Program-made: the position numbers and the translations under genes
Origin: Chlamydiota bacterium
GTDB lineage: Bacteria; Chlamydiota; Chlamydiia; Chlamydiales; SM23-39
Length of the DNA stretch: 64,000 nt
Assembly (NCBI GenBank): GCA_027366035.1
Contig: DAHXLK010000017.1
Span: 8,137 to 72,136 of the forward strand
Reading direction: 5' to 3'
Shown here: positions 1 through 64,000 of the stretch, piece after piece
How positions within the stretch are numbered: the first letter of the stretch is position 1
How the letters are laid out: each line of letters starts with the position of its first letter
The notes under the pieces: generated by a model
What the model saw: the letters and a program-made list of their open reading frames with translations, nothing else
What the model was told of the DNA's origin: nothing
Databases searched by the model: none

Positions 1-176
1 TCTGCGCAGTAGCTGTTGATCCACTTCTGCAACTCCATTTTCTCCTCTTGAGAGAGCTTTTCTACCCCTGTCCGCTTTTGGTCAGAAGGGCTCATAAAAT
101 TATCAAAGGAGCTATCGGGGTCCATTTTATAAGCAAATAATAAAAAAGCGATGAGGAAGGGATATGTCATATGCAT
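1..176 (-). CDS. 5' part of an unidentified ORF running off the left edge (MHMTYPFLIAFLLFAYKMDPDSSFDNFMSPSDQKRTGVEKLSQEEKMELQKWINSYCA...)
   Basis: Hand translation of the minus strand from ATG at 176 (or 170). Hydrophobic N-terminus. Open to position 1. Below the size cut-off of the ORF track. Confidence 0.3.
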   Translation of the reverse strand, partial: MHMTYPFLIAFLLFAYKMDPDSSFDNFMSPSDQKRTGVEKLSQEEKMELQKWINSYCA

Positions 177-194
177 GTATTATAAAAAAACAGG

Positions 195-1691
195 TTAGTT
201 ATGGCAAGGGCAAACACTTATAAGCTGTCGTTTGAGCTCTTTTAGGGCATAAGGATGGTGGTCTTGTTGCAAAGATAGCCTTTCTGCCGCCCGGTAATAA
301 CGCCAGGCGGCGGTATAGTCAAAACGTTGCAAAGAAAGGGTGGAGAGGTAGTAGTTGATTAATGGATCATTGGGATCAATGTCTTCATATTTTTGTAAGA
401 AAATAAGGGCCTCTTTTTCTCGGCCCTGCAGAATCCAGCAACTAGCCAGGGCGAGGAGTCCCGAACGAAACTTGGGATATTTTTGTAAGACCTCCTCTAA
501 TTTTTTTTGTTTTGCAAGGATCGATTCTCTCCTTCCGTTCATTTCCATAAAAATCGCTTTAATTCCTTCTATATCTACCTTTTGATCTAAATAGTCGATG
601 ATAAGGGTGTCTGGGCCAAGGGCATAGTCAGGTATTTTATTTTGAATCTTTTGCAAGAGCTCTTTGCCTTTTGCCGGGTTACCGTTTAAAAGATAATTGA
701 ATCCAAGGAGCTGCTGTAACAGGATATCATCGGGTAAAAATAAAAGGGCTTTTTCATACTGCGCTATCGCTTTGCCATACTCTTCATTTTTAAAGCTCAC
801 AGAAGCTTGGTTCATAAAAGCCAGTCCTACGACCTCTTTTAGCGTTCGGATTTGAAGCGTTTTTACTTGCATGCCTAGATATCTCTCACTAGGGACATGG
901 ATCCCTCGAGCCGTCGTTTCGATATTGAGCTCCTCTTTTCCTTCTTCGAGATAGCGGACATAAATGTGTCCCGGAGGTGTAACAGCTTGTAAATTTAGGC
1001 CGAGGCGCTGAGCTAAGCATAAGTAAAGGATCGATACTCCTAAGCAAACCCCACGTCTTTTATCGATGACGGAGGGGAGAAAGGTGTAGACATCGATATC
1101 TTTAATACTTACTGCTTGAGGGGGAAAGCGAAAACGCATCTCATGGAAAATAAAATGGCTAATTGCTCGAATTTTTTCATAAGGAGTTGCTTGTGGAGAA
1201 AGATGGGCTTGGATTTGAAGGGCCATAAGATCTAGTGATGCTTCATAGACCCTCGCTATCTCTAAAGAAGATTCGGCAAGGAGAAGGGCCCTAGCAACAT
1301 CGATCTCATTAGGGGGGAGGAGGAGGATCTCTTCTAATTTGAAGGTTTGATGGCCTTTTAGCATTCGGTTGTGAAGGTGGGAAGAGAGGCGTTCGATCAG
1401 CTCCAGCTCGTTTTCAGAGATCGAAGGGAGGGTGGCCTCCCTTCGATTGACCAAAGCGATGATTGGCTCTAGCGCAATTTCCGGGAGCTCTTGCATCTTA
1501 TAAGAAGGGCCTAAAAGTTTTATAATACGCTCTAAGGCTAATTGCCCTTCTTTTGTTTCCGGATAAAGCCGGTAGAAAGCGAGATTGTGGGAGATCGATT
1601 GGGGATCTAAGGAGGCATATTTGGCTTTGATACGTGGGTTGGAGGGGAAAAAAATTTCGGCAAAGAGGAGGAAAAGGGAGAAGTATTTCAT
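195..1691 (-). CDS. Transglutaminase-like / TPR-repeat protein (SirB1/YchA-like architecture), N-terminal hydrophobic leader
   Basis: 498-aa ORF. Cys...His core motif RRGVCLGVSILYLCLAQRLGL...PPGHIYVRY is typical of transglutaminase-like folds. The C-terminal half is TPR-like (AIAQYEKALLFLPDD, ALIFLQKYEDIDPND). Confidence 0.7.
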   Translation of the reverse strand: MKYFSLFLLFAEIFFPSNPRIKAKYASLDPQSISHNLAFYRLYPETKEGQLALERIIKLLGPSYKMQELPEIALEPIIALVNRREATLPSISENELELIERLSSHLHNRMLKGHQTFKLEEILLLPPNEIDVARALLLAESSLEIARVYEASLDLMALQIQAHLSPQATPYEKIRAISHFIFHEMRFRFPPQAVSIKDIDVYTFLPSVIDKRRGVCLGVSILYLCLAQRLGLNLQAVTPPGHIYVRYLEEGKEELNIETTARGIHVPSERYLGMQVKTLQIRTLKEVVGLAFMNQASVSFKNEEYGKAIAQYEKALLFLPDDILLQQLLGFNYLLNGNPAKGKELLQKIQNKIPDYALGPDTLIIDYLDQKVDIEGIKAIFMEMNGRRESILAKQKKLEEVLQKYPKFRSGLLALASCWILQGREKEALIFLQKYEDIDPNDPLINYYLSTLSLQRFDYTAAWRYYRAAERLSLQQDHHPYALKELKRQLISVCPCHN

Positions 1692-1856
1692 GGGACTGTT
1701 GAAATCTCCGCTTTGTAGTTAAAATTTGAGCCTTGCAAAGCCGGTTTGATTTTTTTGAAAGTGACATATCCTGCTAAGGTATAGGCGCTTTTAAAAAGAT
1801 CAAATCCGGGGAAGCAAGGCTCAAATTTTAACCAAATGGGAGATCGAAACAGTCCC
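1692..1856 (+). repeat. Family-A long-palindrome MITE-like element, copy A1
   Basis: gggactgttgaaatctcc...ggagatcgaaacagtccc terminal inverted repeats. Perfect 18-nt inner IR ttaaaatttgagccttgc (1719-1736) / gcaaggctcaaattttaa (1814-1831). Flanked by the direct repeat TTCAT (1687-1691 and 1857-1861). Confidence 0.9.
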
Positions 1857-1857
1857 T

Positions 1858-3411
1858 TCATAGCAAACTTCTCATAAAATTGGTGAGTTCATTATGGGAG
1901 ATGATGGCCTCTACTTTCGGCAAAAATCGGTAGGTCCAGTTGGTATCTAAGTTGAGGCCGGGGACGTTGATCCTTTCTTGTAGCGGATCTTTATGAGTTA
2001 GCTCTTCAAAAAGGGCTAGGTATTCTTGCAGGAGGTTGATATGAAAAAGAGAAGGGGTCTTATGAGCATCTTGCAAAAGCTTTTCTCGGATATTGCTAGT
2101 ACATTTAGTTTCGTAGCGCCAACTACGGGTGGCGGCAAACTCTTTAGCTTCCAACGGATTATTTTCCCACCACTGGCGAAGGGTTTCACTGTCATGGGTG
2201 GAAACGGAGGTGAGGCTCACCGGATCGTAGTCCCGGGGCTTTATCAAGCTACCATCTTCTTGTTCATAGCGGGACCATCTTGGAATTTTAGTTCCCGGTA
2301 TTCCCAAATCTTTTAAGGTGGCGTAGACCTCTCCGGGGATAGTTCCAAGATCTTCTGCAATAGGGAGCATGTAACTGGATTGTAACAGCATATTGAGCTT
2401 CTCTCTTCCATGTTCAGGCCATAAATAACGATTATTACAGACAAAAGCCCCATCCATTGCTTTTTTCCCCGGAGGTATCCCCCAGATGCGAAAATAGCCT
2501 ACGACATGGTCCATCCGGTAAAGGTGAAACAGTTTTTCCGCTTCCTGCAAACGTCGGGTCCACCAGAAATAATTCCTGTTTTTATGCTCTGTCCAATTGT
2601 ATAAGGGGGATCCCCACAACTGTCCTTGGGCATTGTACATATCGGGAGGGGCTCCGGCGATAAGGTTTACATTGAAAAGATCTCCATGAAACCAGACGTC
2701 GGCACTTTCGAGGCTGACGGAAAGGGGGATATCTCCTTTTAAAAAAACCCTTTTTTCCGTGGCGTACCGTTTTACCTCTTGCATCTGTTCGTAGCAAAGG
2801 TATTGGACAAAGGATTGGAATTGAAGTTCGTCAGCATGGATTTTCATCAGATGAAAGAGCTCTTTTTCTGGTGGTTTTGGGAAGATAGGGTCTTTTTGGA
2901 TTGCTTGAAAAAGGCCATATTCGGTAAGCCACGGATTTTTATGGAAAAAAGCTTGGAAAGCATGGGCATGGTGTAAATTTTTTTGGTGGCGGCGAAAATA
3001 ATCTTTTAGTAGGGAAAGCTTTCGCCTTTTTACTTCAGCAAAAGGGACATGAGAAGAGCGGTTGCAGTCTTGCAGCGCTTTTAGCTTAGATTGTATTCCG
3101 TCTAACTCATAAAGATCGGGAAGTTTGGTGAGGCGCAGGTAGACGGGGTTGAGGGCGCAAGAAGAGGTGGGGTTAAAAGGGCTGGGGTCGAAGCCGGTAT
3201 CGTGGATGGGGAGGAGTTGGATTACATCTAGTCCTATGTGGCGGGCCCAGTCGATGAGAGGTAAAAGGTCGAAAAACTCTCCTATTCCCAGACTTTCTTC
3301 ACTTAAAAGGGAGGCGAGGTGGAGGCAAAAGCCGTGATGGGGATAAACTCCGATCCGGTGCCAGTGGGGGGCGGAGACCTTAGAAGAGAGGAGGGTGGGT
3401 AAATAGCTCAT
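1858..3411 (-). CDS. malQ: 4-alpha-glucanotransferase (amylomaltase, GH77)
   Basis: 517-aa ORF with GH77-typical segments (LPIHDTG, HLYRMDHVVGYFRIW, PIAEDLGTIP, STHDSETL). Position next to the T3S chaperone/copN as in Chlamydia. Confidence 0.9.
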   Translation of the reverse strand: MSYLPTLLSSKVSAPHWHRIGVYPHHGFCLHLASLLSEESLGIGEFFDLLPLIDWARHIGLDVIQLLPIHDTGFDPSPFNPTSSCALNPVYLRLTKLPDLYELDGIQSKLKALQDCNRSSHVPFAEVKRRKLSLLKDYFRRHQKNLHHAHAFQAFFHKNPWLTEYGLFQAIQKDPIFPKPPEKELFHLMKIHADELQFQSFVQYLCYEQMQEVKRYATEKRVFLKGDIPLSVSLESADVWFHGDLFNVNLIAGAPPDMYNAQGQLWGSPLYNWTEHKNRNYFWWTRRLQEAEKLFHLYRMDHVVGYFRIWGIPPGKKAMDGAFVCNNRYLWPEHGREKLNMLLQSSYMLPIAEDLGTIPGEVYATLKDLGIPGTKIPRWSRYEQEDGSLIKPRDYDPVSLTSVSTHDSETLRQWWENNPLEAKEFAATRSWRYETKCTSNIREKLLQDAHKTPSLFHINLLQEYLALFEELTHKDPLQERINVPGLNLDTNWTYRFLPKVEAIISHNELTNFMRSLL

Positions 3412-3815
3412 GGTGTCGGCAGGTGGCCCGATTCTATCCCCTTTTTATAAGAGATGGCCTTAGGAACTATCTCAAAGAGAAAGTCGGCTAGTTTTCTTCC
3501 ATTTATAGTATCTATATCAAAAGTTTCAAAGAGGAGAAGCTCATTTGCAAAGATATTGTAACCAAAGGTCCCGATCCGGGGATAGAGATGGTTTGCTTGT
3601 AGGGTATGTGTCAGGACATTTTCCCGAAATTTCCCGGGGGGGATAGTGCCGATAAAGGCTCCTACGATAAGTCTTTGCTCCATCTTTTCTAATTCGATTT
3701 GTATCCGGAGGGTCCCTTCTATCATGAGGGTACAGCTATTTTCGCTATCGACATAAAGTGGAATGTCGATCATTTTTCCAAGTTCTATAAGTATCTCTTG
3801 TAGCCTTTCTGTCAT
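3408..3815 (-). CDS. Type III secretion chaperone (CesT/SycE/Scc1-like), partner of CopN
   Basis: 135-aa acidic ORF. 4-nt overlap with both neighbours. Occupies the position of Scc1/SycE (CT088) between malQ and copN. Confidence 0.7.
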   Translation of the reverse strand: MTERLQEILIELGKMIDIPLYVDSENSCTLMIEGTLRIQIELEKMEQRLIVGAFIGTIPPGKFRENVLTHTLQANHLYPRIGTFGYNIFANELLLFETFDIDTINGRKLADFLFEIVPKAISYKKGIESGHLPTP

Positions 3816-4957
3816 GACTCGCTATCTAACTCATCTTCTAATTCTTCTAAAGCCTCTAAAAAAATATCCAACACATCTTGTTTGTGTTTATTGTTTCTAT
3901 AAAGTTTTGGGGCTACCTGTCTAATGGCATCCCTCATTTGGGTAAAAAGGATGATTTTTCCAATCGTTGTAGAGCTGACCCCTAAAAGGGAAGATATTTG
4001 TAAGATTTTATCTATGGAAACATATTTTTCTTGCAATAGTTTGAGAAACTGCTTTGCTAAAAGCTCAAAGGTTACGTCAGCAGGGGCTACTTGATGAAAA
4101 CTTAAAAACTGATTGTGAATCATCTTCATCCGAGATTCAAAAAAAGTGTAGACGCCTAGTATAGCTTGTAAAGTTCTGGTATCGCCTACTAATTTCTGTA
4201 ACTCGGGGCGTGAGATCGACGGCCCTTTTGATTTGATATCGCTGCCGAGCGAATGCAAAAAAAAGTCGACAACTGTCTTTAATTTTTCGAAAGGAAACTG
4301 GGAAAAGAGCTCTTGAAAGAGCTGCTGGGGATCTCTAGGAGAGCCGGTAATATCTCGGTACATATCGCGAAGGGCTGTCGGAGAACCAAGTCCTTTTGAG
4401 GAGAAGTCTAGCGCTTCTTGCTTAATGTTTCTTCCGGCCCGTATTTCCCTTCCATAAGATCGGTTGAAGGCATCTCTTGCTATCTGCAAGTTTTCTTGCA
4501 ACCTTCCTCCTGTCGTTTCAATTAAAAACTCTAGAGCTTCGTCAGCAAGAGAGTAGTCGGGGTAGATTTCTAGGACCTTAGCTAAAAGTGATTCGGGGGT
4601 ATCATTTTGAGATACCCTAGAAAGGAGGAGTTGTAAAGTTTTCGATTGAAACTCGGGATTACGGTCGGAAAATTTGGCAGCGGCATCTTCGGCTTGTTTT
4701 TTCTCTTCTACGATAACTTTGCCCTCTTCGCCATCGTCTTTTTTAGCTACTTTTGGTACCGGTTTTTCTTTTTGGAGCTCTTCTAAAGTTCTTTTAAGCA
4801 TTCCTGCCGGAAGGATCACCCCTTTATTTTCTACCCAATCCTCTAATTTCTCTCGGGAAGGAATTTGATTTGCGTTATGAGAATTTAGGGATTGTTTGGG
4901 AGCGATTTTTGTCGTTTTTATCATGGAATGGGGGATGGGGGTGGGCTGATCGACCAT
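3812..4957 (-). CDS. copN: T3SS gatekeeper SctW (CopN/LcrE family)
   Basis: 381-aa ORF immediately downstream of sctV. Size and position of chlamydial CopN. C-terminal helical HrpJ/YopN-like region. Confidence 0.8.
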   Translation of the reverse strand: MVDQPTPIPHSMIKTTKIAPKQSLNSHNANQIPSREKLEDWVENKGVILPAGMLKRTLEELQKEKPVPKVAKKDDGEEGKVIVEEKKQAEDAAAKFSDRNPEFQSKTLQLLLSRVSQNDTPESLLAKVLEIYPDYSLADEALEFLIETTGGRLQENLQIARDAFNRSYGREIRAGRNIKQEALDFSSKGLGSPTALRDMYRDITGSPRDPQQLFQELFSQFPFEKLKTVVDFFLHSLGSDIKSKGPSISRPELQKLVGDTRTLQAILGVYTFFESRMKMIHNQFLSFHQVAPADVTFELLAKQFLKLLQEKYVSIDKILQISSLLGVSSTTIGKIILFTQMRDAIRQVAPKLYRNNKHKQDVLDIFLEALEELEDELDSES

Positions 4958-4964
4958 ATTTTTT

Positions 4965-7091
4965 TTAAGTTAACTGTATCCTGCCTAGGGGTTGGATGCG
5001 TATTTCAGGGACGATTTCTTGATAGGAGACGACGGGAAGATCGGGAAATTCTCCTTCGATCAATTTTCTTACAAACCGTCGGATTTCGATAGCAGTGATT
5101 ACAACCGGAGGTTGTCCTCCCGAAGGGGTGGGGACGATAGTATTTCTTATCGAGTTTAAAATGAGCTGGGTAGCATCGGGATCGAGTGCTAAATACGAGC
5201 CTGCCGATGTCTGTTTAATCGATCCCCGGACCATATCTTCGATTTCGGGGTCTAACACATAGACCGAAAGGACCGATTGTCCTTGTGAATATTTGTAGGA
5301 GATATAGCGTTTTAAAGTGGAGCGGACGTATTCGGTAAGTAAGACGACATCTTTTTCAGCTTGGGCCCATTCAGATAAAGATTCTAAGATCGTTCGAAGG
5401 TCTTTAATCGATATCTGCTCTTGTACTAGCCTTCGTAAGATATCGGTCAATTTCTGCAAAGGGACGAGGCGGGTTACCTCTTTGACCAGATCGGGGAACG
5501 ATTTTTCTATGAACTCTAAGATGGCCCTTACCTCTTGAATCCCGATAAATTCGGCAGCATGTTGCCGGTAAAATCTAGAGAGATGGAGGATGATTACTTC
5601 TATTGCCGTCCAAAATTTCATCCCTCCTTTAGTAAGGACCTCTTGATACTGGATGGGGACCCAGAGGGTGGGCATGCCAAGGGAGCTTTTAGAGGGGATA
5701 AAGGGGACATTATATCTTTTCAGAGCTTCTTCCGCTTCATTGGTAAGAAGATGATTTAAAAGGATTTTTCCTCTGGTAATGGGGACTTCATTTAGGTGGA
5801 TAGCATATTCATCAGGCTCTAAAGAGGGCGATTCAGTCCTCACATGGACACCCGGAAATCGTACCCCCAGTTCGAAGTAAAGCGAGTGGCGCATTTTTGG
5901 GATCATCTGGTCGATAAAGGAAAGTCCCCCTTTTTCTTTTCGTATAAGGGCAGATAAAGCGTTACCCACCTCTAAGACGATCGGTAGGGTGAGAGTATAT
6001 TCATCGGTGCCCCCTGTTACAATGGCATGACCCTCGACATCGGTCTCTACTGCTGTCATGCCGGCAACTGCCTTTGCTGCCGCTTTTTTCATATTAGCTT
6101 GGACGACAAAACCTAAAGCGGCAGTACCTGTTGCTAGGATAAAAAAGGGGGTGGCCGGAAAGCCGGGGATAAAAGCCATGAGGAATAAGACCCCTCCGGA
6201 GATGAGGAGGGCTTTTGGTTGTTTTAGGATCTGATCCGAAATCTCTTTTCCAAGGTGGGCGTCTTTTCGGTCACTAGAGACCCGTGTCGTTACAATGCCC
6301 GCGGTGATGGCAATCATCAAAGCGGGGATTTGGGAGACAAGGCCATCGCCAATGGAGAGGAGGGAGTAGATCTTCACTGCTTGCCCTAGAGTCATCCCCT
6401 GCATGGCGACTCCGATGATTAGCCCTCCGACTATGTTGATAATAGCGATGACGATACTTGCGATAACATCTCCTTTAACGAATTTCATGGCACCGTCCAT
6501 CGCGCCATAGAGCTGACTTTCTTTGGTAAGGCCGAGCCTTAGTTCTCTAGCTTGATGGGTATCGATGACTCCCGAGCGGAGATCGGCGTCGATAGACATC
6601 TGTTTTCCAGGCATGGCGTCTAAGGTAAATCTGGCGGCCACTTCGGCGACCCTTTCGGCCCCTTTGGTGACCACGATGAATTGGACGATGGTGATGATTA
6701 AGAAGATGATACCGCCGACTACATAGTTGCCCCCTACAACGAAGTGGCCGAACGAGAAGATGATCTTTCCGGCGTTGTGGTGGAGTAAGATTTGCCGTGT
6801 CGAGGAGATGTTGACACCTAAACGGTAGAGGGTAGTGATAAGTAGAAGGCTTGGAAAGATCGACAATTGGATAGCTTTTTGGATATATAGAGCTACAAAA
6901 ATGAGGCAAACGGAAACCATGAGGTTGATCGAAATGAGGATGTCAATGACGTGTGGGGAGACGGGGAAGATCAGCATCATAATGATGCAGATGATGACAA
7001 ATGCTAAGACGAGGTCGCTGGAGCCTGAGACGGTACGTAAGGCCCTGTCTCCTCCTAAAAATTTAGCTAAGCTTTCTAAAAACTTATTCAC
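4965..7091 (-). CDS. sctV: T3SS export apparatus protein SctV (CdsV/LcrD)
   Basis: 708-aa ORF. N-terminal polytopic FHIPEP domain (FVVGGNYVVGGIIFLIITIVQFIVVTKGAERVAEVAARFTLDAMPGKQMSIDADL) plus a cytoplasmic C-terminal domain. Confidence 0.96.
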   Translation of the reverse strand: MNKFLESLAKFLGGDRALRTVSGSSDLVLAFVIICIIMMLIFPVSPHVIDILISINLMVSVCLIFVALYIQKAIQLSIFPSLLLITTLYRLGVNISSTRQILLHHNAGKIIFSFGHFVVGGNYVVGGIIFLIITIVQFIVVTKGAERVAEVAARFTLDAMPGKQMSIDADLRSGVIDTHQARELRLGLTKESQLYGAMDGAMKFVKGDVIASIVIAIINIVGGLIIGVAMQGMTLGQAVKIYSLLSIGDGLVSQIPALMIAITAGIVTTRVSSDRKDAHLGKEISDQILKQPKALLISGGVLFLMAFIPGFPATPFFILATGTAALGFVVQANMKKAAAKAVAGMTAVETDVEGHAIVTGGTDEYTLTLPIVLEVGNALSALIRKEKGGLSFIDQMIPKMRHSLYFELGVRFPGVHVRTESPSLEPDEYAIHLNEVPITRGKILLNHLLTNEAEEALKRYNVPFIPSKSSLGMPTLWVPIQYQEVLTKGGMKFWTAIEVIILHLSRFYRQHAAEFIGIQEVRAILEFIEKSFPDLVKEVTRLVPLQKLTDILRRLVQEQISIKDLRTILESLSEWAQAEKDVVLLTEYVRSTLKRYISYKYSQGQSVLSVYVLDPEIEDMVRGSIKQTSAGSYLALDPDATQLILNSIRNTIVPTPSGGQPPVVITAIEIRRFVRKLIEGEFPDLPVVSYQEIVPEIRIQPLGRIQLT

Positions 7092-8158
7092 TTAAAGAGC
7101 TCCATATTGACATCGGTAGCCTCTTCCAGAGATTTGACCCATTTCAAGATTTCCGCAATCGCCTGATAGGTGTCTTCAGGGATATAGTCGGATATTTTCC
7201 CTTTATAGAAAAGGGCCTGAGCTAACTCTGGATTTCTCATAATAGGGATTTTCAACTCCAGCCCAATCCGGATAATTTCTGATGCGATCTCTCCTTGTCC
7301 CATAGTTAAGATCATAGGAGCCGGATCTTTTTCCTCATAGCCTAAAGCGACAGCGATATGGGTAGGGTTGGTTATGATGGCCCTTGCCCTCCTTGCGGCG
7401 GAGGGCCCTTCTTGGTAGGCGATCTCTCGGAAGGCCTCCCTCCTCCTCCCTTTGGTCAAAGGGTCTCCTTCGGTATCTCGATATTCTTGTTTGACCTCAA
7501 ACTTTTCCATCATCATCTCTTTACCAAAGACCCGTTTTTGGAAGGCTAGGTCGAAAAGACCGATGATGATAAAGAGGATCCCCACCCTAATCGTTACTTT
7601 GATAAGAAAATCGTTAAGGACATAAGCCCCTCCGATAACCGGCATGGTGACGGTGGTAAGCACTTCGGGTACCATATTCCATATCACAAAGTAGATAATA
7701 ATAGCCGCTGCGGTAATCTTGACGATCGACTTTATCAGCTCTATTAGTGTCCGAATTTTGAATTTTTGCTTGATCCCTTCGATCGGATTTAACCTTTTAA
7801 ATTCAAACTTTATCGCTTCAAAAGAAAATACAGGACCTACGACGATGAAGCTGGCAAGAATGCCGATGAAAGTAACGACGACGACAAGTGGTAGCGACAC
7901 TTCTAATATGATTTGTAGGGTGTAGAGCATATAGCCGGCGGCTTTGGTAGCAAAATCTCCTTTAGTGCCGGCTTCTTTAAACATCAAGATAATGAAATTG
8001 CCGAGCTCGCGAAAAAAGTATCCCGATAAGAAAAGGGTGCCTACAATCGCTACTACGAAGGTAAACGCAGAAGGAAAATCTTGCGATTTGGCGACCTGCC
8101 CCTTTTTCCTCGCATCGCGAAGCTTCTTCGGTGTCGCCTTCTCCGTTTTTTCTGCCAT
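7088..8158 (-). CDS. sctU: T3SS export apparatus switch protein SctU (CdsU/YscU)
   Basis: 356-aa ORF. Start MAEKTEKATPKKLRDARKKGQVAKS. NPTH autocleavage motif (AIITNPTHIAVAL). Confidence 0.96.
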   Translation of the reverse strand: MAEKTEKATPKKLRDARKKGQVAKSQDFPSAFTFVVAIVGTLFLSGYFFRELGNFIILMFKEAGTKGDFATKAAGYMLYTLQIILEVSLPLVVVVTFIGILASFIVVGPVFSFEAIKFEFKRLNPIEGIKQKFKIRTLIELIKSIVKITAAAIIIYFVIWNMVPEVLTTVTMPVIGGAYVLNDFLIKVTIRVGILFIIIGLFDLAFQKRVFGKEMMMEKFEVKQEYRDTEGDPLTKGRRREAFREIAYQEGPSAARRARAIITNPTHIAVALGYEEKDPAPMILTMGQGEIASEIIRIGLELKIPIMRNPELAQALFYKGKISDYIPEDTYQAIAEILKWVKSLEEATDVNMELFK

Positions 8159-8272
8159 ACCAACTACAGCCTATCGAAAGTGGGGTAAAAAGCAAATCGA
8201 TTTTGCTCGTAATGTTTTCCTTGTACGCAAATTTTCTTTTTGAGATAGTCACCTCTTTTTTCGAAAAAAAGT

Positions 8273-8971
8273 ATGCAAGAAGTATATGATGTCCCGTATA
8301 AGCCTTATGATTTGGTGCAGTCGGGCTATCTTCATGGGATTTCCAAACATCCGGACCTTCCACTTGTCGATCTCTTTCATCTGATGCATGCTATCTATAA
8401 AAAAGAAGTGGGGGCATACATAAGAAAAAAACTTCCCAACTATAAACTTCTAGCTATAGATAGACCTAAGCCTCGTGGAATTAAGGGGTGTATCGAAGGA
8501 GGCTGGAAGATGATTTTAGTTAGAAATAACATAACTAGCGAGTGTATTGCCGTCTGGTCCGGTGTGGATAATTGGGAGACCGATATTATAAAAACAATCG
8601 TGTATTCATTTGCTGCCCCCGAGGCGTTAATTCAAGAGATGGGGAAATGTTTAGAGCATTGGCAAGAGAAGTTTGGATATATTGGAGTGTTTTTAGGGCA
8701 TTCATTTGGAGGATATTTTGTCTCAAGGGTAAAGCCGGAGAGTGAGTGGCCCGGAAGGTGGAGGATTACTGTCAACGCCCAAGAGCCTTTGTACGAGGGA
8801 AAAAGTCTCCACTTCCGATGTCAAGGAGACCTCCTTTCCTGGGTACTTAACAGTAGAAAAAAATATTGGACCCTGGAAGATGGTTCAAAAGGCCACAGTA
8901 TCAAAGATCTATACCATGTGATCCGAGATGAGGGGATTACTTGGGAGACTATTATACTTCGCCACTCTTAA
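8273..8971 (+). CDS. Hypothetical protein with class-3-lipase-like alpha/beta-hydrolase motifs
   Basis: 232-aa ORF. Nucleophile elbow GHSFGG. Upstream IAVWSGVDNWETD resembles the lipase_3 'AFRGT..W..D' block. Later QGDLL and GHS..DLYH are possible Asp/His. Confidence 0.5.
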   Translation: MQEVYDVPYKPYDLVQSGYLHGISKHPDLPLVDLFHLMHAIYKKEVGAYIRKKLPNYKLLAIDRPKPRGIKGCIEGGWKMILVRNNITSECIAVWSGVDNWETDIIKTIVYSFAAPEALIQEMGKCLEHWQEKFGYIGVFLGHSFGGYFVSRVKPESEWPGRWRITVNAQEPLYEGKSLHFRCQGDLLSWVLNSRKKYWTLEDGSKGHSIKDLYHVIRDEGITWETIILRHS

Positions 8972-9374
8972 AAAGAGGGTGGACGATCGAACAGATTGTC
9001 TGATAGAGGACAGAAAGAGCCATAGGATCTTTACAAGATCCAACAATACCTCCAATCACAACTCCACAGGTGGTTCCTATAACTGTGATAAAAGGATCAT
9101 GAATAGCTCCACCGATTAAGCGAGAAAAGAGGTAGCTACCGCCTACTGTGGGGATTAAGATCGATGCGAGGATTGTTGCCGATGTTAAAATTTTTCTTAC
9201 GGTAGAGAAGCTATCATATTTTTCCCAGTCGATATCTTCCTCTGGCTTTTGAGGGTAAAGCTTATCTATTAATTTATCTGCTAATGTATTAGTTAAATAA
9301 ATGCTGGTAGCGTTAATACCCGTGATAATAAACGGTGTAAAAATTCGTACTGCGAATAATCCTATAGTTGCCAT
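8952..9374 (-). CDS. Small Gly-rich integral membrane protein, unknown function
   Basis: 140-aa ORF with about 3 hydrophobic segments (FAVRIFTPFIITGINATSIYL, ILTSATILASILIPTVGG, ITVIGTTCGVVIGGIVG). No recognisable family. Confidence 0.45.
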   Translation of the reverse strand: MATIGLFAVRIFTPFIITGINATSIYLTNTLADKLIDKLYPQKPEEDIDWEKYDSFSTVRKILTSATILASILIPTVGGSYLFSRLIGGAIHDPFITVIGTTCGVVIGGIVGSCKDPMALSVLYQTICSIVHPLFKSGEV

Positions 9375-9458
9375 AATGTTTTTAAGTTTATCATAGATTG
9401 CTATTTTTTAAAAATAGAATTAAAAATTTACTATTGGGTTTTATGAAAAGTCAGTAAA

Positions 9459-9624
9459 GGGACTGTTGCAATCTTTAGCTTTGCCGTTAAAATTTGAGCC
9501 TTGCAAAGTCGGTTTGATTTTTTTGAAAGCGACATATCCTACTAAGGTATAGGAACTTTTAAAAAAATCAAATTCGAAGAAGCAAGGGTAAAATTTTAAC
9601 TAACCGGGAGATTTCAACAGTCCC
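9459..9624 (+). repeat. Family-A element, copy A2
   Basis: Full-length alignment to A1. Flanked by the perfect direct repeat GTAAA (9454-9458 and 9625-9629). Confidence 0.9.
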
Positions 9625-9656
9625 GTAAATAGTAAAATTTTTATTCCGGTAGCATG

Positions 9657-9822
9657 GGGCTATTTTGATCTTCGCATAGCTTTTAAAATTTGAGCTTTGC
9701 AAGGCCGGTTTGATTTTTTTTTGAAAATGACATATCCTACCAAGGTATAGGCACTTTTAAAAAGATCAAATTCGGGAAAGCAAGGGTAAAATTTTAACCA
9801 AATGGGAGATTTCAACAGTCCC
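9657..9822 (+). repeat. Family-A element, copy A3 (left terminal repeat decayed)
   Basis: Aligns to A1/A2 from ttaaaatttgagctttgc to agatttcaacagtccc. The left end has degenerated to gggctattttgatcttc. It lies 32 bp after A2 and ends 1 nt before the ychF stop codon. Confidence 0.85.
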
Positions 9823-9823
9823 G

Positions 9824-10918
9824 TCATGCATGATAAAACAAAATAACATCTCCATCTTGGACGATATATTCTTTTCCTTCTGACCTAGCTTTACCTGCTT
9901 CTCTAGCTTGAACCCTTCCTTTATAGGTGATCATATCCGAATAGGAGATGACCTCTGCACGAATAAACCCTTTTTCGATATCGCTATGGATACAGCCGGC
10001 AGCTTGGCTAGCTGTCATTCCTTTTTGGATCGTCCACGCACGGGTCTCCATCTCTCCTGCAGTGATGAAGGTAACAAGTCCAAGGAGCTCAAAGGCTGCT
10101 TTGATAAGTCTATTCAGCCCAGTCTCTTCGAGGCCGATGCTGTGTAAAAATTCTTTGGCATCTGCCTCATGTAACTGGGCTATCTCTTCTTCTAATTTGG
10201 CTGAGAGGGGAATTATCTTATTCCCTTCTACGTTTGCATACTCTTGGACACGCCGCGTAAGAGGATTTTCCATGGAGGGAAGGTCGTTTTCGCTGACATT
10301 GGTCACATAGAGAATTTTTTTTAAGGTGAGAAAAGGATATTTTTTTGCGATTTTGGCTTCTTCCTCAGTGAACGAGAATTTTCGAAGGGAAAGATTTTGG
10401 TTGAGATGGGAGAGGATTTTAGTAAAAAGGGCATGTTCTGCCTCTAACTCTTTTTTCCCTTTCATCTGCTTGGCAAGGCGGAAGGTGATGTTTTCGGCCA
10501 TCTGCAGATCAGCTAAGATGAGCTCAAGATTGATAACTTCGATATCTTGGATTGGGTCGATCTCTTGCATGATATGTATGACTTTCTCATCTTCAAAACA
10601 TCGGACTACTTGGATAATGGCATCAGTTTCGCGGATATTGGCGAGAAACTGGTTTCCGAGCCCCTCTCCTTTCGACGCCCCTTTGACAAGCCCTGCGATA
10701 TCGACAAAGGTGACCGTAGCATAGACAATTTTTTTGCTCTTATGGAGGAGGGCCAACTGTTCTAGCCTAGGGTCGATGAGGTTGACAATGCCCAGGTTCG
10801 GGTCGATGGTGCAAAAAGGATAGTTTTCGGCAGCGACCTGTTTTTTGGTGAGGGCATTAAAGAGGGTCGACTTGCCCACGTTGGGAAGCCCTACGATACC
10901 ACAAGAGAGCTCTTTCAT
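9824..10918 (-). CDS. ychF: Ribosome-binding ATPase YchF
   Basis: 364-aa ORF. G1 motif GIVGLPNVGKSTLFNALT. C-terminal TGS-like domain (RAWTIQKGMTASQAAGCIHSDIEKGFIRAEV). Confidence 0.96.
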   Translation of the reverse strand: MKELSCGIVGLPNVGKSTLFNALTKKQVAAENYPFCTIDPNLGIVNLIDPRLEQLALLHKSKKIVYATVTFVDIAGLVKGASKGEGLGNQFLANIRETDAIIQVVRCFEDEKVIHIMQEIDPIQDIEVINLELILADLQMAENITFRLAKQMKGKKELEAEHALFTKILSHLNQNLSLRKFSFTEEEAKIAKKYPFLTLKKILYVTNVSENDLPSMENPLTRRVQEYANVEGNKIIPLSAKLEEEIAQLHEADAKEFLHSIGLEETGLNRLIKAAFELLGLVTFITAGEMETRAWTIQKGMTASQAAGCIHSDIEKGFIRAEVISYSDMITYKGRVQAREAGKARSEGKEYIVQDGDVILFYHA

Positions 10919-11448
10919 AAGGACCTTCCTAACATCGCCTCTGTTTCAAGAGTGTCTCCTTTATTTAGAGCCTCACGAATACGAGAGCTGGAAATGATTT
11001 TGCCTTTATAGGTGACCTTAGGAATGTAGGTCACTTCAAATTCAAGGTTTTTACTAAAAGCACGGACGGAAGCTGCATCGCCTTTGCGATCTTTTCCAAA
11101 CGTAGCCCCTTCTCCAAGCAAGAGGTGGGAGAAATGGAGTTTTTTATGAAGACAGGTGAGAAATTTGTCATAGGGAACTTCGGGGGTAAATGGGAGGATT
11201 ACGACTAAATCTAGGCCAAATTGGTCTAGTAATGTCAATTTTTCTTTCTCGGTCAATAGGGGGGTGAAAGGCGTTTCAGGATGGAGGATAGCTTGGGGAT
11301 GGGAAGAAAAGGTAATGAGGGCCGAAAAGGTATTTGGGATATTTTTTAAAGCTGCAATGAGAGCTTGATGGCCGAGATGAAGACCGTCGAAAGCACCTAA
11401 AGTGATGGCGTAAGAGGGTATTTTATTAAGATTACGGGATATGTGCAT
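10915..11448 (-). CDS. ribF: FMN adenylyltransferase (FAD synthetase) domain protein; RibF lacking the riboflavin-kinase domain
   Basis: 177-aa ORF. Motif ITLGAFDGLHLGHQALI. It ends at ...EAMLGRSL, where bifunctional RibF normally enters the kinase domain. Its stop overlaps the ychF start. Confidence 0.75.
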   Translation of the reverse strand: MHISRNLNKIPSYAITLGAFDGLHLGHQALIAALKNIPNTFSALITFSSHPQAILHPETPFTPLLTEKEKLTLLDQFGLDLVVILPFTPEVPYDKFLTCLHKKLHFSHLLLGEGATFGKDRKGDAASVRAFSKNLEFEVTYIPKVTYKGKIISSSRIREALNKGDTLETEAMLGRSL

Positions 11449-12151
11449 AGAGATGCTCGTGTAAAAGAAAGTGGGGGTTTAAGAGTTCTTTTTCATCGAT
11501 ACAATCTTTTAGGTGAAAGGGGCCCAATCTATTTCGAATGAGGGAAAAAAGATGAGCGCCGCAACCAAGGTTTCTTCCTAAATCATAAGCGACAGAGCGG
11601 ATATAGGTCCCTTTACTACATTGGATGTGGAGTTCTAGGTAGGGATACTTATAGGATAATAGGTGGGTCGAAAGGGTTATTTTGCAAGGAGGTCTCTCTA
11701 CCACTTTGCCTTGCCTAGCGAGCTCATAGAGCTTTTTTCCCCGATGTTTTTTGGCAGAAAACATCGGGGGTATTTGATCGATATCTCCTTGAAAATGGGT
11801 CAGGGCTTTTTCTAGATCGGCTAAGGTGGGCTCTTTAGAAGAAGTAGCCACTATTTTCCCTTCTTTATCATAAGTGTCAGTATCCATGCCTAACTGAATC
11901 TTCACTAGATACTCTTTATCTTGCGTAAGAAAGTAGGGGGCTTGTTTTGTATAGGTTTTACCAAGGAGCATCACCATCACCCCGGAAGCAATAGGGTCTA
12001 ATGTCCCTGAATGGCCAATTTTTTTGATTTTAGCAATTTTACGAAGCTGTCGTACAAGGGAAAAAGAAAAAGTCCCCGAAGTTTTATTGACCGGAAGGAT
12101 CCCCTCATTTCTCGTTTTCATGACGAGAGGACTGCTCTTGATGGATTTCAT
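11432..12151 (-). CDS. truB: tRNA pseudouridine(55) synthase TruB
   Basis: 239-aa ORF. Motif GHSGTLDPIASGVMVMLLG with the catalytic Asp. The start may be the internal Met at 12121. Confidence 0.92.
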   Translation of the reverse strand: MKSIKSSPLVMKTRNEGILPVNKTSGTFSFSLVRQLRKIAKIKKIGHSGTLDPIASGVMVMLLGKTYTKQAPYFLTQDKEYLVKIQLGMDTDTYDKEGKIVATSSKEPTLADLEKALTHFQGDIDQIPPMFSAKKHRGKKLYELARQGKVVERPPCKITLSTHLLSYKYPYLELHIQCSKGTYIRSVAYDLGRNLGCGAHLFSLIRNRLGPFHLKDCIDEKELLNPHFLLHEHLYAHIP

Positions 12152-12479
12152 TTAAAATTTTCTCAATCTTCAGATGCTCTTCCACAGAGGTATCGAGCTT
12201 GAAAGTAAGAGAGGGAAAATAACGGATAACGATTTTTTTAGAAGCAGAGACTGCAATGAAGCCCGCTGCCGATTGCAGTGCTTCGATCGTCTTTTTCTTC
12301 TCTTGTTCATCCCCAATGATGCTGACATAGACTTTGGCATGGTGTAGATCAGCAGATATCTCCACACGAGTTACTGATATAAACTGGGCTATGTTAGGAT
12401 TGCGGACCTCTTTTCGGATTACTTCCGATATTACTTCGGTTAATAAGGAGCCTAATCGCTGTAATCGCTTTTGTTTCAT
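12105..12479 (-). CDS. rbfA: Ribosome-binding factor A
   Basis: 124-aa [24 protein letters not shown]...[18 protein letters not shown] is typical of RbfA. Confidence 0.9.
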
Positions 12480-14761
12480 AACTCTTGTTTTAGGTAGGTG
12501 ATTTCATAGGCTTGCAGGATATCTCCCTCTTTGAGGTTGGTAAAGTTTTCAAGGAGGATTCCACATTCTAAACCTTTAGTAACCTCTTTAACATCCTCTT
12601 TCACCCTTTTTAAAGAGGCTATCTTTCCCTGCCAGATAACTTCTTTGCTACGAATAACACGGATCAAATTGCTACGGGAAACTGTCCCTTCTGTCACCTG
12701 GCAGCCGGCGATAATACCCAGTTGAGAAGATTTGAAAGTTGCTTTGACAACGGCAGTGCCGGTATTGGTCTCTTGCGGGATACGATCGAGTAGTTCTGTC
12801 ATTATATCGCGGACATCATCTACCGCATGGTAGATGATGTTGTGAAGGCGGACTGTCACCTCCTTTAATTTAATAAGACTGTCAGAGTGGGCTTCGATTT
12901 TCGTATGAAAGCCAATAATAGTCGCTTTTGAAGCAGCAGCAAGTTCGATGTCCGATTCGGAGACTTCTCCAATGCTTGTTTGGACGATTTCTAGACGCAC
13001 TTTATCCGAAGGAAGCTTTAAAAGCGAGGTGAGAAGAGCTTCCAGAGAGCCCTGTACGTCGGCTTTTAAAATAAGGGGAAGGACCTTCTTTTCTCCAAAT
13101 TCTTTTTGCTGCTGTAAAATTTTGTCGAGACCGGGTTTTTTCTGTTGCAGGAGTTTTTGCTCCTGTCCTTCCAGGCGGCCCTGGGCGAGCTCTTTGGCCT
13201 CTTTTTCGCTTTTGACCACGATAAATTCTGATCCCGCTTCGACAAGGTCGGAAAGACCGGTAATTTTTACAGGAGTAGAAGGGCCGGCTATTTCCAAGTG
13301 GTTCCCATGTTCATCTTGCATTGTTTTTACGGAACCCCAGTGGAAACCTAAGACGATTGCGTCTCCTTTTTTTAAGGTTCCATTTTGTATGAGGACCGTA
13401 GCTACCGCTCCCATCCCTTTATGCATCTGCGATTCGAGGATGGCCCCACGTGCTCTCGTGCGGGGGTTGGCTCGCAGTTCTAATACCTCTGATTGGAGAG
13501 CGATCATTTCCAATAGTTCAGGGATCCCCTTTCCTGTAGTAGCAGAGCAGTTGACGGTGATAGTAGTTCCTCCCCAAGATTCAGGGAGAAGGTCGTGGTC
13601 GGCAAGTTCTCGGTAAATTTTTTGGGGATCAAAACTTGTTTTATCCGATTTATTGAGGGCGACGATGATAGGTACTTTTGCCTCTTTGGCCTGATTCATC
13701 GCCTCTATTGTCTGCTCTTTCATCCCTTCATCCCCCGCAATGACTAAGACGACAACATCGGTTACATTAGCACCCCTTCCCCGCATTTCAGAAAATGCTT
13801 CGTGGCCGGGGGTATCTAAAATAGTGATCTCTCCGGAATTGGTTTTTGTTTTAAAAGCACCGATATGCTGGGTGATGGCCCCGGCTTCTTCGGAGGTGAT
13901 ATTACTCTTGCGGATAGCATCGATAAGGCTCGTCTTGCCGTGATCGACATGTCCCATGAAGGTGACTACGGGAGCACGGGGCATTAGCTTTTCTTTTGGT
14001 GTTTGGACGATTTCTTCAGCGATGGTTTTGTCGGTGATTTTGAGCCTTTCTTCTTGAGAAGTATCGATTGCGATTTCACAGTCAAAATCATGTCCTAGGA
14101 GCTGTACTGTCGTCTCATCTTCGAGAAAATCGTTTAAGGTAAGGGTGAGCCCTTTCATAAAGAGCTTGGCGATAAGCTGCGAAGCTTTTAACTTCATATC
14201 TTGGGCAAGATCTTTGATCGAAATGGGAAGACGGACAGTAAGCGCTTTAGGGCGGAGGACAAGTTCTTCTATATTCGTCTGTTTGCGAGCGAATCTCCGT
14301 TTTTTTCTCCAAGCCTCTTCTTCTCGTTGATCTCGGAGCCCCAGTCTATCTCTTGCATCAAAACGGGTGGTTTCTTTGCGACGGGGTGGCTTAAAATCTT
14401 TGAAATCTCTAAAACCACCACCTTTACGGCTAGCATCTTCTTCGAGATAGGCTTCTAACCCCTTTTTAGGAGGAGATTTTGGCTCTTCCTTTATCTCTTC
14501 CTTTTTTTCTCCCTCTTTTGAAGGAGGGGCTTTTTCCATAGACTCAACAGGAGGTTTTGCTTCTTCAATAGAAAGGACCTCTTCAGCAGTAGGTAAGATA
14601 CGGGCCCGAGGTTTTTGAACCTCTTCTTCCAAAATAGCTTCTTTAATCCTCACTTTTTTCTTGGGAGGGCCATCTTCCGATATTTTTTTCTTAGGCGCCT
14701 GAATATGAAGAGCTTCGGCAAGCTGAGTGTTTTTAATATTGAGTTTAAGGTTTTTAGCCAA
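12476..14761 (-). CDS. infB: Translation initiation factor IF-2
   Basis: 761-aa ORF. GTPase motifs [21 protein letters not shown]. Charged Lys/Glu-rich N-terminal region. Confidence 0.97.
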
Positions 14762-14764
14762 CGC

Positions 14765-16039
14765 TTATACCTTTTTATGCTTCATTTGTTCTAAAATTTT
14801 GTCCGCGACATCAAAGTAGTTGAAGCCGGGGACCTTGGAAGTAAGCTCATGTGGACTGGCGCTGACTACTTTATATAAGGAGTCAAAACCGGCCGAATTT
14901 AGACTCTCGCTGATAAGGGTGCTCACCCCTTCGATGCGAAGAGGGCTTATGTGTATCGATGGGTCTTCACTTTTAGAAAGCTCTTCCATCTGTAGAGCGA
15001 CATGTTTTTGGTATTCGCTTAATTTTTGCACTTCAAACTCACAGCCGATTAGCTGTGAAATAAGTCTAGCATTCATCCCCCTCTTTCCAATGACGGCCGG
15101 GTAGTCTTCGTCTCCTACAATGATAGAAACAAGATTTTCATTGATCTTCAACTTACGAATTTCAATGGGCGATAGAGCATTTTGTAATAGTTGAAGCATG
15201 TCGTCAGAATAAGGGATGACATCGATCTTTTCATTGTTAAGTTCGCGTATGATATTTTTGATCCTTGTCCCCCGCACACCAACACAAGTCCCTACAGGGT
15301 CGACTTTAGGGTCATAGGAACGGACGGCTAATTTTGTCCGGTAGCCGGCATCTCGGACAATCTTTTCAATAGAAACCGTATTGTCGTTAATCTCAGGAAC
15401 CTCTTGTTTAAAGAGCTCTGCTACAAACCCCGGATGGCTCCGAGTTAGGACTACTTCCGCTCCACCACCTTCCGTATCGTGAACTTCTAAGAGGAGGGCT
15501 TGAACTTTTTCTCCAACTTGATAACGTTCGGTTTTGGGATAAAACCGCTCGGGAAGGAGGGCCTCTACTTTACCGAGATCTACGATGATATTTTTTCCGC
15601 GGACAAAACGTTTGATCGTTCCCGATATAATTTCACCTACACGGTGGCGGTACTCTTGATAGATCACATCTCTTTCGGCTCCACGGAGCTTTTGGCTGAT
15701 AATCTGTCTAGCCGTTTGTGCAGCGATCCTCCCAAAATCTTGGGGGGTAATGATAATTTCTAACCATTGACCTAACTGGCAGTTTGGCTCTAATTCCATC
15801 GCCTCTGTTAGAGAAATCTCCTCTTCGGGAAGCCGAACTACTTCGACAATTTTCTTTTGGGTTACGACCTCAATATCTCCCGTTTTAGGGTGAATTTGGA
15901 TATGAACTTTTCCTATGCCGGAGATACTTTTTCTGGCAGCGGCAAGGAGTGATTCGCGGATCGCTTCGATAACGATCTCACGCTTGATACCTTTTTCCCG
16001 TTCTAGGTATTCGAAAATAGCTACTAAATCTTTGTTCAT
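14765..16039 (-). CDS. nusA: Transcription termination/antitermination factor NusA
   Basis: 424-aa ORF with N-terminal, S1 and two KH domains (GVRGTRIKNIIRELNNEKIDVI, IGKRGMNARLISQLIG). Confidence 0.96.
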   Translation of the reverse strand: MNKDLVAIFEYLEREKGIKREIVIEAIRESLLAAARKSISGIGKVHIQIHPKTGDIEVVTQKKIVEVVRLPEEEISLTEAMELEPNCQLGQWLEIIITPQDFGRIAAQTARQIISQKLRGAERDVIYQEYRHRVGEIISGTIKRFVRGKNIIVDLGKVEALLPERFYPKTERYQVGEKVQALLLEVHDTEGGGAEVVLTRSHPGFVAELFKQEVPEINDNTVSIEKIVRDAGYRTKLAVRSYDPKVDPVGTCVGVRGTRIKNIIRELNNEKIDVIPYSDDMLQLLQNALSPIEIRKLKINENLVSIIVGDEDYPAVIGKRGMNARLISQLIGCEFEVQKLSEYQKHVALQMEELSKSEDPSIHISPLRIEGVSTLISESLNSAGFDSLYKVVSASPHELTSKVPGFNYFDVADKILEQMKHKKV

Positions 16040-16076
16040 AATTTTTTTAAAATTATAGAAAGTGGAGGCTTAGAGA

Positions 16077-17813
16077 TTATTCTTCTTCCCTTTCTTCTTT
16101 TTTCTTCTTCTTGACGATCTTTTTCTTTTCTACCACTATATCATCTCGATTGACCTGATTTTTCTCGATAAGATATTCTTTGATCGATAAAGCAATTTTT
16201 TTATGTTCCGGATCTAATTTTATCACCTTGGAGGTTACCTGATCTCCTTTTTTGACGACCTCTTCGACTTTTCCAAAAGGTTGGTCGGAAAGTTCGGTCA
16301 CGTGGATGAGGGCTTCGATCCCATTTTCCAGTTCGACAAAAGCTCCAAAGGCAGTGGTTTTGGTAACCACCCCTTTTACCAAAGAGCCGATAGGTAGCGC
16401 CTTTTCGATATTTTCCCAAGGGTTGCTTCCGAGCTGTTTCACTCCTAAGGTAATCTTTTTGCTCTCTTTATCTACAGAAAGGACGACTGCTTCTACTTTA
16501 TCCCCTTTCTTAAAGATTTCAGAGGGATGGGAGACTTTTTTGATCCAACTAAGGTCGGAGATATGGATCAGCCCGTCTACTCCCGGCTCTAACTCGACAA
16601 AGGCTCCGTAATTGGTGAGGTTTCTAATTTCGGCAGTTACACTGCTGCCGATAGGATATTTCTCCTCTACATTCTGCCAAGGATTGTGTTCCATTTGCTT
16701 GATTCCAAGGGAAATTTTCCCATCCTCTTTTTGACAAGATAAGACGATAGCTTCGAGCTCATCGCCAATACGGACAGCTTCGCTAGGGTCGGTGATATTC
16801 TTAGTCCAAGACATTTCCGAAACATGTATAAGCCCTTCAATCCCCGGTTCTAGTTCGATAAAAGCACCGTAAGAGACTAAATTGACAATTTTGCCACGAA
16901 CTTTTGTCCCGGGTGGATATTTTTGTTCAATCACTTCCCAGGGATTGGTCTCTTTTTGTTTTAATCCTAGGGCTACCCTCCCCTTTTCTTTATCGATATT
17001 AAGGATGACCACTTCGATTTCTTCACCCATATGTACCATCTCGGAAGGGTGCTTGATCCTTTTCCAAGTCATGTCAGTGATGTGTAAAAGTCCGTCGATT
17101 CCATCGAGATCTAAGAAGACACCAAAGTCGGTAATATTCTTTACTACCCCTTTTCTTAAGTCCCCAACATGGGTGTTTTCTAAAAGCTCTGCCTTTTTAC
17201 AGATTCTCTCTTCTTCTAAAAGCTCCCTTCTTGAAACGACGATATTTTTTCTTTCGATATTGATTTTTAAGATTTTAAAATCATAAGTATTGCCGACGAA
17301 TTCCTCTAAATTTTTAATCCGCTTATTGTCGATTTGAGAGCCCGGAAGGAAGGCTTCCAGTCCAATATCAACCATAAGGCCCCCTTTGACTTTTCTTAGG
17401 ACCTTTCCTTTGACAATCGATCCCTCTTTGCAGTTGCTGACGATATGTTCCCACTGCCTTTGTCTCCTTGCTTTATCCTTAGAAAGGACGATTTGCCCAT
17501 CCGAGCCTTCCGTTTGGTCTAAGAAGACCTCTACTTTAGCTCCTAAAGAGATTTCGGTAGGGTCCCAGAATTCCGCGATAGGTACTAGCCCCTCGGATTT
17601 GAGCCCTACATCGATCACGACGAAATCTTTGATTATTTCGACGATTTTTCCGGTGAGGATTTCTCCTGCAGTCATTAGGGCGACAGAGCCCTCTTCAGCA
17701 GTGGCCTCTTTTTTATGGAGCAGGTCACGAAATTGTTTTGCATCAGCATCGGTATAATCGACATCATCTAAAATATTGGAAGTATTCCAATCGTGGGTAG
17801 TGCTTTTAGGCAT
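16077..17813 (-). CDS. rpsA: 30S ribosomal protein S1
   Basis: 578-aa ORF with six S1 repeats (GxV..ItdFGaFveL...GLiHiSe pattern repeated). Confidence 0.96.
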
Positions 17814-17947
17814 TTATAAGGGGGCTCCTGCTAAAGTGTTAAAGGAAAAAGTCTAGCAAATGCTCAAGAATTTATGCAATAATTTCCCTGGAAGAGTAAA
17901 AAAAATTTGGACTTTTAAATACTTTCTTCATAAATAATTTATAATGT

Positions 17948-18730
17948 ATGAGCACTTTGGTTATGAAATTTGGGGGGAGTAGTGTCACGGCCCCCGAAAA
18001 CTTTCTCTCTATTGCCAATATCATTGTCGAAAGGTCGAAGGTATTTTCTAAAATAGCCGTGGTGATAAGTGCTATGGGAAATACGACGGATCAGCTTATC
18101 GAGCTTGCTAAAAAAGTCCACCCCGACCCTCCAAAAAGGGAGCAGGATATGCTCATTTCAGTAGGGGAAAGGATTAGCAGTGCCCTTTTGGCTATGGCTT
18201 TGGCTCGAAAAGGGAAGGAGGCGATCAGCTTTACCGGAAGTCAGTCGGGTATTATTACTTCTTCTAATCATGCCGATGCTGTGATTATTGACGTCAAACC
18301 GGGGCGTCTTGTTTCCCATCTAAGCCTTGGAAAGATTGTCATTGTCGCCGGGTTTCAAGGAGTTGGGTTAAACGGAGAGATTACTACTTTAGGCAGAGGG
18401 GGGTCGGATACGACAGCTGTAGCTTTAGCGACTGCTCTTGGCGGGTGTAAAGTAGAATTTTATAAAGACGTATCCGGTATGTATGCCCAGGATCCTAAAA
18501 TAAATCCTTTAGCCCATTTTTATCACAAACTAAATTATGATGAGGCTATTGCTATTGCAAAGAAGGGGGGTATTGTCCATCCCCGCGCACTCATTCTCGC
18601 TAAAAAAAACGGCCTTTCCCTCCGGATCTTATCCTTTTTAGAATATAAGACAGGATCGGTAGAGGAATTGGGGACCCATATTGTGCCTGATATAGATAGA
18701 CCTTCCCCTACTTATGAAGAGGTTCCTTAA
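17948..18730 (+). CDS. lysC: Aspartokinase catalytic domain protein (amino-acid kinase family), no ACT regulatory domains
   Basis: 260-aa ORF. Motifs LVMKFGGSSV, AVVISAMGNTTDQLIELA, LGRGGSDTTAVALA. It ends right after the kinase fold. Confidence 0.75.
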   Translation: MSTLVMKFGGSSVTAPENFLSIANIIVERSKVFSKIAVVISAMGNTTDQLIELAKKVHPDPPKREQDMLISVGERISSALLAMALARKGKEAISFTGSQSGIITSSNHADAVIIDVKPGRLVSHLSLGKIVIVAGFQGVGLNGEITTLGRGGSDTTAVALATALGGCKVEFYKDVSGMYAQDPKINPLAHFYHKLNYDEAIAIAKKGGIVHPRALILAKKNGLSLRILSFLEYKTGSVEELGTHIVPDIDRPSPTYEEVP

Positions 18731-20608
18731 GTGAACGAGACCCAAATTGAGATCTTTGATAACCCTGCCCTTTCTTCCAAAGAGGCCGAAGATTATAAAA
18801 AAACGATTCGAACTCTGCTCACTCGCCTCCTTCCGCAAGACAGGTTTTTTTTAGCCACATCGGAAGGGGCTAAGCTCACCTGCCTCAAAGAAGCTCAGCC
18901 TATCCTCCTTTGGTCAGAGCTAGCTTTAGCTCCTTGTAACCTCTCTATTAGCTTTCTCTGTCAGCACCGGCTAAATGCCGGCTTTTTTTTCTATGATATG
19001 CTCCATCGCTGGCTGATTCCGCAAAAGAGGATCAATATCGATCTCTTCTTTGCTGCTGATTTTGTCTTTACCGATCTATCTCCCATTCCTTATACGGTCG
19101 GAGAAATCATTATCCGTTTAAAGACCGAGCAAGAAGTCGAAGAGGTCAAAAGGAGTATGAAGGGGATGGATACCGAGCTCCGCTTGGGTCTTGTTTCTAC
19201 CTATCATGCTAACCGTATTTTGGAATTTAAGGGGTTGCCTCCTGATGGTAAAGTGGCGATGATTCAGGAGAAAATTGGTTCCCTCATCCAAAGTAGGTCG
19301 AAAGATTTCGATAAGAGCATCTTTACCCAGATGCAAAAATTTCTTGTCACCTGTGTCGATGAATTTAAAAGTACTAGAGACTACCACCATATCAGTAGGA
19401 TCATCTCGCTCTTTTATCTCATGAGAAAGCTCCTCAAACAAAAAATGGAAGCCTTTCCTCATGAAAGGCACCAGATCTTAAAATTTTTAAAGACCAAATT
19501 ATCGGGAGAAAAGCCGGTATTAGGGATTCTCGTTGGTCTCAACCTACTAAAAGATAATGAGGTTTTCGAAAAAAATCATCTGATGAATGCCATCTTACAC
19601 TCCATTTCCCATGTTCAAGCGGTAGAAAATTCCCTCATTTTAGATAGGAATAAGGAAAATAACATCCAGACCCTCTATCTAGAAATTGAGAAAAAAGATG
19701 GGGCTGATTTTTTTTATGAAGAGATTCAAAAACTAAAAACTTCCCTCCCGGATCGTCTGCATACCCATATTGAATATATGATGCATCCGATCTTTATGCC
19801 GAGGAATGAAGAAGAGATTCTCCGAAATATTATGGCCTTAGCCCGTCAACTTAAGTATGTACAAGACCTACCGCAGGTGATTATCTCTTTTGATGAGCAG
19901 CAAGGAGAAGGGTTAATCTTTACCGCCATCATCCTCCGAATACTGAAGCCAAAAGGGGAAAAGTTGGAAGATGTCCTTAAAAAGAGCAAAGCTTCCATCC
20001 AAGTAGATAGGATTCGAAAGGTAGGGCTGTTAAGGCGTTACTATGCCAAAGAAGCGGCCGTCCTCCGGATGCAGGTGCCCATTAAAAATTATTTTCGATC
20101 TGACCATTCAGTAGATTTGTATAAGGCTCGCAAAGATGTTTTTGCCAAATTAGAAGAGATTTTTGGACAACTTCGCGACTACAATGGGGGGATGATTTAT
20201 CATCAAAATCAACACTTCTTAGCTTTTAAAGAATCGCTTGGGATTTCCGCGGAGACTCAAGAACTTCTCATCCAAAAATTCTTCTTCTCTTTAACTCCCG
20301 ACCATATGAGAAGTGTGGTAGATGTACAGGTTTTAAAGACCCTCTTCACCCTCCTTCTGCAAACCAAGAAAAAAGATGACTGGATCTTCAAAGAAGAGGA
20401 AAAACACCTCTTTACAATCATTCCATTTCAAGATTCTTTTTTGAAGAAGCGGATAGCGCTAGCCATTGAAAAACTGCAAATCCCATCTAGAGAACTCCTC
20501 TCTTTTTCTGTCGACAACCACGAGTATGCAGCCTTTGGCTACCTTTTCTTAACCGATGATCAGGAAAGAAAGAGATTATTTATCCAGACCTTGCAACAAG
20601 TATTGTAA
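18731..20608 (+). CDS. Large hypothetical protein (625 aa), no recognisable domain
   Basis: Long uninterrupted ORF. GTG start directly abuts the lysC-like stop (TAA 18728-18730). Codon usage is like its neighbours. Confidence 0.6.
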   Translation: MNETQIEIFDNPALSSKEAEDYKKTIRTLLTRLLPQDRFFLATSEGAKLTCLKEAQPILLWSELALAPCNLSISFLCQHRLNAGFFFYDMLHRWLIPQKRINIDLFFAADFVFTDLSPIPYTVGEIIIRLKTEQEVEEVKRSMKGMDTELRLGLVSTYHANRILEFKGLPPDGKVAMIQEKIGSLIQSRSKDFDKSIFTQMQKFLVTCVDEFKSTRDYHHISRIISLFYLMRKLLKQKMEAFPHERHQILKFLKTKLSGEKPVLGILVGLNLLKDNEVFEKNHLMNAILHSISHVQAVENSLILDRNKENNIQTLYLEIEKKDGADFFYEEIQKLKTSLPDRLHTHIEYMMHPIFMPRNEEEILRNIMALARQLKYVQDLPQVIISFDEQQGEGLIFTAIILRILKPKGEKLEDVLKKSKASIQVDRIRKVGLLRRYYAKEAAVLRMQVPIKNYFRSDHSVDLYKARKDVFAKLEEIFGQLRDYNGGMIYHQNQHFLAFKESLGISAETQELLIQKFFFSLTPDHMRSVVDVQVLKTLFTLLLQTKKKDDWIFKEEEKHLFTIIPFQDSFLKKRIALAIEKLQIPSRELLSFSVDNHEYAAFGYLFLTDDQERKRLFIQTLQQVL

Positions 20609-20693
20609 ACTCGTCTTAGCAAAATGTACAAAGTCGAGTGACCTTGCCCTCAAAAACTAGTCCGGTTGAGATTGGAGGTTTGTGATCTTTTTA

Positions 20694-20859
20694 GGGACTG
20701 TTTCGATTTCCCATTTGGTTAAAATTTTACCCCTGCTTCTTCGGATTTGACTTTTTTAAAAGTGCCTATACCTTAGTAGGATATGTCACTTTCAAAAAAA
20801 TCAAACCGACTTTGCAAGGCTCAAATTTTAACGGCAAAGCTAAAGATTTCAACAGTCCC
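20694..20859 (-). repeat. Family-A element, copy A4 (inverted orientation)
   Basis: Reverse complement aligns end to end with A2. gggactgtttcgatttcc...aaagatttcaacagtccc. Confidence 0.9.
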
Positions 20860-20899
20860 TTTTTGGGGGCAAGGTCAACATGCCGGGCGCACCTTTGAG

Positions 20900-20987
20900 A
20901 GCTTGTGTGAACACAGACTCTCAAATTTTGCTGCAAAGCTATCAAAAAGGACAATTTTAGCAAGTAAATGGAGTTTCAAAAAAAGTC
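20900..20987. repeat. Family-B palindromic element, half copy (one arm plus centre)
   Basis: tgtgtgaacacagactctcaaattttgctgcaaagctatcaaaaaggacaattttagcaagtaaatggagtttcaaaaaaagtc matches the arms of the full family-B copy at 26104-26267. Its end touches the nadE stop codon. Confidence 0.75.
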
Positions 20988-22624
20988 TAATGCTTCCATC
21001 GCTGAACGATCGGGAATATCCTCCCTTTGCTAAAAGCCCGTTTGGTTACCCGGATTCCGGGAGGAGCTTGCCGCCTTTTGTATTCGGCGTTATGGATTTT
21101 GTTTATGAGTCCTTGTACAAGATCTAACGAAAGTCCCCTTTTCTTGCTGATATCCGTAGCGCTTAAAAGCTCTTCGACATAATCTTCTTGCACCGCATCA
21201 ACAGTGGTATATTCGGGAAGGGTATCGATATCTCTTTGTCCGGGTTTTAGCTCTGCAGTTGGCTCTTTATCTAAAATAGTTTGGGGAATCACCTTCCGGC
21301 GGCGATTGATAAATCTAGCCAGCTGATAGACCTGAGCTTTAGAGACATCATTTAAGACTCCAAGGCCGCCACACATATCGCCATAAAGAGTGGTGTAACC
21401 CATCGCCATCTCCGATTTATTGCCGGTACTCAAGACAATCGATCCAAATTTATTGGAAAAGGCCATTAAGATTATCCCCCTGATGCGAGACTGGAGGTTT
21501 TCTTCGGTAATATCCGGTTTATTTTTAGAAAAATGGGGGGCCAAAGTATCCAGAAAAGATTGAAACAGAGTATCTATAGAGAGATAAAGGAGTTTTATCT
21601 CCAAATTTTTTACAAGAAGGAGCGAATCTTCATAGCTCTCTTTAGAAGAGTAACGGGTAGGGAGAAAAAGGCAGGTGATGTTTTCTTTACCCAAGGCTTT
21701 TTCAGCAATGCAAGCAACCAGGGCTGAATCGATACCTCCGGATAAACCAAGTAGGGCTTTTTTAAAGCCTTGCTTGGAAAAATAATCCTTCACTCCTAAA
21801 ACTAGGGCAGAAAAGAGATCTTCGTAGATATCTTGTTCAAAGGCGATGGGAGATAGCCCCTGTTCCGTATCGATAATAAGATAGTCTTCTACAAACCCTT
21901 TGGCAACTTGGAGAAGCTCTCCTTTACTGCTCATATAAAGGCTGTAGCCATCAAAGATAAGCTGGTCATTCGCCCCTACTTGGTTGCAATAAACGATCGG
22001 ACATTTCAAAGTTTTTGCCGTAGCCGCAAAAGTAATGACCCTAGTATCTCGCTTTTGAAAATAGTAAGGGGAGGCGGAGAGGTTGAGGAGGAGGTCGGGG
22101 GGATTTTCTGCCAACTCTTTAACAGGGTCTCTCCTATAGTGGGTAAATAAAAGGTCCCCTCCATGTTGCCACATATCTTCACAGATAAGGATGGCGATTT
22201 TTTTTCCTTTATACTCGAAGATTTTCTGCTCTTTACCCGGTTCAAAATACCTCCTTTCATCAAAGACATCATAAGTAGGGAGGAGCGTCTTGTCCTTATA
22301 ACCTACCAGCCTGCCGTCGATAATAACTGCCGCTGAGTTAAAGGCCCCTTTTTCTTTCCCCTCCGGATTTTTCCTCGCCAGCCCTATCACAACCATAAGA
22401 TCGCTAGATGCTTTACAAATTTTTGGCATAACTTCTTCCATCTTTTCTAAAAAGCTCGGGTAGAAAAGGAGATCTTCAGGAGGGTAGCCGCAAAGGGTAA
22501 GTTCTGAGAAAAGGACAATATCGGCTTTTTGTTTTTTCCCTTTAGCGATGGCCTGAAAAATTTTTTTGACATTGTAGGTAAAGTCGCCGATGATTAAATT
22601 AAGTTGGGCTACAAAAATACGCAT
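20987..22624 (-). CDS. nadE: Glutamine-dependent NAD+ synthetase (CN-hydrolase + NAD synthase domains)
   Basis: 545-aa ORF. N-terminal nitrilase-like domain (FSELTLCGYPPEDL, ICEDMW). C-terminal PP-loop LGLSGGIDSALVA. Confidence 0.95.
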   Translation of the reverse strand: MRIFVAQLNLIIGDFTYNVKKIFQAIAKGKKQKADIVLFSELTLCGYPPEDLLFYPSFLEKMEEVMPKICKASSDLMVVIGLARKNPEGKEKGAFNSAAVIIDGRLVGYKDKTLLPTYDVFDERRYFEPGKEQKIFEYKGKKIAILICEDMWQHGGDLLFTHYRRDPVKELAENPPDLLLNLSASPYYFQKRDTRVITFAATAKTLKCPIVYCNQVGANDQLIFDGYSLYMSSKGELLQVAKGFVEDYLIIDTEQGLSPIAFEQDIYEDLFSALVLGVKDYFSKQGFKKALLGLSGGIDSALVACIAEKALGKENITCLFLPTRYSSKESYEDSLLLVKNLEIKLLYLSIDTLFQSFLDTLAPHFSKNKPDITEENLQSRIRGIILMAFSNKFGSIVLSTGNKSEMAMGYTTLYGDMCGGLGVLNDVSKAQVYQLARFINRRRKVIPQTILDKEPTAELKPGQRDIDTLPEYTTVDAVQEDYVEELLSATDISKKRGLSLDLVQGLINKIHNAEYKRRQAPPGIRVTKRAFSKGRIFPIVQRWKH

Positions 22625-22647
22625 AATTAATGTAATATATACCTAAT

Positions 22648-23358
22648 ATGGATAAAGAAAGTAAATATTATGGGGTCCATGCCTGCCTGGCGGTATGGAA
22701 AGAAAGGCCTAAAGATATTATCCGCGTCTATGCCCACCCCGGAAAAATAAAGGCTGTCTCTTCCCTTTTAAAATGGTGTGCCAAAGAAAAAAAAGCCTAC
22801 CACATCCTTGAAGATAACGAACTCGAAAAGCTTACCGATTCGGTCCACCATGAAGGGATCTGCCTCCTTGCTAAGGATCCTCCCCATCCTACTTTACAAA
22901 AATGTTTTTCAGAAGATCTCCTCCTCTTTTTAGCAGGGGTCGGAAATCCTCATAATGTCGGCTCTATCTTGAGAACGTGCGCCCATTTTGGCATCCATTA
23001 CCTACTTGGAGATATCCGGCTTACCCCCTCGGCCAAACGGGTTGCGATCGGCGGGGCCGAAAAGGTCGGGGTAATTACCACCCATTCTCCCATAGACACC
23101 CTACAAAAGTTAAAAGCAAAGGGATTTTCTTTGATCGCCGCCTCTTCCGATACAGGGACCTCTCTGTACTCTTTTTCCTTTCCTAAACAATCGGTCCTTC
23201 TTTTAGGTTCGGAAAGTGATGGTCTCACCCCAGACATCCTCTCTTTAACTACACATAGAATCACCATACCCGGCACCAAAAAAGTAGAAAGTTTAAACGT
23301 CTCGGTCGCTGCCGCCCTCTTTTTGGGCGAGCACTTCCGACAAAAAGGAGGCATATGA
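22648..23358 (+). CDS. TrmH/SpoU-family RNA 2'-O-methyltransferase
   Basis: 236-aa ORF. SpoU motifs (NPHNVGSILRTCAHFG, LLLGSESDGL, ITIPGTKKVESLNVSVAAAL). Confidence 0.88.
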   Translation: MDKESKYYGVHACLAVWKERPKDIIRVYAHPGKIKAVSSLLKWCAKEKKAYHILEDNELEKLTDSVHHEGICLLAKDPPHPTLQKCFSEDLLLFLAGVGNPHNVGSILRTCAHFGIHYLLGDIRLTPSAKRVAIGGAEKVGVITTHSPIDTLQKLKAKGFSLIAASSDTGTSLYSFSFPKQSVLLLGSESDGLTPDILSLTTHRITIPGTKKVESLNVSVAAALFLGEHFRQKGGI

Positions 23359-25142
23359 CAACAGGAACCCTTTCGATCCATAGTGAAAATATTTTGCCCA
23401 TCATCAAAAAATGGCTCTATTCTGACAAAGATATTTTCGTTCGTGAACTAGTCAGCAACAGCTCTGATGCTATTCGAAAACTTAAAGTGTTAGGGGTTAG
23501 CGATACCTTTCGAATAACTATTGCTATCGACAAGGAGGAAAAGACCCTTACCTTCTCCGACAATGGGATCGGGATGACAAAAGAGGAAATAGAAAAATAT
23601 ATCACCCAGATCGCCTTTTCCGGAGCCGAGGAGTTTATCGAAAAATATCAGCTCAAAGAAGAGATCATAGGCCATTTCGGTTTAGGATTTTACTCTTCTT
23701 ATATGGTTAGCAAAAAGGTTGCTATCGACACTCTCTCCTATCAAAAAGGGGCCGAGCCGGCTTTTTGGTCCTGTGATGGTTCTTCTACTTATACAATGGA
23801 AAAAGGGACTCGGAGCCAAAGGGGAACTACCATTACCCTCTATATCGATGAAGAGAGTAGCGAATATTTGCAAGAGGGTAAAATTGGAGAAATTTTAAGA
23901 AAGTATTGTCTTTTCTTCCCCTATCCCATCTTTTTTCATGGCAAAGAGATCAATAATAAAGAGCCTCTGTGGCTAAAAAACCCATCCGAGGTCTCTGATA
24001 AGGAATATATCGATTTTTACCACCAGCTTTATCCTTTAGATCCTGCCCCTATCTTTTGGGTCCATCTCAATATCGATTACCCCTTTCACATGAAAGGGAT
24101 ACTCTATTTCCCTAAAATCCACTCCCGTTTCGACTATCAACAAAGTACGATCAAACTCTTCTGTAACAGGGTCTTTGTATCGGATAACTGTAAAGACCTC
24201 CTTCCCGATTACCTGATGGTCTTACGCGGCGCTATCGACAGCCCCGATATTCCATTAAACGTCTCTCGCTCCTATTTACAGATGGATACCACCGTTCGCC
24301 AGTTAGGAAGCCATGTGAGCAAAAAGATTTCTGATAGGCTCTCCTCTCTTTATAAAACGGAAAAAGAGAGATTTATCGAACACTGGCAAGATGTAGAGAT
24401 GATCATCAAATTGGGCATCTTGCAAGACGAGAAGTTCTATGAACGGGTAAAAGAGTTTCTCATTTGGAAGACAAATGGTGGAAATTGGGTCTCTTTAGAA
24501 GAATATATCGCCTCTCACCCGGATAAAAAAATTTATTATACCGGTGAAGAAAAAGATGAGCCCCACCTTCTTGCTGTGTATAAAGAGAAAAAGATCGAGG
24601 TCCTCTACACCCATCCGTTTATCGACACGCCACTTATCAATTTCTTGGAACGTAAGAAGGAAGGGATTAGTTTTCATCGGATCGATTCTCATGTAGACGA
24701 GCTCTTAGATCCGGCTCGTGAAAAAACCCTCCTCGATAGTGAAGGAAAAACCGAAGCGGGACGGATAGCTGATTTTGTCAGAACTTCTCTGAATATCAAA
24801 GACCTAGAGATAGAGGCGAAAAGTCTAGCCAGCGATTCGCTTCCTGCATTTTTGGTTATCGACGAGGGGATGCGGCGGCTTCGCGATTATATGCAAATGA
24901 CAAAGGAGGCCAGCCCCACATTTCCTGATAAGAAAAAATTTGTTATCAATACGAATAATAGCTTTGTCTTAGCCACCTTCCGTTTACAAAAGGACCATCC
25001 GGATATCGCCAAAGCAATAATGAGACAGATCTATGATCTAACCCTTTTTTCACAAAAAGAGTTAGATATAAAAGAAGTCCCTAAGATGATTGCTAGGAAT
25101 ATGGAGGTTATGGAAAAGCTCATACAATTGAAGAAAGGTTGA
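23355..25142 (+). CDS. htpG: Molecular chaperone HtpG (Hsp90)
   Basis: 595-aa ORF. N-terminal GHKL ATPase motifs (LYSDKDIFVRELVSNSSDAIRKL, DNGIGMTKEE, IGHFGLGFYS). Confidence 0.95.
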   Translation: MTTGTLSIHSENILPIIKKWLYSDKDIFVRELVSNSSDAIRKLKVLGVSDTFRITIAIDKEEKTLTFSDNGIGMTKEEIEKYITQIAFSGAEEFIEKYQLKEEIIGHFGLGFYSSYMVSKKVAIDTLSYQKGAEPAFWSCDGSSTYTMEKGTRSQRGTTITLYIDEESSEYLQEGKIGEILRKYCLFFPYPIFFHGKEINNKEPLWLKNPSEVSDKEYIDFYHQLYPLDPAPIFWVHLNIDYPFHMKGILYFPKIHSRFDYQQSTIKLFCNRVFVSDNCKDLLPDYLMVLRGAIDSPDIPLNVSRSYLQMDTTVRQLGSHVSKKISDRLSSLYKTEKERFIEHWQDVEMIIKLGILQDEKFYERVKEFLIWKTNGGNWVSLEEYIASHPDKKIYYTGEEKDEPHLLAVYKEKKIEVLYTHPFIDTPLINFLERKKEGISFHRIDSHVDELLDPAREKTLLDSEGKTEAGRIADFVRTSLNIKDLEIEAKSLASDSLPAFLVIDEGMRRLRDYMQMTKEASPTFPDKKKFVINTNNSFVLATFRLQKDHPDIAKAIMRQIYDLTLFSQKELDIKEVPKMIARNMEVMEKLIQLKKG

Positions 25143-25245
25143 TACGGCCTCAACTGCCCCTACTTAGTCGCCCCTGAAGTATTCCCAACTGCCCCATGAA
25201 AAATTGGCGTAAATTCAATACTTTTTTTGTTGGTTTTTGTAACAT

Positions 25246-25410
25246 GGGACTGTTGAAATCTCCCATTTGGTTAAAATTTTACCCTTGCTTCTCCGAATTT
25301 GATGCTTTTAAAAGTGCTTATACCTTGGTAGGATATGTCGCTTTCAAAAAAATCACACCGGCTTTGAAAGGTTCAAATTTTAACGGAAAAGCGAAGATCG
25401 AAACAGTCTC
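25246..25410 (-). repeat. Family-A element, copy A5 (inverted orientation, right terminus slightly decayed)
   Basis: gggactgttgaaatctcccatttggttaaaattttacccttgc...gaagatcgaaacagtctc aligns to the reverse complement of A2/A3. Confidence 0.88.
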
Positions 25411-25434
25411 AGAATTGCGAAACAAATTAATGGC

Positions 25435-26103
25435 ATGATATACATCCAGTCGATGAAAGCAAAAATTCAGGTCTTCCCCTCGATTCTTGCGGCCGATTTT
25501 TCCAAACTTGGAGAAGAGGCAAAAAGGGTGGAAGAGGCAGGTGCGGATGGGATCCATATCGATATTATGGATGGCCACTTCGTCCCCAATCTGACACTGG
25601 GACCCAAGGCGGTAGCTGCTATCAACCGGAGTACCAATCTCTTTTTAGATGTCCACTTAATGGTTTATAACCCTTTCGACTACATTGAAAGATTTGTAGA
25701 GGCGGGAGCTAACCGGATCACTTTTCATGCAGAAGCTACGGAAAGCATTGAAGATACTATTAACTTTATCCGTAAATGCGGGGCGAAAGTAGGTCTTGCA
25801 TTCAATCCTGAGACTTCCTTTTCGATGGTTCCTGAATTTTTTCATCAAATCGACCTGATCCTTTTGATGACGGTTCATCCTGGATTCGGAGGGCAAAAGT
25901 TTATGCCGGAAGTGCTTGAAAAGATTCAGCTAACCAAGGAGATGATAGATAAGTTAAAACTCAAAGTAGATATCGAGGTGGATGGTGGTATTGATGAAGT
26001 GACTGGGAAGCAGGCTTTTCAAGCAGGGGCTAATATATTAGTGGCAGGGACCTATATTTTTCAGGATAGTGATTTATCTAAAAGAATTGCGAGCTTGCGA
26101 TAA
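25435..26103 (+). CDS. rpe: Ribulose-phosphate 3-epimerase
   Basis: 222-aa ORF. PSILAADF...HIDIMDGHFVPNLT...MTVHPGFGGQKF. The true start is possibly the Met at 25453 (MKAKIQVFPSIL). Confidence 0.95.
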   Translation: MIYIQSMKAKIQVFPSILAADFSKLGEEAKRVEEAGADGIHIDIMDGHFVPNLTLGPKAVAAINRSTNLFLDVHLMVYNPFDYIERFVEAGANRITFHAEATESIEDTINFIRKCGAKVGLAFNPETSFSMVPEFFHQIDLILLMTVHPGFGGQKFMPEVLEKIQLTKEMIDKLKLKVDIEVDGGIDEVTGKQAFQAGANILVAGTYIFQDSDLSKRIASLR

Positions 26104-26267
26104 TAGACTTCTTTCGAAACTCCATTTGCTCGCTAAAATTGTCCTTTTTGACAGCTTTGCCGCAAAATTTTTCAACCATGTGTTCAAACATGCTCTCAAA
26201 ATTTTGCTGCAAAGTTGTACAAAAATTGCTAATTTTATCAAACAAAGCGAGTTTCGAAAGAAGTCTA
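26104..26267. repeat. Family-B long-palindrome element, full copy B1
   Basis: 19-nt perfect terminal inverted repeats tagacttctttcgaaactc (26104-26122) / gagtttcgaaagaagtcta (26249-26267). The arms are imperfect inverted repeats around the centre caaccatgtgttcaaacatgctc. It fills the whole rpe-stop to yvcK-start gap. Confidence 0.85.
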
Positions 26268-27233
26268 ATGAAAAAAATCGTTGTATTAGGTGGTGGAACG
26301 GGGAATTTTGTCGTCTTAAGAGGTCTTAAGCAGTACGAGGTGGATCTGACGGCGATTGTTTCGATGGCAGACGACGGAGGAAGCACCGGCATTTTGCGCG
26401 ATGAACTGGGTGTGTTGCCCCCCGGCGATGTGAGGCAGTGTTTAGTTGCTCTGTCCAATTCCTCAAGACTATTGCGCAGTTTGATGAATTACCGTTTTGA
26501 AAATGGTAATCTTGGAGGGCATAGTTTTGGTAATTTGCTCCTCTCGGCTCTGGAGAAGGTGACGGGGAGTTTTGAAAAGGCGGTCGAAGAAGCGGGAAAA
26601 ATCTTATATATTCGAGGTAAGGTATTGCCGGTTACGACTCACCAGGTACGGCTTAAGATGATTTTGAGCAACCGAAAGGTTTTGGAAGGTGAGAGGGAGA
26701 TCTATTTGTCACAAGAGATCGATAAAGGCTATAAAAGTATCTTTTTAGAGCCCTATCCTCGAGTCAATCCTAGAGTGTTAGATGAGATCAAAAATGCCGA
26801 TCTTATGGTACTGGGGCCCGGCGGACTTCATACATCCATCATCCCCAACTTTTTAGTTGAAGGGGTCACAGAGGCGATTTGTAAAACGCAGGCAACCAAA
26901 GTGTACGTAACTAATCTAATGAATCGAAAAGGACAGACCACCGGATATAAGGTAAGCGATTATCTAAAAGAAATGGTAACTTATCTAGGAAAAGACTGTA
27001 TCGATTATATTTTGGTAAATAATAAAAAACCTGTCGAAGAGCTGATCGCCAGGTATTCCGAAGAAGGGCAGATTGTTGCAAACGATATGGTCAATGATCC
27101 TAGGGTGATCCATGCCGATATGCTAGGAAATTTTGCGGAAGAAAATAAAAGGGATCTCATCAAGCGCTCTTTGATCAGACATGATAGTAAAAAATTGGCT
27201 CAGGAGTTAATGCGTATTGTTAATCATCTTTGA
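26268..27233 (+). CDS. YvcK/CofD-family (UPF0052) gluconeogenesis-factor-like protein
   Basis: Start chosen at MKKIVVLGGGTGNFVVLRGL (ATG 26268) rather than the track's 26139, which reads through repeat B1. Motif VSMADDGGSTG. Confidence 0.88.
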   Translation: MKKIVVLGGGTGNFVVLRGLKQYEVDLTAIVSMADDGGSTGILRDELGVLPPGDVRQCLVALSNSSRLLRSLMNYRFENGNLGGHSFGNLLLSALEKVTGSFEKAVEEAGKILYIRGKVLPVTTHQVRLKMILSNRKVLEGEREIYLSQEIDKGYKSIFLEPYPRVNPRVLDEIKNADLMVLGPGGLHTSIIPNFLVEGVTEAICKTQATKVYVTNLMNRKGQTTGYKVSDYLKEMVTYLGKDCIDYILVNNKKPVEELIARYSEEGQIVANDMVNDPRVIHADMLGNFAEENKRDLIKRSLIRHDSKKLAQELMRIVNHL

Positions 27234-27882
27234 TCTCGATGACACTTTAATCGATACTTCAGGGTCTCTTACCCCGCACCTCTTGGAAAGGGCATTGAAA
27301 AAAATGGTTGATGGGGGCCTTCAAGTAAAAAATTTTTCTACGGCTCTATATATTTTGAAAACCCTCGATAAAAAAACTGCTAGTAGCGAGGAGACGTTAA
27401 AACTTTTTTTAGCTTATACGCGGGCAGATGTAAAGCTTTTAGAAATAGGGCTAAAAGAGATGAATGAGCTCCCTCCTCAGATACAAGTAAAGCCTATCAT
27501 GGGGGCTATAGCTCTTTTGCAAGAGCTTAGAAAAAGTCATCAGCTTGTATTAGTGACGGCCGGCTCGGTAATCTTCCAAAAAGCCAAATGGGAAAATGCT
27601 GGTATTGATAGCAAGGTTTTTAGTAAAATAGCTATTGCAACTAATGGGGTAAAAAAAATTTATTACGAGCAAATTTTACGAGAATTTCATGCTAAGCCTG
27701 CTGAAACTATTGTCATAGGAGATAGGGTCAAAAAAGATCTTAAACCGGCAAAGGATTTAGGATGTTTAACCATTCATATGAAATGGGGAAGGGGGAGGCT
27801 AGCGGAAGGAACAAGTGGAGTCATCGACTATGCCATTTCTAACCTGAATGAGATTCAAGAAATTTTGATGAGGAAATTATGA
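27217..27882 (+). CDS. HAD-superfamily hydrolase
   Basis: 221-aa ORF. Motif I is IIFDLDDTLIDT. Later motifs are LVTAG and GDRVKKDL. Confidence 0.85.
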   Translation: MLIIFDLDDTLIDTSGSLTPHLLERALKKMVDGGLQVKNFSTALYILKTLDKKTASSEETLKLFLAYTRADVKLLEIGLKEMNELPPQIQVKPIMGAIALLQELRKSHQLVLVTAGSVIFQKAKWENAGIDSKVFSKIAIATNGVKKIYYEQILREFHAKPAETIVIGDRVKKDLKPAKDLGCLTIHMKWGRGRLAEGTSGVIDYAISNLNEIQEILMRKL

Positions 27883-28436
27883 CGACAAGCAATCAACTTT
27901 CTCCCGGAATGACAATCCAGATCGATGGGAAGATCTACCGGGTCGAGACGGTAGTAAAAGTAGCGGCTCCTAAAGGTAGCCCTTTCATCAAGACGAAGCT
28001 CCGCAATATGATCACCGACGAGGTGGTTGAAAAGAGTTTTAAGTTGCAGCAAGAGATTAAAGAGGTCTCTTTAGTGGAGCATACGCTGGAGTTTCTCTAT
28101 CCGGAAGGAAAACAATATCTTTTTTTAGATATTGCGAATTTAGAACAAGTTTCGGTTGCCTCAGGTATTTTAGGGGAGAAGATCCACTATCTGAAAGAGG
28201 GGATACAGCTGAAGGCTATGTTTTATGGATCTACGATTTTCTCTGCCGAACTCCCCCAGTTTTTAGAGCTTATGGTAGTGAAGACAGAAGGAGGGAGCGA
28301 AGAGGGGGCTGTTTCCAATACGACAAAGAAAGCGATATTAGAGACAGGTGCAAAAGTCTTGGTCCCCCTATTTATAGAATCGGGCGATATTGTAAAAGTC
28401 GATACGCACGCAGGGGAATACATACAAAGGGTATAA
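27879..28436 (+). CDS. efp: Elongation factor P
   Basis: 185-aa [34 protein letters not shown]... matches the three-domain EF-P layout. Confidence 0.93.
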
Positions 28437-28440
28437 GAGT

Positions 28441-28869
28441 ATGAAGCCGGAAGAAATTAAAGAACTCATCTCTCTTTTAGAAAAAGGGTCATTAAAAAAG
28501 ATAGTTATCAAAAAAGGGGATTTTGAAATCCAGTTAGAAAAGGATGGGTCTAGCAACTCCTGTGTAGAGAAGACACGTCACGATACTCTTCATGAAAAGG
28601 TAAAATACCCTCCTGAAAGCCCTCCTCCCAAAGCCGGCAACTATGTCTCTTCTCCTATGGTGGGGACTTTTTATGCGGCCCCTTCTGCCAATCAACCTAC
28701 CTTTGTAAAGCTGGGAGATAAGGTATCGGAGGATACGGTTGTCTGTATCATCGAAGCGATGAAAGTAATGAATGAGGTCAAAGCAGGACAAAAAGGAGAA
28801 GTGGCCGAAATCCTTGTCGATAACACACAACCTGTGGAGTTTGGAACGAAACTGTTCCGCATTATATGA
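28441..28869 (+). CDS. accB: Biotin carboxyl carrier protein of acetyl-CoA carboxylase
   Basis: 142-aa ORF. Biotinylation motif [11 protein letters not shown]. Confidence 0.94.
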
Positions 28870-30233
28870 AGAAAATTTTAATAGCCAATAGGGGAGAGAT
28901 TGCCGTCCGCATTATCCGGGCCTGTCACGATTTGGGCCTACAGACAGTTGCTGTCTATTCGGAGTCTGATGCCGAAGCTCTCCATGTCCTTTTGGCTGAT
29001 GAGGCGATCTGTATCGGAGAGGCTCCGTCATCTAAGTCCTATCTTAAAATTTCCAATATCATCTCCGCTTGTGAAATCACCGGTGCCGACGCTATTCACC
29101 CGGGATATGGATTTTTAAGTGAAAATGCTAACTTTGCTAAAATCTGCGAAAGCTGCGGCCTTATTTTTATCGGTCCCCCTTCTTCTGCTATCGGGAAATT
29201 AGGAAATAAGGCTGAGGCGAAAGCGATTGCTAAAAAGGTAAAGTGTCCTATTATTTCCGGTTCTGATGGGATAGTCCTTGATATGAAAGAGGGGATTGGG
29301 GTTGCTAGAAAGGTCGGCTATCCGATTTTCATCAAAGCAGTTGCCGGTGGTGGTGGTAAAGGAATACGTATCGCTTATTCAGAAGAGGAGTTTGCTAAGA
29401 AATTTATGGCGGCCAAAGCTGAAGCCGAGGCTTCTTTTAATAACGGAGATATCTATCTCGAAAAGATGATCGTAAATCCACGCCATGTCGAGGTACAGGT
29501 GGTCGGCGATACGTATGGAAACTATGCCTATTTAGGAGAAAGAGATTGTTCGATCCAGAGGAGGAGGCAAAAGCTTATCGAAGAGACCCCAAGCCCTATT
29601 CTTACCGATTCTATCCGTAAGAAAATTGGGCAAGCGGCTGTAGATATTGTAAAAGAGGTAGGCTACTACTCAGTAGGAACGGTTGAATTTCTCCTCGATG
29701 AGAAGAAGAATTTTTATTTCATGGAGGTCAATACCCGGATACAGGTAGAGCATACGGTGACCGAAGAGTTGACCGGGATCGACCTTGTCCAAGAGCAGAT
29801 TAGGATTGCGCAAGGGAAGCAGCTTTCTTTCAGGCAAAAAGATCTCACCTTTCGAGGGCATGTTATTCAGTGTCGTATCAATGCCGAAAATCCTAATGCC
29901 GGCTTTTCTCCTTGCCCCGGGATCCTCGACTATTATATCTCTCCGGGAGGGCCCCATGTTCGTGTCGATAGCGCCTGCTATACCGGCTATAAGATCCCCC
30001 CCCACTACGATTCGATGATTGCCAAGCTGATTGTCCGTGGAACTAATAGAGAAGATGCGATACGCAAAGTAAGAAGGGCTTTAAAAGAATTTCATATCTC
30101 CGGAGTCCATTCTACGATCCCTTTTCATCAATATATGATGGAAGATAAGCGGTATCTTACAGGAGATTATACGCTGGAATATGTCGATTCTTTAATTGCG
30201 GCCGGTTGTAAGTTTGAGCCAATGAAATCATGA
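28866..30233 (+). CDS. accC: Biotin carboxylase subunit of acetyl-CoA carboxylase
   Basis: 455-aa [44 protein letters not shown]. Confidence 0.97.
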
Positions 30234-31165
30234 AAGGGATCATTTTAGCAGGGGGTAAGGGGACAAGGCTCTATCCGACAACTCTTGCCTTATGCAAACA
30301 GCTCCTTCCCATATTCGATAAGCCGATGATTTATTACCCCCTTTCTACGTTGATGCTAGCGGGAATTTCCGAGATCTTAATTATTTCCACCCCTGAAGAT
30401 ACTCCGATCTTTCAAAGGTTGTTCCAAGACGGCTCACATCTTGGGCTGAAACTTTCTTATGAGGTACAAAAAAAGCCTGAAGGGCTTGCTCAAGCGTTCC
30501 TTATCGGGAAGAATTTTATTGGCAAAGATACTGTTGCCCTTATCTTAGGAGATAATATTTTTCATGGCCACGAACTCGGCCCCCTTTTTACTAGCTGTAC
30601 TTTTCTGAAAAAGGGGGCAATAATCTTTGGCTATCAGGTGAAGGATCCTCACAGATATGGAGTTATTGTCTATAAAAATAATCGTGCGATCAGCCTCGAA
30701 GAGAAGCCCGAGTCTCCACAGTCTCCTTTTGCCGTTCCGGGGCTTTATTTTTATGATAATGATGTGGTACATATCGCAGCTGCTATACAACCTTCCGCAC
30801 GAGGAGAGCTAGAGATTACCGATATCAATAGAGCCTATCTTGAACGGGGGGATTTGCAGGTGAAACTTTTAGGGAGGGGATTTGCTTGGCTCGATACAGG
30901 AACTTTAGAAACCTTTCAGCAAGCATCCCATTTTGTCCAAGTATTGCAAGAAAGACAAGGTTTGAAGATCGCCTGTATCGAAGAGATCGCTTACTATAAA
31001 GGGTTTATCACAAAAGAAGAACTTTACCAAATAGCGGTAAATTATCCGACTAATGATTATGGAAACTATCTCCTACAGATAGCTAAAAATTCTCAAGCCC
31101 AAGAGATTTTAGATAATGAGTCTGTATCCCCTCTACGATTTCATCAGGGTCATCCGTTACCTTGA
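30230..31165 (+). CDS. rmlA: Glucose-1-phosphate thymidylyltransferase
   Basis: 311-aa [21 protein letters not shown]...LGDNIF...EITDIN. It has about 25 extra C-terminal residues that overlap the convergent LOG-family gene. Confidence 0.9.
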
Positions 31166-31754
31166 AAAAAGATAGCTCTTTTGAGGAAAGATTCCCCCTT
31201 TTGACTACTGTTTTTTTCAGCCATTCTAAGAGTCCTTCCCAATACTCTTTTCCTACCAAGTAAATAGGGAAAGCTTGGATTCTTTTGGTTTGAATCAGGG
31301 TGATTGCTTCGAAAAATTCGTCGAGGGTCCCATATCCTCCGGGTAAGACGACAAATCCTTTCGCATAACGGACAAACATCACTTTGCGGATGAAAAAGTA
31401 GCGGTGATTTAAATGGTATTTGGAATCAATATAACGATTAACCTGCTCCTCTTCCGGAAGGATAATACATAGGCCGCACGACTTTCCTTTGGCTTCTTGG
31501 GCTCCTCGATTAGCGGCTTCCATAATACCTGTCCCCCCACCGGTAATGATCCCAAACCCTTTTTTTGCGATTTTTATAGCAATAGTTTTGCAGAGTTCAT
31601 AATAGGTATCTCCTTCTAAAATTCTCAGCGATCCGAAGAAAGCAATAGAGGGGCCAAGCTGAGTCATCGTTTCAAAACCATCGACAAGTTCGGAGACGAT
31701 ACGAAACACTCTCCAGGAATCTAAGGAGGGGACTTTGTGCGGGCCTTCCATCAA
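31083..31754 (-). CDS. LOG-family (TIGR00730) Rossmann-fold nucleotide-binding protein, putative nucleotide 5'-monophosphate nucleosidase
   Basis: 223-aa ORF. Motifs [16 protein letters not shown] and [15 protein letters not shown]. Confidence 0.85.
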
Positions 31755-32641
31755 ATCTTTTTCTGTTTCACCATTTTTTTCAGCGGTCCTTTATCTCCGC
31801 TGATCCCCTTACCATAAGCTACCTCGTGAAGATTTTCAATAGCCATAAACGAAAGGGGGTCTTCTCGTAAAACAATCTCTTTTAGCGTGGAGAGGTCTAG
31901 CCTTTCTAAAATTACCATCAAAATATCCCGGTCTTCTCCCGAATAGCCACCCCTTCCTTTAATGATAGTAAGTCCGAGGCCCATCTCATGCATAATGAGT
32001 TTGCTAAGCCTTTCAGGGTCAGAAGATACGATCATTACCGATTTGAGCTCATCGAGGCCGGAGATCATGGTGTCGATCATTTTGAAGGCAACAACATAGA
32101 CAAGGAGCGATTGCAGGGCAATATGCCAGTCCATAAAGATAAGGCCATAAGCGCCAAAGATAAAGATGTTGAAAAACAAGATGATCTGTCCCACAGTATA
32201 TCCCTTTTTCCTATTGAGGATAATGGCTAAGATTTCCGTTCCGTCGGTACAGCCTCCATTTCGGATGATGAGGCCGGCCCCTGCTCCTAGCATGGCGCCA
32301 CCGATGACGACAATTTCAAAGAGGTCCCCTTGAAATGGAGGGGCAGACTCTAAGACTGCCAGGAATAAAGCGAAAACAACCGTAGCGAAGAACATGTGGA
32401 TGACAAAGCTTCTTCGGATATGCTTATATGCCATATAAATAAACGGCAAATTAAGGAAGATGATAAAAAGAGAAAGCCATTTTCCTCCTATGAGCCTGGC
32501 TAGGATCAGGGCTATTCCTATCACTCCGCCATCGATCAAGTAATTGGGGAAGATAAAGACTCGAATGGCAAGGGCGGCCAGGAAAGCACCTATAGCGATC
32601 CAGAGGATATCGATAATTTTAGAAGGTATAGTTTTTTTCAT
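31751..32641 (-). CDS. YitT-family membrane protein (DUF2179 C-terminal domain)
   Basis: 296-aa ORF. Five or six TM segments, then a soluble C-terminal domain (GLTIIKGRGGYSGEDRDILMVIL). Confidence 0.8.
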   Translation of the reverse strand: MKKTIPSKIIDILWIAIGAFLAALAIRVFIFPNYLIDGGVIGIALILARLIGGKWLSLFIIFLNLPFIYMAYKHIRRSFVIHMFFATVVFALFLAVLESAPPFQGDLFEIVVIGGAMLGAGAGLIIRNGGCTDGTEILAIILNRKKGYTVGQIILFFNIFIFGAYGLIFMDWHIALQSLLVYVVAFKMIDTMISGLDELKSVMIVSSDPERLSKLIMHEMGLGLTIIKGRGGYSGEDRDILMVILERLDLSTLKEIVLREDPLSFMAIENLHEVAYGKGISGDKGPLKKMVKQKKI

Positions 32642-32661
32642 TTACCGGCCACTAATAAGAT

Positions 32662-32735
32662 CGCGGGAGACGGGGCTTGAACCCGCAACTTCCGCCGTGA
32701 CAGGGCGGTGCTCTAACCAATTGAACTACTCCCGC
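32662..32735 (-). tRNA. tRNA-Asp (anticodon GTC)
   Basis: Hand-folded cloverleaf. Acceptor gcgggag/ctcccgc. Anticodon stem ccgcc/ggcgg with loop ctGTCac. T-loop ttcaagc. Discriminator G. Confidence 0.9.
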
Positions 32736-32749
32736 AACATAGCAAGATT

Positions 32750-32822
32750 TGGGCGCAACAGGACTCGAACCTATGACCGCCTGTGTGTAAGACAGGAGCT
32801 CTACCAGCTGAGCTATACGCCC
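32750..32822 (-). tRNA. tRNA-Val (anticodon TAC)
   Basis: Hand-folded cloverleaf. Acceptor gggcgta/tgcgccc. Anticodon stem cctgt/acagg with loop ctTACac. T-loop ttcgagt. Confidence 0.9.
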
Positions 32823-32874
32823 AAAAACTAGTCTGTAAATTTATAAGTTTTAAGAATTTTCTACAAGAAGATTT

Positions 32875-32908
32875 GCCCCCCTCCATTAACGGACAAGGGG
32901 GGCTTTTT
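32875..32908. terminator. GC-rich hairpin (gcccccc...gggggc) followed by a T-run on the plus strand
   Basis: 7-bp G/C stem 32875-32881 / 32897-32903, then ttttt at 32904-32908. It lies between the DUF378 gene and tRNA-Val. The strand of action is unclear. Confidence 0.35.
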
Positions 32909-32913
32909 AAAAA

Positions 32914-33120
32914 CTATATTTTTCTTGATAGAGATTTGAAATTAAGGACAAAGACCACTGCCGCTATCCCAAATAGCACATCGACTAGGTCTGCTAACCA
33001 ATTGGGTCCCAATAGATAATTAACCATATCGAGTTCCCAAAGGGCATAAATTCCCCAAAGTATTCCAGAAATAGTTATCAAAATAAAAGATACCCCTTCT
33101 AATTTTTTCATCATATACAC
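32914..33120 (-). CDS. DUF378-family small membrane protein (paralog 1 of 3)
   Basis: 68 aa. ILWGIYALWELDMVNYLLGPNWLADLVDVLFGIAAVVFVL. Confidence 0.8.
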   Translation of the reverse strand: MYMMKKLEGVSFILITISGILWGIYALWELDMVNYLLGPNWLADLVDVLFGIAAVVFVLNFKSLSRKI

Positions 33121-33125
33121 ACCAT

Positions 33126-33344
33126 TTAATTAACTTTTCCTTTTATTATAGATCTAGCGTTAAGTAAAAAAAATACCCCTGCAAGGCCAAAGGCTACGTA
33201 AATCGAACTAGAAAACCAATTAGGACCAAGTAAGTAATTGATTAGATCTACTTCCCAAAGACCATAAACACCCCAAAGTACTGCAGAGACAGTTAATAAT
33301 CCAAAACAGAAACTTTTAAGATTTTTTATCATATGAACACCCAT
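33126..33344 (-). CDS. DUF378-family small membrane protein (paralog 2 of 3)
   Basis: 72 aa. VLWGVYGLWEVDLINYLLGPNWFSSSIYVAFGLAGVFFLL. Confidence 0.8.
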   Translation of the reverse strand: MGVHMIKNLKSFCFGLLTVSAVLWGVYGLWEVDLINYLLGPNWFSSSIYVAFGLAGVFFLLNARSIIKGKVN

Positions 33345-33449
33345 ATTTACATAAACTCTCTAATTTTTATTTTATATAAAACTTATTTTAATTAAAGTAA
33401 ATGTTTCAAGGACACTGGGTGTTTATATCCTTAATATATTGGTGTTTAA

Positions 33450-33659
33450 TTATTTAAACCATTTCTTCCTAGCATGCTGATAGGTGACGGCTAAAAATAT
33501 CCCGGAAAACCCAAAAATGACGTAGATAATGTCTGTGAGCCATATAGGACCTAATAAACATGTTATTAGTTCGAAGTCAAACAACCCTACTATCCCCCAT
33601 AAAATCCCTGAAAGAATTGAAAGGATAAAACTACCTATAAAAATCTTTTTTAGTATCAT
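33450..33659 (-). CDS. DUF378-family small membrane protein (paralog 3 of 3)
   Basis: 69 aa. ILWGIVGLFDFELITCLLGPIWLTDIIYVIFGFSGIFLAV. Confidence 0.8.
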   Translation of the reverse strand: MILKKIFIGSFILSILSGILWGIVGLFDFELITCLLGPIWLTDIIYVIFGFSGIFLAVTYQHARKKWFK

Positions 33660-34435
33660 AGTTTTGTAAATATCTCCTCAAAATAAACCTTGTGTTTTTC
33701 AAGGTGTTCATGATCTGTTAATTCATTTACATGGACAGGGACGGCAGTGATGTAGCCTTTATCTAACCAAGAGACATCACTATCTGCCTCTTCCGTACAT
33801 TCTTTCCACTTTCCTCCCAACCAAAAATAAGGATCTCCTTCGGGATGGATCCTCCTGTCCGGATTATCGGTCCAAAATCCTTTCCCCTGTCTAGTCATTT
33901 TGAATCCTTTGATTTTTTCGTGCTTGCTAATGGGGAAATTGACATTTATTAGGGTTCCGGTTTTAGGGGGGTGACGCATGAAATGATCGACAATAGGATG
34001 AATATATTTTACGAACCTTTCATAGCTGGGATTATTGAAATCGGAAGAGGAAAAGGCGATTCCCGGCAAGTCGTTTCTATAGACCCCTTCGATCACACCT
34101 CCGATGGTCCCGCTATAAAGCACCGTCCTTCCGCTATTTGATCCTCGGTTAATACCCGATACAATACAGTCGGGAGGGGCATCCATTAATGTGTTTAGAG
34201 CTAACTTGACACAGTCGCTGGGAGTGCCGGTGACGCTATAGGCTTTATCTCCGTTTTCCCAGGGTATCTGGAAGATTTTTAAAGGTTTGGCAAGGGTCAT
34301 AGAAAGGCCGGAGCCGGATCGTTCATTGATGGGGGCGACGATGGTGATCTTTGCTTTTCCCGTTAGGGCTTTATATAGATACTTTAGCCCTTCGGCATAG
34401 ATGCCGTCGTCATTCACTAGCAGTATATTTCTCAT
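33656..34435 (-). CDS. surE: 5'/3'-nucleotidase SurE
   Basis: Start taken at MRNILLVNDDGI (the track ORF extends 12 codons further, to 34471). Motifs GINRGSN and LYSGTIGG. Confidence 0.92.
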   Translation of the reverse strand: MRNILLVNDDGIYAEGLKYLYKALTGKAKITIVAPINERSGSGLSMTLAKPLKIFQIPWENGDKAYSVTGTPSDCVKLALNTLMDAPPDCIVSGINRGSNSGRTVLYSGTIGGVIEGVYRNDLPGIAFSSSDFNNPSYERFVKYIHPIVDHFMRHPPKTGTLINVNFPISKHEKIKGFKMTRQGKGFWTDNPDRRIHPEGDPYFWLGGKWKECTEEADSDVSWLDKGYITAVPVHVNELTDHEHLEKHKVYFEEIFTKL

Positions 34436-35858
34436 TTTTCCCTTCATAATATTTAGTAATATAGGAAACAAGATAAATTGTAAAAAGACTTAAACAAAAC
34501 CCGGGGAGCATCGCCGGAATTTCACTTTTTAAAGCGGGCCAAAGGGCTCCTATCAGCCCTCCTACAATGATACCCCATAAGCCGCCATGCCGGTTGATCT
34601 TTTTAGAATACAGAGAGGTTAAAAGGAGGGGGCCAAAAGCAGATCCTAATCCGGCCCAGGCGTAGAAGACGAGTTTATAAATCGTCGATATCTTAAAAAA
34701 GGCGATCACAAAAGCGGTGATAGAGATTAATACTACGCTAATTCTGGAGACCCGGAGGAGATCGGAGCTTGTAGCATCCCTTTGAACCAATCTCTTATAG
34801 AAATCTTCTGACAAGCTAGAGGCTGCCACTAAAATTTGTGCCGCCATCACATTGGTAGTGGCGGCTAGTATTGCGCATAAGACAAGCCCTGCAAAAAAAG
34901 GAAAAAAATACTCTTTAACTATGGAGAGGATGAGGAGCTCTGGATTGGACAGTTTTTCCGGAAAATAGAAGATTCCCAAAAACCCAATCAGTGTGGCCGC
35001 AATTAAAGCGGTGATTTGCCAGCTAAGCCCTAGTATCATGGATTTAAATATATCCCGTATATTTTTAATGCCCATGAATTTAGTGATGATATGTGGTTGT
35101 CCGAAATAACCTAGTCCCCAGCCGCAGGTAAGGAAGAAGATTTGCAGCCATGTTTTAGAGGAAAAATCGGGAAATAGCGAGGTGGTTAAGTGGAGGGTTT
35201 TGGCGGCGCTAGCTGCTTTATCAAAGCTTTCTATTTTTACTAGAAGATAAATAGGGATAAAGACGATCACTCCCAGTAAAAAAAACCCTTGTACTAAATC
35301 GATCCAGGCAACGGTTTTATAGCCTCCTAAAAAAACGTAGAGCATGACAATAAAAAGGCCAAGAGAGATGCCCATCCAGTAGTGGAGGTTGAAGAGTGTT
35401 TCTACTAGTAGGCCCATCCCTATGAGTCCTGAGGAGATATAGATCGTATAGAAAAGAAGGGAGATGATGGCGGAGACAATTCTAATCTTGCCTCCCGGAT
35501 CAACGATTCTATTTTCGAAATAGGCGTTTAAGGTGAGGCTGTTGGTTTGTTCGGTGATGATCCGGATACGTGGCGCTATGAATTGCCAGTTGCAATACAT
35601 GAATATTGTCAGGCCTATCGCAGCCCAAGTATTGAAAAGGCCGCCGGAATAGATGAGGGCAGGGTAGGCTAAAAAAAGCCAGCTACTCATATCGCTTGCG
35701 TGTGCCGATAAAGCAGTTAGCCAAAAGTTGAGCGACCGATCTCCTAAGATGAATTCGGTATCGGTTTTTTGTTTATGGGTGGTGAGGAGACCGATTCCTA
35801 ATAATAGAGCAAAATAGATGAAAAAAGTGGCGTACTGAATGATGTGCATAACAATCAA
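34410..35858 (-). CDS. Sodium:solute symporter family transporter (PanF/PutP-like)
   Basis: 482-aa polytopic ORF. SSF signature region GGYKTVAWIDLVQG. Confidence 0.85.
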   Translation of the reverse strand: MIVMHIIQYATFFIYFALLLGIGLLTTHKQKTDTEFILGDRSLNFWLTALSAHASDMSSWLFLAYPALIYSGGLFNTWAAIGLTIFMYCNWQFIAPRIRIITEQTNSLTLNAYFENRIVDPGGKIRIVSAIISLLFYTIYISSGLIGMGLLVETLFNLHYWMGISLGLFIVMLYVFLGGYKTVAWIDLVQGFFLLGVIVFIPIYLLVKIESFDKAASAAKTLHLTTSLFPDFSSKTWLQIFFLTCGWGLGYFGQPHIITKFMGIKNIRDIFKSMILGLSWQITALIAATLIGFLGIFYFPEKLSNPELLILSIVKEYFFPFFAGLVLCAILAATTNVMAAQILVAASSLSEDFYKRLVQRDATSSDLLRVSRISVVLISITAFVIAFFKISTIYKLVFYAWAGLGSAFGPLLLTSLYSKKINRHGGLWGIIVGGLIGALWPALKSEIPAMLPGFCLSLFTIYLVSYITKYYEGKNEKYTASE

Positions 35859-35868
35859 AATTATATAA

Positions 35869-36600
35869 TTATGGTTTTAATGTTGCCAGGAAAAGGTTAC
35901 CTCTAGCATGGGGGTAGAGTTTTTCCATTTCTTGAATTAATTGCTCTGTTTTTTTTCTTTGTGAGTTTTGTCCTACGGGGCAGAGGCAAGAGACCCTGTT
36001 GAACCCATACTTTTTTGAAAACTCGTACAATAGTTTTTCGGGGACATAAATAAGTGGTCTTATGATCCTAACTCCATAGTCTCGCATTTCTACTACTGGG
36101 ATATTGCCTTCTGCTTCTCCTTTATGAAGTAAGTTCATGAGAAAAGTTTGGATCGAGTCGTCTCGGTGGTGGCCAAAAGCTATGATTTTAGCTCCTACTT
36201 CCTTTGCCTTTCGAAAGAGGAGACTCCTCCTTTCTCTAGAGCAGCTATAGCACTCAAGTCCTTCTTGTTTTTGTTGCGAAGTTAGTTGGATAAAGTTCAC
36301 CCCCAGCTCTTTACAAATCCCTTTCAAAAAGGGGAGGCTGACACCGGAGCCGCAGGAGAATTCTCCGTCGACATGGAGGGCCTGCAAAGAAAGTTTAGGA
36401 AAGCCCCGACCCAAAATAGCTTGAAGCAAAAAAAGGAGGCTTAAAGAGTCTTTGCCGCCGCTTAAAGCGATAGCGAGTGCCTCTCCCCCCCCTTCTAGCA
36501 TTTGAAAATCATATAAAGCTTTACGTATCAAGCTTTCTAACTGTTTCCCTAAAGAGGTCCAAGGAGGTCTAGCGATAGGCAGCAGTATTTTCATAGACAA
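35869..36600 (-). CDS. ttcA: PP-loop ATPase, tRNA 2-thiocytidine synthetase TtcA-like
   Basis: 243-aa ORF. SGGKDS PP-loop. GHHRDDSIQTFLMNLLHKG. Cys pairs CYSC and CLCP. Confidence 0.8.
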   Translation of the reverse strand: MSMKILLPIARPPWTSLGKQLESLIRKALYDFQMLEGGGEALAIALSGGKDSLSLLFLLQAILGRGFPKLSLQALHVDGEFSCGSGVSLPFLKGICKELGVNFIQLTSQQKQEGLECYSCSRERRSLLFRKAKEVGAKIIAFGHHRDDSIQTFLMNLLHKGEAEGNIPVVEMRDYGVRIIRPLIYVPEKLLYEFSKKYGFNRVSCLCPVGQNSQRKKTEQLIQEMEKLYPHARGNLFLATLKP

Positions 36601-36648
36601 ATGATCTTCAGCTATGATAGCCTATATGGCAATTAAATAAATTTTTAT

Positions 36649-36894
36649 ATGAAAAAACCTGGTAGAAATGACCCTTGTCCATGTGGTTCTGGAAAAAAAT
36701 TTAAAAAATGCTGTGAATCTGTGATGATTGGAAAAAAATTTATGGCTAGTAAGCTGGATCAAGTATCTTCCTTACAAGGAAAGGTTACCGGCCTTACTTC
36801 CTTTTTTAAAACTAATGTCGCTACTCCCAATTCTGAAGAATCTAAAAAAAGCTTCCAAGCTACTTCTCCCCCTTCTAAGCGAGAGAATACTTGA
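36649..36894 (+). CDS. Small SEC-C metal-binding motif protein
   Basis: 81 aa. N-terminal [20 protein letters not shown]. Confidence 0.7.
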
Positions 36895-36936
36895 GGCTAA
36901 ACGATTTTTTTTGTTAAAGTTTCTAGCTATAATCCT

Positions 36937-37009
36937 GCTGGTGTAGCTCAATTGGTAGAGCACCTGACTTGTAATCAGGCGGTTGAGGGTTCAATTCCTT
37001 TCGCCAGCA
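36937..37009 (+). tRNA. tRNA-Thr (anticodon TGT)
   Basis: Acceptor gctggtg/cgccagc. D-arm agctcaattggtagagc. Anticodon stem cctga/tcagg with loop ctTGTaa. T-loop ttcaatt. Confidence 0.9.
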
Positions 37010-37024
37010 ATCTGTTATCATAAT

Positions 37025-37106
37025 GGGGGTGTCGCATAGTGGCAATTGCAAGAGACTGTAAATCTCTCGCCTTCGGGCTTCGTCAGTTCGAGTCTGACCG
37101 CCCCCA
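37025..37106 (+). tRNA. tRNA-Tyr (anticodon GTA), class II with long variable arm
   Basis: Acceptor gggggtg/cgccccc. Anticodon stem agaga/tctct with loop ctGTAaa. Variable arm cgccttcgggcttcg. T-arm gtcag-ttcgagt-ctgac. The 3' 24 nt overlap the recombinase ORF. Confidence 0.9.
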
Positions 37107-38570
37107 TTCTTCCGGACGATTCTTAAAGTCCAGCATCGTTAAGAACGGCTCTCTCACTGAAACTGAGAGACTTCCGTCCTTCAGTTGCAAGTTCTGAAAT
37201 ACTAAATCTAAAAGTTGACGTTTTTCATCCACTTCAGAACTCTCGAAGATCTTGCGAGCACGGGTTGCCAGGTTCATCACCAGGTTCGCCGTGATATAAA
37301 AGTTTAGATCGGCCTTTTCATGTCGCTTCATCTGATCCATGATCTCAGTTTGGCGACCTTTGTATGTCGTCACCCTTTCAAGGTACATCCGTTCGTCGAT
37401 GAGGCCGTCCAACTTGTCGTCATAGATTTGGTTGAGGCGTTTTTGAATGCGGTCTTGCTCTTTTCGTAGCGCTTGGAGGCTTTCCGAATGGAACAGAGCT
37501 TCTGATTCATGGATGCCCTTGAGATAACGCGTCACATCGGCGATCTGTTGTTCGGACAGAGAGATCCTATCAAAATAGGTTGATAAAGAAGCGATCAACG
37601 GCTCCTCGCGGACGTAGACCCTCTTGCAGTTACCCTTGGCATTCGTGCAGCTGTAGTAGATATAGCGTTCTTTTTTAATCTCTGGGGTTACGATACAGCC
37701 GCAATCGGAGCAGGTAATCAGACCGCGCAATACAAAAGGTTCGCTCACCGATTTGTGTGGTTTCTTATGATATCCATTGGCTACATCTTGCGCTCGTTGG
37801 TAGAGGTCTCGGGAAATGAGTGGTTGGTAGTGATGCTCGACGAGACCATATTTGGTTTGCATCATCCCCGAATAAAACGGTTTTTTGAGGATTTCATCAA
37901 TCACCGATTTAGCGATTTTATGCCCTTTTTTACTTCTGAACCCCATCCGCTCAGCCTCTTCTTGGAGTTTTAGCAGAGAGTAGTTGCCTGTTGCGTATAG
38001 CTCGAACAGTTTCGTGATGAATGGCGCGCGCTCGGGATCTGGAACGATTGTTTTGTCGCCATTTTCCTGCGCCACGTGCATGTAACCAAGAGGGGCTAGC
38101 CCAATCCAAATTCCATTTTTTGCTGCCTGCTCCTTGCTCCGTTTCACGTTATCGCTCAATTGGAGAACGTAACTTCTTGCGAACATTACTCCCATATCCC
38201 ATCTCAGGATGTCGGCGCTATTCGATTTGAGGTTCAAAACTAGTCCTTCGCGCATGAAATGGATTTCGACTTTGCCTTCTTTCCGGAGGTCCTCTAAGAC
38301 GACAGACTCTTTGAAGCTCCTCTGGACGCGATCAATCGTATCTGCGACAAGCGCGACAATTTCCTTGGATTTGTGAATCCGCTCGATGATCTTTTCGAAT
38401 TCCTTCCGTGTTTCCTTAGTCGAAGATTCGGTGATTTTAAAGACTTCCTCTATCTCCAACCCCCTGCGGGAGGCATACTCTCGCAAACGCCGTTCCTGGG
38501 CTGGAATAGACTGTCCTTCTTCTTGCTCTTTACTCGACACTCTGGCAAGCAGTATTGCTTTCATGGCCAA
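37083..38570 (-). CDS. Large serine recombinase (resolvase/invertase N-domain + recombinase domain + zinc ribbon + coiled coil)
   Basis: 495-aa ORF. N-terminal AILLARVSSKEQEEGQSIPAQ with the catalytic Ser. Zinc ribbon CSDCGCIVTPE...YYSCTNAKGNC. The last 8 codons (EEWGRSDSN) lie inside tRNA-Tyr. Confidence 0.9.
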   Translation of the reverse strand: MAMKAILLARVSSKEQEEGQSIPAQERRLREYASRRGLEIEEVFKITESSTKETRKEFEKIIERIHKSKEIVALVADTIDRVQRSFKESVVLEDLRKEGKVEIHFMREGLVLNLKSNSADILRWDMGVMFARSYVLQLSDNVKRSKEQAAKNGIWIGLAPLGYMHVAQENGDKTIVPDPERAPFITKLFELYATGNYSLLKLQEEAERMGFRSKKGHKIAKSVIDEILKKPFYSGMMQTKYGLVEHHYQPLISRDLYQRAQDVANGYHKKPHKSVSEPFVLRGLITCSDCGCIVTPEIKKERYIYYSCTNAKGNCKRVYVREEPLIASLSTYFDRISLSEQQIADVTRYLKGIHESEALFHSESLQALRKEQDRIQKRLNQIYDDKLDGLIDERMYLERVTTYKGRQTEIMDQMKRHEKADLNFYITANLVMNLATRARKIFESSEVDEKRQLLDLVFQNLQLKDGSLSVSVREPFLTMLDFKNRPEEWGRSDSN

Positions 38571-38603
38571 ACCTTTATTACTTCTTTTCGGGTCGCTATT
38601 ATA

Positions 38604-39194
38604 TCACTTTTCCTCTGACAAGTCCTCGACTAAATTTTGCGGAACAAAGCCAATTTGTGGTTCTTGGCTCTTTCTTTCAGACTGTAGTACCCTAAGCTCA
38701 GCAAGGGATCTGAAAAGGATTTTTTCCAAAGAAATTTCATACCTTGAGAGTAACGCCAATTCGTCTCCCTGGTATCCCCCAAGGACTTCGATAATCCCGC
38801 TACTATCGAATCTGCGTGAGGCATGGTTGATCAACATCGATTCCATCTGCGTGACCCTTGATAGTCGCCAAGCGGCGGCTAAAGCCCTTTCACAGAATAA
38901 CTGCTCAAGGAGTCCTTCAGGGATGAATTGTTCGTAAAATTCCGTCTTCAAAGCTTCAAATTCTTTTTTAGATTCTCCCTCCAACACTACTTGTCTGCTG
39001 AATACCCCATGTTTTAGAGGGTTCTTGGCAAGGGCTGACTTGCCTTCGATAGATTTTGGACCAGTTGATCGTTGGGCGTTCAGGCGGTTTGAATCTAACT
39101 GTTTTTGTGATGCCATATTTTGCTCCTGTTTCTCATTTCCGATTTCTGGATTTTCTATAGGAATCGGAAAATCGGAAAGGTGTGGATTGTTCAT
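38604..39194 (-). CDS. Hypothetical protein (196 aa) of the island
   Basis: ORF with a 4-nt overlap to the primase gene. The motif NRLNAQRSTGPKSIEGKSALAKNPLKHGVFS recurs, to my recollection, in uncharacterised integrase-linked proteins. No function can be assigned. Confidence 0.55.
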   Translation of the reverse strand: MNNPHLSDFPIPIENPEIGNEKQEQNMASQKQLDSNRLNAQRSTGPKSIEGKSALAKNPLKHGVFSRQVVLEGESKKEFEALKTEFYEQFIPEGLLEQLFCERALAAAWRLSRVTQMESMLINHASRRFDSSGIIEVLGGYQGDELALLSRYEISLEKILFRSLAELRVLQSERKSQEPQIGFVPQNLVEDLSEEK

Positions 39195-40909
39195 ATAAGT
39201 CCTTGTTCTTTAGCCTTTTTCTTTCTTGTTTCAACTTGAGATTTGCTCAACCCTGTGCGGCTAGCCGTCTGTTCGATCGTTAACCCCTCTTTAAGGGCCT
39301 GAGCTACCTTTTCGACTTCAGAATCAGTCTTTGGCTCAGCGATCTCCCAAAGCCAAAGCCCGTCGTCCTCTTCTGTTAGGCGGACTTGGAAAGGCGCAGC
39401 ATCGTCACCAGCAAAATGTCGTGTTTTTTCGAAGACGACCTCAAACGCAGCTCCTTGATCAGCGCAATGTCCAGGAGGCTGTTTTAAAGTAATGACGCAA
39501 TCGAGGATATCTTCCCTTTTGCTGGTGCCGCGTTGTTGACCCGTTTTTGCCGCATGGTGGATGAAGAGTACGGATTTCCCTTTTTTCCGAAGTTCTAGCG
39601 CCCAATCTTGCACGGGTTGCCAACTTTCAGCTTCATTTTCGATCCCACTGCGAAACAGGGTAGACACGTTGTCGATGATAATGAGATCGCTGTCAGCAAT
39701 CAAATCCTCCAAGATATCCCGCTCTTCTTTGATCGAAAGGTCTGGCATTGCGCCTTCTTGCAAATCGGGCGTGATCAGCCTGAGATAAGATGGATCTGGA
39801 AGTTTTAGGTCTTCTGAGAGAGAAATCCGTTGCAAGCGCTCCTGCATGGCCCCAGCGGGCATTTCCCCGTCAATGTATAAGACCTTTCTTGGCCTTGGCG
39901 CATTCCACTTTAGGAAAGACCCGCCAGTGGCAACAGCATAGGCAATCCCTAGAGCTACGTGAGTTTTTCCCACACCCCGTTTTGCGTACAAAAGGCATAA
40001 CCCTTGCGATGGAAGAAAGGGGGCAAGGATCATTTCCCTTTTCGGCAATTTCATTTGTAAAAACTCTTCTAGCGTGACTGCCCTGATTTTCGCTTTTGGG
40101 GTAGATGGGGAATAATCTGTCGTGGCAGCTAAAAGTTTAAGGAGAGAGTCTGTAGTGTTGCCTTCCGCAAGCCAATCGCTAACGTCCTTGCCGTGCGATT
40201 CTTGATATTCGATCCCAGGGAGATCTATTACGCGGAGGCGTTTGACTTTGCCGTAGAGAGTTTTACATAACAAATTTTTCCGTTCGATCCCAGTTTTGTC
40301 CATATCATAAAGAACGGCGACATCACAATTTCGTAGAACGGCAGTGAAATCGTCGGGCCACTTGAGTGATTCAGGAGTAGTGGTCGCCACAAGGCCGTAT
40401 TGGGCCAATTTGTCAGCATCCTTTTCTCCTTCGACCAGAAATACTGTGTTGCCCTCATGGGTCGCTTGTAAAACCTCCGGAAGTCGATAGAGGATTTTCC
40501 GGCACCCCTCAAGATTCCTCACGATTTCCCCTTTTTCGTTGAATCTTTCCCAGTAAAAGCTTTTTAGTTTTCCATTAAACCCAGGCTCGATTCGGATTTT
40601 TGAAAAGAGCGCTTTGCCTTGCTCGTCGCGATAGGGATATTCTATTCGCCTTTTGGCTGTTTCAGCCTCTTTACCGAGTTTCACGGGGAACAAGTCAGTG
40701 ATTGCAATACCTAGGGAAGCGCAAATGTTTTCAGGAACGCATCCAGCAAAACACTTAACGAGGATTTTTCCGTCATCGCCCTCGTTAATGGAAAGACTCG
40801 GATTAGAGTCGTCGTGGGAAGGGCATCGCAAGCTGTATCCATGTCCCGATTTCCGTGCTTCAAATCCTGTTTTTCTTTCGACTAGGCGAATAAATTCTTC
40901 GATCATCAT
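39191..40909 (-). CDS. Primase (CHC2 zinc finger + TOPRIM) fused to RecA-like AAA ATPase (RepA/AAA_25-type) with C-terminal HTH
   Basis: 572-aa ORF. Zinc finger CPSHDDSNPSLS...KCFAGC. TOPRIM VFLVEGEKDADKL and VLYDMDKTG. Walker A AKRGVGKTH. Walker B LIIIDNV. C-terminal LTIEQTASRTGLSKSQV. Confidence 0.85.
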   Translation of the reverse strand: MMIEEFIRLVERKTGFEARKSGHGYSLRCPSHDDSNPSLSINEGDDGKILVKCFAGCVPENICASLGIAITDLFPVKLGKEAETAKRRIEYPYRDEQGKALFSKIRIEPGFNGKLKSFYWERFNEKGEIVRNLEGCRKILYRLPEVLQATHEGNTVFLVEGEKDADKLAQYGLVATTTPESLKWPDDFTAVLRNCDVAVLYDMDKTGIERKNLLCKTLYGKVKRLRVIDLPGIEYQESHGKDVSDWLAEGNTTDSLLKLLAATTDYSPSTPKAKIRAVTLEEFLQMKLPKREMILAPFLPSQGLCLLYAKRGVGKTHVALGIAYAVATGGSFLKWNAPRPRKVLYIDGEMPAGAMQERLQRISLSEDLKLPDPSYLRLITPDLQEGAMPDLSIKEERDILEDLIADSDLIIIDNVSTLFRSGIENEAESWQPVQDWALELRKKGKSVLFIHHAAKTGQQRGTSKREDILDCVITLKQPPGHCADQGAAFEVVFEKTRHFAGDDAAPFQVRLTEEDDGLWLWEIAEPKTDSEVEKVAQALKEGLTIEQTASRTGLSKSQVETRKKKAKEQGLI

Positions 40910-40930
40910 TATTACCTCTTTATTAATTTG

Positions 40931-41200
40931 TTACGTCACATTCCCGAGTACTTTTTCTGCTTTTTCGCACACGACTTTTTCAATTTCTCTGCTCAACTCT
41001 TGGGTGGTGGGATGGCAAATTGTTTGACTTCCTTCCCCGATCCTCTTTGTGGGGTAAGTGATTCTGTAGCCAGAGCCGTCCCTTTTGCGATGGACTCCAA
41101 TTGAACTGACATAAAAACGTCCATCTAGCTCAACGCATGCGAACGCCATCAGCCCGTCTTGCGGGTGGATGGGAAGGATTTCCACTTTTGTGACTGCCAT
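40931..41200 (-). CDS. SpoVG-like small DNA/RNA-binding protein
   Basis: 89-aa ORF. The pattern V.KVEILPIHPQDGLMAFACVELDGRFYVSSIGVHRKRDGSGYRITYPTKR......ICHP parallels the SpoVG fold signature (V.V....G.lkAfasv.ld..f.v..i.v.....g.fv.mPs.r........HP). Confidence 0.45.
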   Translation of the reverse strand: MAVTKVEILPIHPQDGLMAFACVELDGRFYVSSIGVHRKRDGSGYRITYPTKRIGEGSQTICHPTTQELSREIEKVVCEKAEKVLGNVT

Positions 41201-41362
41201 AAAGCTCCGGATTGTTACGTCTGTCTATTCGAAGCAGCAGGTCAAAAAACTGTCCTAATCGATCTTCCGTAGAAGCCACGATAGGGGAAAGGGCAGACCT
41301 GTGCTTTTTCATACCCCCAAAATAATGGATCTGTTGCTCATGTGAGCGCATTTGCACGCAAG

Positions 41363-41402
41363 TGCGACTGGATCAGAATTTTTTGAGATAAAATGCGACT
41401 GG
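41363..41402. promoter_or_regulatory. Pair of 9-bp direct repeats TGCGACTGG spaced 31 bp apart in the divergent intergenic region of the island
   Basis: tgcgactgg at 41363-41371 and 41394-41402, about 80-115 bp upstream of the 475-aa gene start. Possible operator or iteron. Confidence 0.3.
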
Positions 41403-41479
41403 TGTATGCTAGAGTTAGACAGCAACCGATACTTTTTAGCCTGAGGCGCGATCTAAAAATGTAATAAGGAAGTGAAAAA

Positions 41480-42907
41480 ATGAGTCTCGCAGTCAGTCAA
41501 TCTTTGCTTTTGCTGAATTGTCTAGAACGATTCGAAAAGCAGTCTAAAGAAATCCAACATAGGAATGAGCTTGTCGAGTTATTTTGCACTCAGGTCATTC
41601 CTTTCCTCACCGAGAACGGACTCCTTGATGCTCTACGTAAGAATTGGGCGCGTCAACGGGATCAGATGAATTTAAGGGTGAGGGAAACTGAAGCCAAAGC
41701 CCTAGAAGAAATACAAGCAACGGCTGATGAAATACGATTAGCCGTCGGCGTTTGCTCAGATGAAGTTATTAAGGCAAAGCAAGAGTTGATCCAACGCCTT
41801 ATATCAGGTGAAGAGAAATGGTATGGCACGCCGCTTTATCGAATCCTCTTTGGTGAACTGAAGCAGCTTCTTCAATGTTTATTAGAAGCTGGGCATGAGC
41901 ACATTTGCGTCAAATATGCGAAATTAGGAGTTCGTAGGATCTATGTTCAGCGAGAGAATCCAATCAAACGATGGATGATTATTCGCAATGGAGGACAGAA
42001 CGGAATTCCTCTCACTGCAAAAGAAGCTGCAAATGCCAAGAAAAAGGGCGAGAAGGGTCTTGTTTCCTTTTACTCCGATCTCGAGTTGGTTGAAGAAACT
42101 TTCATCGAGGAATTCTCATTCGCGCCAAGCGTTCTGGACGCGTATGAGGCAATGGATTCCGTACATTGGGATCGTTTTCAAGATCCAGCCGTCGTCTGGT
42201 GGTATTTTGAAACGGCCTTTTGGTATTGGAAGACAACGGAGTTTTATTTCAACGAGATCCTGCGTCCGAAAAATGGCAATGATCTTGGAAAGCACTTTCA
42301 GACAACTTGTGAACAAGCGACATGGCGTGAAATCGCTGATGCAAGGGATAGAGTTAACGACGCAAGCAGGATTCCTGTGATTTTTACAACAGGGTTTTTT
42401 AGAACAGGGCTTCGTACGTTGGCTAACGCTATTGCTGTTTATCTTTCTCAAGATCCGACAACTTTGGAAGCCTCGCCTCACAAAATAAATGATTCCCTAA
42501 CGCATTTTGAGCTTGTTCTCGATGGCAATGAATTATGGGTACATGTCTCTTTTGAGAATCAAGCAATCGAAAAATTCTTTGTCCAAAAATTCAACGAAGG
42601 GCCAGATCTTACTGGATCCCGACTTCACCAATTTGCAAAAGGACTTGTAGAAGATCCCGTTGAAGGAACTAAGAAAGCAAAATTAGTTCGAAAATGGGAA
42701 TCTGCGTCAAAGCATATTAATCGTTTGAAATTACCGATGCTTCTAAAGCAAAAGTTTTTTGCTAAATCGTATAGTTCTCATTTCGATTTTAAGGGGGCAA
42801 GAATATCGCTAGGGAGCGATCTGAATGAAGTTAGGCTGATCCTAAAAGATTTGAGGCAGAATCATTTAAAATCTAAGGAACGGGTTGAAAATGGGAAAGA
42901 TGGATGA
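41480..42907 (+). CDS. Hypothetical protein (475 aa), first gene of the R-M-containing cassette
   Basis: Long ORF with an AAGGAAG SD-like sequence upstream. Its 3' end overlaps the methyltransferase ORF by 23 nt. I recognise no domain. Confidence 0.6.
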   Translation: MSLAVSQSLLLLNCLERFEKQSKEIQHRNELVELFCTQVIPFLTENGLLDALRKNWARQRDQMNLRVRETEAKALEEIQATADEIRLAVGVCSDEVIKAKQELIQRLISGEEKWYGTPLYRILFGELKQLLQCLLEAGHEHICVKYAKLGVRRIYVQRENPIKRWMIIRNGGQNGIPLTAKEAANAKKKGEKGLVSFYSDLELVEETFIEEFSFAPSVLDAYEAMDSVHWDRFQDPAVVWWYFETAFWYWKTTEFYFNEILRPKNGNDLGKHFQTTCEQATWREIADARDRVNDASRIPVIFTTGFFRTGLRTLANAIAVYLSQDPTTLEASPHKINDSLTHFELVLDGNELWVHVSFENQAIEKFFVQKFNEGPDLTGSRLHQFAKGLVEDPVEGTKKAKLVRKWESASKHINRLKLPMLLKQKFFAKSYSSHFDFKGARISLGSDLNEVRLILKDLRQNHLKSKERVENGKDG

Positions 42908-43922
42908 GAAGAGAAACACGCCGGACAAGAGAATGAAGGTCGTCGATCTTTTTTGCGGATGTGGAGGATTGTCTTTAGGATTTCAAAACGCTGGCTTTGA
43001 AATATTAGCGGCCTATGATGCATGGGATACTGCTATAGAATGCTATAAAGAGAATTTTCATCATCCTGCTTCTTGTTTAGATCTTTCAGCAGTGGATCAT
43101 GCGATCGCCGAGATCAGACAGTGGAATTGTGATATTATCATAGGAGGCCCGCCATGTCAGGATTTTTCTCATGCTGGGAAACGGCAAGAAGGCGCTCGGG
43201 CTAATCTTACTACATGCTTTGCCAAGATTGTGTCTGCGATAAAGCCCGCATGGTTTGTAATGGAAAACGTTGATAGGGCGATTACAAGCGCTTCTTATGC
43301 ACAAGCAAGGAATATTTTTCTGAACGCTGGATATGGGATTTCAGAATTAGTCCTTGATGCTAGCTTTTGTGGCGCTCCCCAGAAGAGGAAACGGTTATTT
43401 TGCATAGGAAGATTAGGAGAAGAAAACGAATTTATAGTAGAACGCATTCAAAAAAGAATGAGCAAGAAACCGATGACAGTTCGTGAACATTTAGGGAGTG
43501 AGCTTGGAATAGAGCATTACTATAGGCACCCGAGAAACTACAATCGGAGAGCAGTATTCTCAATTGATGAACCTTCTCCAACTATTAGAGGCGTAAATCG
43601 GCCCATACCTATGGGGTATCCAGGACATGCGCAAGATTCTGCTCCTATTGATTCTTTGATTCGTCCTTTGACTTCTCTGGAAAGGGCTAGAATTCAAACA
43701 TTTCCAGTCGATTATAAATGGGTAGGATCAAAAACTGAACAGGAAACCATGATAGGCAATGCGGTTCCAGTAAAGTTGGCTGAGTTCGTTGGGCGATCCA
43801 TATTAGACGAGAATTGCAATCAAGGGAACGCGAGAAGATTATCTTTTAGCTCATCTCCTGAAAACCATATCGTAACTTTTGCTAAATCAGCACGGTGCGA
43901 ACAGCTATCCTTCAGGCTTTAG
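42885..43922 (+). CDS. DNA (cytosine-5)-methyltransferase
   Basis: Motif I DLFCGCGG, IV GGPPCQDFS, VI ENV, VIII QKRKRLF, X GNAVP. The true start may be the Met at 42900 or 42933 (MKVVDLFCGCGG). Confidence 0.93.
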   Translation: MKMGKMDEKRNTPDKRMKVVDLFCGCGGLSLGFQNAGFEILAAYDAWDTAIECYKENFHHPASCLDLSAVDHAIAEIRQWNCDIIIGGPPCQDFSHAGKRQEGARANLTTCFAKIVSAIKPAWFVMENVDRAITSASYAQARNIFLNAGYGISELVLDASFCGAPQKRKRLFCIGRLGEENEFIVERIQKRMSKKPMTVREHLGSELGIEHYYRHPRNYNRRAVFSIDEPSPTIRGVNRPIPMGYPGHAQDSAPIDSLIRPLTSLERARIQTFPVDYKWVGSKTEQETMIGNAVPVKLAEFVGRSILDENCNQGNARRLSFSSSPENHIVTFAKSARCEQLSFRL

Positions 43923-43928
43923 AGCAAT

Positions 43929-45050
43929 ATGACAGACTTTAAAGATACAGATCCTAAATTATACGGCATTAATCATTCAAATCGTGATGGAGATGATCTG
44001 TGGGGGAAAAACCAATTTAATAGCACGTTTCCTGTTGCTCTTATGTGTTTTATGCGGGATCAACAGGTTCCTGCTGCATATTTGTCTATCACAAAGAAAC
44101 TGAACGTATCTGTTTCTGAAATATCATTCGACCAAGTTTTAGATACAAATATTCCGAACAAGGATCTTTATTTTCTTTTTGAGGGGAAATTTGATCCTTA
44201 TCAAGATTTTGCGTACGATGACATAGGATCAATTGATCTTGTTGTAACTGAGAGCGTTCGTGATTCAGCAGCTCGATCGTACGGATCAATGCCTGGTCGT
44301 TTTTTAAGACCGCTGGAGATAAAACTCACGGTCGTACCCGATCATACTACGCATAAAGAGCTAGAGCGACTTTGGGGACCCGAACTTGTTATCCGACCTG
44401 CTACCACAATCTACTGCGCACTAGGAATCGCCCACTCTTGCAAGACAGCAAAAGTCCTAGGAAAGGTCAGAGCCATTTTTGAGCCTCTTTGCCATTCTAT
44501 AAAGGATTGGGATAACGAACATGAAATTAATGCAAGGGTTGACGACATTTTAGAGTCCTTGGATCGGTTTCAATCTGAAATGTGGCAACTGCAAAAACCT
44601 ATGTTGATGCAGCCTATCTGGAAAACGGAAGGGAAAAGTCCTATTTTGATGAAGAATGCGTTTGATATTTTTATCTGGAGCGATTTTGCTTTATGCCGAT
44701 TATTTCTCGATTTGTCGAGAGGAGGAGCCGAACGGAAAGAGGTCAACCGATTTGTAAGAAGCGCTGCACGTCTTGCAAGATTTTTATATGAAGTTTCTAC
44801 TAGGGGCAAAGTGAACGTGAAGAACATTTATACTGAAATGGCGCACAATAGGCAGACGGATAAGGAATTCGCAGTCAGCGGGAAAAAAACGCATTCTTAT
44901 ATGAGCTCAAAATATTTGTCGAACCCAAGAATCCAGAGAGATGCATTACGTCACATTATCCTCAATGGAGGGGAGCAAAAATTAAATCCCGAAAGGCGCT
45001 TTGACCAGACAGTCTATTTTACGACCAAACACATTTTTGAAAGCTCGTAA
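43929..45050 (+). CDS. Putative type II restriction endonuclease (PD-ExK type), cognate to the adjacent methyltransferase
   Basis: 373-aa ORF starting 6 nt after the MTase and abutting vsr. Candidate catalytic motif SIDLVV...PLEIKLT (D...ExK). Specificity is not determinable. Confidence 0.6.
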   Translation: MTDFKDTDPKLYGINHSNRDGDDLWGKNQFNSTFPVALMCFMRDQQVPAAYLSITKKLNVSVSEISFDQVLDTNIPNKDLYFLFEGKFDPYQDFAYDDIGSIDLVVTESVRDSAARSYGSMPGRFLRPLEIKLTVVPDHTTHKELERLWGPELVIRPATTIYCALGIAHSCKTAKVLGKVRAIFEPLCHSIKDWDNEHEINARVDDILESLDRFQSEMWQLQKPMLMQPIWKTEGKSPILMKNAFDIFIWSDFALCRLFLDLSRGGAERKEVNRFVRSAARLARFLYEVSTRGKVNVKNIYTEMAHNRQTDKEFAVSGKKTHSYMSSKYLSNPRIQRDALRHIILNGGEQKLNPERRFDQTVYFTTKHIFESS

Positions 45051-45506
45051 ATGGATGTCTTTTCCAAGAAGAAAAGAAGCGAAATCATGTCAAAAGTCAG
45101 GGGGAAGGACACCGCCCCTGAGATCAAAGTACGGAAATCTCTTTTCGCCCTGGGTTTTAGATACAGGCTAAATGTTCGAAAGATCCCTGGGAAGCCGGAT
45201 ATCGTGCTGCGTAAATACGAAGCGTTGATATTCGTCCATGGTTGTTTCTGGCACGGCCATCATTGTCGGATTGGTAATTTACCGGTAAGTAATAGCGCCT
45301 ACTGGCAACGCAAAATGGAAAGGAACAGAGCCAGAGACAAGATGAACCTTAAGCGTTTAAGGATGATGGGTTGGAGGGTCTTAACGGTTTGGGAATGCGC
45401 CTTAGCCGGTAAGGGGAGATTGCCGTCGGATCTCCTATCTAGGAAGCTGAATACATGGATCGTGGGAAGCAGACAGGTCGGTAATATTCAAGGGTTAAAG
45501 AATTGA
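45051..45506 (+). CDS. vsr: Very-short-patch repair endonuclease Vsr
   Basis: 151-aa ORF. DTAPEIKVRKSLFALGFRYRLNVRKIPGKPDIVLRKYEALIFVHGCFWHGHHC is the Vsr signature. Confidence 0.92.
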   Translation: MDVFSKKKRSEIMSKVRGKDTAPEIKVRKSLFALGFRYRLNVRKIPGKPDIVLRKYEALIFVHGCFWHGHHCRIGNLPVSNSAYWQRKMERNRARDKMNLKRLRMMGWRVLTVWECALAGKGRLPSDLLSRKLNTWIVGSRQVGNIQGLKN

Positions 45507-45553
45507 TTGGTTTGTTTGCGAGTCTGAAATATTAATTCATCTTCTTTTTAATT

Positions 45554-46303
45554 ATGCGCGCGTTTTATTCTTTTAGCATGAAAAAAATTAGTCGTTCAAA
45601 AATTGATTTGTTTTTGTCTTGCCCTTGTTGTTTTTATTTGGATCAGCTTTGTAAGGTCTCTCGTCCTTCCATACCAAAGTTTACGATCAACGATGCTGTT
45701 GATGGGTTGCTCAAGAAAGAATTTGATGTTTATCGTAATGCAGGCAAGCCTCATCCGTTGATGAGCCAATTCGCAATCGATGCGGTTCCCTTTCAACACC
45801 CAGATATTGAAAAATGGCGTAAAAATAAAATTGGCATCCAAGTTTCACATGAAGCGACCTCGTTCTTGGTTTACGGGGCTATTGACGATGTCTGGGTTGA
45901 TAAAACTGGGACGCTCTACATTGTGGATTACAAGGCCACCAGCATTAAGGATATTCCGACTCTGGATGGGCGAGATGCCTATAAAAGGCAAATAGAAGTT
46001 TACCAGTGGCTTTTTCGTCAAAATGGCTTCAAAGTGTCCAACACAGGGTATTTCGTCTACTGCAATGGGAAAAAAAATGCAGAATCCTTCAACGGACGGA
46101 TTGATTTTGATATGCAGATTTTGTCTTATGAGGGCGATGTTTCGTGGGTAGAGCCGACGCTGTTTAAGATCCGTTCGGCCATGGATGCACAGGAAATACC
46201 TGTTTCTTCAGAGCATTGCGAATATTGCGCTTTCCGCGAAGAAGGTGTAGCTGTACTACGCGAGAGAACTCAATCCGTTTTTCCCGTAAGTTTGACAACC
46301 TAA
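45554..46303 (+). CDS. PD-(D/E)XK nuclease, Cas4/RecB-like with Cys cluster
   Basis: 249-aa ORF. GAIDDVWVDKTGTLYIVDYKAT (D...DYK). N-terminal SCPCCFY and C-terminal EHCEYCAF cysteines resemble a Cas4-type Fe-S cluster. Confidence 0.7.
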   Translation: MRAFYSFSMKKISRSKIDLFLSCPCCFYLDQLCKVSRPSIPKFTINDAVDGLLKKEFDVYRNAGKPHPLMSQFAIDAVPFQHPDIEKWRKNKIGIQVSHEATSFLVYGAIDDVWVDKTGTLYIVDYKATSIKDIPTLDGRDAYKRQIEVYQWLFRQNGFKVSNTGYFVYCNGKKNAESFNGRIDFDMQILSYEGDVSWVEPTLFKIRSAMDAQEIPVSSEHCEYCAFREEGVAVLRERTQSVFPVSLTT

Positions 46304-46387
46304 TATTTTAACATTTAATAATTTAGACTGTAATGCATCAAATCCTTTTGAGAAACGTTCCCAATCAAAAGTTCTGAATTCGTCCAG

Positions 46388-46545
46388 TCGCCCCCATTTC
46401 TGGCTTTGGGGAGAATTTCCCGTTTTTTTTCAGGTTCTTTTGAAAAACTCTCCTCGGCAAGCTTATCAAAGCTTGCCCACGTCGTAGTTTTTCAAAATTA
46501 CCTGAAAAAATTCCGAGAACTTCCCCCCAAATCCCTCATGGGGGC
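46388..46545. repeat. About 158-bp imperfect palindrome whose two tips copy the tRNA-Tyr 3' end (cgcccccat / atgggggcg)
   Basis: Centre ggcaagctt-atca-aagcttgcc (46455-46476). The arms align as inverted repeats (tttttcaaaa, cctgaaaaaa and ccccaaa blocks) out to 46388 and 46545. Confidence 0.75.
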
Positions 46546-46582
46546 GGTCTCGCCTCCATTTTCTAACTAGCGAAGGCAAGTT

Positions 46583-46774
46583 CTATAAAATATGGATCAC
46601 ACTTGTGACAACTCCAAGAATATGAAAATTCATCTGGCTTGAAATATCGAGTGGAGAAAAAGCATCATTTTCTGCAAGAAGTCGGATTTTATTTTTCTCG
46701 ATATGCAAACGTTTTACAGTAAACTCACCATTCACTGTGGCAATGACAACTTTTCCGTGTTGAGGTTCTACTAC
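46583..46774 (-). pseudogene. umuD: UmuD/LexA-type S24 peptidase, C-terminal fragment only
   Basis: HGKVVIATVNGEFTVKRLHIEKNKIRLLAENDAFSPLDISSQMNFHILGVVTSVIH parallels E. coli UmuD [20 protein letters not shown]...[25 protein letters not shown]. The Ser-containing N-terminal half is missing. Confidence 0.7.
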
Positions 46775-47002
46775 AATTTTCCATGAACTGCAATAATAAA
46801 CATTTAAAAATCCGAAGAAGACCGTGTCCTTAATATAAGGATTATCATTTTCCAATTTCTTGAGTTTTTTCTCGACTGATTTGAACGATCAAATCTTAGC
46901 AAATTTACGATAGTTGTGGTTTTCGGGTACTAAATCTTCTAACCAAATAATTTCAGCTTGTTGAATGGAACCCTTCTTAAAAAACAGAAAATTGTAAAAC
47001 AT
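46775..47002 (-). pseudogene. Remnant of an IS5/IS1182-type transposase N-terminus (InsH_N-like), with an in-frame stop, fused to the umuD fragment
   Basis: The minus-strand translation reads MFYNFLFFKKGSIQQAEIIWLEDLVPENHNYRKFAKI*SFKSVEKKLKKLENDNPYIKDTVFFGFLNVYY. The L.DLVPE.H.YRK block is typical of this transposase N-domain. Confidence 0.35.
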
Positions 47003-47016
47003 CCTTGAAAAGGATT

Positions 47017-47050
47017 CCAGATTTCAACAGTCCCCTTTTGGAGGCAAGAT
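47017..47050. repeat. Isolated right end of a family-A element plus conserved flank
   Basis: ccagatttcaacagtcccc ttttggaggcaagatc matches the right end and flank of copy A4 (aaagatttcaacagtccc tttttgggggcaaggtc, 20842-20876). The rest of the element is absent. Confidence 0.7.
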
Positions 47051-47066
47051 CATATTGCATAATGTC

Positions 47067-47471
47067 TCAGATTAACTCTAAAGATTTTTGTTTTATTTTA
47101 AGGATTATTTGAGAAAGTCCGTTTGCTCGATTCATGGAGAGGCTGGAGTATATTTTTAAGTCATTTAAAAGTTTTGGTTGAAGGATAAGGATTTCCTTTA
47201 AAGGTTTTCCATTATAGATCAAGATCAAAATATATAGGAGACCCGCAGAAATAAGGGAGTTAGAAGATCCTTCGAAATAAATATTGTCTTTTTCTTTATA
47301 AGCGTGGAGGTGGACGATACTTTGACAGCCGGGGACTTGGTAGAAAGGGGTTTTGTAGATATCGGCAAGAGGGGGGAGGAGCCGGCCTAATTCGATAATT
47401 TTAGAGTAGGTCGCTTCTTTAGTGGTGCAATTTTGAAAAAGGGAATGTAATTTTTGAATCTTTTCTTCCAT
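47067..47471 (-). CDS. sufE: Cysteine desulfuration protein SufE
   Basis: 134-aa ORF. YQVPGCQSIVHL active-site Cys motif and SufE-like length. Confidence 0.85.
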   Translation of the reverse strand: MEEKIQKLHSLFQNCTTKEATYSKIIELGRLLPPLADIYKTPFYQVPGCQSIVHLHAYKEKDNIYFEGSSNSLISAGLLYILILIYNGKPLKEILILQPKLLNDLKIYSSLSMNRANGLSQIILKIKQKSLELI

Positions 47472-47571
47472 AGGATGATGCCTAAAAGTCTAACTTACAA
47501 TGCTATTAATTGTTGACATAAATGTAGAAAATATTGTTTTATAATAGCATTTTCTAGCAAGTTTTGAGGGC

Positions 47572-47790
47572 ATGTCGAAAGAAGAGACGATTAAAGTTGA
47601 TGGGAAGGTTGAAGAGCTTTTGCCCAACATGAATTTTAAAGTCTCTTTAGCAAATGGGATGCATGTCGTTGCCCACCTTTGCGGGAAAATGAGGATGAGA
47701 AATATCCGTGTATATGCCGGAGATATGGTGACGGTAGAAATGTCTCCCTATGACTTGTCGAAGGCGAGGATCATTTACAGACACAAATAG
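47572..47790 (+). CDS. infA: Translation initiation factor IF-1
   Basis: 72-aa [66 protein letters not shown]. Confidence 0.96.
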
Positions 47791-47837
47791 TTTGATTTAA
47801 TTTATTTATAGGAGTATCGTTTTTGTCTTTGATCCAA

Positions 47838-47909
47838 GCCCAGGTAGCTCAGTGGCAGAGCACTTGCATGGTAAGCAAGAGGTCGTAGGTTCAATTCCTA
47901 TTCTGGGCA
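47838..47909 (+). tRNA. tRNA-Thr (anticodon GGT)
   Basis: Acceptor gcccagg/tctgggc. Anticodon stem cttgc/gcaag with loop atGGTaa. T-loop ttcaatt. Immediately upstream of tuf, as in other Chlamydiota. Confidence 0.9.
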
Positions 47910-47946
47910 AGATGCGTATTGTATAAATTTTGGAGGAAAAGTAGCA

Positions 47947-49131
47947 ATGGCAAAAGAAGCATTTCAGAGGACGAAACCTCACGTAAACATCGGAACTATC
48001 GGACATGTTGACCACGGTAAAACTACCCTGACCGCTGCGATCACCAAAGTACTCGCAGAAAAAGGGATGGCTAAGTTTCGTGACTACGCCTCTATCGATA
48101 ACTCTCCCGAAGAAAAAGCAAGGGGGATTACCATCAACTCTACCCACGTAGAATACCAAACCGATAAGAGACATTATGCGCACGTCGACTGCCCCGGCCA
48201 CGCCGACTATGTTAAAAATATGATCACCGGTGCAGCTCAGATGGATGGAGCTATTCTGGTAGTGGCCGCAACTGATGGTCCCATGCCTCAGACTAAAGAG
48301 CATATTCTCTTGGCAAGACAAGTAGGGGTCCCTGCCGTCGTTGTTTTCTTAAATAAGATGGATATGATTGGCAAGGGAGATGAAGAATTAGTCGACTTAG
48401 TTGAAATGGAGCTTACGGAGCTATTAGAAGCAAAAGGATATAAAAATGTCCCTATTATTCGAGGCTCAGCGTTGAAGGCACTTGAAGGCGATCCTGCTTA
48501 TGTAGAGAGTATTTGGCAGTTGATGAAAACAGTCGATGAAAAGATCCCTACACCAAAACGGGAGATCGATAAACCTTTCTTGATGCCAATTGAGGATGTC
48601 TTTTCCATATCCGGGCGAGGAACTGTAGTCACTGGCCGTATCGAAAGGGGTATATTAAAACTCAATGACAAACTTCAAATTGTAGGGCTGCGAGATACGA
48701 GAGAGACGGTAGCAACGGGGCTTGAAATGTTCAATAAAATTCTTGATGAAGCTCATGCGGGAGAAAATATCGGAGTATTGATCCGAGGTATGGAAAAGCA
48801 TGATGTCGAAAGGGGGATGGTGTTAGCTGCGCCCAATAGCTGTAAACCTCACACCCAGTTTCAAGGAGCCGTATACGTTCTAACTAAGGAAGAAGGGGGA
48901 AGGCATAAACCCTTCTTTAGCGGGTATCGTCCTCAATTTTTCTTTAGAACAACGGATGTGACGGGGACAGTAACCCTTCCAACGGGGACGGAGATGGTGA
49001 TGCCGGGAGATAATATTGAAATTTCTGCAGAACTTCTTGCTCCGGTTGCGATGGAAGAGGGGATGCGTTTTGCCATACGTGAAGGGGGCAGAACTATTGG
49101 TGCCGGTACTGTGTCAAAAATCCTCAAGTAA
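47947..49131 (+). CDS. tuf: Elongation factor Tu
   Basis: 394-aa [25 protein letters not shown]. Confidence 0.99.
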
Positions 49132-49138
49132 AATTGCA

Positions 49139-49211
49139 GGGTGTGTAGCTCAGCTGGTAGAGCAGCGATCTCCAAAGTCGCCGGTCGGGGGTTCGAGTCC
49201 CTCCGCACTCG
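49139..49211 (+). tRNA. tRNA-Trp (anticodon CCA)
   Basis: Acceptor gggtgtg/cgcactc (two G-U pairs). D-arm gctcagctggtagagc. Anticodon loop ctCCAaa. T-loop ttcgagt. Confidence 0.88.
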
Positions 49212-49235
49212 TTTATAAAGGAAAAAAAATAAACT

Positions 49236-49475
49236 ATGACGGCAATTTTGACAACGGCACCGGCTAAAGAAAAGAAGAAAAAATATCCCTTTTTTCGAGA
49301 GGTACAGCAAGAACTATCTAAAGTTTCTTGGACGACTAAAGAGGAGATACAGTTGTGTACGAAAGTGGTAGTTTTTTCTACTTTTGCCTTTGGGCTGGCT
49401 ATCTACCTAACTGACTTGGCATTGCGGGGAGTATTAAATCTGATATTTCTCATAGGGAGAGGGATCGGCGGATAG
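49236..49475 (+). CDS. secE: Preprotein translocase subunit SecE
   Basis: 79-aa ORF. FFREVQQELSKVSWTTKEE followed by a single TM. Conserved position before nusG. Confidence 0.9.
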   Translation: MTAILTTAPAKEKKKKYPFFREVQQELSKVSWTTKEEIQLCTKVVVFSTFAFGLAIYLTDLALRGVLNLIFLIGRGIGG

Positions 49476-50012
49476 ATGCATAAGTGGTATGTAATACAGG
49501 TGATGGCAGGCCAGGAAAAAAAGACAAAAAAAGCTATCGAGGATAATCGTGGAACCAAAGAGATGCTCGACCTTATTTCAGAGGTTCTTATCCCTACTGA
49601 AAATGTCTCCGAGGTGAAGAAAGGGGAGCAGAAAGTAAGCGAAAAAAAGATTTGGCCGGGATACCTTTTAATTAAAATGGCTTTAACTGATGAGTCGTGG
49701 GTCTATGTGAAACATTCCACCGGAGTTTTAGACTTTTTAGGAGGAGACAAACCTACAGCGTTATCGGACAAAGAGGTGGGGGATATTTTAAAAGATCTTG
49801 AAGAGAAGAAACAAGGGGTCGTTCAAAAACATAAATTTACTATCGGCGATAAGGTGAAGATCACGGATGGGGTATTCGTCAATTTTGTCGGAACCGTGAC
49901 CGAGGTATTTCATGATAAAGGGAGGCTTAGCGTCCTTGTTTCCATTTTTGGAAGAGATACTAGAGTTGATGATTTAGAATTCTGGCAGGTAGAACAAGTA
50001 ACAGGCGATTAG
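49476..50012 (+). CDS. nusG: Transcription termination/antitermination factor NusG
   Basis: 178-aa [17 protein letters not shown]... NGN domain and a C-terminal KOW ([21 protein letters not shown]). Confidence 0.96.
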
Positions 50013-50016
50013 AAAT

Positions 50017-50445
50017 ATGGCAAAAAAATTGTTAAAAGTAGTCAAGCTGCAAATTCCTGCAGGAAAAGCGAATCCGGCTCCCCCAATAGGACCGGCCCTT
50101 GGTTCTGCCGGGGTGAATATCATGGCTTTTTGTAAAGATTTTAATGCCAAGACACAAGATAAAGCAGGAGACATCTTGCCCGTCATTATCAATGTATATC
50201 AAGATAAGAGCTTTACCTTTGAAACCAAAGAGCCTCCTGTTTCCCGGATGATTTTAAAAGAGCTTGGGTTAGAGTCGGGATCCGGAGTTCCCAACCGAGA
50301 TAAAATAGGGAAATTAAAAAGATCTCAAGTACGAGGCATTGTCCAAAAAAAAGCCCCCGACTTACGAGTAGCTTCTCCTGAGGCTGCTGAAAAGTTAATC
50401 ATGGGAACAGCGAGATCTATGGGTGTGGATATTATCGAGGATTAA
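50017..50445 (+). CDS. rplK: 50S ribosomal protein L11
   Basis: 142-aa [23 protein letters not shown]. Confidence 0.98.
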
Positions 50446-50446
50446 T

Positions 50447-51142
50447 ATGAAATACGTATCGAAGAGAAAAAAAAATATAGCTGCTATTTTTGATCCTTTA
50501 AAGTTTTATAAGCTTGAAGATGCGATTGCAATTTTAAAGAAATGCCCTTCTTTGAAGTTTGATTCTTCTGTAGATGTAGCTATTAAAGTTGGTGTCGACA
50601 CTTCTAAATCCGAGCAGATGGTGCGAGGTACTGTCTCTCTCCCTCATGGGACGGGAAAAAAGATAGTAATACTTGTTTTTGCCAAAGGGGAAAAAGCGAA
50701 AGAGGCTCTAGATGCCGGAGCCGATTATGCCGGAGCTGAAGATCTGTTAGAAAAGGTAAAAAATGGATGGACCGATTTTGATGCGGTCATCTCTACCCCT
50801 GATATGATGAGGGAGGTAGGCAAGCTGGGGAAAGTTTTAGGTCCAAAAGGGTTGATGCCTACACCAAAGGCAGGGACGGTTACCAACGATCTAGTTAAAG
50901 CTATCCAAGAGATGAAGGCGGGTAAGATCGAATTTAAAATGGATAAAGGCGGAGTAATTCAAAATGCGATTGGCAAGCTCTCCTTTGAGGATAAAAACTT
51001 AAAGGAAAACGCTACGGTCTATTTTCAAACGATTTTGAGATCGAGACCACCTGCTGCAAAAGGGACATTTATCCACTCCTTTATCCTCACCTCGACAATG
51101 GGACCAGGACTTAAGATTGACACAAGCGGATGGGTGGCATGA
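50447..51142 (+). CDS. rplA: 50S ribosomal protein L1
   Basis: Start taken at [10 protein letters not shown] (ATG 50447), just after the rplK stop. [26 protein letters not shown]. Confidence 0.96.
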
Positions 51143-51648
51143 GAAAAGAAAAACAATTTTTACTGGATGATTTCGAAGAAAAGTTGCAAGGGGCAAAGGC
51201 GATTATCGTTGCGAAATATAGTAGTATTGAGCCCAATCTTTCGTGGCAATTTCGAAAGGACCTTGCTCAGTGTGACAGCTCTCTTACTGTGGTAAAGAAA
51301 AGTATATTTTTAAAAGCTTTAAAGAAAATTGGCCTGACGACTACAGAGGAAGCTCTTGAAGGAAATATAGGGTTTATCACTTCCGAAGAAGATCCCCTTC
51401 CGATGACCAAAGTCGTTAGCAAATTTATAAGCGATTACGAAGGGAAACTAGAGGTTCTTTTTGGCCGAGTTGAAGGGCAAAAAATTACCGGTAAAGATGT
51501 GCAGGTGCTAGCCAAACTCCCCCCTCTCAATGAAATGAGAGCTATTTTCTTAGGTCTCTTAACAGCTCCGATGAGCGGGGTTCTGAGTGTTATGGAGAGT
51601 GTGCTAACTAGCCTAGTCTATGCGATAGAAAATAAATCAACTAAATGA
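51139..51648 (+). CDS. rplJ: 50S ribosomal protein L10
   Basis: Start taken at MRKEKQ (ATGA overlap with the rplA stop). Position between rplA and rplL. Confidence 0.9.
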
Positions 51649-51658
51649 GGTAAAAGCC

Positions 51659-52057
51659 GTGAGTACGCAAAATATTGAAGAAATTGTAGAGCTACTAAGT
51701 AAGCTCTCTGTCTTGGATTTATCCAAATTAAAGACTGCTTTAGAGGATAAATGGGGAGTAAAAGCTGCCGCTGCCGTTGCTGTAGCCCAAGCTCCTCAAG
51801 CAGCTGTCGGAGAAGCAGCCCCTGCCGCTTCCGAATCTACCGACTTTAAAGTAACTTTGGAGGAAGCTGCCAATGATAAAAAAATTGGGGTGATTAAAGT
51901 TGTCAGAGAGGTGACGGGCCTTGGGCTCAAAGAGGCGAAAGATATCGTTGAAGGAGCCCCAAAAGTTTTGAAAGAGTCTGCTCCTAAAGCAGAGGCAGAA
52001 GAGATTTCAAAAAAGATCTCGGCCGCTGGCGGAAAAGTCTCTCTTAAAGGTCTATAA
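51659..52057 (+). CDS. rplL: 50S ribosomal protein L7/L12
   Basis: 132-aa ORF (GTG start). Ala-rich hinge. C-terminal domain [27 protein letters not shown]. Confidence 0.97.
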
Positions 52058-52085
52058 AGAATTTACTTTAAAGGAGGGATAGTAG

Positions 52086-55000
52086 ATGCAGAAAAAACTG
52101 CCTAAGCGTTTGAGCTTCAAGAAAAAAGAGGAGATTATCGATCTCCCTAACCTTATAGAAATACAGGTCAAATCTTATACCCAGTTCTTGCAAGCCAATC
52201 TCTTGCCTCATGAAAGAGAATCTATCGGGTTACAGGAAGTCTTTAACGAGATTTTTCCGATCAAATCTTATGATGAAAAGACTTCTTTGGAGTTTCTTTC
52301 TTATAATTTGGGAGTTCCCAAATATACTCCTGATGAGAGTATTCGTAGAGGCATCACTTATAACGTCACTTTAAAGGTAAAGTTTCGCCTTACCGACGAA
52401 ACGGGTATTAAAGAAGAAGAGGTCTATATGGGGACAATCCCGGTAATGACCGAAGAGGGGACTTTTATTATAAATGGAGCAGAAAGGGTCATTGTCTCTC
52501 AACTACACCGATCTCCCGGTATATCTTTTGAGCAAGAGAGGCACTCCAAGGGAAACATCCTCTACTCTTTTAGAATTATCCCTTATCGAGGGAGCTGGTT
52601 AGAAGCATCCTTTGATATCAACGACATGATCTATGTCTATATGGATAGAAAAAAGAGGAGGAGGAAGATTTTGGGAACATCTTTTATCCGTACCCTTGGT
52701 TATTCTAGTGATGCCGATATTATCGAAGAATTTTTTGACACGCAGAAGGTAAAGATCAAAAATGAGAAAGATTTTATCAAGCTCGTTGGAAAAATTTTAG
52801 CCGAAGATGTGATCGATGAGACCTCTGGGCTCGTTTATGGAAAGGCAAAAGAGAAACTGACGACCGCAATGCTCAAACGAATGTTGGATAGTGGTATTCA
52901 AGCGATTCGGATTGCCGAAAATGCTGATGAGACACATCCGATTATCCGAATGCTTGCTAAAGATACGACAGATTCTTATGAGTCTGCCTTGAAAGATTTT
53001 TATAGAAAAATCCGTCCCGGTGAGCCGGCAACCCTTGCAAATGCTAGATCGACGATCATGCGCCTTTTCTTCGATTCTAAACGGTATAATTTGGGAAAAG
53101 TCGGTCGTTACAAACTTAACCGAAAATTAGATTTAGGTGTTTCGGATGAAGAGCTAAACAACATTACTTTAAGAAAAGAAGACATCATCCATGCGATTAA
53201 ATACCTCATTCGTTTACGAATGGGGGATGAGAAAGCGTTGATTGATGATATTGACCATTTGGGCAACCGTAGGGTTCGCTCGGTTGGAGAGCTCATACAA
53301 AATCAATGTCGTATTGGACTGGCCCGTATGGAAAAGATTATTAAAGAGAGGATGAATCTTTTTGATTTTTCTTCCGACACCATGACACCGGGGAAAATTA
53401 TTTCTGCCAAAGGATTAGTAGGAGTATTGAAAGATTTTTTTGGAAGATCTCAGCTCTCTCAATTTATGGATCAGACCAATCCGATTTCAGAACTTACCCA
53501 TAAAAGGAGGCTTTCTTGTCTAGGACCCGGAGGGTTGAATCGCGAGCGTGCAGGCTTTGAAGTTCGTGACGTGCATGCCTCTCACTATGGGAGAATTTGT
53601 CCTATTGAAACCCCTGAAGGGCCAAATATCGGTCTTATTACCTCCCTTTCTACTTTTGCTAAAATCAACGAATTTGGTTTTATCGAAACTCCTTATAGGA
53701 TAGTCCGTGAAGGGGTGGTTACCGATGAGATCGAATACATGACGGCAGATCAGGAAGAAAATTATGTTATTGCCCAAGCTTCTGTAGAATTAGATGAGCA
53801 CAACTGTTTTGTCAATAAAATTTGCTGGGGAAGATCAAAAGGGGAACCGAATGAAGTAGATACCTCTTTAGTGACCCATATGGATGTATCTCCCAAGCAG
53901 ATTGTCTCGATTGTGGCAGGTCTTATCCCTTTTTTAGAACACGACGACGCTAACCGGGCACTTATGGGCTCGAACATGCAAAGGCAAGCGGTCCCTCTCA
54001 TGAAGACTGAAGCGCCTATTGTAGGGACCGGTTTAGAAGCTAGGACGGCGAAAGACTCCGGAGCTGTTGTCATTGCAGAGGAAGATGGAATTATCGATTA
54101 TGTGGATGGGTTTAAAATTGTCATCGCTCCTAAAGATAATCCGATGAACAAGCGGACCTATCCATTAAAAAAGTTTATGCGTTCTAATGCAGGAACCTGT
54201 ATCAACCAAACTCCCCTTTGTCACGTAGGAGAAAAGATACGAGCGGGGGATGTGATTGCGGATGGCCCTGCTACCGAAAATGGGGAGATGGCTTTGGGGA
54301 AAAACGTCCTGGTCGCTTTTATGCCGTGGTGTGGCTATAACTATGAAGACGCTATCATCATCTCTGAAAAACTGATTAAAGAAGATACCTATACTTCGAT
54401 CTATTTAGAAGAATTTGAACTCACAGCCAGAGATACCAAGCTAGGGAAAGAGGAGATCACCCGTGATATCCCTAATGTCTCAGAAGAGGCCCTTGCTAAT
54501 CTAGGGGAAGATGGGATTATTCGCATTGGGGCCGAAGTGAAGCCCGGCGATATCCTAGTTGGAAAAATCACCCCAAAATCGGAAACCGAACTTTCTCCTG
54601 AAGAGAGGCTACTTCGAGCGATTTTTGGTGAAAAAGCAGCCGATGTCCGTGATGCTTCTTTAACGGCTCCTCCGGGGACAGAAGGGGTGGTCATGGATGT
54701 CAAAGTTTTTTCCAGAAAAGACCGTCTTTCCAAAACTGATGACGAACTTGTCGAAGAAACGAGCCGGATCAAAGATATCCATATCGATTACAAGACAAAA
54801 GAGGCCGAACTCCAAATGGAATTTCATGAAAAGTTAGGAGCGTTGTTATTAGGAGAAAAGCTCCTTCATCCGATCCTTCATCGAAAAACAGCCGAGGTGA
54901 TTATCGCAGAAGGGGCGGAGATCACCCAAGAGATGTTAGAGGTCCTAGAAAGTGAAAAGGCCGAAGATCTCATCATGCCGGAGCAAGAGCTGTATACGGA

Positions 55001-55862
55001 ACTAAGGAAGATCCTCCGTCAATATGACCACGACTTGCAAGTGCTGCAAACAGCTCATAAGGCAGAAATTGAATTTACTCGAAAAGGGGATACCGATTTA
55101 GACCCGGGAGTTATTCGTCAAGTGAAAGTTTATATCGCTACCAAGAGAAAGTTGCAGGTAGGAGATAAAATGGCCGGACGCCATGGCAATAAAGGGGTTA
55201 TCGCTAAACTAGTCCCAGAAGCCGACATGCCTTACCTTGAAAATGGAGATACAATAGAGATCATCTTAAATCCACTTGGCGTACCTTCTCGTATGAATAT
55301 GGGGCAGCTTTTAGAGACTCATCTTGGCTACGCGGCTAAAAAGGCAGGGATCTATGTGAAGAGTTCTGTCTTCGAAGGATTCCCTGAGTCCCGCATCTGG
55401 GAAATGATGAAAGAGCAAAAGATCTCAGAAGATGGAAAAATGTATCTTTACGATGGTAGGTCGGGAGAGAGATTTGATAGCCGTGTCGTTGTAGGCTATA
55501 TCTACATGTTAAAGCTAAGCCATCTGGTTGCCGATAAGATTCACGCCAGGTCCATTGGTCCCTACTCTCTTGTCACTCAACAGCCTCTTGGAGGTAAAGC
55601 ACAAATGGGGGGACAGCGATTTGGAGAAATGGAGGTATGGGCATTAGAGGCTTATGGCGCCGCCCATCTATTACAGGAGATGCTCACCGTTAAATCGGAC
55701 GATGTAGCCGGAAGAACCCGTATCTATGAATCCATTGTCAAAGGAGAGAATACTTTGAACGCCGGGACGCCGGAATCGTTCAATGTACTTGTGAAGGAGA
55801 TGCAAGGATTATGCCTAGATATTCGAACAGAATATGTTGAAGAAGGAGCTGTAAATGTTTGA
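52086..55862 (+). CDS. rpoB: DNA-directed RNA polymerase subunit beta
   Basis: 1258-aa ORF with conserved blocks ([42 protein letters not shown]). Confidence 0.99.
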
Positions 55863-58800
55863 TGAGGATTTCAAAGGTTCTCAATTTGATAAGTTGACCA
55901 TCAAGATCGCCTCTGAAGATGTCATCCGAACCGGTTGGTCTCGTGGAGAGATTAAAAAACCGGAGACCATCAACTATAGGACGTTTAAACCTGAAAAAGG
56001 GGGCCTTTTTTGTGAAAAGATTTTTGGTCCTACCAGAGATTGGGAGTGTGCTTGCGGTAAATATAAAAAGATCAAGCACAAAGGAATTGTTTGCGATCGT
56101 TGCGGCGTCGAGGTGACCCTTTCGAAAGTAAGAAGGGAGAGGATGGCTCATATCGATCTTGCCGTTCCTGTCGTCCATATCTGGTTTTTTAAAACGATGC
56201 CTTCTAGGATCGGCAATATTCTAGGTCTTTCCACTTCTGATTTGGAGCGTGTTATCTATTATGAAGAGTTTATCGTCACCGATCCCGGCAGGACCGATCT
56301 TACCAAAAAACAGCTTCTTAATGACAACGAATTCCGCGAAGCGCAAGATAAATGGGGAACCGACTCTTTTACAGTTAAAATGGGGGGAGAGGCGATTGCC
56401 GAGCTCCTCAAAACCGAAGATCTATCCCTTTTAATCCTTGATCTCAAAGAAAAGCTCAAGAAAACAAAATCGATGCAAGCAAGGGTAAAGCTTGCTAAAC
56501 GGTTAAAGATTATCGAAGGTTTTCAATCCTCCCCTAACAAATCCGACTGGATGGTCCTTTCCTGCGTTCCTGTCATCCCTCCCGACCTTAGACCTTTGGT
56601 CCCTCTCGATGGAGGAAGATTTGCTACTTCAGATCTCAACGATCTTTATCGAAGAGTTATCAACCGGAACAATCGTTTGAAATCGATTCTCAAGCTCAAA
56701 ACTCCCGATGTGATCATCCGCAATGAAAAGAGGATGCTCCAAGAGGCAGTCGATGCACTTTTCGATAACGGAAGGCATGGGCATCCTGTGATGGGAGCAG
56801 GGAATAGGCCGCTAAAAGCCCTGTCTGAGATGTTGAAAGGTAAGCAAGGGAGGTTTCGACAAAACTTGCTAGGAAAAAGGGTCGATTATTCCGGAAGGTC
56901 GGTCATCGTGGTAGGTCCTGAGCTTAGGTTTAACCAGTGTGGATTGCCAAAGCAGATGGCTCTAGAGCTTTTTGAACCCTTCATCGTAAAAAGGCTCAAA
57001 GATTTAAACTATGTCTATACCATCCGTAGTGCTAAAAAGATGATCCAAAAACAATCGACAGAAGTTTGGGATGTGTTGGAGGAGATCATCAAAGGGCATC
57101 CCGTACTCCTCAACCGGGCCCCTACCCTTCACCGTTTAGGGATCCAGGCATTTGAACCTGTCCTTATCGAAGGGAAAGCGATCCGTATCCATCCTTTAGT
57201 AACACCGGCTTTTAATGCCGATTTTGATGGAGATCAGATGGCGGTCCATGTCCCTCTATCGATTGAAGCCCAGTTGGAGACCAAGCTCCTTATGATGGCG
57301 CCGGATAATATTTTCCTCCCTTCTTCAGGGAAGCCGGTAGCTGTTCCTAGTCAAGATATGATTTTAGGCCTCTATTATTTGATGCATGATCCTATCGTGA
57401 TTGCTGAGGAACATGGGCGTAAGACCAAAATCTTCTCTTCTCCGGCGGAGGTTCTAGTCGCTATGGATGCTTCCGGAAGCTATAACTGGTTTAACGGAAA
57501 GGATAATCTGACAAGGCGTGATGATTTAGGCTTTGGGATCCATATCCATGAGAAAATCAAAGTGCTTATCGATGGTGGCATTATTGAGACTACCCCCGGA
57601 AGGGTTCTTTTCAATACGATTGTCCCTAAAGAGTTGGGCTTTCAAAACTATGCTCTGCGTAAGAAAAGACTTTCCGAGCTAGTTTTAGAATGTAATAAGA
57701 AGGTAGGACTAGAGGCAACGGTCCAATTTCTCGATAATATGAAGGCTCTTGGTTTTGCGAAGGCAACCAAAGCGGCCCTTTCCATGGGCGTCTGCGATGT
57801 CCGTATCCCTGCGAACAAACAAAAAATAATTGATGAAGCCAACAAACGGGTGGCCAAAGTAAAAAAACAATATGATGATGGGATTATTACTGAAAAAGAG
57901 CGAAAATCCAAAATTATCAGTATTTGGACCGAAGTTACCGACTACCTCTCTGAAGAGTTATTCAAACTCTTAAAAGAGGTCTCAGCAGATGGGCTTAATC
58001 CCCTTTATTTGATGATGGATTCGGGAGCACGTGGTAACCGTTCGCAGGTACAACAGCTGGGTGCCCTTCGTGGATTGATGGCAAAACCTTCTAGAGAGAT
58101 CATCGAATCTCCTATTACGGCAAATTTCCGTGAAGGGTTAACGGTATTGGAATATTGGATTTCTACTCACGGTGCCCGTAAAGGTCTTGCCGATACGGCC
58201 CTAAAGACTGCCGACTCCGGATATCTTACCCGAAGACTTGTCGACGTATCGCAAGATGTGATCATCACCGAAGAAGATTGTGGTACCTTAAATGGGATAG
58301 AAGTTTCTGCGATCAAACAAGGACAAGAGGAGCTCCTCCCTTTAAAAGACCGTATTTTTGGAAGGGCTACTTGCGATCCTATCTTCCTTCCGGGGGATAG
58401 TACCAAACAGCTTGCTAAAACTAACGAAGTCCTTACTATGCTCCAATCCGAAGCTATTGATGATGCAGGTATTGAAACCATCCGTATCCGTTCTGTCCTT
58501 ACTTGTGAGAGTAGGAGGGGTGCCTGTGCAAAATGTTACGGCCTGAATCTGGCAACAGGGAATTTGGTAGGCTTTGGCGAAGCGGTGGGGATTATCGCTG
58601 CCCAATCGATTGGGGAACCCGGCACACAGCTTACGATGAGGACCTTCCACTCCGGAGGTATTGCCTCTACTTTGTTAAGTCCCGAACTTCTCTCTGATTT
58701 TGATGGTATTTTAGTCTATATCGATTTGAGAACGGTACAAGATGAAGAAGGGCATTGGTTAGCTCTTAATAAAAATGGCTCTATCCATATCGTCCGGGAT

Positions 58801-60033
58801 GAAAATAGGACATTAGAAGAGTATAAAAAACTTCTCAATATGAAATCGATCGAACCGCTACAAACTTTTAACCTCGAACTAGGTACAAAGATTTTTCTCT
58901 CAGACGGAGCTAAAGTTTCTAAGGGGCAGAAATTGGGAGAATGGGAGCAGCACTCTAGTCCTATCATTTGCGAACGTCCCGGTTATGTCAGATATGATGA
59001 CCTTGTCGAAGGGATCTCTACTCAAAAAGAGATCAATAAGCAGACAGGGCAGGTCGAATTGATTGTCAAACAACACCGAGGAGAGCTCCATCCTCAAATT
59101 GCTATCTATGCCGACTCCCATTATTCGGAGTTGATCGGTACCTACGCGATCCCTTCCGGAGCATCGATTTCAGTGAAGGAGGGACAGCATGTGAAAGTAG
59201 GTATGATCCTTGCCAAACTTTCTAGAGGAGCTATTAAGACAAGAGATATTACCGGAGGTCTTCCCCGTGTCGCCGAGCTTTTCGAAGCTAGGCGACCTAA
59301 AGAGGCTGCTGAAATTGCTAAAATCGACGGTATTGTCGATTTCAAAGGGGTCCAAAAGAACAAGAGGATTTTAGTGGTTAAAGATGAGGTTTCCGGAATG
59401 GAAGAAGAACACCTCATCCCACTTACAAAACATTTGATCATTCAGCGTGGCGATCATGTCGTCAAAGGGCAGCAGCTCACCGAGGGGCTTATCGTCCCGC
59501 AGGAGATTCTCGAAGTCTGCGGCGTTCGCGAATTACAGAAATATATGGTCAACCAGGTTCAAGAAGTCTATCGTCTCCAAGGTGTTGACATCAACGATAA
59601 ACACATCGAAATTATCGTCCGTCAGATGTTGCAGAAGGTGAAGGTTATTGACCCCGGTGACACCACTTTTCTCTATGGGGAAAATGTCGATAAGAAACGG
59701 TTTCATCAATTGAATACTAAGACATTAGGAGAAGGAGGCAAGCCTGCCCAGGCAGCGCCTGTCCTATTAGGTATCACTAAAGCTTCTTTGGGTACCGAGT
59801 CGTTTGTCTCTGCGGCCTCTTTTCAAGAGACAACCCGTGTCCTTACCGATGCGGCTAGTGAAGGAAAGACCGATTATCTCCTTGATTTTAAGGCCAACCT
59901 TATTATGGGGCATATGATTCCCGGTGGTACTGGCTATGAATACCATAAGAAGGTGAAGAAGTTTGTCGACCGTGAGCTGGAAGAAGAGCTCATCTTTGAT
60001 TTTGGCGAAAAGCATGAGGAATCCTTAGTTTAA
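55855..60033 (+). CDS. rpoC: DNA-directed RNA polymerase subunit beta'
   Basis: 1392-aa ORF. Zinc motif CACGKYKK...CDRCGVEV. Catalytic NADFDGDQM. Confidence 0.99.
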
Positions 60034-60198
60034 GGGATTGTTGAAATCTCCGCTTTGCCGTTAAAATTTGAGTCTTGCAAAGCCGGTTTAATTTTTTTGA
60101 AAGTGACATATCCTACTAAGGTATAGGCTCTTTTAAAAAGATCAAATCCGAGGAAGCAAGAGTAAAATTTTAATCAAACGGAAGATCGAAACAATCTT
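60034..60198 (+). repeat. Family-A element, copy A6 (termini slightly decayed)
   Basis: gggattgttgaaatctccgctttgccgttaaaatttgagtcttgc...ggaagatcgaaacaatctt. Starts at the nucleotide after the rpoC TAA. Confidence 0.88.
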
Positions 60199-60260
60199 AG
60201 TATAGCTATTTTCCAAAAAATCAAATCTGGTGAAACTTGGATCTCACAAGGAATCCTGTT

Positions 60261-60293
60261 AAAAAAAAGGACTCTGTAGATACAAAGTCCTTT
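60261..60293 (-). terminator. Rho-independent terminator downstream of the small basic ORF
   Basis: The minus strand reads aaaggact-ttgtatctacag-agtccttt followed by ttttt (8-bp perfect stem, 12-nt loop, T-run). It lies about 27 nt after the ORF stop. Confidence 0.7.
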
Positions 60294-60319
60294 AACATAA
60301 TAATTTCCAAAAAAAGAAA

Positions 60320-60424
60320 TTAGCAAATGCAAGACTTGGATCGTTTCCTAGATTTTCGAGTAGTTTTTCTTGCCGTTTTCCTTTTGACGGAACGTCTTTT
60401 TCCTTTTCCTTTTTTTTTAGCCAT
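60320..60424 (-). CDS. Unannotated 34-aa extremely basic peptide MAKKKGKGKRRSVKRKTARKTTRKSRKRSKSCIC
   Basis: Hand translation. ATG at 60424 is preceded by AAGGAGG (60430-60436) with a 5-nt spacer. TAA at 60320-60322. A terminator follows. 18 of 34 residues are K/R. Missed by the 60-aa ORF cut-off. Confidence 0.6.
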   Translation of the reverse strand: MAKKKGKGKRRSVKRKTARKTTRKSRKRSKSCIC

Positions 60425-60591
60425 AGGTTCCTCCTTTTAACATGAATTATTGGCTCTAATTTAACCAATAATGATGATGTCATTTTAATGCAACAAATTC
60501 ATAAAAATTTTTTTCTGTTTTATTAGAAATAGGTATTTATAAAAGGCTTAAAAATTAAGGGTAACCAAAAACTCTGTGTGCTTTTCATACA

Positions 60592-60758
60592 GGGACTGTT
60601 GAAATCTCCGCTTTGCCGTTAAAATTTGGGCCTTGCTTCCCCGGATTTTATCTTTTTAAAAGTGCCTATACCTTAGTAGAGGATATGTCACTTTCAAAAA
60701 AATCAAACCGACTTTGCAAGGCTCAAATTTTAACCAAATGGGAGGTCGAAACAGTCCC
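60592..60758. repeat. Family-A element, copy A7: outer arms in plus orientation, inner core (60637-60715) inverted
   Basis: The outer parts match A1 collinearly (gggactgttgaaatctccgctttgccgttaaaatttgggccttgc ... gcaaggctcaaattttaaccaaatgggaggtcgaaacagtccc). The segment between the 18-nt inner inverted repeats matches the reverse complement of the A1 core. Confidence 0.88.
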
Positions 60759-60788
60759 TTTATACTCGAGAGCGCCATCCGGAGATTT

Positions 60789-62591
60789 TTATGTTTTCGT
60801 CTTTCTTTTGTAATAGGAAAAACTTAAGAAAAAGCAAATGATTGCAACTATCCATACAACAATATTCGGTAGAGTGATCCAAGAATAGCCGGGTTCAGGT
60901 AAAGACCCCATCCGCGGAGATAAAGGCCAAAACAATAGGTTGACTCCACCACGAATGTTTCCTTGAGGGACAAAACCAAAGACGCGGCTATCTGAACTTC
61001 TGGCATGGTTATCCCCTAAAACAAGGTACATATTCTCAGGAACGTACAGACCGTTTTTCTTCAAAAGCTCTACCTGCAGCTTCCCATCCTTAATAGGGGA
61101 GCCAAGGTCGATGAAAGGGGTATCTGTTGCCTTTTCTTTTTGGATAAAGGATTGTAGTTCAGGGTCATTTTCTTGATAAATAGGATGTCCCATAGCATAA
61201 AGATCGTGATCGCGGAAGTAGATGTATCGAGAAGGTCTAGCGATATGGAGGTGAAATTCATTGCCTAAATTATAAAAGAGCTGTAAACGTTCCGGCGTAC
61301 GGAGATAAAGAGGATGATTTTTTGCCAGCTCCTTTGTGATGCTAGACCAGAGAACCTTATAGGCTTTCCCATCTTGAAACTCATAGGTCCCATCAGGGAC
61401 GCCTTCTAGTTTGGGAAGAAACTCTTCCGCTACATCTCGGGAACCATAGAGAGAGGCCCGCCCATTTTTCACGACGAATCTTGCTGTATAAAGGGACAAA
61501 AATAGCCGGTCGATCGCCTTGTCCGACAAGGGTAGGATAGAGGTGGTATAGCTAAGGCCCGGACGGACCCTTCCATATTCATCACGGATAATTTTTACGG
61601 GGTGCATCGAAGGGTGATGGGTAATTTCCAAAAATAGGGGGGCTTTTTCTTGAGAGGTAATCTCTTTCCCGGAAACGATTTTTCCCATCCCATAGTTTTT
61701 AAAACCCCAAAGATCACCATAGGTATTGGGTACTACACTAGCCGATCCGGCTCTCGGTATGGGGAGCATTTCTCCAGAACCTTCCCCAAAAACCGAAGCG
61801 GTTAGTTTAGCGATCGGTTCATTCATTTGGTAGAGAGTCGCAGAGGTAAAAATCCCGTGAGTGGCCATCTGCCCCGTCTTCACCTTCCCATCAAAATGGA
61901 TAAAAGGGATGTGCTCCATTTCATGAAACCATGATCTTTCTTTATATTCGGTAATCTCGTTCCCGTCACGGTCTATCCCATAGAGGAGGCCGCCATAAAA
62001 ATAAAGGAGGTCGCCTGGCTTGGCTATGAGCCTTTTTACAAACTGCTTTTTCCCCGGAATGAGATAAAAATACATCGTATTCACATCAGGGATATCCATA
62101 TCCTCCCCTGTAAATACGACTATCTGTCCTCTTTTTATAAGGTCAGATCCAAAATAAAATTGCGAAGTACTCAGAGGGACATTCAAACCAAAATCAGTTT
62201 TGAAAACGAAGACAAAGTCTTGTTCTTTCAAAGTGGGACGCATAGAACCGGTAGGAATTACATAGGGTTCAAACCATGTCTGCCGAATAAGGATGGCAAT
62301 AGCTAAGGCAAACGATAACCCTAGGATAAACTGAAAGGTCTTCTCTAAAGGGGTTCTCGGAAGAAAGAGGGCCATATCTTTTTCTATTTCGCGGCAAAGT
62401 TCTTCTGCTTTTTTCCGCTCTTTTCCCCCTATCGCCTCTTTTAAAGCTTTTAGCTTTTCTTCAAAATGTCTCCCCTTATCGGTAACTTTCTTCTTTTTTC
62501 GGTAGCGTTTACTAGCTGCATGAAGGATTTTGCGACATTTGTGTAAGGAATACATAATTAAGGATATTAGTATAGCGATTTCTCCTACCAC
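60789..62591 (-). CDS. lepB: Signal peptidase I (long chlamydial-type LepB)
   Basis: 600-aa ORF. Catalytic Ser box IPTGSMRPTL. KRLIAKPGD. C-terminal box LGDNHARSSDSR. N- and C-terminal TM segments. Confidence 0.92.
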   Translation of the reverse strand: MVGEIAILISLIMYSLHKCRKILHAASKRYRKKKKVTDKGRHFEEKLKALKEAIGGKERKKAEELCREIEKDMALFLPRTPLEKTFQFILGLSFALAIAILIRQTWFEPYVIPTGSMRPTLKEQDFVFVFKTDFGLNVPLSTSQFYFGSDLIKRGQIVVFTGEDMDIPDVNTMYFYLIPGKKQFVKRLIAKPGDLLYFYGGLLYGIDRDGNEITEYKERSWFHEMEHIPFIHFDGKVKTGQMATHGIFTSATLYQMNEPIAKLTASVFGEGSGEMLPIPRAGSASVVPNTYGDLWGFKNYGMGKIVSGKEITSQEKAPLFLEITHHPSMHPVKIIRDEYGRVRPGLSYTTSILPLSDKAIDRLFLSLYTARFVVKNGRASLYGSRDVAEEFLPKLEGVPDGTYEFQDGKAYKVLWSSITKELAKNHPLYLRTPERLQLFYNLGNEFHLHIARPSRYIYFRDHDLYAMGHPIYQENDPELQSFIQKEKATDTPFIDLGSPIKDGKLQVELLKKNGLYVPENMYLVLGDNHARSSDSRVFGFVPQGNIRGGVNLLFWPLSPRMGSLPEPGYSWITLPNIVVWIVAIICFFLSFSYYKRKTKT

Positions 62592-62839
62592 GTCAATGTT
62601 GAAAGTTTGTCGATAAGTCGAAAGAAGAGCTCTATTTGTTTTTTTAAATCGCTGAATTGCAAATAGAAAGAGGAACAGAGGAGAAGCGTCTTAAATTATT
62701 AAAAATAAATGAGTTATTTCTGAATTTCCCGTTAGTTGTTATTTTTTTACTTCGATTAATGGCTTATTTTGAAAATTATGTTCATAACTTGTTAAGGAAA
62801 ATATTAAGTTTTTGCAAAAGAGTAAGGGATTCAAGTCGT

Positions 62840-63553
62840 TTATTTGGAAGGCAGGTCCGGGTAAAGCGAGGATAAATTTCTTCCGGAATCGATCACTTTA
62901 GAAACGACAGTATTGCCGGTTCCTAAAACCTGGATCCAAAAAGGAAAGGGATAGTTGTCGGCAAAGTAGAATTCTACCGTCTTACCTGCAAGCTCAGAGC
63001 CGTCTTTTGGCCAATCGACATAATAGACAGAGAATTTAGGGCAAGGGAGGGCTTTCCCCTCGACAACAGCAGGTGGGGACCAAATTGTTCTACGATCGAT
63101 CTCTTCAGTAGGAGGTGGTGGGGGCCCCACTCTTTTCCTCATCTTAGCCGGCTCTTCGGTGAAGGATAGGTGAAAGAGGGAAGAGATAAAATGACTTTGA
63201 TCTCGCATTTCGACCCAAGAAGAGCGGGTATAAGAATAGGCCCTAATGACAGTTGCCTCTTTAATAGCTATTTCATACAGGACCCAAGAGGTATGCCCTT
63301 TAGCCCCTGCAAAAATCCATTGCTGCCATTCATTACGAATCGAAGGGGTAAGGGGGGAAGGGAAAGAGATCTCTTCTAAAAATAGCCGTTCTTTATTGAA
63401 AGAATGGATCCGAATCAAAGAGATGTTTTTGTCCTGTTCGGTGACGATATAATCTCCCGGTGCCACATGCTTTACTCGGTCTTGAAAAAAATTGGCAAAG
63501 ATAAGAGGTGGAAGAAATAAAAGAAATAATAACTTTTTCATTGTAAAATACAA
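62840..63553 (-). CDS. Secreted/periplasmic hypothetical protein
   Basis: 237-aa ORF. Signal-peptide-like MKKLLFLLFLPPLIFANFF. No recognisable domain. Confidence 0.55.
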   Translation of the reverse strand: MYFTMKKLLFLLFLPPLIFANFFQDRVKHVAPGDYIVTEQDKNISLIRIHSFNKERLFLEEISFPSPLTPSIRNEWQQWIFAGAKGHTSWVLYEIAIKEATVIRAYSYTRSSWVEMRDQSHFISSLFHLSFTEEPAKMRKRVGPPPPPTEEIDRRTIWSPPAVVEGKALPCPKFSVYYVDWPKDGSELAGKTVEFYFADNYPFPFWIQVLGTGNTVVSKVIDSGRNLSSLYPDLPSK

Positions 63554-63710
63554 TTACGGGACATACTGTAATCGCGCTTTTGTTTTAGCATGATACAAAT
63601 TGCTAGCAAAAAAGGGTTGCTCCTTTAAAAGGTGGTAGTATTATTCTCCACAAAGTTTAGAACTTAACATTCTCATAATAACCGAGGGTAAAACCTCAAA
63701 AAACTATAAG

Positions 63711-63872
63711 GGGACTGTTTCGATCTTCCATTTGGTTAAAATTTTACCCTTGCTTCCCCGGAGTTGATCTTTTTCAAGCGCCTATACCTTAGTAGGATAT
63801 GTCACTTTCAAAAAAATCAAACCGGCTTTGCTAGGCTCAGATTGTAACCAAATGGGAGATCGAAACAGCCCC
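63711..63872 (-). repeat. Family-A element, copy A8 (core in minus orientation; mosaic subterminal modules)
   Basis: gggactgtttcgatcttccatttggttaaaattttacccttgc...gctaggctcagattgtaaccaaatgggagatcgaaacagcccc. Both subterminal 9-mers are of the ccaaatggg type. Confidence 0.85.
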
Positions 63873-63885
63873 TTTTTAGAGGGAT

Positions 63886-64000
63886 TTATTCTTTTGTCTC
63901 GACATCTTCGACTTCCACCTCCGGTTCCTCTCCTGATTTATTGGGAGTCGGTCCCTCTGCCCCCTTTTTTTGGAGCTCTTCGCCAATCTTCTGGATACTT
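63886..64000 (-). CDS. 3' end of a gene running off the right edge; acidic tail reminiscent of a DnaK C-terminus
   Basis: The minus-strand translation is ...SIQKIGEELQKKGAEGPTPNKSGEEPEVEVEDVETKE*, with stop TAA at 63886-63888. The identification is tentative. Confidence 0.35.
   Translation of the reverse strand, partial: SIQKIGEELQKKGAEGPTPNKSGEEPEVEVEDVETKE

Follow-up and report, generated by a model that had tools for sequence, protein, structure and literature searches.

The window analysed here, a stretch of 64,000 nucleotides, carries on its minus strand the gene malQ (1858-3411), which encodes a 4-alpha-glucanotransferase of 517 aa (GH77, E = 1.3e-113), and, downstream of it, a gene for a transglutaminase-like/TPR protein of 498 aa (195-1691, minus strand). 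This locus adjoins a type III secretion cluster. Between the two genes lies a 165-bp element (1692-1856), whose first letters are GGGACTGTTGAAATCTCC and whose last letters are GGAGATCGAAACAGTCCC. The element is directly bordered on both sides by the pentamer TTCAT (ATGAA on the coding strand), found at 1687-1691 on the left and at 1857-1861 on the right, exactly where an earlier sequence-only reading of this DNA had placed it. Within the left copy lie the start codon ATG of the transglutaminase/TPR gene (1691-1689) and a TGA (1690-1688) that closes a 57-codon open reading frame (ORF); within the right copy lie the stop codon of malQ, TGA (1860-1858), and the ATG (1861-1859) that opens the same ORF.

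When the element and one TTCAT are removed in silico, the two genes are brought together on the coding strand as AGT TTG CTA TGA overlapping ATG AAA TAC, which reproduces the ATGA junction proposed in the sequence-only reading; the reconstructed empty site reads ...TTGCTATGAAATAC... / ...GCTATGAAATAC... / AGTTTGCTATGAAATACTTC. No spacer bases are left at this junction, as the malQ stop codon lies 1 nt and the downstream ATG 0 nt from the ends of the element. The three junctions that directly precede this one in the operon are all 4-bp ATGA overlaps. The C-terminus of MalQ lies 0-3 residues from the end point of most of its homologues, and the initiator methionine of the transglutaminase/TPR protein aligns with that of its homologues; the N-terminus that comes after it resembles a signal peptide. 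The proposal that the stop and the start codon were both preserved therefore holds, since the gene termini coincide with those of the homologues. The GGAG (complement of 1706-1709) that had been pointed out 14 nt upstream of the downstream ATG is also present, and is buried in the stem of a hairpin formed by the element.

A 57-codon reading frame spans the element

The element and its duplication amount to 170 bp, and one frame is free of stops throughout. The 57-codon ORF in this frame (1688-1861, minus strand; MKGLFRSPIW...ISTVP) opens at the duplicated ATG, crosses the entire element and closes at the duplicated TGA; it is the sole ORF through this copy, and has no Pfam match. In most copies of the element, described below, the same frame contains 0-1 stops, compared with 2-7 in the other frames, which could mean that readable copies are those that are tolerated inside operons. 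On the coding strand, neither a promoter nor a terminator was predicted within the element or near it (terminator-like sites were sought on the minus strand at 1400-2200), and the Rfam search returned no match except tRNAs. The possibility that the element is an intrinsic terminator or a known structured RNA was rejected, because neither a terminator-like site on the minus strand at 1400-2200 nor an Rfam family was found.

A family of small elements with IS-type termini

The element (copy c1) belongs to a family represented in the 64-kb window by eight full copies and a solo end, i.e. about one copy per 8 kb, with lengths of 162-167 bp. The 18-mer terminus matches the window 10 times, while 0.06 matches are expected by chance. 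The terminal inverted repeats have the form GGGACTGTT(GAA/TCG)ATCT and occur at both ends in inverted orientation. There are two types of 16-nt terminus: the GAA type corresponds to the left end (IRL) and the TCG type to the right end (IRR) of a related insertion sequence (IS). In c1 (1692-1856, plus strand; 165 bp), the IRL-type terminus is GGGACTGTTGAAATCT (1692-1707, plus strand) and the IRR-type terminus is GGGACTGTTTCGATCT on the minus strand (1841-1856). With 96.4% identity to the family consensus, c1 is the closest to it of the eight copies, and its proximity to the consensus and its intact duplication are as expected for a recent insertion.

Only two of the eight copies, c1 and c2, have a perfect 5-bp duplication. 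Copy c2 (9459-9624, plus strand) is bordered by GTAAA at 9454-9458 and 9625-9629. Just 31 bp from it lies c3 (9656-9822, plus strand), which has the flanks AGCAT/GTCAT (3/5 match) and whose right end lies a single nucleotide from the stop codon of ychF. Imperfect flanks were also seen at c4 (20694-20859, minus strand; TTTTA/TTTTT, 4/5 match) and c5 (25246-25410, minus strand; AACAT/AGAAT, 3/5 match). The remaining three copies are without a clear duplication: c7 (60034-60198, plus strand) has a degenerate right end and begins directly after the stop codon TAA of rpoC; c8 (60592-60758, plus strand) has its termini in the same order as c1 but its core inverted; and c9 (63711-63872, minus strand) has two termini of the IRR type and no duplication at all. 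Structural isomers thus occur among the copies: in some the core is flipped with respect to the ends, and in others the ends form IRL-IRL or IRR-IRR pairs. All copies are intergenic and close to gene ends, and they are 8-30% diverged. Furthermore, every copy folds as a long and very stable hairpin (z about -11), c1 forming a single full-length hairpin, and the hairpin arms of most copies contain mismatches and not compensatory changes.

The sequence of the element was found in none of the genome, metagenome, viral or plasmid collections. A pattern made of the terminus plus the subterminal region has 9 matches in the window and 0 in the genome, metagenome and viral collections. A search with just the 18-nt terminus returned 120 single matches in metagenomes, which we attribute to chance, as none of them has a partner end or further similarity. 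Judged by sequence, the element is a new family, known only from this chlamydia-like contig among the collections searched.

The boundaries of the element were set independently of the duplication, by the alignment of the eight copies and by the ends of a related IS; in the alignment, the similarity begins exactly at GGG and stops exactly at CCC. Two pentamers 165 bp apart match at all five positions at 0.14% of window positions, or at 0.67% if both are AT-rich. The probability of at least two perfect matches in eight copies is about 5e-5, rising to 1e-3 with the AT-rich control.

The presumed IS5-type parent

A truncated relic of the presumed parent IS is located at 46770-47034 (minus strand; 265 bp), with its IRL at 47034-47019. 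It encodes the first ~65 codons of a DUF772-type transposase of the IS5 superfamily, interrupted by one stop and one frameshift, and is fused to a Peptidase_S24 fragment. These ~65 codons are 59-90% identical to the transposase of a related IS in L133. No intact transposase gene was found in the 74 kb of this genome that the analysis covered, where the 265-bp relic is the sole trace of the IS. An IS1634-family transposase at L007 19741-21384 (~8 kb past the window start) was considered as the parent, since duplications of 5-6 bp are made by IS1634 elements, and was rejected, as its flanks are without the GGGACTGTT ends.

The IRL terminus of c1 matches the relic end at 47034 at 16 of 16 positions and differs very little from the left ends that related IS have in L131, L133 and L134; the IRR terminus of c1 matches the right ends of the IS in L134 (GGAACTGTTTCGATCT) and L131 (GGGGCTGTTTCGATCC). 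The 16-nt ends are all that the element and the IS have in common, their interiors being unrelated. The full-length members among the related IS measure 1175-1181 bp, with inverted repeats of ~16 nt. The L133 IS encodes an intact transposase of 320 aa with the DUF772 and DDE_Tnp_1 domains, which scores 142 bits on the NCBIfam IS5_4 model (cutoff 140); the N-terminal part of this protein has a better score on the IS1182 model, but under that model's cutoff.

The L133 IS has ATTAT on both sides, and is the only one of the four related IS insertions with a perfect 5-bp duplication. There are hence three clean duplications of 5 bp (c1, c2 and the L133 IS), and the other IS insertions are without a clear one: seven contigs carrying P0252 represent one single insertion that lacks a clear duplication, and the flanks of the IS on the Bandiella plasmid are ambiguous, as they can be read as a 3/5 match or as a 3-bp TGT. 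The pair of IS copies in L133 was rejected as an internal empty site, because the full copy lies ~59 bp beyond the truncated copy and not inside it.

The malQ junction in relatives

No close relative was found in 185,579 representative genomes scanned with MalQ peptides, and the nearest homologues in the protein search are 60% (MalQ) and 57% (downstream gene) identical. The searched data contain no true empty site, as the protein identity to even the nearest relatives is no higher than 57-60%. Three relatives at a greater distance keep malQ beside this gene, with unrelated spacers of 33-59 nt, and in the closest relative two genes lie between malQ and the homologue of the transglutaminase/TPR gene. 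The sequence-only reading had named such spacers, in place of an ATGA overlap, as evidence against its reconstruction; formally, spacers are what the relatives have, although at this distance they carry little weight. Since no empty site was found and the spacers in the relatives are unrelated, the ancestral ATGA overlap is one that we infer rather than observe.

Discussion

We put at roughly 80% the probability that c1 is a non-coding MITE, derived from an IS5-type IS of ~1.18 kb, which inserted into an ATGA overlap with a 5-bp duplication. That the insertion occurred in such an overlap is suggested by the fact that both genes end or start where their homologues do. The sequence-only reading had also concluded that c1 arose by transposition with a 5-bp target duplication; this is supported by the terminal inverted repeats, the dispersed copies, the ends shared with IS5-type IS and the recurrence of 5-bp duplications, namely GTAAA at c2, TTTTA/TTTTT (one mismatch) at c4 and ATTAT around the related IS in L133. 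According to this model, the ends of the element would have been recognised by a transposase that a full-length IS provided in trans, and this enzyme would have made staggered cuts, 5 bp apart, at the pentamer ATGAA of the coding strand, in which the malQ stop TGA would have overlapped the start codon ATG of the transglutaminase/TPR gene. The pentamer would then have been doubled by gap repair, with the malQ stop left in one copy and the downstream ATG in the other. Neither gene would have been damaged, because each copy of the pentamer kept one of the two signals. The position of the element exactly at the junction would follow if an operon with 4-bp overlaps tolerates an insertion only there.

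The c1 family shares with other bacterial MITEs, such as RUP of Streptococcus pneumoniae, Nezha of cyanobacteria, the SM elements of Sulfolobus and MITEPgRS of Porphyromonas gingivalis, its small size, the lack of coding capacity, the terminal inverted repeats of an autonomous IS, the fixed-length duplication, the dispersed copies and the hairpin. It differs from the known MITEs in that its sequence is new, its copies are isomeric and only its 16-nt ends are shared with the IS. Members of the IS5 family proper are exemplified by IS5, which is about 1.2 kb long and has 16-bp inverted repeats; the related IS described here agree with this family in their length of 1175-1181 bp, their inverted repeats of ~16 nt, and a transposase with DUF772 and DDE_Tnp_1 that scores above the IS5_4 cutoff. 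On the other hand, this score is barely over the cutoff (142 vs 140), and the duplication here is 5 bp, whereas the subgroups of IS5 make duplications of 2-4, 8 or 9 bp according to ISfinder, 5 bp not being usual.

Three other classes of element resemble c1 in part. The Correia elements (NEMIS) of Neisseria, 100-160 bp in length, are likewise hairpin-forming MITEs beside or between genes; they are co-transcribed with neighbouring genes and able to alter downstream expression, a likeness that c1 may share. Correia elements have a TA duplication and 26-bp repeats, and assignment of c1 to them was rejected, since its duplication is 5 bp, its ends are unrelated and its parent is of the IS5 type. 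The Rickettsia palindromic elements (RPEs) are also palindromic repeats in an obligate intracellular host, with one frame open through the element. However, RPEs lie in frame inside genes and become part of the protein, whereas c1 lies between genes and has a separate 57-codon ORF; an RPE-like in-frame insertion was rejected, because c1 separates the malQ stop from the downstream ATG and the other copies are intergenic. Finally, TIMEs derived from Tn3 resemble c1 in their 5-bp target duplication and in ends that start with GGG. Tn3-family ends are ~38 bp long and the transposases of this family have about 1000 aa; such an origin was rejected, as what c1 shares with any autonomous element is a stretch of 16 nt, found in IS5-type IS.

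Other explanations of the junction have to be weighed against a MITE insertion into an overlap. The spacers of 33-59 nt in three distant relatives, and the lack of a perfect duplication in most family copies, would agree with an insertion into a pre-existing short spacer, in which case the two TTCAT would flank the element by chance and the genes would never have overlapped. We consider this unlikely, as no spacer base remains at the malQ junction, a chance 5/5 match has a probability of only 0.0014-0.0067, the chance repeat must also place a stop and a start at positions that match the homologues, and the neighbouring genes of this operon overlap as a rule. It is less probable still that the element is a structural or regulatory hairpin of the host (a REP-like sequence, a signal for RNA processing or stability, or a small RNA) that was spread by recombination, with an incidental flanking repeat. 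The termini are identical to IS ends and can be told apart as IRL and IRR types, independent sites have 5-bp duplications, no Rfam family matches, and the arm mismatches of most copies are not accompanied by compensatory changes, although the very stable hairpin of all copies (z about -11), their intergenic location near gene ends, and an age implied by a divergence of 8-30% are what such a hairpin would show. The element may nevertheless have acquired a secondary role in the host after insertion.

The least probable explanation, to which we give hardly any credence, is an assembly artefact, i.e. a repeat collapsed or mis-joined between the two genes. Short-read assemblies of this organism do break at this repeat element, and the contigs L002 and L008 terminate within copies of it. 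However, in Logan contigs of a second sample (SRR33270664), both the junction from malQ to the element and that from the element to the downstream gene are identical base for base, so that this sample likewise carries the insertion, and the ENA contig runs through the full copy. The insertion is therefore not an artefact of assembly, as two assemblies from different samples have the same junctions.

As to the consequences of the MITE insertion, the sequence-only reading spoke of operon uncoupling, which is an overstatement, and did not note the 57-codon ORF. malQ and the downstream gene are most likely still co-transcribed, separated in the transcript by ~170 nt of RNA with strong structure. 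In that case the downstream gene would be translated either by ribosomes that re-initiate after the 57-codon ORF or through weak initiation of its own. Because the 57-codon ORF joins the duplicated ATG to the duplicated TGA, the coupling of the two genes was possibly relayed and not lost. In its strong form, this idea states that the insertion did not uncouple malQ and the downstream gene at all: ribosomes would terminate and re-initiate twice, melting the hairpin while they translate the 57-codon ORF, and would so relay the coupling across the transposon. We regard this strong form as unlikely.

Conclusions

The case described here is an ordinary transposon insertion, and leaves the current understanding of MITEs unchanged. 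It documents, for an uncultured chlamydia-related bacterium, a MITE family of high density together with its IS5-type parent; the literature searched contained no report of such elements in this group. It also provides a simple case of a transposon that enters an operon without intergenic space, as both signals are restored when the duplication is no shorter than the 4-bp overlap of stop and start. In addition, it is a natural test case for the effect of a 170-nt hairpin RNA on the expression of a downstream gene.

Insertion of a 165-bp element at the malQ/transglutaminase-TPR junction

The sequence-only reading described an element set between perfect 5-bp direct repeats downstream of malQ, and the repeat, the element and the gene ends were all borne out. 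TTCAT is present at 1687-1691 and 1857-1861, and the 165-bp element between them (copy c1, 1692-1856) starts with GGGACTGTTGAAATCTCC and ends with GGAGATCGAAACAGTCCC. Both neighbouring genes are on the minus strand: malQ, encoding a 517-aa GH77 4-alpha-glucanotransferase (Pfam E = 1.3e-113), has its TGA stop (1860-1858) within the right pentamer, and the gene for a 498-aa transglutaminase-like/TPR protein has its ATG start (1691-1689) within the left one. Excision of the element with one pentamer yields ...TTG CTA TGA overlapping ATG AAA TAC, as read earlier.

The window belongs to an 84.6-kb metagenomic contig (ENA ERZ27233573, k141_863314) of a chlamydia-like host, with the gene order sctU-sctV-copN-scc-malQ and best protein homologues that carry the labels Chlamydiae, Chlamydiales or Parachlamydiales. 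Two contigs of a second sample (Logan SRR33270664) reach into the element: one stops inside it, 29 nt beyond the malQ stop, and the other begins inside it, 56 nt before the downstream ATG; because both junctions are identical to those of the window, the insertion is real and present in both samples. The short-read contigs of that sample start or stop within MITE copies (L002 1-41 and 7644-7671; L008 1-56), and therefore the repeat family fragments assemblies of this organism.

The MITE family

The 18-nt terminus, allowing at most 3 mismatches, occurs 10 times in the window (0.06 expected); the family here comprises eight full copies (162-167 bp) plus a solo end. Every copy is predicted to form a single full-length hairpin; for c1 the predicted fold of the transcribed strand has -76 kcal/mol, or -84 kcal/mol with flanks (z = -11.4), and Rfam contains no match. 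The copies have exactly two types of ends, GGGACTGTTGAAATCT (IRL type) and GGGACTGTTTCGATCT (IRR type). Relative to c1, c4 and c7, the asymmetric core is inverted with respect to these ends in c3, c5 and c8 (60592-60758); c2 (9459-9624) has two IRL-type ends, and c9 (63711-63872) two IRR-type ends. These isomers suggest recombination or conversion between hairpin arms or between copies.

In this compact genome MITE insertions sit close against stop codons: c7 (60034-60198) begins directly behind the TAA that ends rpoC (1392 aa; 60031-60034), and one end of c3 (9656-9822) is 1 nt from the ychF TGA stop, in ATGAC (9822-9826), similar to the c1 target ATGAA. A 17-nt motif, TGACCTTGCC(C/T)(C/T)CAAAA, found three times (0.29 expected), lies inverted on both sides of c4 (20639-20655 and 20861-20877) and abuts the IRL end of an insertion sequence (IS) relic at 47036-47052; it is either a hairpin-like target preferred by IS and MITE, or the ends and flank moved together by recombination. 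A second repeat of ~97 bp, unrelated to the MITE (78-86% identity; 20894-20989, 26104-26200 and 26179-26270), adjoins c4 and also lies ~0.7 kb from c5 (25246-25410); one occurrence is partly palindromic.

Probable origin from an IS5-type insertion sequence

The presumed parent IS was identified through the solo end (47034-47017), which led to a transposase ORF beginning 33 nt inside it. This ORF reads MFYNFLFFKKGSIQQAEIIWLEDLVPENHNYRKFAKI up to a stop codon, and beyond this stop and a frameshift resumes as ...RIFKCLLLQFMEN. In the truncated IS5-type relic (46583-47034, minus strand), the left end and ~65 N-terminal transposase codons survive, joined to what remains of a LexA/UmuD-like Peptidase_S24 gene (Pfam E = 2e-13), its C-terminal half; the region is a decayed mobile or SOS-related one. 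Searching with the relic peptide returned 49 short DUF772 proteins, which, read from their contigs, are the first ORFs of 1175-1181-bp IS encoding DUF772 and DDE_Tnp_1. The transposase of one IS copy (L133 3311-4273), 320 aa long, is intact; it passes the NCBIfam IS5_4 cutoff (142 bits against 140) and has distant plasmid homologues annotated as IS5-family transposases.

The left ends of these IS are GGGGCTGTTGAAATCT (L131) and GGGACTGTTGAGAACT (L133, L134), and the right ends GGAACTGTTTCGATCT (L134) and GGGGCTGTTTCGATCC (L131). Since both MITE end types match IS ends, with the window relic identical to the IRL-type end at 16/16 positions, the element is best read from its sequence as a MITE derived from an IS5-type IS, by which it was presumably mobilised. 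MITE and IS are unrelated past the terminal 16 nt, and no intact transposase gene of such an IS was found in the window or the 9.8 kb beyond it. The element has the sequence characters of a bacterial MITE. A Tn3-derived element is ruled out by the IS5-type ends. It is neither an RPE-type (Rickettsia palindromic element) in-frame insertion nor a Correia element, the latter of which duplicates TA. The family had no match in any collection searched (genome, metagenome, viral, plasmid), and our literature search found no paper on MITEs in chlamydia-related bacteria.

Candidatus Bandiella woodruffii, a ciliate symbiont of the Rickettsiales, has a plasmid (NZ_CP110821.1 29424-31558) bearing an IS whose transposase is 63% identical and whose ends are similar (GGGAGTGTTGCAAGAT / GGGAGCGTTGAAAGAT); unrelated bacteria living inside protists share this IS lineage. 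The stretch about 5.5-9.7 kb past the window start (L007 17249-21384) encodes a candidate effector, a NEL-domain (novel E3 ligase) protein of 676 aa, and next to it, where the contig ends, lies a separate IS with an intact IS1634-family transposase (547 aa; NCBIfam 367 bits).

Target-site duplication

The element boundaries were fixed independently of the duplication, by aligning the eight copies with 20-nt flanks and by the related IS ends: similarity starts exactly at GGG and stops exactly at CCC, and related IS end in the same 16 nt. Flanks match at 5/5 positions in c1 (TTCAT/TTCAT) and c2 (GTAAA/GTAAA), 4/5 in c4 (20694-20859; TTTTA/TTTTT) and 3/5 in both c3 (AGCAT/GTCAT) and c5 (AACAT/AGAAT); comparison of 5-mer flanks gave no clear duplication for c7, c8 and c9. 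Two 5-mers 165 bp apart match perfectly at 0.14% of window positions, or 0.67% if both are AT-rich, so that at least two perfect matches among eight copies have p = 5e-5 (1e-3 in the AT-rich control). With ATTAT on either side of the L133 IS as a third clean case in this lineage, the earlier claim of transposition with a 5-bp duplication is supported. A 5-bp duplication is unusual among IS5 subgroups. Of all copies, c1 is nearest to the family consensus (96.4% identity), consistent with a comparatively recent insertion whose duplication has not decayed.

The ancestral junction

Whether the two genes once overlapped in ATGA, as had been proposed, is less firmly settled. In favour, the MalQ C-terminus lies 0-3 residues from the end point of most of 40 homologues; the first Met of the downstream protein aligns with the homologues' Met and precedes a signal-peptide-like segment; no spacer bases remain, the malQ stop and the ATG being 1 and 0 nt from the respective element ends; and 4-bp overlaps occur in the same operon at sctU/sctV, copN/scc and scc/malQ. 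No true empty site was found, the nearest relatives being just 57-60% identical in protein. Against the overlap, three more distant relatives with the genes adjacent have 59, 33 and 38 nt of unrelated spacer between them, and an upstream in-frame start is absent from all three. The closest relative has two oppositely oriented genes in between (L003 5562-8984), encoding a 742-aa ankyrin-repeat protein and a 258-aa protein, and its malQ carries a 21-residue C-terminal extension; in one further relative the two genes are non-adjacent. The junction is a recurrent site of change. The ancestral overlap, plausible but unproven, is the simplest reading of the sequence.

Possible consequences for expression and the proposed mechanism

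Neither a sigma-70-like promoter nor an intrinsic terminator was detected between 1400 and 2200 on the coding strand, and malQ and the downstream gene are therefore likely to be co-transcribed. The GGAG noted earlier does lie 14 nt before the downstream ATG, but is paired within the stem of the predicted fold. A 57-codon ORF (1861-1688) extends from the duplicated ATG, still in overlap with the malQ stop, to the duplicated TGA, in overlap with the downstream ATG; it arises because 165 + 5 + 1 = 171 is a multiple of three and the frame is stop-free. As this ORF joins the malQ stop to the downstream ATG, translational coupling might be relayed rather than lost, a speculation of low probability; the operon uncoupling proposed in the sequence-only reading stays a hypothesis. 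By chance, a 55-codon frame would be free of stops in a few per cent of cases, and this one may simply descend from the founding copy. The equivalent frame (entered from the end aligned with 1856, offset 1) has 0-1 stops in most copies (none in c1, c4 and c5, one each in c2, c3, c7 and c9), against 2-7 in the other frames of the six, a pattern that could reflect either descent from the founder or selection.

In the mechanism we propose, the transposase would cut at ATGAA with a 5-bp stagger and repair would double the pentamer; because the 5-bp duplication is longer than the 4-bp overlap, the malQ stop and the downstream start would both be regenerated. For an operon that lacks intergenic DNA, insertion into an overlap would be essentially the sole kind sparing every gene, which probably explains the position of the element. 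Such an insertion into a stop/start overlap would be a neat illustration of the textbook kind and no surprise.

Follow-up and report, generated by a model that had tools for sequence, protein, structure and literature searches.

The window, by which we mean the whole 64-kb stretch of DNA analysed here, carries eight full copies of a repeat of ~165 bp and one solo end, scattered between housekeeping genes such as rpoC, htpG and nadE (Table 1). A sequence-only reading had proposed these eight copies. A repeat search and an nhmmer profile both recovered the same full-length set (E = 1e-49 to 1e-56), with no ninth full-length copy in the window, and the window contains 12 occurrences of the terminal motif GGGACTGTT, where shuffles lead one to expect 0.31. 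Two boundaries had to be corrected: copy A3, placed at 9657-9822, keeps its end but starts at 9656 by sequence, while the isolated end placed at 47017-47033 is present but lies at 47019-47034. The description of the copies as intergenic and of both orientations as occurring holds for all eight in the window, four of which lie on each strand.

Table 1. Copies and remnant of the repeat in the window; strand gives the direction of the asymmetric centre GACATATCCTACTAAGGTATAGG.
Feature	Positions	Strand	Context and remarks
A1	1692-1856	+	nhmmer E = 2.4e-55; left end GAAA type, right end TCGA type; most perfect hairpin
A2	9459-9624	+	first member of tandem pair A2/A3; nhmmer
A3	9656-9822	+	second member of tandem pair A2/A3; left end GGGGCTATT; nhmmer
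A4	20694-20859	-	between nadE and convergent 625-aa gene; nhmmer
A5	25246-25410	-	htpG stop on one side, rpe start on the other; nhmmer
Solo right-end remnant AGATTTCAACAGTCCC	47019-47034	+	between lexA-like (Peptidase_S24) gene and sufE
A6	60034-60198	+	directly 3' of rpoC TAA stop; nhmmer
A7	60592-60758	-	30 nt downstream of signal peptidase (lepB-like) stop; nhmmer
A8	63711-63872	-	13 nt downstream of stop 63886-63888 (minus-strand gene leaving the window); nhmmer

Nearly all copies carry at both ends terminal inverted repeats of ~18 bp, GGGACTGTT[GAAA/TCGA]TCTCC, and the GAAA and TCGA end types are found in all four left/right combinations (counts of 8, 6, 8 and 3). The four sequence modules previously described for each copy are all present in our alignments, but the asymmetric centre, thought to span ~40 nt, is mostly paired, leaving an unpaired tip of just ~10-14 nt. 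A3 is the most decayed of the window copies, A4 sits within the remnant of an IS3-like element's ends, and A8 lies 157 nt upstream of a CT021-like gene. The termini of A6 show a paired C-to-T / G-to-A change (GGGATTGTT...AACAATC).

Beyond the window, a profile search of the kind that the sequence-only reading had proposed found 18 more full copies on other contigs of the same metagenome assembly, for a total of 26 in ~190 kb (size range 152–176 bp, mean identity between copies 82%). About 9 additional copies are known only as spurious ORFs on other contigs, and at least 13 of the organism's contigs carry members of the family. Besides the tandem pair A2/A3 there are half copies and solo ends, a 63-nt mini-copy with an internal deletion is nested in another remnant (L085 16278-16388), and a 98%-identical inverted pair lies either side of an FKBP gene (L086 14342-15185). 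Logan contigs stop 35–56 nt inside copies, and the Logan SRR33270664 assembly breaks in A1 and A6; such breaks in independent assemblies are expected of a real dispersed repeat.

The elements encode nothing. One reading frame is open through the entire element, and a profile of the repeat's translations, run against 5.8 billion proteins, matched just 15 short ORFs, all from NCBI/ENA, of which every placeable one belongs to assembly ERZ27233573. In that collection the ORFs have no relatives but other copies of the repeat, as expected of the read-throughs they had been taken for. A single copy among the 26 overlaps a gene, in its last 10 codons (L085).

The family was not found in Rfam, plasmids, GTDB genomes, JGI metagenomes or, outside this organism's copies, the 5.8 billion proteins, in line with the earlier failure to recognise a named repeat family. 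In an Rfam scan of the window tRNAs alone reach the gathering threshold, and the element itself comes closest to generic miRNA hairpin models from plants, with a score of 33 bits where 54 are required. The nearest relatives, with protein identities from 57% (TPR/transglutaminase protein) to 78% (SctV), are without the element altogether. No presence/absence polymorphism was seen between strains or close species, so mobility is read from the duplications described below and not from direct observation.

Several copies touch the codons of their neighbours, and the contacts of 0–1 nt noted from the sequence alone were borne out on re-reading: the rpoC stop ends at 60033, immediately before A6; the ychF stop begins at 9824, 1 nt beyond the end of A3 at 9822; and A1 is flanked by an ATG at 1691 and a stop at 1858. 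The flanks account for this arrangement. A perfect 5-bp target-site duplication brackets 8 of the 26 copies (0.04 expected from mismatched flank pairs), the flanks of a further 4 agree at 4/5 positions and 12 have no recognisable duplication, while perfect flank repeats of 6–9 bp occur in 0/26. The perfect pentamers (TTCAT, GTAAA, ATAAT, AATGT, TCCAA, TTTTA, CATAT, ATATT) have a pooled A+T content of 85%. In the window, A1 is flanked by TTCAT (1687-1691 and 1857-1861, read from the sequence) and A2 by GTAAA (9454-9458 and 9625-9629); the flanks of A4 (TTTTA/TTTTT) agree at 4/5 positions and those of A3 (AGCAT/GTCAT) at 3/5.

Two empty sites could be reconstructed in silico. Excision of A1 with one TTCAT leaves the malQ-like (Glyco_hydro_77) gene and the 498-aa TPR/transglutaminase gene overlapping by stop and start in ATGA, and excision of the copy at L088:15557-15725 with one TTTTA yields a convergent gene pair with TAA stops that overlap in the sequence TTAA. 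As inserted, one of these convergent genes stops at a TAG made of TA and the element's first G. Both insertions thus fell precisely within overlapping gene ends (ATGA; TTAA), and in each case the duplication restored both genes. Judged from these sequences, the contact with stop and start codons is better explained by AT-rich pentamer targets in a very compact genome, with codons rebuilt by the 5-bp duplication, than by a terminator or regulatory role.

Taken globally, the element is very probably a non-autonomous DDE-type MITE, its ~165-bp non-coding copies being derived by deletion from a DNA transposon of the cut-and-paste or copy-paste type. The MITE-like mobile nature suspected from the sequence alone is upheld by the exact 5-bp duplications, the presence on at least 13 contigs and the nested, tandem, truncated and near-identical copies. 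This is a repeat family with inverted ends, 5-bp duplications, no coding capacity, genome-wide spread, nested and tandem insertions and reconstructed empty sites. Among the hallmarks of prokaryotic MITEs, we found small size with many dispersed copies, terminal inverted repeats, a duplication of fixed 5-bp length and absent coding capacity, and did not find an autonomous element with the same ends within ~190 kb. Mechanistically, a DDE-type transposase supplied in trans would bind the ~18-bp terminal inverted repeats and make a 5-bp staggered cut in an AT-rich pentamer, which would be duplicated on repair. In a tightly packed genome, insertions would persist only in short gaps or overlaps between genes, where the duplication, at times together with the element's terminal G, would rebuild the stop or start codon of each neighbouring gene. 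The mean copy identity would reflect long residence in this chlamydia-like lineage, and the 98%-identical pair would point to fairly recent movement too. In turn, a co-transcribed copy would give a very stable hairpin from either strand, any host effect being a by-product. The transposase type, mobilisation in trans and any transcript effect are what we infer here.

The TIR-bounded transposase gene envisaged as the parent did not emerge, either in ~190 kb of the same assembly or in an end-pattern scan of JGI metagenomes. Orphan MITEs are common and the search reached ~190 kb, so that a missing parent is compatible with membership of the MITEs. We therefore compared the ends with known transposon families. 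The host has a resident intact IS1634-family element of 1,894 bp, with ends CCCGAGTTTGACACCTGA defined from three contigs; it lies on the ENA contig that also bears the left end of the window, with the nearer terminus ~8 kb past that point and ~9.7 kb from A1. IS1634-family elements make 5–6-bp duplications in AT-rich tracts (PMC2266710), a trait that the MITE's 5-bp, 85% A+T duplication fits. The ends differ: those of the resident IS start with C, as is typical of the family, whereas the MITE ends start with GGG, the common part being just an internal GTT(T)GA..C.T, and no MITE-type end within 3 mismatches lies near the resident element. These ends tell against derivation from IS1634.

By their sequence, the MITE ends look typical of DDE insertion sequences, with an IS26/IS903-type signature. 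IS26-family ends have GG at positions 1-2, TGT at 6-8 and G at 10, a signature also present in IS903 (IS26, GGCACTGTTGCAAA; IS903, GGCTTTGTTGAATA; PMC8477213). The terminal 14 nt of the MITE, GGGACTGTTG(A/C)AAT, carry the same residues, but G at 10 is found only in GAAA-type ends, about half of the termini having T there (the TCGA variant). Duplications are 8 bp in IS6 and 9 bp in IS903. No 8-bp direct repeat flanks any of the 26 copies, and the sampled DNA showed no IS6/IS26- or IS903-type transposase; despite the end signature, a duplication of 5 bp and not 8 bp tells against an IS6/IS26 origin. Non-autonomous elements of the Tn3-family type likewise have several G residues at the start of their ends and duplicate 5 bp of target. 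Tn3-family ends are ~38 bp long, with GGGG at the start and TAAG at the close, a layout that the MITE ends, beginning with GGGA, do not have, and neither a transposase nor a resolvase of the Tn3 family was encountered.

Each copy is predicted to fold back into a hairpin over almost its whole length, with energies of -47 to -90 kcal/mol, as the palindromic build had suggested, and to be very stable on both strands (A1 as RNA, MFE -89.8 kcal/mol, z = -13.7; as DNA, -51.9 kcal/mol, z = -11.8). The GACATATCC-bearing strand is the more stable in 23/26 copies, by a mean of 6 kcal/mol, a difference due to G-U pairs. Covariation is weak: ~10% of the pair cells are broken and substitutions are mostly one-sided. 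Double-sided changes occupy 14 cells against a shuffle mean of 8.6 ± 2.2, a value reached in 9/500 shuffles, and matched changes at both termini occur in 4 copies (GGGCCTG/CAGGCCC; GGGATTG/CAATCCC, twice; GGGGCTG/CAGCCCC). These matched terminal changes and the slight double-sided excess are not predicted by a purely selfish DDE model.

The hairpins raise the question of function, and a second role as terminator, mRNA-stability element or regulatory RNA structure had indeed been suggested. The copies could be a once mobile module now retained at gene ends as a two-way transcription stop, a 3' exonuclease barrier or an RNase III site uncoupling neighbours. We regard this as unlikely. Stop codons are close at hand (7/26 copies contain one or lie 0–2 nt from it, and at least one precedes 21/26), but contacts of this sort are accounted for by AT-rich targets and duplication, and the gene context of the 26 copies (8 convergent, 13 co-directional, 5 between divergent gene starts; ~1:2:1) matches random intergenic insertion, with mixed orientation relative to transcription. 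The extreme stability predicted for both strands, the bias towards the GACATATCC strand and the small excess of compensatory changes would fit a retained structure, and Correia elements of Neisseria appear to set a precedent (PMC2649163). Against this, the strand bias is inherited with its G-U pairs from a master copy and is not evidence of selection, the broken pair cells and one-sided substitutions tell against a maintained stem, and a consensus scan detected no promoter or intrinsic terminator within the copies. No T-run follows the stem, the flanks after it being the variable duplicated pentamers; classification as an intrinsic terminator was rejected, since the scan found no G+C-rich stem with a T-run. 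These sequence features lend no support to a part in termination or regulation. It is quite improbable that the hairpin itself, besides the end sequences, is under selection, an idea resting on the paired terminal changes in 4 copies, the steadily more stable strand and the many stop-codon contacts. Were it so, the family might be a co-opted two-way transcript-end or processing module insulating adjacent genes of a compact chlamydial genome from one another, or else transposition might proceed via a folded single-strand intermediate and yet leave a 5-bp duplication, an unusual mechanism.

A REPIN-like origin, with a RAYT (an IS200/IS605-type tyrosine transposase) moving an inverted REP pair in folded single-stranded form, is highly unlikely. 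The long imperfect palindrome, the intergenic multi-copy distribution and the arms that sometimes change together recall REPINs, but REP/REPIN movement leaves no target duplication, and the exact 5-bp duplications contradict it; moreover, the ends and consensus have no GTAG or CGTC tag, ~165 bp exceeds REPIN size, and no Y1 transposase (Y1_Tnp) is among the Pfam families of the genes called in ~190 kb. That the copies never moved, arising by local duplication or recombination or as an assembly artefact, is scarcely credible: all data are metagenome assemblies of one organism and an empty site in a close relative was not observed, but the copies are 2–40% divergent, sit beside unrelated housekeeping genes on many contigs, each with its own flanking pentamer, and a second, independent assembly breaks within two of them.

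Among known families, a close likeness to the chlamydial MITE is offered by the Correia elements (CREE/NEMIS) of Neisseria. Both are intergenic palindromic MITEs of ~100–160 bp whose parent is not known, probably with at least 100 copies in a ~2-Mb genome; both have two sequence variants per terminus in all four left/right combinations, and in both, copies are often transcribed together with the adjacent genes and form long hairpins. The sequences are unrelated, however, the host phylum is another, and Correia elements duplicate TA whereas the chlamydial family duplicates 5 bp of variable sequence. Unlike Correia elements, the chlamydial copies have no recognisable IHF-site consensus (by eye) or outward promoter. 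Correia/CREE membership was rejected on the missing TA duplication and on ends unrelated to the Correia 26-bp ends. Coxiella QMITE1/2 and the Rickettsia palindromic elements (RPEs) are likewise small palindromic non-autonomous elements spread in a compact intracellular genome, with one frame open through the whole element, and the hairpins predicted for such intracellular MITEs reach -90 to -110 kcal/mol (PMC10969869). Neither group has sequence similarity to the chlamydial element. QMITE2 has direct repeats of 7–9 bp, and RPEs typically lie in frame inside genes; RPE membership was rejected on the intergenic position of all window copies, the only overlap among the 26 being the 10 codons mentioned above.

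The chlamydial MITE is thus a new sequence family within a class of element that is already well known; it opens no new mechanism and settles no old question. Chlamydiae are absent from the entries of a 2024 review on prokaryotic MITEs (PMC10969869), and a full-text literature search for MITEs in Chlamydiae, judged by titles, returned none describing one, so this may be the first MITE family on record for the phylum. Its host is an uncultured chlamydia-like lineage whose closest relatives share 57–78% protein identity, and with a copy about every 8 kb of the window it illustrates that a compact, host-dependent genome can bear dense selfish DNA. The 5-bp duplication lets the element settle in overlapping stop and start codons with neither gene damaged. 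In practice, the copies fragment short-read assemblies of the organism and yield spurious ORF calls; they are also usable as a strain-typing marker and as natural long hairpins for studies of transcript processing in chlamydiae.

Against an expectation of 0.31, the window contains 12 occurrences of the family's terminal motif, GGGACTGTT; the ~165-bp palindromic copies are bounded by GGGACTGTT and AACAGTCCC, with either end in a GAAA or a TCGA variant. A repeat finder and an nhmmer profile both recovered the same eight full-length copies (A1 to A8; E = 1e-49 to 1e-56) that a sequence-only reading had listed, with none further in the window. The coordinates of that reading held overall, with the start of A3 moved to 9656 and the solo end to 47019-47034. 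The abutments it had described, on the stops of rpoC, ychF and malQ and on the ATG at 1691, also hold.

The four sequence modules proposed for the element are visible in the copy alignments, and a near end-to-end hairpin is predicted for every copy. A1 folds at -89.8 kcal/mol as RNA (z = -13.7) and at -51.9 kcal/mol as DNA (z = -11.8), the eight window copies ranging from -47 to -90 kcal/mol. The asymmetric centre described earlier is present but smaller than claimed, because merely ~10-14 nt at the tip are unpaired in the fold. Its motif, GAAARYGACATATCCTN{3,5}AAGGTAT, is matched by 8/8 window copies, and the centre is no better kept than the arms (conservation of 0.94 vs 0.93-0.96). The lowest scores belong to the termini, which is purely an effect of their two variants, GAAA and TCGA; all four left/right combinations of these are present (in 8, 6, 8 and 3 copies). 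One reading frame is open through the entire element, and gene callers produce spurious 50-100-aa ORFs from the copies.

Coordinates of the features discussed (L-numbers are fetched sequences outside the window, in their own coordinates)
Feature	Sequence	Coordinates	Remark
A1	window	1692-1856	
A2	window	9459-9624	tandem pair with A3
A3	window	9656-9822	tandem pair with A2
A4	window	20694-20859	
A5	window	25246-25410	
A6	window	60034-60198	
A7	window	60592-60758	
A8	window	63711-63872	
Solo right end	window	47019-47034	
Copy between convergent genes	L088	15557-15725	
63-nt mini-copy	L085	16278-16388	nested in another remnant
Inverted pair	L086	14342-14516 and 15010-15185	98% identical, either side of a 139-aa FKBP gene
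Two solo left ends	L087	16148-16215	tandem, direct orientation, TTTTA between
Interrupted copy and the sequence after it	L084	17953-18552	
Gene end within a copy	L085	10137-10167	
Intact IS1634-family IS	L091	142-2035	1,894 bp; on the ENA contig shared with the window's left end
Second palindrome, full	window	26104-26267	
Second palindrome, half copy	window	20894-20992	
Second palindrome, solo end	L090	12378-12403	
Inverted-end remnant around A4	window	20639-20688 and 20860-20877	
IS3-like end	window	47035-47052	
IS3-like element, left end	L092	1-50	HTH_Tnp_1 orfA
34-aa basic ORF	window	60320-60424	minus strand, within 60266-60424
Terminator hairpin	window	60293-60266	

The flanks of the copies carry the signature of transposition. 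They hold a direct repeat whose length is exactly 5 bp: it is perfect in 8/26 copies, where mismatched flank pairs predict 0.04, and matches at 4/5 positions in four additional copies, while at 6-9 bp it is perfect in 0/26. The perfect duplicated pentamers are 85% A+T. Removal of A1 together with one TTCAT leaves ...TATGAAA..., where the TGA that ends malQ and the ATG of the following gene overlap. Likewise, taking out the copy in L088 and one TTTTA leaves a convergent gene pair with TAA stops overlapping in TTAA. In the filled site, the stop of one gene is TAG (TA plus the first G of the element), and the TAA of the second gene is retained in the second repeat. The contact of the termini with stop and start codons thus follows from the choice of AT-rich pentamers at tight gene boundaries as targets, with the codons rebuilt by the duplication. 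Flank exchange through recombination between copies was considered for A6-A8, which are without duplications, and no complementary flank pairs were found by eye.

The family also includes half copies and solo ends besides those in the table. Both copies of the inverted pair in L086 have a private 9-nt insertion, GAGTAAGAC, and their arrangement around the FKBP gene resembles a composite transposon. Tandem, nested, half, solo and near-identical copies are hallmarks of a MITE family. Together, the exact duplications, the restored gene overlaps and the nested, tandem and truncated debris bear out the MITE-like mobile element that had been proposed.

The same reading had suggested that the element might double as a terminator or regulatory RNA. 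Across the whole hairpin, 89.8% of pair cells hold a base pair, and double-sided changes number 14 vs 8.6 +/- 2.2 in shuffles (9/500 shuffles reach 14), a value that, as the tool warns, related sequences can give without structure. One strand is the more stable in 23/26 copies because of G-U pairs, which are inherited from the master copy. Matching changes at both termini in four copies may reflect weak pairing selection, intra-palindrome repair or master copies that themselves varied.

Gene context speaks for random insertion. The copies lie in 8 convergent, 13 co-directional and 5 divergent intervals, close to the 1:2:1 of random intergenic insertion, and the five copies between divergent gene starts fit poorly with a family maintained as terminators. 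Of the 12 co-directional copies scored, 7 have the strand defined by the centre in the direction of transcription and 5 in the opposite direction; neither orientation nor gene context is biased. Consensus scans found no sigma-70 promoter or intrinsic terminator within the copies, and the stem is followed by a variable pentamer, not a T-run. The sequences gave no support for a benefit of the family to its host. An attC/integron-like reading was dropped, since cassette arrays are absent, the adjacent genes have housekeeping functions and the copies do not match the R-box consensus. The IHF-site consensus (WATCAANNNNTTR) was not found in the copies by eye. Separately, in L085 a gene of the lipoate/biotin ligase family (BPL_LplA_LipB) takes its last 10 codons and stop from within a MITE copy, an insertion that probably replaced its original C-terminus.

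To follow the family beyond the window, a profile built from the repeat's own translations was run against 5.8 billion proteins. It found 15 short ORFs, all from NCBI/ENA, and every placeable one lies in ENA assembly ERZ27233573, whose contig k141_863314 (84.6 kb) matches the window's left part. The six contigs fetched held 18 further full copies and ~10 partial ones, for a total of 26 full copies in ~190 kb (one copy per 8 kb in the window) with a mean inter-copy identity of 82% (range 60-98%). Assuming a genome of 1.5-2.5 Mb, we infer a load of ~200-300 copies by extrapolation. Several window genes are also on short Logan contigs of run SRR33270664, which end inside copies (L002 starts 56 nt into A1 and L003 ends 35 nt into A6); the family fragments the assemblies of this organism.

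The host has a chlamydia-like gene set, with type III secretion genes sctU, sctV and copN, a CesT chaperone, a CT021-family protein, conserved malQ-to-ychF gene order and ~43% G+C. Its nearest SctV among GTDB species representatives, from Chlamydiae bacterium SM23_39, is 78% identical, and the best homologue of the 498-aa neighbour protein, among 5.8 billion proteins, reaches 57%. Judged by these homologues, the lineage appears isolated. No copy was present in the syntenic T3SS loci of related chlamydiae reached through SctV, where a plain 44-nt spacer forms the malQ/TPR junction, too distant to be used as an empty site; the central motif had 0 matches in one genome per GTDB species and in JGI metagenomes, and the end motif 0 in JGI metagenomes. 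Within Chlamydiota, more copies were thus seen in the same assembly, and none in the GTDB species scan or the related loci. Rfam, at gathering and permissive thresholds, returned tRNAs and generic hairpin noise only, and none of 72,556 plasmids was hit by blastn, so that the element still answers to no named repeat family in any of these scans.

The terminal 14 nt of the MITE contain GG(1-2), TGT(6-8) and G(10). IS26-family elements and IS903 make duplications of 8 and 9 bp. IS26-family ends bear these terminal positions as their signature, IS903 shows them as well (PMC8477213), and the IS1634 family is marked by a 5-6-bp AT-rich duplication (PMC2266710). An intact IS1634-family element, its near end ~8 kb outside the window's left end, encodes a 547-aa transposase (NCBIfam NF033559, 367 bits). 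It is not the direct parent, because its 18-bp ends, CCCGAGTTTGACACCTGA (defined from three contigs), share with the MITE ends only an internal GTT(T)GA..C.T; cross-mobilisation of the MITE by this element has a low probability. Relatives at 65-80% identity are common, one of them named from a Chlamydiae MAG and many on ~1.9 kb contigs, and in L092, from another sample, a copy is inserted in an IS3-like orfA.

The hunt for a parent bounded by the same terminal repeats failed elsewhere too. ORFs beside the tandem solo ends of L087 have no transposase signature, and the ORF beside the truncated copy of L084 is a group II intron maturase. There the MITE stops after 62 nt, at 18015, and gives way to sequence entering the maturase ORF (GIIM, E = 2.7e-16), probably through insertion of a group II intron in the hairpin.

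Among known MITEs, the Correia elements of Neisseria and the MITEs of Coxiella and Rickettsia are alike in workings, yet the chlamydial family is a member of none, the sequences being unrelated. Its 5-bp duplication differs from the TA of Correia elements and the 7-9 bp of Coxiella QMITE2, and its copies do not lie in-frame within genes as Rickettsia RPEs do. Its two terminus variants echo the Correia alpha/beta ends. A 2024 review of prokaryotic MITEs has no Chlamydiae entry (PMC10969869), and a full-text literature search, judged by titles, gave none describing MITEs in Chlamydiae. The family is well supported as a new one of a known element class, in an undescribed chlamydial lineage.

A further palindromic repeat, distinct from the MITE, measures ~165 nt (-69.6 kcal/mol). 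Bounded by TAGACTTCTTTCGAAACTCCATTTG and its complement, it exactly fills the gap from the rpe stop (26103) to the next ATG (26269). Its ends match TCGA-type MITE ends at ~17/26 positions by eye, BLAST finding short shared words only, and a relationship to the main family is not established from these comparisons.

A4 lies within the inverted-end remnant of another element (left TGACCTTGCCC(T/C)CAAAAACTAGTCC..., right TTTTTGGGGGCAAGGTCA), whose ends match the left end of the IS3-like element in L092. After the solo MITE end comes an IS3-like end of the same type (CTTTTGGAGGCAAGATCA), so the MITE-in-remnant composite may have been copied as a unit. Finally, an extremely basic 34-aa ORF, MAKKKGKGKRRSVKRKTARKTTRKSRKRSKSCIC, lies between A6 and A7 and may be a real small gene; after it comes a terminator hairpin of textbook form, complete with a T-run.

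Follow-up and report, generated by a model that had tools for sequence, protein, structure and literature searches.

Why a palindrome should occupy the space between two genes to the last nucleotide is the question raised by the rpe-yvcK locus in the 64,000-nt stretch of chlamydial DNA analysed here (the window). A 164-nt hairpin-forming palindrome (26104-26267) fills the entire gap between the rpe stop codon (TAA, 26101-26103) and the yvcK start codon (ATG, 26268-26270). We consider it probable (about 0.85) that this element is a MITE, either a non-autonomous derivative of, or a hitch-hiker on, insertion sequences of the ISCaa3/ISOt1 clade of the IS5 family (ISL2 group), and that its apparently designed fit can be explained without invoking function.

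A palindrome filling the rpe-yvcK gap

The 19-nt termini, TAGACTTCTTTCGAAACTC and GAGTTTCGAAAGAAGTCTA, form a perfect inverted repeat, and pairing between the arms of the 164-nt palindrome extends over 46 + 37 nt; the initial annotation had described both these features and the exact fit between stop and start, and sequence and coordinates agree with it. As RNA, the 164 nt have a folding energy of -68.8 kcal/mol when read from the + strand and of -76.9 when read from the - strand, compared with approximately -25 to -33 for shuffled sequences (z ~ -12.5; 0 of 200 shuffles equalled the real sequence). When folded in its mRNA context, the stem comprises exactly 26104-26267, bordered directly by UAA on one side and AUG on the other. 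The Pfam CofD domain begins at residue 4 of the yvcK ATG reading frame, whose homologues are 320-326 aa in length. Scanning 25100-26500 for promoter or terminator motifs revealed neither. The features of the locus are as follows.

25435-26103, + strand: rpe, ribulose-phosphate 3-epimerase, upstream gene of the putative TAATG junction (Pfam Ribul_P_3_epim, E 5e-75)
26102-26104: left AAT target-site duplication, overlapping the rpe TAA (ANT statistics of 64 copies)
26105-26266: body of the probable MITE (162 nt), an extended, imperfectly palindromic sequence belonging to the 164-nt chlamydial class, bounded by terminal inverted repeats (TIRs) and flanked by AAT/AAT
26105-26122, + strand: left TIR, 18 nt, AGACTTCTTTCGAAACTC, agreeing with IS ends at loci L043 and L124
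26249-26266, - strand: right TIR (GAGTTTCGAAAGAAGTCT on the + strand), perfect complement of the left TIR
26267-26269: right AAT target-site duplication, giving the AT of the yvcK ATG (ANT statistics of 64 copies)
26268-27233, + strand: yvcK/CofD-family gene, downstream gene of the junction (Pfam CofD, E 6e-91)

A dispersed family with a three-base target duplication

The element is small, lacks a transposase gene, and is dispersed in multiple copies: the window holds two, and other genomes contain at least 120 stretches bearing the TIR. The latter were found among GTDB species genomes with the TIR pattern TAGACTTYTTTYGAAACTC, for which approximately 17 matches were estimated by chance, and those listed concentrate in Chlamydiae, Rickettsiales, Legionellales, Holospora and Chthoniobacterales. 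These same ends delimit more than 100 small palindromes from Chlamydiae, Rickettsiales, Legionella, Wolbachia, Holospora and Chthoniobacterales, and two size classes recur among the matches listed, the paired ends being spaced by 146 nt in 34 cases and by 163-167 nt in 20. Against a profile of 17 copies taken from other genomes, the window element scores E 8.8e-45; the nearest copy (L100) is 88.9% identical. Neither element class was matched in the plasmid collection, and the window peptide yielded zero candidates in a word-indexed protein search. Copies at unrelated loci in many phyla bear out the view of the initial annotation that this is a repeated, mobile palindromic family.

We extracted 66 paired copies of this type from the listed TIR-bearing stretches and compiled flank statistics for 64 of them. 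Identical ANT trinucleotides were present on both flanks of 46 copies; the first position was A in 59 of 64 and the third T in 59 of 64, while the middle base was the same on both sides in 57 of 64, where the background expectation is 0.27 (binomial p 1e-25). The bases immediately outside the duplication were Y and R in 74% of the 64 copies. The window copy, flanked by AAT on both sides, has such a 3-bp target-site duplication. Insertion at 5'-Y-ANT-R-3' would duplicate ANT, and the pre-insertion target was presumably a TAATG stop/start overlap, which constitutes a perfect Y-AAT-R site. Duplication of AAT would leave ...TAAT to the left of the element and AATG... to its right, with both reading frames kept, and the predicted empty site reads ...GCGATAATGAAAAAAATC.... 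Because the duplication regenerates both the TAA and the ATG, the element fits exactly between the genes. The earlier prediction that excision would restore a TAATG junction therefore holds if the 162-nt element is removed along with one AAT; deleting 26104-26267, which had been expected to leave cgaTAATGaaa, gives cgaTAAATGaaa instead. Homing to start codons was considered and rejected, as just 2 of 26 ATGs adjoining elements open an ORF 60 aa or more in length; the enrichment of ATG beside elements arises from the preference for Y-AWT-R targets.

As first delimited, the element has TA at both ends, as might be expected of a MITE of the Tc1/mariner or IS630 type that duplicates a TA target. 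That reading is hardly credible, however, since the bases outside the TA agree in 57 of 64 copies, with A and T beyond, which fits a 3-bp ANT, and since the IS that has the same ends encodes a transposase of the IS5/Harbinger type (DDE_Tnp_4) and not DDE_3.

Insertion sequences with the same ends

The same ends bound insertion sequences of 906-909 nt that encode ISCaa3/ISOt1-type transposases of the IS5 family (ISL2 group). At locus L043, a 909-nt IS in AAT/AAT flanks encodes HTH_Tnp_4 and DDE_Tnp_4 domains and matches the NCBIfam model transpos_IS5_4; the window TIR agrees with this IS at 18 of 18 nt of the left end and at nt 1-17 of the right end. When its ORFs are fused, the L043 transposase shares 67% identity with the 'IS5-like element ISCaa3 family transposase' and 69% with the Orientia IS5 transposase. 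The frame offset between the two ORFs is +1, not -1, and on that account the L043 copy may be defective. In Orientia, locus L124 contains an IS of 906 nt. Its left end (AGACTTCTTTCGAAACT) agrees with the window TIR at nt 1-17, and its right end differs at two positions; the locus also holds two MITEs of 140-143 nt with closely similar ends, one of them in AAT/AAT. A further IS (L044) is flanked by ATT/ATT. Transposase fragments adjoin the TIR in contigs from Chlamydiia, Rhabdochlamydiaceae and Gammaproteobacteria, one TIR-bearing Holospora locus holds a transposase fragment too, and other chlamydial MAGs carry an ISCaa3/ISOt1-type transposase.

No transposase of this type lies within the 64-kb window, and its source is presumably present in the host genome. 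We infer that the window element is mobilised in trans: a DDE transposase of ~274 aa (HTH_Tnp_4 + DDE_Tnp_4), encoded by two ORFs overlapping at an A7 run, would act on it by recognising the 18-nt ends. Internally, the window class bears no relation to the IS, to RPE-1 or to the Orientia MITEs, so only the ends are shared with the IS, and internal deletion of the IS is at most a possible origin.

Relationship to RPE-1, mISOt1 and other systems

The 146-nt class corresponds to RPE-1, the Rickettsia palindromic element 1 reportedly described by Ogata and colleagues in 2000. Its translation matches TIGR01045, the 48-aa RPE1 domain model (cut-off 30 bits), over the full length, with scores of 86.9 bits in Rickettsia and 35.8 in Legionellales, and 21 of 34 peptides match at E<=0.01. 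No window peptide matches this model in any frame at E<=10. RPE-1 and the window element have in common their 19-nt ends, and hence the same terminal peptides RLLSKL...EFRKKS, as well as an ANT duplication, a palindromic structure, a depletion of stop codons and a net insert of 3n; the window element is stop-free in four frames. Their lengths differ, however (144+3 nt for RPE-1, 162+3 nt for the window copy), their interiors are unrelated, and the window copy is intergenic and 162 nt long, whereas RPE-1 elements are ~144-150 nt and can lie in frame inside genes. Judged by sequence, the window copy is a member of a distinct 164-nt chlamydial family that has only its ends and target in common with RPE-1. 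We found no named transposase for RPE-1 in the literature that could be searched; as its ends and ANT duplication also bound an identifiable, transposase-bearing IS, movement of RPE elements becomes experimentally approachable.

A cognate MITE, mISOt1, has been described for ISOt1, an IS5-family element of Orientia tsutsugamushi (Nakayama et al. 2008, PMC2575882). We identified the Orientia copies from sequence, and apply the name mISOt1 on the strength of that paper's description rather than its sequence. The ends of these MITEs differ from the window TIR at 1-3 of 17 positions, and their ANT flanks, long-hairpin architecture and size range (140-143 nt) resemble those of the window element, which nevertheless has an unrelated interior and resides in a host of another phylum. 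The transposase clade whose members bear window-type ends includes ISCaa2 and ISCaa3 (IS5 family, ISL2 group), autonomous elements of ~910 bp with two ORFs overlapping at an A-run, although the ends of ISCaa3 itself have diverged (AGAGATCTTCTGAAACC). Described from Amoebophilus asiaticus and relatives, these elements measure 914-916 bp, with two ORFs and a -1 frameshift, and they are common to intracellular bacteria, between which their movement has already been proposed (Schmitz-Esser et al. 2011, PMC3196728). No direct repeats were reported for them (PMC3196728), in contrast to the ANT duplications seen in the present analysis.

The link between RPE-1 and a transposase is an interesting by-product. 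Short palindromic non-autonomous derivatives are also typified by the Tourist MITEs of eukaryotic PIF/Harbinger elements, which have a DDE_Tnp_4-type transposase and a 3-bp A/T-rich duplication; unlike the window element, they are eukaryotic, duplicate TWA rather than ANT and have unrelated ends. RPE-1, the 164-nt chlamydial family and mISOt1 may all be families riding one ISOt1/ISCaa3-type IS5-family transposase and passing between intracellular bacteria that live in protists and arthropods, and they appear shaped for tolerance in genes, being stop-free, with a net insert of 3n and a duplication that can regenerate stop and start codons; we hold this broader proposal tentatively, at slightly less than an even chance. 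Elements of the RPE-1 type are not limited to Rickettsiales, as they occur in Legionella, Wolbachia and Chthoniobacterales, with Chlamydiae harbouring a separate family, and with them the gene exchange already known between intracellular bacteria gains a layer of small elements.

RNA structure and the junction in relatives

Could the palindrome instead be a dedicated structured RNA, either an sRNA gene or a cis-regulatory element of the rpe-yvcK operon, and not a mobile element? Its very stable fold (z ~ -12.5) would suit such a role, and the related 146-nt class has compensatory covariation in its subterminal helix, where 97 cells changed on both sides, versus 36.5+-4.4 in shuffles (0 of 500 reached the observed count) and 20-34 in slid controls. 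The covarying pairs are nearly all Watson-Crick to Watson-Crick with few G-U, however, which points to symmetry at the DNA level. For the long family, RNAalifold recovered terminal helices only, because the variable interiors misalign. As a separate matter, concerted evolution between arms was not supported as a general property, since the two arms of one element are no more alike (identity 0.61-0.69) than the same arm compared between elements. Rfam gave no match to the palindrome at gathering thresholds, and its sub-threshold matches were only to plant MIR hairpins, far below threshold (15-42 bits against thresholds of 68-249).

The same junction in related genomes also argues against a dedicated RNA. 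In three relatives with 85-88% identical YvcK, no element is found between rpe and yvcK; the junction consists of a 16-nt spacer in one (L123), overlapping ORFs in another (L122) and an unrelated 325 nt in the third (L121). None of the three has an exactly matching empty site, their flanks being too diverged for a base-by-base comparison of filled and empty states. Relatives without the element and copies at unrelated loci across phyla, with target duplications and ends equal to those of a transposase-bearing IS, contradict a conserved, locus-specific RNA gene, and we regard that explanation as very improbable.

Co-option after insertion would be compatible with an origin as a MITE. The hairpin, whose stem takes up all of the space between UAA and AUG, would place the rpe stop and the yvcK start at the base of its stem, where it might preserve translational coupling or serve as a site of mRNA processing or stabilisation. 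With no terminator- or promoter-like motif, read-through transcription is plausible, and the TIRs and duplication are intact; modelled at -69 kcal/mol, the intercistronic hairpin might affect rpe-yvcK expression. Such a role nonetheless seems unlikely, since the scarcity of real gene starts among the ATG-abutting copies (the 2 of 26 noted above) makes proximity to a start codon a by-product of target preference, and relatives manage without the element. We favour an ordinary history for the locus, in which a MITE entered a stop/start overlap and both genes were healed by the 3-bp duplication.

The nadE copy, family A and annotation

A second, truncated copy lies at the 3' end of nadE.

20886-20988, - strand: truncated (~105-nt) second copy of the window MITE (nhmmer E 3e-16, profile positions 1-105)
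20989-20991: AAT beside the truncated copy, surviving target duplication; its A is T on the - strand, the first base of the nadE stop

The profile, built without the window copy, aligns positions 1-105 to 20989-20886, so the half copy placed at 20900-20987 by the initial annotation is real and slightly longer than had been thought. It is 85.6% identical to the full copy over 97 nt. The nadE stop TAG (- strand, 20987-20989) is made up of the first base of the duplication plus AG from the element end; the second copy would have entered the 3' end of nadE, supplying its stop, and truncation would have come later.

The palindrome (family B) had also been taken for a diverged relative of another palindromic family, A, which would make the two versions of one family moved by the same machinery. 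There is a terminal similarity of ~30 nt (TTTCGA.CTCCCATTTG...TAAAATT), and of 12 half-element comparisons the best alignment, between the right-end type of A and the left arm of the long B class, reached z=4.06, a score matched by 13 of 3000 shuffles. After correction for 12 tests this is marginal (~0.05), and the other eleven were not significant. In profile searches, the B profile touches a single A copy, in register, at E=0.1, whereas the A profile matches none of the 66 paired B-type copies. The two also differ at their ends, as A elements have GGGAC... ends (GGGACTGTT) and seem to make 5-bp duplications (two intact, TTCAT/TTCAT and GTAAA/GTAAA), in contrast to the 3-bp ANT and cross-phylum conserved ends of B. 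Family A is absent from 120 B-bearing loci; a 25-nt degenerate A-end pattern had 0 matches in the metagenome contig collection scanned, and an 18-nt pattern had 52 single matches, of the order of the estimated chance level, none of them a true A copy by nhmmer. A peptides match no RPE model. Common descent of A and B is therefore quite improbable, and their close lengths (165 and 164 nt), previously offered as a sign of kinship, carry no demonstrated meaning.

Related copies of the window element are found within predicted proteins, and ORFs that cross stop-free elements, such as the TTG-started ORF at 26139-27233, are likely to be artefactual extensions.

Insertion at the rpe-yvcK junction

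The sequence agrees with the palindrome that the initial annotation described at 26104-26267: its outermost 19 nt at either end form a perfect inverted repeat, and 46- and 37-nt stretches of the arms pair with 78-80% complementarity. The second, partial copy of this family (family B) proposed near nadE is also real, as a profile from which the window copy was left out aligns over its positions 1-105 to 20989-20886 (E 3e-16). The order of the neighbouring genes (htpG-rpe-yvcK-HAD-efp-accB-accC) points, together with the closest YvcK homologues, to an uncultured chlamydia as the source. The reported exact fit of the element between the two genes was confirmed:

25435-26103, rpe (Pfam Ribul_P_3_epim), with its TAA stop at 26101-26103
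26104-26267, family B element
26102-26104 and 26267-26269, target duplication AAT
26268, ATG of the CofD/YvcK gene (yvcK); Pfam domain from residue 4 of the ATG ORF

Among 64 oriented B-type copies with usable flanks, the base preceding TAGAC is identical to the one following GTCTA in 57 (expected 0.27; p 1e-25), and one base further out A occurs at the left in 59/64 and T at the right in 59/64. The element proper is therefore AGAC...GTCT, lying between the two copies of a 3-bp direct repeat, ANT, that is perfect in 46 of the 64; the base directly outside the repeat is Y/R in 74%, so that the target, Y-ANT-R, is palindromic. The empty site at rpe/yvcK was, we infer, gcgaT-AAT-Gaaa, whose TAATG stop/start overlap is a perfect target of this kind. 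The window element is thus a genuine, well-delimited insertion of a miniature inverted-repeat element (MITE, a small non-autonomous transposon), and the insertion mechanism accounts for its exact fit, because duplication of AAT would recreate TAA at one side and ATG at the other. The overlap postulated before insertion was right, but literal deletion of 26104-26267 leaves TAAATG. An ATG adjoins 26 of the 64 copies; homing to start codons was rejected as an explanation, since only two of these are real gene starts (the window yvcK and one in locus L059 from another genome), and the excess of ATG follows from the target motif.

In three contigs whose YvcK is 85-88% identical (L121, L122 and L123), rpe still adjoins yvcK and the element is absent between them: the spacer is 16 nt in L123, the ORFs overlap around CAATG in L122, and L121 has an unrelated 325 nt. 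The copy of family A, the window's other palindrome family, at the htpG-rpe junction is also absent from all three, where that junction spans only 0-53 nt. Both insertions flanking rpe are lineage-specific, which argues against intergenic sequence of ancient, conserved origin. In the window, rpe is bracketed by two different MITEs (A copy 25246-25410 between htpG and rpe; B copy 26104-26267).

As the window element is stop-free in four frames, a TTG-started ORF (26139-27233) runs in frame from the MITE interior into yvcK, which may be over-extended by 43 codons in gene calling; database proteins P0255, P0260, P0263 and P0264 carry a like extension.

Distribution and transposase partner

A pattern scan for TAGACTTYTTTYGAAACTC in one genome per GTDB species matched at least 120 stretches (chance estimate roughly 17). 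The great majority of the matches listed are from Chlamydiae/Simkaniaceae/Parachlamydiaceae, Rickettsiales (Rickettsia, Tisiphia, Wolbachia), Legionella and Legionellales, Holospora, Francisellaceae and Chthoniobacterales/Verrucomicrobia; paired ends among them lie 146 nt apart (n=34, the short class) or 163-167 nt apart (n=20, the long class of the window copy). Gut Clostridia/Eubacteriaceae MAGs carry the same terminal inverted repeat (TIR) on 170-nt elements with yet another interior (L081 1761-1930, L092 4114-4283; also L112, L116 and L117), and single TIR matches, of which some may be chance, come from Bacteroidales, Arcobacter and Brevinematales. The TIR family is not strictly limited to intracellular bacteria. 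Elements of 46-58 nt, hardly more than two TIRs back to back (L003 5681-5738, L008 5431-5486; pairs of 46-50 nt also in L065, L074 and L086), are possibly minimal or collapsed MITEs.

In a Francisellaceae MAG (L043), TIR matches 911 nt apart surround a 909-nt insertion sequence (IS) with the same ends, flanked by AAT/AAT, in which two ORFs overlapping at an A7 run encode HTH_Tnp_4 and then DDE_Tnp_4/DDE_Tnp_1; the transposase matches NCBIfam transpos_IS5_4. The fused protein is 67% identical to "IS5-like element ISCaa3 family transposase", 69% to an Orientia IS5 transposase cluster (216 members) and 70-72% to Legionella anisa, Neochlamydia and chlamydial MAG proteins. A Rickettsia endosymbiont (L044) has a related IS with ATT/ATT flanks; in Chlamydiia, Rhabdochlamydiaceae and a gammaproteobacterium, contigs end in fragments of the same transposase next to the TIR, and a Holospora locus with the TIR also has a transposase fragment. 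In the L043 copy (1774-2684), the second ORF is offset by +1 rather than -1 at the A7 run, unlike in L044, and this copy may carry a frameshift mutation or assembly error.

An Orientia locus (L124) holds a 906-nt IS with left end AGACTTCTTTCGAAACT and two MITEs of 140 and 143 nt with closely similar ends, one between AAT/AAT. These features agree with published descriptions of ISCaa2/3 (IS5 family, ISL2 group; 914-916 bp; two ORFs with a -1 frameshift; 275 aa), to which elements of Orientia, Legionella, Regiella and Parachlamydia are related (PMC3196728), and of ISOt1 with its cognate MITE, mISOt1 (PMC2575882). No transposase of the L043 type was found within the 64-kb window. The family B element of the window represents a new family among known IS5/ISL2-derived MITEs of the mISOt1/RPE-1 type.

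Reading frames and the link to RPE-1

B-type copies are depleted in stop codons: at least one frame is open through the whole element in 59/65, and open frames average 1.65 per element in the long class and 2.43 in the short (dinucleotide shuffles, 0.62±0.14 and 0.76±0.12). Element plus duplication, the net insert, adds up to 147 nt in 81% of short-class copies and to 165 nt in the window element. Translated short-class copies match all 48 positions of NCBIfam TIGR01045, "palindromic element RPE1 domain" (cut-off 30 bits), with 86.9 bits in a Rickettsia endosymbiont, 59.9 in a Rickettsiales MAG, 36.8 in Wolbachia and 35.8 in a Legionellales MAG, and 21 of 34 peptides reach E<=0.01; the 146-nt class is therefore Rickettsia palindromic element 1 (RPE-1). 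The translated window copy did not match this model, and in profile searches the interiors of the long class, RPE-1 and the Orientia MITEs were mutually unrelated. They are separate MITE families that have nothing in common beyond the ends and the target of a single IS group.

Four short-class copies lie in frame within ORFs of 321-1393 aa in Chthoniobacterales and Legionella/Legionellales (L048 1930-2075, L118 891-1036, L050 5296-5441, L084 1974-2119), although a fusion of two tandem Vut_1-like genes is an alternative reading of the L084 ORF. In-frame copies extend RPE-like "protein-coding palindrome" behaviour beyond Rickettsiales. The peptide of the window class is found again in 25 representative proteins; in several chlamydia-like ones (274-562 aa) it is N-terminal or internal.

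In the literature searched, RPEs are called selfish or MITE-like without a named parental IS. The openly readable papers searched gave no IS5/ISL2-RPE link, which may nevertheless have been published before. The window insertion is of modest local interest, and the cross-phylum family and RPE-1-transposase link raise the overall interest.

Fold and arm covariation

The window element folds as RNA at -68.8 kcal/mol (+ strand) and -76.9 (- strand), against -25 to -33 for shuffles (z about -12.5; 0/200 as good), and in mRNA context the stem covers exactly 26104-26267. For all 21 long-class copies, the window's included, RNA of the strand opposite the window rpe-yvcK mRNA has the more stable fold (mean difference 13.7 kcal/mol), a bias that shared ancestry alone may explain.

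In an alignment of 32 RPE-1-class sequences the terminal helix is invariant, and the subterminal helix directly interior to the conserved TIR (columns 22-39 with 114-131) shows strong compensatory covariation: 97 cells are changed on both sides, against 36.5±4.4 in shuffles (0/500 reach 97) and 20-34 in slid controls, nearly all from Watson-Crick to Watson-Crick. We read this pattern as DNA-level symmetry, which may reflect repeated fold-back origin, arm conversion or a transposition requirement. In general, the two arms of a copy were no more alike than different copies were to each other. An extended inverted repeat of this sort is lacking in the autonomous IS.

Family A

Family A comprises eight palindromes of 162-167 nt in the window (GGGACTGTT...AACAGTCCC):

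1692-1856, 9459-9624, 9656-9822, 20694-20859, 25246-25410, 60034-60198, 60592-60758 and 63711-63872, family A copies
47019-47034, solo family A end

The proposal that A and B are diverged relatives was not borne out. Of twelve half-element comparisons scored against 3000 dinucleotide shuffles, one gave z=4.06 (13/3000 shuffles) and the others were not significant; a single A copy was reached with the B profile, at E 0.1, and the A profile matched no B copy. The two cleanest A copies are flanked by 5-bp duplications, TTCAT in one and GTAAA in the other; in a third, 4/5 positions agree, and the rest are decayed. A ends were found in none of the other genomes and metagenomes searched, nor was any A copy outside the window. 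Neither common descent nor a common transposase is supported. Most A copies have one reading frame open or with a single stop, and their peptides matched no RPE model. The GGG ends and 5-bp duplication recall Tn3-derived miniature elements, but no partner turned up.

Two alternative A end modules, GGGACTGTTGAAATCTCCGCTTTGCC and GGGACTGTTTCGATCTCCCATTTGG, exchange sides around the central part from copy to copy (1692-1856 versus 60592-60758, and other A copies), as if the core had inverted via recombination between the arms. The last 16 nt of one A element plus 18 nt of flank (TTTTTGGGGGCAAGGTCA, 20844-20877) recur 26 kb away at 47019-47052 with 91% identity, which suggests either that A has a longer variant or that a junction was duplicated.

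Follow-up and report, generated by a model that had tools for sequence, protein, structure and literature searches.

Genes and composition of the tRNA-Tyr locus

The DNA analysed here is a single stretch of 64,000 nucleotides from a Chlamydiota bacterium, called the window below, and the following genes were found between positions 37025 and 46303.

37025-37106, plus strand: tRNA-Tyr(gta), the target gene, intact (Rfam tRNA, 54 bits)
37083-38564, minus strand: large serine recombinase (LSR) gene, stop codon at 37083-37085, 493 aa from the ATG at 38564
38604-39194, minus strand: 196-aa backbone protein without family match, always immediately upstream of the LSR gene, kept in 14 related loci
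39191-40909, minus strand: replication protein of primase-helicase type (Pfam AAA_25, 1.6e-28; phrog_239 DNA primase/helicase), kept in 30 loci
40931-41200, minus strand: SpoVG-like backbone protein (Pfam SpoVG, 8.6e-10), also found in relatives such as the Legionella and Auribacterota elements
41480-42907, plus strand: 475-aa backbone protein without family match, homologues at the equivalent position in 7 loci
42885-43922, plus strand: cargo, type II C5-cytosine DNA methyltransferase (Pfam DNA_methylase, 1.6e-66; PADLOC MTase_II, 1.7e-135)
43929-45050, plus strand: cargo, HindVP-family type II restriction endonuclease (Pfam RE_HindVP, 4.4e-100; PADLOC REase_II)
45051-45506, plus strand: cargo, Vsr very-short-patch repair endonuclease (Pfam Vsr, 7.9e-34; PADLOC Vsr)
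45554-46303, plus strand: cargo, PD-(D/E)XK / Cas4-like nuclease (Pfam PDDEXK_1; PADLOC and NCBIfam Cas4 below cut-off)

ARAGORN placed the bounds of the tRNA-Tyr gene at 37024-37107. The LSR gene converges antisense on it with an overlap of 24 nt, and therefore the seven final sense codons of the LSR (W G R S D S N) and its stop codon are tRNA sequence, read as the reverse complement of 37083-37106. The original prediction had counted eight codons in the same region, and it had described a 495-aa recombinase abutting the tRNA. The open reading frame and the antisense overlap were both found as described, and the frame in full (37083-38570, minus strand) does give 495 aa from a TTG start, but the true start is probably the ATG at 38564, because the identical 493-aa product is recorded in another assembly (Logan SRR33270664). 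The protein has the Resolvase, Recombinase and Zn_ribbon_recom domains (Pfam), matched the phrog_95 integrase family (PHROG), and carries at its N-terminus an ARVSS motif with Ser10, the presumed nucleophile. Its direct sequence matches to the TP901-1 and A118 integrase structures were weak, the mycobacterial phage serine integrases were only about 24% identical to it, and the nearest curated LSR family was CcrB with 78 bits, far below the cut-off of 900. Pfam found no tyrosine recombinase within the island, and the LSR is the sole recombinase there.

The backbone consists of the LSR, the 196-aa protein, the primase-helicase, the SpoVG-like protein and the 475-aa protein, and all five genes are intact. 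The primase-helicase is laid out as a CHC2 zinc finger, a primase region, an AAA_25 ATPase and a C-terminal HTH, and the 475-aa protein gene is divergent from this replication module. Neither the 196-aa nor the 475-aa protein had any match in Pfam, PHROG, NCBIfam or PADLOC. The cargo of 3.5 kb comprises a type II restriction-modification system, Vsr, which commonly accompanies an m5C methylase, and the Cas4-like nuclease. While the backbone is common to related elements, the restriction-modification cargo occurred only in this copy among the related loci compared, and the C5-methyltransferase was absent from every one of them. Pfam and PHROG found no capsid, terminase or packaging genes in this copy, and no recombination directionality factor (RDF) was recognisable. 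This gene content, with primase/AAA_25, SpoVG, two proteins without family, the C5-methyltransferase, the HindVP-type enzyme, Vsr and the PD-(D/E)XK/Cas4-like nuclease, agreed with what had been predicted.

The segment had also been judged by eye to be richer in G+C than its flanks, which held weakly: its GC was 0.442 against 0.427 +/- 0.008 in equal-sized outside windows, but the outside maximum was 0.444, and within the element the left 5.8 kb had 0.455 and the cargo half only 0.420. Tetranucleotide usage inside the element was clearly foreign, with z = 6.6-7.7 relative to the rest of the window, and this deviation faded only around 46-48 kb.

Attachment sites and point of exchange

The ends of the segment were described by the features below, of which only the P' arm is assigned a strand.

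37099-37108: attL common core CGCCCCCATT, which comprises the acceptor 3' strand, the discriminator and 2 nt beyond
37109-37135, minus strand: P' arm, inside the final LSR codons (...KNRPEEW)
46358-46388: P arm, element-borne and T-arm-like, plus-strand sequence ttcccaatcaaaagttctgaattcgtccagt
46389-46398: attR common core CGCCCCCATT, right end of the element
46399-46552: host-side B' flank, outside the element

The core is a 10-bp perfect identity that occurs in two copies only in the window, and these bracket 9,290 bp. A far copy of the tRNA end had been proposed at 46377-46397, of which the perfect 10 nt at 46389-46398 could be confirmed and the rest of the 21 nt was only loosely similar. 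The copy had been expected to exceed shuffled controls and did not: the local-alignment score of the core repeat was 20, and the best-of-shuffle scores had a mean of 22.2 and a maximum of 28 (100 shuffles), which is not above chance. The core repeat alone is not significant, so its reality rests on comparison, namely on a block of about 40 nt that is kept at homologous far ends. This block (46358-46401) was 86-92% identical to the far ends of the related elements L009, L012, L014 and L030, the P-arm motif was also found in L018, L029, L032, L033, L088-L090 and others, and a block of about 30 nt adjoined the core at constant distance in at least 15 related elements. Since the far block is kept in elements at different targets (tmRNA, tRNA-Met, Asn and Ser), it is the element's own attP half-site and not a displaced tRNA fragment. 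The idea that the far copy is a tRNA end duplicated in the manner of tyrosine integrases was not borne out: only 10 bp are common, and the rest is this conserved T-arm-like half-site. The tRNA-Tyr gene itself is nearly all host DNA (the B arm of attL).

Junctions of the form P'-core-P, in which the LSR 3' end is fused to the far-end block, were observed in relatives. They include L029, which is a tandem array at tmRNA, L088, L089 (Ca. Theseobacter, Auribacterota), whose core ATGGGGGCG is identical to that of the window, and L090, where a 30-nt terminal overlap closes a 9,125-bp circle and a 978-aa ORF spans the ends. The circular contig L090 could alternatively have arisen from identical tandem copies.

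Comparison of the junction pairs of five elements confined the exchange to T0-G4 of the LSR strand, with L030 setting it to the right of -1 and L018 and L014 to the left of +5 to +9. This places the inferred crossover within 37102-37106, the last 5 nt of the tRNA, and with an exchange there the tRNA body would remain host DNA. Dyad symmetry of the reconstructed attP sites picked the centre weakly (88 versus 83 for two other centres). Eight of nine element pairs have the GAAC motif of the P arm 5 bp more distal than that of the B arm, the register of the ninth being ambiguous, and the same offset was seen in the Legionella relative. This offset agrees with the geometry of canonical large serine integrases, in which attB carries the motif 5 bp nearer the crossover than attP does (Rutherford et al. 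2013, PMC3783163). GTCC in the P' arm mirrors GGAC in the P arm; in our own reading, the P' arm of the tRNA-Asn subgroup does not mirror its P arm with the spacing expected, and the host-side B' arm contained no convincing half-site.

Target use by relatives and proposed mechanism

We collected 80 metagenomic loci with LSR homologues, 74 of which were informative. In 65 of these 74 the LSR reading frame extended into the 3' end of a t(m)RNA gene or into a fragment of one, and 8 showed an attP-like junction, among them the circle-closing contig L090. Homologues in the same configuration were 43-92% identical to the LSR, with more distant ones at 32-36%. Thirteen targets were seen, which were tmRNA and the tRNAs for Tyr, Met, Leu(caa/cag), Asn, Gln(ctg/ttg), Arg(acg/tcg), His, Ser and Glu, and the LSR-t(m)RNA overlap was kept over all 13 and over several phyla. 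In other genomes the same five-gene backbone adjoins further targets, among them tmRNA and tRNA-Met. The same arrangement was also found in Legionella adelaidensis at tRNA-Asn, in Auribacterota, in two human-gut contigs and, at this very locus (TtcA-SEC-C-tRNA-Thr-tRNA-Tyr), in Neochlamydia sp. S13. The LSR clade is widespread and barely described, and it inserts almost always at tRNA/tmRNA 3' ends. Distant relatives (Chlamydiales 38-26 and others) had no such block at tRNA-Thr/tRNA-Tyr.

The evidence thus supports an integrated element whose limits are the tRNA-Tyr 3' end and the far repeat. Our main reading, to which we give a probability of about 0.85, is that a small integrative element, probably able to replicate itself, occupies 37099-46388 (9,290 bp), where the LSR inserted it at the tRNA-Tyr 3' end. 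The central claim of the original prediction, an integrated element at tRNA-Tyr driven by the LSR, was accordingly upheld by its anatomy, the family-wide target use, the conserved att arms and the attP junctions.

We propose that integration proceeds by LSR-mediated conservative site-specific recombination between attP and attB. The attP site would straddle the 3' end of the recombinase's own reading frame, with the P' arm in the final codons, a short core and the conserved P arm, and attB would be centred on the final few nucleotides of the tRNA-Tyr gene. Upon insertion, approximately the terminal tRNA nucleotide and the 3' trailer alone would be replaced, and the recombinase frame would then terminate within antisense tRNA sequence. 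The P arm is a T-arm look-alike: its GAAC is set 5 bp farther from the crossover than that of the T-loop (G53-T54-T55-C56, antisense) in the tRNA arm, which is the spacing by which LSR zinc-ribbon domains distinguish attP from attB. The clade appears to recognise the T-loop, which is nearly universal, together with a few acceptor bases; if so, that would account for the use of many different tRNAs and tmRNA. The assignment of motifs to protein domains, like activity of this copy at the present day, is our deduction from sequence.

Alternative explanations and known systems

That an element of this family landed long ago and is now an immobile remnant, with the LSR a relic or repurposed, is a minority possibility to be taken seriously. 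An empty tRNA-Tyr site in close relatives and an excision junction had both been anticipated, and for this copy we found no empty site, excision product, circle or population heterogeneity: the best flank identity among available relatives was 64%, none of them being a close relative with an empty site, and the only other assembly with these exact proteins comes from the same sample and has the site occupied. Decay at this target is also documented, since the LSR of Neochlamydia sp. S13 is a pseudogene with an in-frame stop, without backbone genes or P arm within 10 kb, and L003 has only a remnant of about 190 bp adjoining tRNA-Tyr; the GC of the element is moreover near that of the backbone. 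However, the LSR frame is unbroken and retains every domain as well as the ARVSS motif, both att arms closely fit the family consensus, the other backbone genes are intact as well, and tetranucleotide usage is still strongly foreign. Somewhat less probable is a phage satellite or degraded prophage that needs a helper phage for transfer, as opposed to an integrative replicative element that acts autonomously. In L088 there is a helicase as well as a gene resembling small terminases (GP3_package), the primase-helicase has matches among phage families, the size (6-12 kb) and architecture are satellite-like, and P-arm-like sequence is present in IMG/VR viral contigs, but this copy has no capsid, terminase or packaging genes, its cargo consists of defence genes, and the LSR scan of viral contigs gave a sole relative at 32% identity. 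This explanation concerns transfer and not integration, and it is compatible with an LSR-inserted element.

Two further explanations are very improbable. If the 10-bp repeat were a chance match, as its shuffle score would allow, the true right boundary would lie elsewhere, for example past the 169-nt imperfect palindrome at 46384-46552, which takes in the host-side B' flank and includes a terminator-like hairpin with T8 at 46407-46430. An inverted 12-nt second copy of the tRNA end is present at 46538-46549, it is followed near 46.9 kb by a truncated, also foreign-looking S24 peptidase gene (repressor/UmuD-like), and the slow fading of the tetranucleotide deviation would suit such a boundary. 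But the sequence past 46398 matched no related element compared, while the core directly adjoins the conserved far block at constant distance and attP junctions fuse that block to the LSR 3' end. Slightly less credible still is a classical tyrosine-integrase island in which the far copy is a decayed tRNA 3' fragment, the integrase was lost, and the LSR is cargo or a resolvase. Other elements do use tRNA-Tyr (a degraded tyrosine-integrase-like remnant follows it in L002), many loci have tRNA fragments cut at the anticodon loop, and the Legionella relative has a tyrosine recombinase beside the LSR. Against this, the island here is without a tyrosine recombinase, the far block is kept whatever the target and so is not a fragment of this host's tRNA, the LSR-t(m)RNA overlap is equally general, and attP junctions join the LSR end to the far block.

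A serine recombinase at a tRNA target is unusual, as had been remarked, yet precedents exist: the DsiB islands at ssrA in Dehalococcoides (McMurdie et al. 2011, PMC3146451), AICEs of Mycobacterium, which carry serine recombinases and occupy tRNA-Leu, and the phage phiRSM at tRNA-Ser (Ghinet et al. 2011, PMC3218068), and 14 of 297 S-Int islands (PMC7192596). Several traits of the Dehalococcoides islands recur here. Their LSR measures about 500-540 aa, and the 3' end of its gene invariably overlaps an attL located where the target RNA gene ends; the far boundary has that gene's 3' end again as a short direct repeat; tandem arrays form; and the islands are small and mobilizable, with variable cargo. 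CcrB, far below cut-off, is likewise the nearest curated family for the LSR here, and by our own comparison, their motif TTCAGRSMGMRKCCA beside the repeat fits 12 of 15 positions of TTCTGAAnnCGTCCA seen here. They differ in that the target here is tRNA-Tyr (with 12 further tRNA/tmRNA targets in relatives), the repeat measures 10 bp against 20 bp in theirs, and the backbone consists of primase-helicase, SpoVG and two unknown proteins, without DsiA (a second, small serine recombinase), ParB, RecF or the Mom module. AICEs are conjugative elements of actinobacteria and carry FtsK-like transfer genes, and the phiRSM enzyme is small and resolvase-like, without Recombinase and zinc-ribbon domains. 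To our knowledge, no att architecture comparable to that of the present element has been described for either.

Canonical phage LSRs (A118/LI, Bxb1, phiC31, TP901-1) share the three domains and short att sites, but their targets are protein-coding or intergenic and the integrase frame stays clear of attP, whereas here attP straddles the 3' end of the frame, attB is a t(m)RNA 3' end and no RDF is recognisable. SCCmec resembles the element in that its CcrB is the curated family nearest to the LSR, though far below cut-off, in that it inserts at the very 3' terminus of a gene that is essential and conserved, and in being a small cargo-carrying island, but SCC targets rlmH (orfX), requires a CcrA/CcrB pair or CcrC, and has no comparable replication module. 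Ccr-type LSRs integrate and excise without a classical RDF. Tyrosine-integrase tRNA islands likewise have an integrase gene adjoining an intact t(m)RNA, a 3'-end repeat at the far boundary, tandem arrays, and tRNA-Tyr and tmRNA as hot spots; their enzyme family and chemistry are unrelated, and here no tRNA fragment has been displaced by a crossover in the anticodon loop or T-loop, the shared stretch is only 6-16 bp, and the look-alike flank is element DNA. Prochlorococcus tycheposons are also small and tRNA-associated and combine a site-specific integrase, a replication module of primase/helicase type and adaptive cargo, but they are overwhelmingly based on tyrosine recombinases and belong to a different host phylum; an LSR was present in 27 of 937 tycheposons and cryptic elements (Hackl et al., bioRxiv 10.1101/2020.12.28.424599).

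The LSR gene also contains a conserved inverted repeat at 37190-37241 with 9-nt arms (agttctgaa / ttcagaact) and a 34-nt spacer. Across 21 diverse homologues 96% of cells were paired, with 7 compensatory cells, a level reached by 0 of 500 shuffles.

The tRNA-Tyr locus and its element

Window positions 37099-46388 (9,290 bp) are read here as an integrative element, with a probability of about 0.85, and the mechanistic details are held with lower confidence. On family comparison, attachment arms and attP junctions, the original prediction of an element driven by a large serine recombinase (LSR) at tRNA-Tyr was essentially right.

Features at the tRNA-Tyr locus (window coordinates)
36937-37009, plus strand, tRNA-Thr(tgt), found by ARAGORN and Rfam
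37025-37106, plus strand, tRNA-Tyr(gta), found by ARAGORN and Rfam
Start 38570 (TTG) or 38564 (ATG), stop 37083-37085, minus strand, LSR reading frame
37099-37108 and 46389-46398, shared core
37109-37135, P' arm, predicted attP half in the last LSR codons
46358-46388, P arm, predicted attP half at the far end

The serine recombinase does adjoin and overlap tRNA-Tyr as predicted, but its ATG-start product has 493 aa instead of 495, and this product was matched residue for residue, in the same gene context, in an independent assembly of SRR33270664. Pfam gave an N-terminal catalytic Resolvase domain at residues 5-154 (6.9e-15), a Recombinase domain (1.2e-11) and Zn_ribbon_recom (1.6e-08), and the gene matched the phrog_95 integrase at 2.4e-70. 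The motif MKAILLARVSSKEQ probably carries R8 and S10 as resolvases do, and residues of about 330-430, which may form the coiled-coil insertion of the zinc-ribbon domain that governs directionality in LSRs, are enriched in E/K/L/Q in a heptad-like manner. The nearest curated LSR families were Ccr and XisF, both far under their cut-offs, and the PDB sequence search returned marginal LSR matches only. The codons for the C-terminal W-G-R-S-D-S-N and the stop codon lie antisense to the T-arm and the acceptor 3' strand of tRNA-Tyr, which gives an overlap of 24 nt and places the LSR 3' end on attL; the eight codons attributed to the tRNA are seven sense codons plus the stop.

Domain searches confirmed the gene content claimed between tRNA-Tyr and the far repeat, namely a primase/AAA_25 protein, a SpoVG-like protein, a C5-methyltransferase, a HindVP-type restriction enzyme, Vsr and a PD-(D/E)XK/Cas4-like nuclease, while no family match was found for the 196-aa and 475-aa proteins. 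In tblastn against all loci, the backbone order was the 475-aa protein (opposite strand), SpoVG, primase-helicase, the 196-aa protein and the LSR, and a 4.8-kb stretch of locus L033 was collinear with the window element (74% identity at the DNA level). None of the related loci had a tblastn counterpart of the methylase, the restriction enzyme, Vsr or the Cas4-like nuclease. The type II restriction-modification (R-M) genes are contiguous and co-oriented (DNA_methylase 1.6e-66, RE_HindVP 4.4e-100, Vsr 7.9e-34), PADLOC called MTase_II, REase_II and Vsr, and horizontal acquisition as cargo accounts for the R-M/Vsr/nuclease block. The cargo of relatives is type I R-M in L089, Abi and Eco57I-type genes in the Legionella element and a small-terminase-like gene in L088, so the shared backbone and varying cargo describe a family of small carriers with their own replication module and often with defence genes. 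No recombination directionality factor was recognisable in the window element; the related contig L090 has an HTH_17, Xis-like gene ahead of its LSR.

The element was also said to be more G+C-rich than its flanks, which holds only slightly: its G+C is 0.442 vs 0.427 ± 0.008 in equal-sized windows elsewhere, within their maximum of 0.444, and the left 5.8 kb (0.455) is the sole part just above the outside range. Tetranucleotide usage in 4-kb windows within 37-46 kb lies 6.6-7.7 sd from the rest of the window.

The perfect repeat of the two ends is the 10-mer CGCCCCCATT (37099-37108 and 46389-46398), which has two copies in the whole window, spaced by 9,290 bp. The original prediction had listed a match no better than shuffled controls among the points against it, and on this point the far copy fell short: local alignment of the tRNA 3' end with the window scored 20 at 46389-46398, and composition-preserving shuffles (n = 100) gave best scores of 22.2 on average and 28 at maximum. 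The 10-bp repeat alone is not significant, so the weight was placed on comparative evidence. By BLAST, window 46358-46401 is 86-92% identical to the LSR-distal block in loci L014 (tRNA-Met), L030 (tmRNA), L009 and L012, and a degenerate search of the loci gave about 20 occurrences. On the LSR strand, the block opens with 6-16 nt equal to the acceptor 3' strand of the target of its own element and continues with the conserved TTGGACGnnTTCAGAACTTTTGAyTGG. Because the block is kept in elements at other targets, it is element DNA and not a displaced piece of host tRNA. The far copy of the tRNA end is thus present as an exact 10-mer, but the block next to it belongs to the element.

Islander-type islands, in which a tyrosine integrase uses a tRNA gene, carry a Phage_integrase gene and a displaced tRNA fragment, and the window island has neither: no tyrosine recombinase (Phage_integrase) was present in the ORFs of 37-47 kb, and a host-tRNA fragment from the crossover to the 3' end was absent at the far boundary, where 10 nt only are identical. 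Rfam found no RNA in the island besides the tRNA. The far block could also be a swapped C-terminal LSR tail (W-G-R-L-D-x-F-R-T-F-D-W), but this was dropped as the main constraint, since third codon positions are invariant in LSRs only about 50% identical and there is no protein conservation downstream. Such a DNA-level constraint points to a candidate recombinase-binding arm. For the integrative element itself, attL and attR flank it and share the 10-bp core with the target, and the P' arm at attL and the P arm at attR fit the family consensus.

Directly outside attR lies a 169-nt imperfect palindrome (46384-46552; RNA fold -79 kcal/mol, z = -10.2), whose outer ends are the attachment core inverted: on the minus strand, 46538-46549 reads exactly GACCGCCCCCAT. 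A terminator-like hairpin with T8 (46407-46430) sits inside it. Between the palindrome and sufE there is a truncated 90-aa S24 peptidase ORF (46583-46855, minus strand; C-terminal domain of LexA/UmuD/CI-repressors), which an older mobile element probably left behind at this same tRNA-Tyr hot spot. In Chlamydiales bacterium 38-26 (L002, 8300-8970), a frame-disrupted N-terminal remnant like a tyrosine integrase lies past the tRNA-Tyr 3' end, so in this order tRNA-Tyr is a hot spot shared by unrelated integrases.

Targets of related recombinases and precedents

The window LSR has more than 1,800 database relatives, and a metagenome scan with it returned 80 loci with relatives 43-91% identical. 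ARAGORN and Rfam showed that in the metagenomic loci the LSR is convergent with a t(m)RNA 3' end, mostly with an overlap of about 20 nt, and the targets were tmRNA (the overlapping arrangement in at least 11 related loci) and the tRNAs Tyr, Met, Leu(caa), Asn, Gln(ctg, ttg), Arg(acg, tcg), His and Ser. A simple classifier was run over all 80 loci, of which 74 were informative.

Classification of the 80 loci by the sequence following the LSR
T-loop-containing t(m)RNA end or fragment immediately past the LSR: 65/80
Canonical element-type junction: 2/80
Unclassed by the script: 7/80, of which 6 are variant element-type junctions by inspection
Insufficient length for a call: 6/80

With 65 of the 74 informative loci and 13 targets, t(m)RNA 3'-end targeting is the rule in the clade of the window LSR; the database search with the recombinase suggested in the original prediction thus gave relatives repeatedly at tRNA and tmRNA 3' ends. 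Many database homologues are annotated as reading through the whole antisense tRNA-Tyr, even into tRNA-Thr. Neochlamydia sp. S13 has an LSR pseudogene (70% identical) at the same TtcA-SEC-C-tRNA-Thr-tRNA-Tyr locus. In Legionella adelaidensis NCTC12735, the 33%-identical LSR WP_084758891.1 overlaps tRNA-Asn by 30 nt, and its element also has SpoVG, Abi and R-M genes. Two human-gut contigs carry LSRs (32-36% identical) at tRNA-Leu(cag) and tRNA-Glu. The hosts of the clade include Chlamydiota, Auribacterota, Legionella and gut bacteria.

In L007, L009-L013, L015 and L037, as well as L020, L021, L031 and L035, the LSR adjoins a 3' fragment of the target only, either a tRNA-Tyr or tRNA-Met truncated 2-4 nt on the 5' side of the anticodon loop or a tmRNA truncated right past the T-loop, and the sequence then continues into unrelated DNA. 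No tyrosine integrase was seen within 10 kb in the loci of this type. The fragments may be leftovers of other islands that serve as landing sites, in which case about 20 nt of the RNA gene would suffice.

The standard account is that serine integrases are not known to use tRNA genes as targets (PMC4383910). In the survey of Mageeney et al., 14 of 297 S-Int islands used a t(m)RNA gene; the authors thought this unreported and called for experimental proof (PMC7192596). Ghinet et al. noted that some AICEs of Mycobacterium lie in tRNA-Leu and have serine recombinases, and that phiRSM lies in tRNA-Ser (PMC3218068). In the Dehalococcoides ssrA islands that McMurdie et al. had described before the Mageeney survey, the 540-aa CcrB-like DsiB always lies over attL, with a 20-bp repeat and an adjoining conserved motif (PMC3146451). 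The window element likewise has the LSR 3' end over attL at an RNA gene, but it is without the DsiA, RecF-like, ParB-like and Mom-like genes of those islands, and DsiB and the window LSR are likened only by CcrB as the nearest curated family for both and by similar motifs beside the repeat (PMC3146451). LSRs also occur in a few tycheposons. The pairing of a serine recombinase with a tRNA end, called unusual in the original prediction, is rare but has precedents (PMC3146451, PMC3218068, PMC7192596), and serine-integrase t(m)RNA elements as a kind are known, rare and poorly characterised. In full-text literature searches we found no description of how broadly a single LSR clade keeps to t(m)RNA ends, of its presence in Chlamydiota, of a conserved T-arm-like P arm with a 5-bp offset, or of a co-varying inverted repeat in an LSR gene.

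Attachment sites, crossover and target choice

In several contigs the LSR reading frame enters the far-end block directly and no tRNA intervenes, which gives the order P' arm, core, P arm.

attP-type junctions in related loci
L029: tandem array at tmRNA, with an upstream second LSR copy, the junction, a complete element and tmRNA
L033: LSR remnant ahead of an attP-type junction
L081 and L045: attP-type junctions of the Asn group
L088: attP-type junction
L089: Candidatus Theseobacter exili MAG (Auribacterota), core ATGGGGGCG as in the window, type I R-M cargo
L090: attP-type junction; Logan contig, 9,155 nt

The attP predicted for the window element (37083-37135, minus strand, followed by 46398-46340, minus strand; ...CGTCCGGAAGAATGGGGGCGACTGGACGAATTCAGAAC...) has the same layout as the junction observed in L089.

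The crossover was bounded by comparing attL with attR of the same element, numbered on the LSR strand with T0 as the complement of the discriminator. The shared core of the window on this strand is AATGGGGGCG. Right past ATTGGAGGTGG, L018 has G in its host arm and A in its element arm, which places the exchange left of +9; in L014 the shared stretch is only ATGGGG, which places it left of +5; and in L030 identity begins at T0, which places it right of -1. If one position holds for the whole clade, we infer an exchange within T0-G4, which covers the discriminator together with the four terminal acceptor nucleotides (37102-37106/46392-46396). When nine attP sites, real or reconstructed, were scanned for dyad symmetry, the top centre was +1.5 (score 88; mean 54, sd 13), which corresponds to CC at tRNA positions 71-72 (37104-37105), the predicted central dinucleotide. 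The scan favours this centre only weakly, as two other centres scored 83. A crossover in the anticodon loop, prompted by the loci whose tRNA ends there, was rejected because real attP junctions break directly past the acceptor strand. With an exchange in T0-G4 the tRNA would be host DNA nearly to its last base. The element would then replace about the terminal tRNA nucleotide and the 3' trailer only, and integration would have displaced the native tRNA-Tyr trailer, with its terminator-like hairpin and T8 (46407-46430), by 9.3 kb.

In every tRNA, the GAAC of the antisense T-loop (G53-T54-T55-C56) occupies +17 to +20, counted from the discriminator, and the P arm has its GAAC, within TTCAGAAC, at +22 to +25. 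An automatic register search gave a shift of exactly +5 between P arm and B arm, the host tRNA side of attL, in 8 of 9 element pairs (Tyr, Met, tmRNA, Asn), and the register of the ninth pair (Ser) was ambiguous; the Legionella element also showed the +5 shift by eye. In the Listeria LSR, the motif of the zinc-ribbon domain is 5 bp nearer the centre in attB (positions 11-19) than in attP (16-24), and this offset underlies site discrimination and directionality (Rutherford et al. 2013, PMC3783163). With the centre at +1.5, the GAAC positions here fall into the Listeria attB and attP ranges. From this geometry we infer that the zinc-ribbon domain of the clade would read the near-invariant T-loop, and that the recombinase domain would read the acceptor and T-stem bases which co-vary between P arm and target. 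Such a reading would account for a clade that is confined to t(m)RNA 3' ends and yet switches easily among them. No clear half-site was seen in the host-side B' arm, and the P' arm of the Asn subgroup is without a mirror of the P arm at the expected spacing.

Inside the LSR gene there is an inverted repeat with 9-nt arms (37190-37198/37233-37241) and a constant spacer of about 34 nt, which 21 diverse homologues of the LSR keep at the corresponding position. Its arms change in compensatory pairs (TCTGA/TCAGA, TCAGA/TCTGA, TCGGA/TCCGA and TCGCA/TGCGA), and where one arm has a Ser codon changed synonymously, the other has Q/L/P/S/A replacements to match, so the constraint lies on the nucleotides. 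The right arm is the P-arm motif TTCAGAACTT; the repeat may serve as one more dyad bound by the recombinase, or it may form a hairpin in the RNA. In the 3' coding region of the LSR, between the conserved repeat and the P' arm, there is another short inverted repeat, TCTCTCA(N7)TGAGAGA (37140-37175, LSR codons ...LSVSVREP...), and L029 has one placed differently.

Taken jointly, these points lead to a tentative reading that we put well short of even odds, namely a T-loop-specialised cross-phylum clade with few inner target-setting base pairs and a regulatory inverted repeat. The zinc-ribbon domain would read G53-T54-T55-C56 at attB spacing and its look-alike at attP spacing; the choice among tRNAs would be set by just about 8-12 inner bp co-varying between element and target; and the LSR-internal repeat, as a third binding site or an RNA hairpin, would couple expression or directionality of the recombinase to the integration state, together with the swap of the C-terminal tail of the ORF. 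If so, the clade would be specialised on a sequence present many times in every bacterium, the T-loop/acceptor end of t(m)RNA.

The conserved attP architecture would explain t(m)RNA targeting by known LSR rules, and the question why tyrosine but not serine integrases use tRNA genes becomes directly testable. The family also adds a mobile element and defence-gene vector to the environmental chlamydiae, organisms that are difficult to handle genetically. LSRs require no host factors, so serine integrases with natural landing sites in essentially every genome matter for genome engineering.

Mobility, remnants and related arrays

The window copy may be active: its LSR, both att arms and all backbone genes are intact, and its composition is still foreign. 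Exact-protein look-ups with the LSR, SufE and the SEC-C protein returned the same sample only, with the site occupied, and they gave no circle, empty site or heterogeneity for this element. A GTDB scan for an empty tRNA-Tyr site with the TtcA-like flank gene found relatives 52-64% identical and no conserved downstream synteny, so the closest available genomes are too distant as empty-site controls. Other family members show attP junctions and, in one contig, closure to a circle. L090 begins and ends with the same 30 nt, the pattern expected of a cyclic path in a k = 31 graph, and closure gives a 9,125-bp circle with a 978-aa ORF continuous over the joined ends. Its LSR is 70% identical to that of the window, with the SpoVG-primase-LSR backbone in common, and at assembly level L090 appears to be either a free circle or identical tandem copies.

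Decayed copies at tRNA-Tyr (Neochlamydia and L003) show that such elements do become fixed. In L003, another Chlamydiales MAG, a miniature remnant beside tRNA-Tyr (499-690) consists of a P-arm-like motif, about 90 nt and the last 20 or so LSR codons running into the tRNA; this remnant either arose by deletion or is a miniature element in its own right.

Scans of viral contigs found no predicted attP with the Tyr-type core, and the general P-arm motif found P-arm-like sequence without an LSR. Four IMG/VR contigs (L097-L100; e.g., L098 1340-1380) have ATGGGGGCAGTTGGACGATTTCAGAACTTTTGA in common, which matches the core and P arm of L014 at 29 of 33 positions and falls within a methyltransferase-like ORF with a DPPW motif; the fetched DNA is without an LSR. 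Arrays of attP-like sites were seen in L043 (about 5340-5420 and 6945-7030) and L080 (about 5675-5760 and 8240-8330), downstream of a tRNA-Asn-type LSR. Each site has a P'-like arm, a TGGCTCCCC core and a P arm, the spacing is 1.6-2.6 kb, and no LSR gene lies between the sites, so that the arrays look like non-autonomous cassettes, which could be mobilised in trans.
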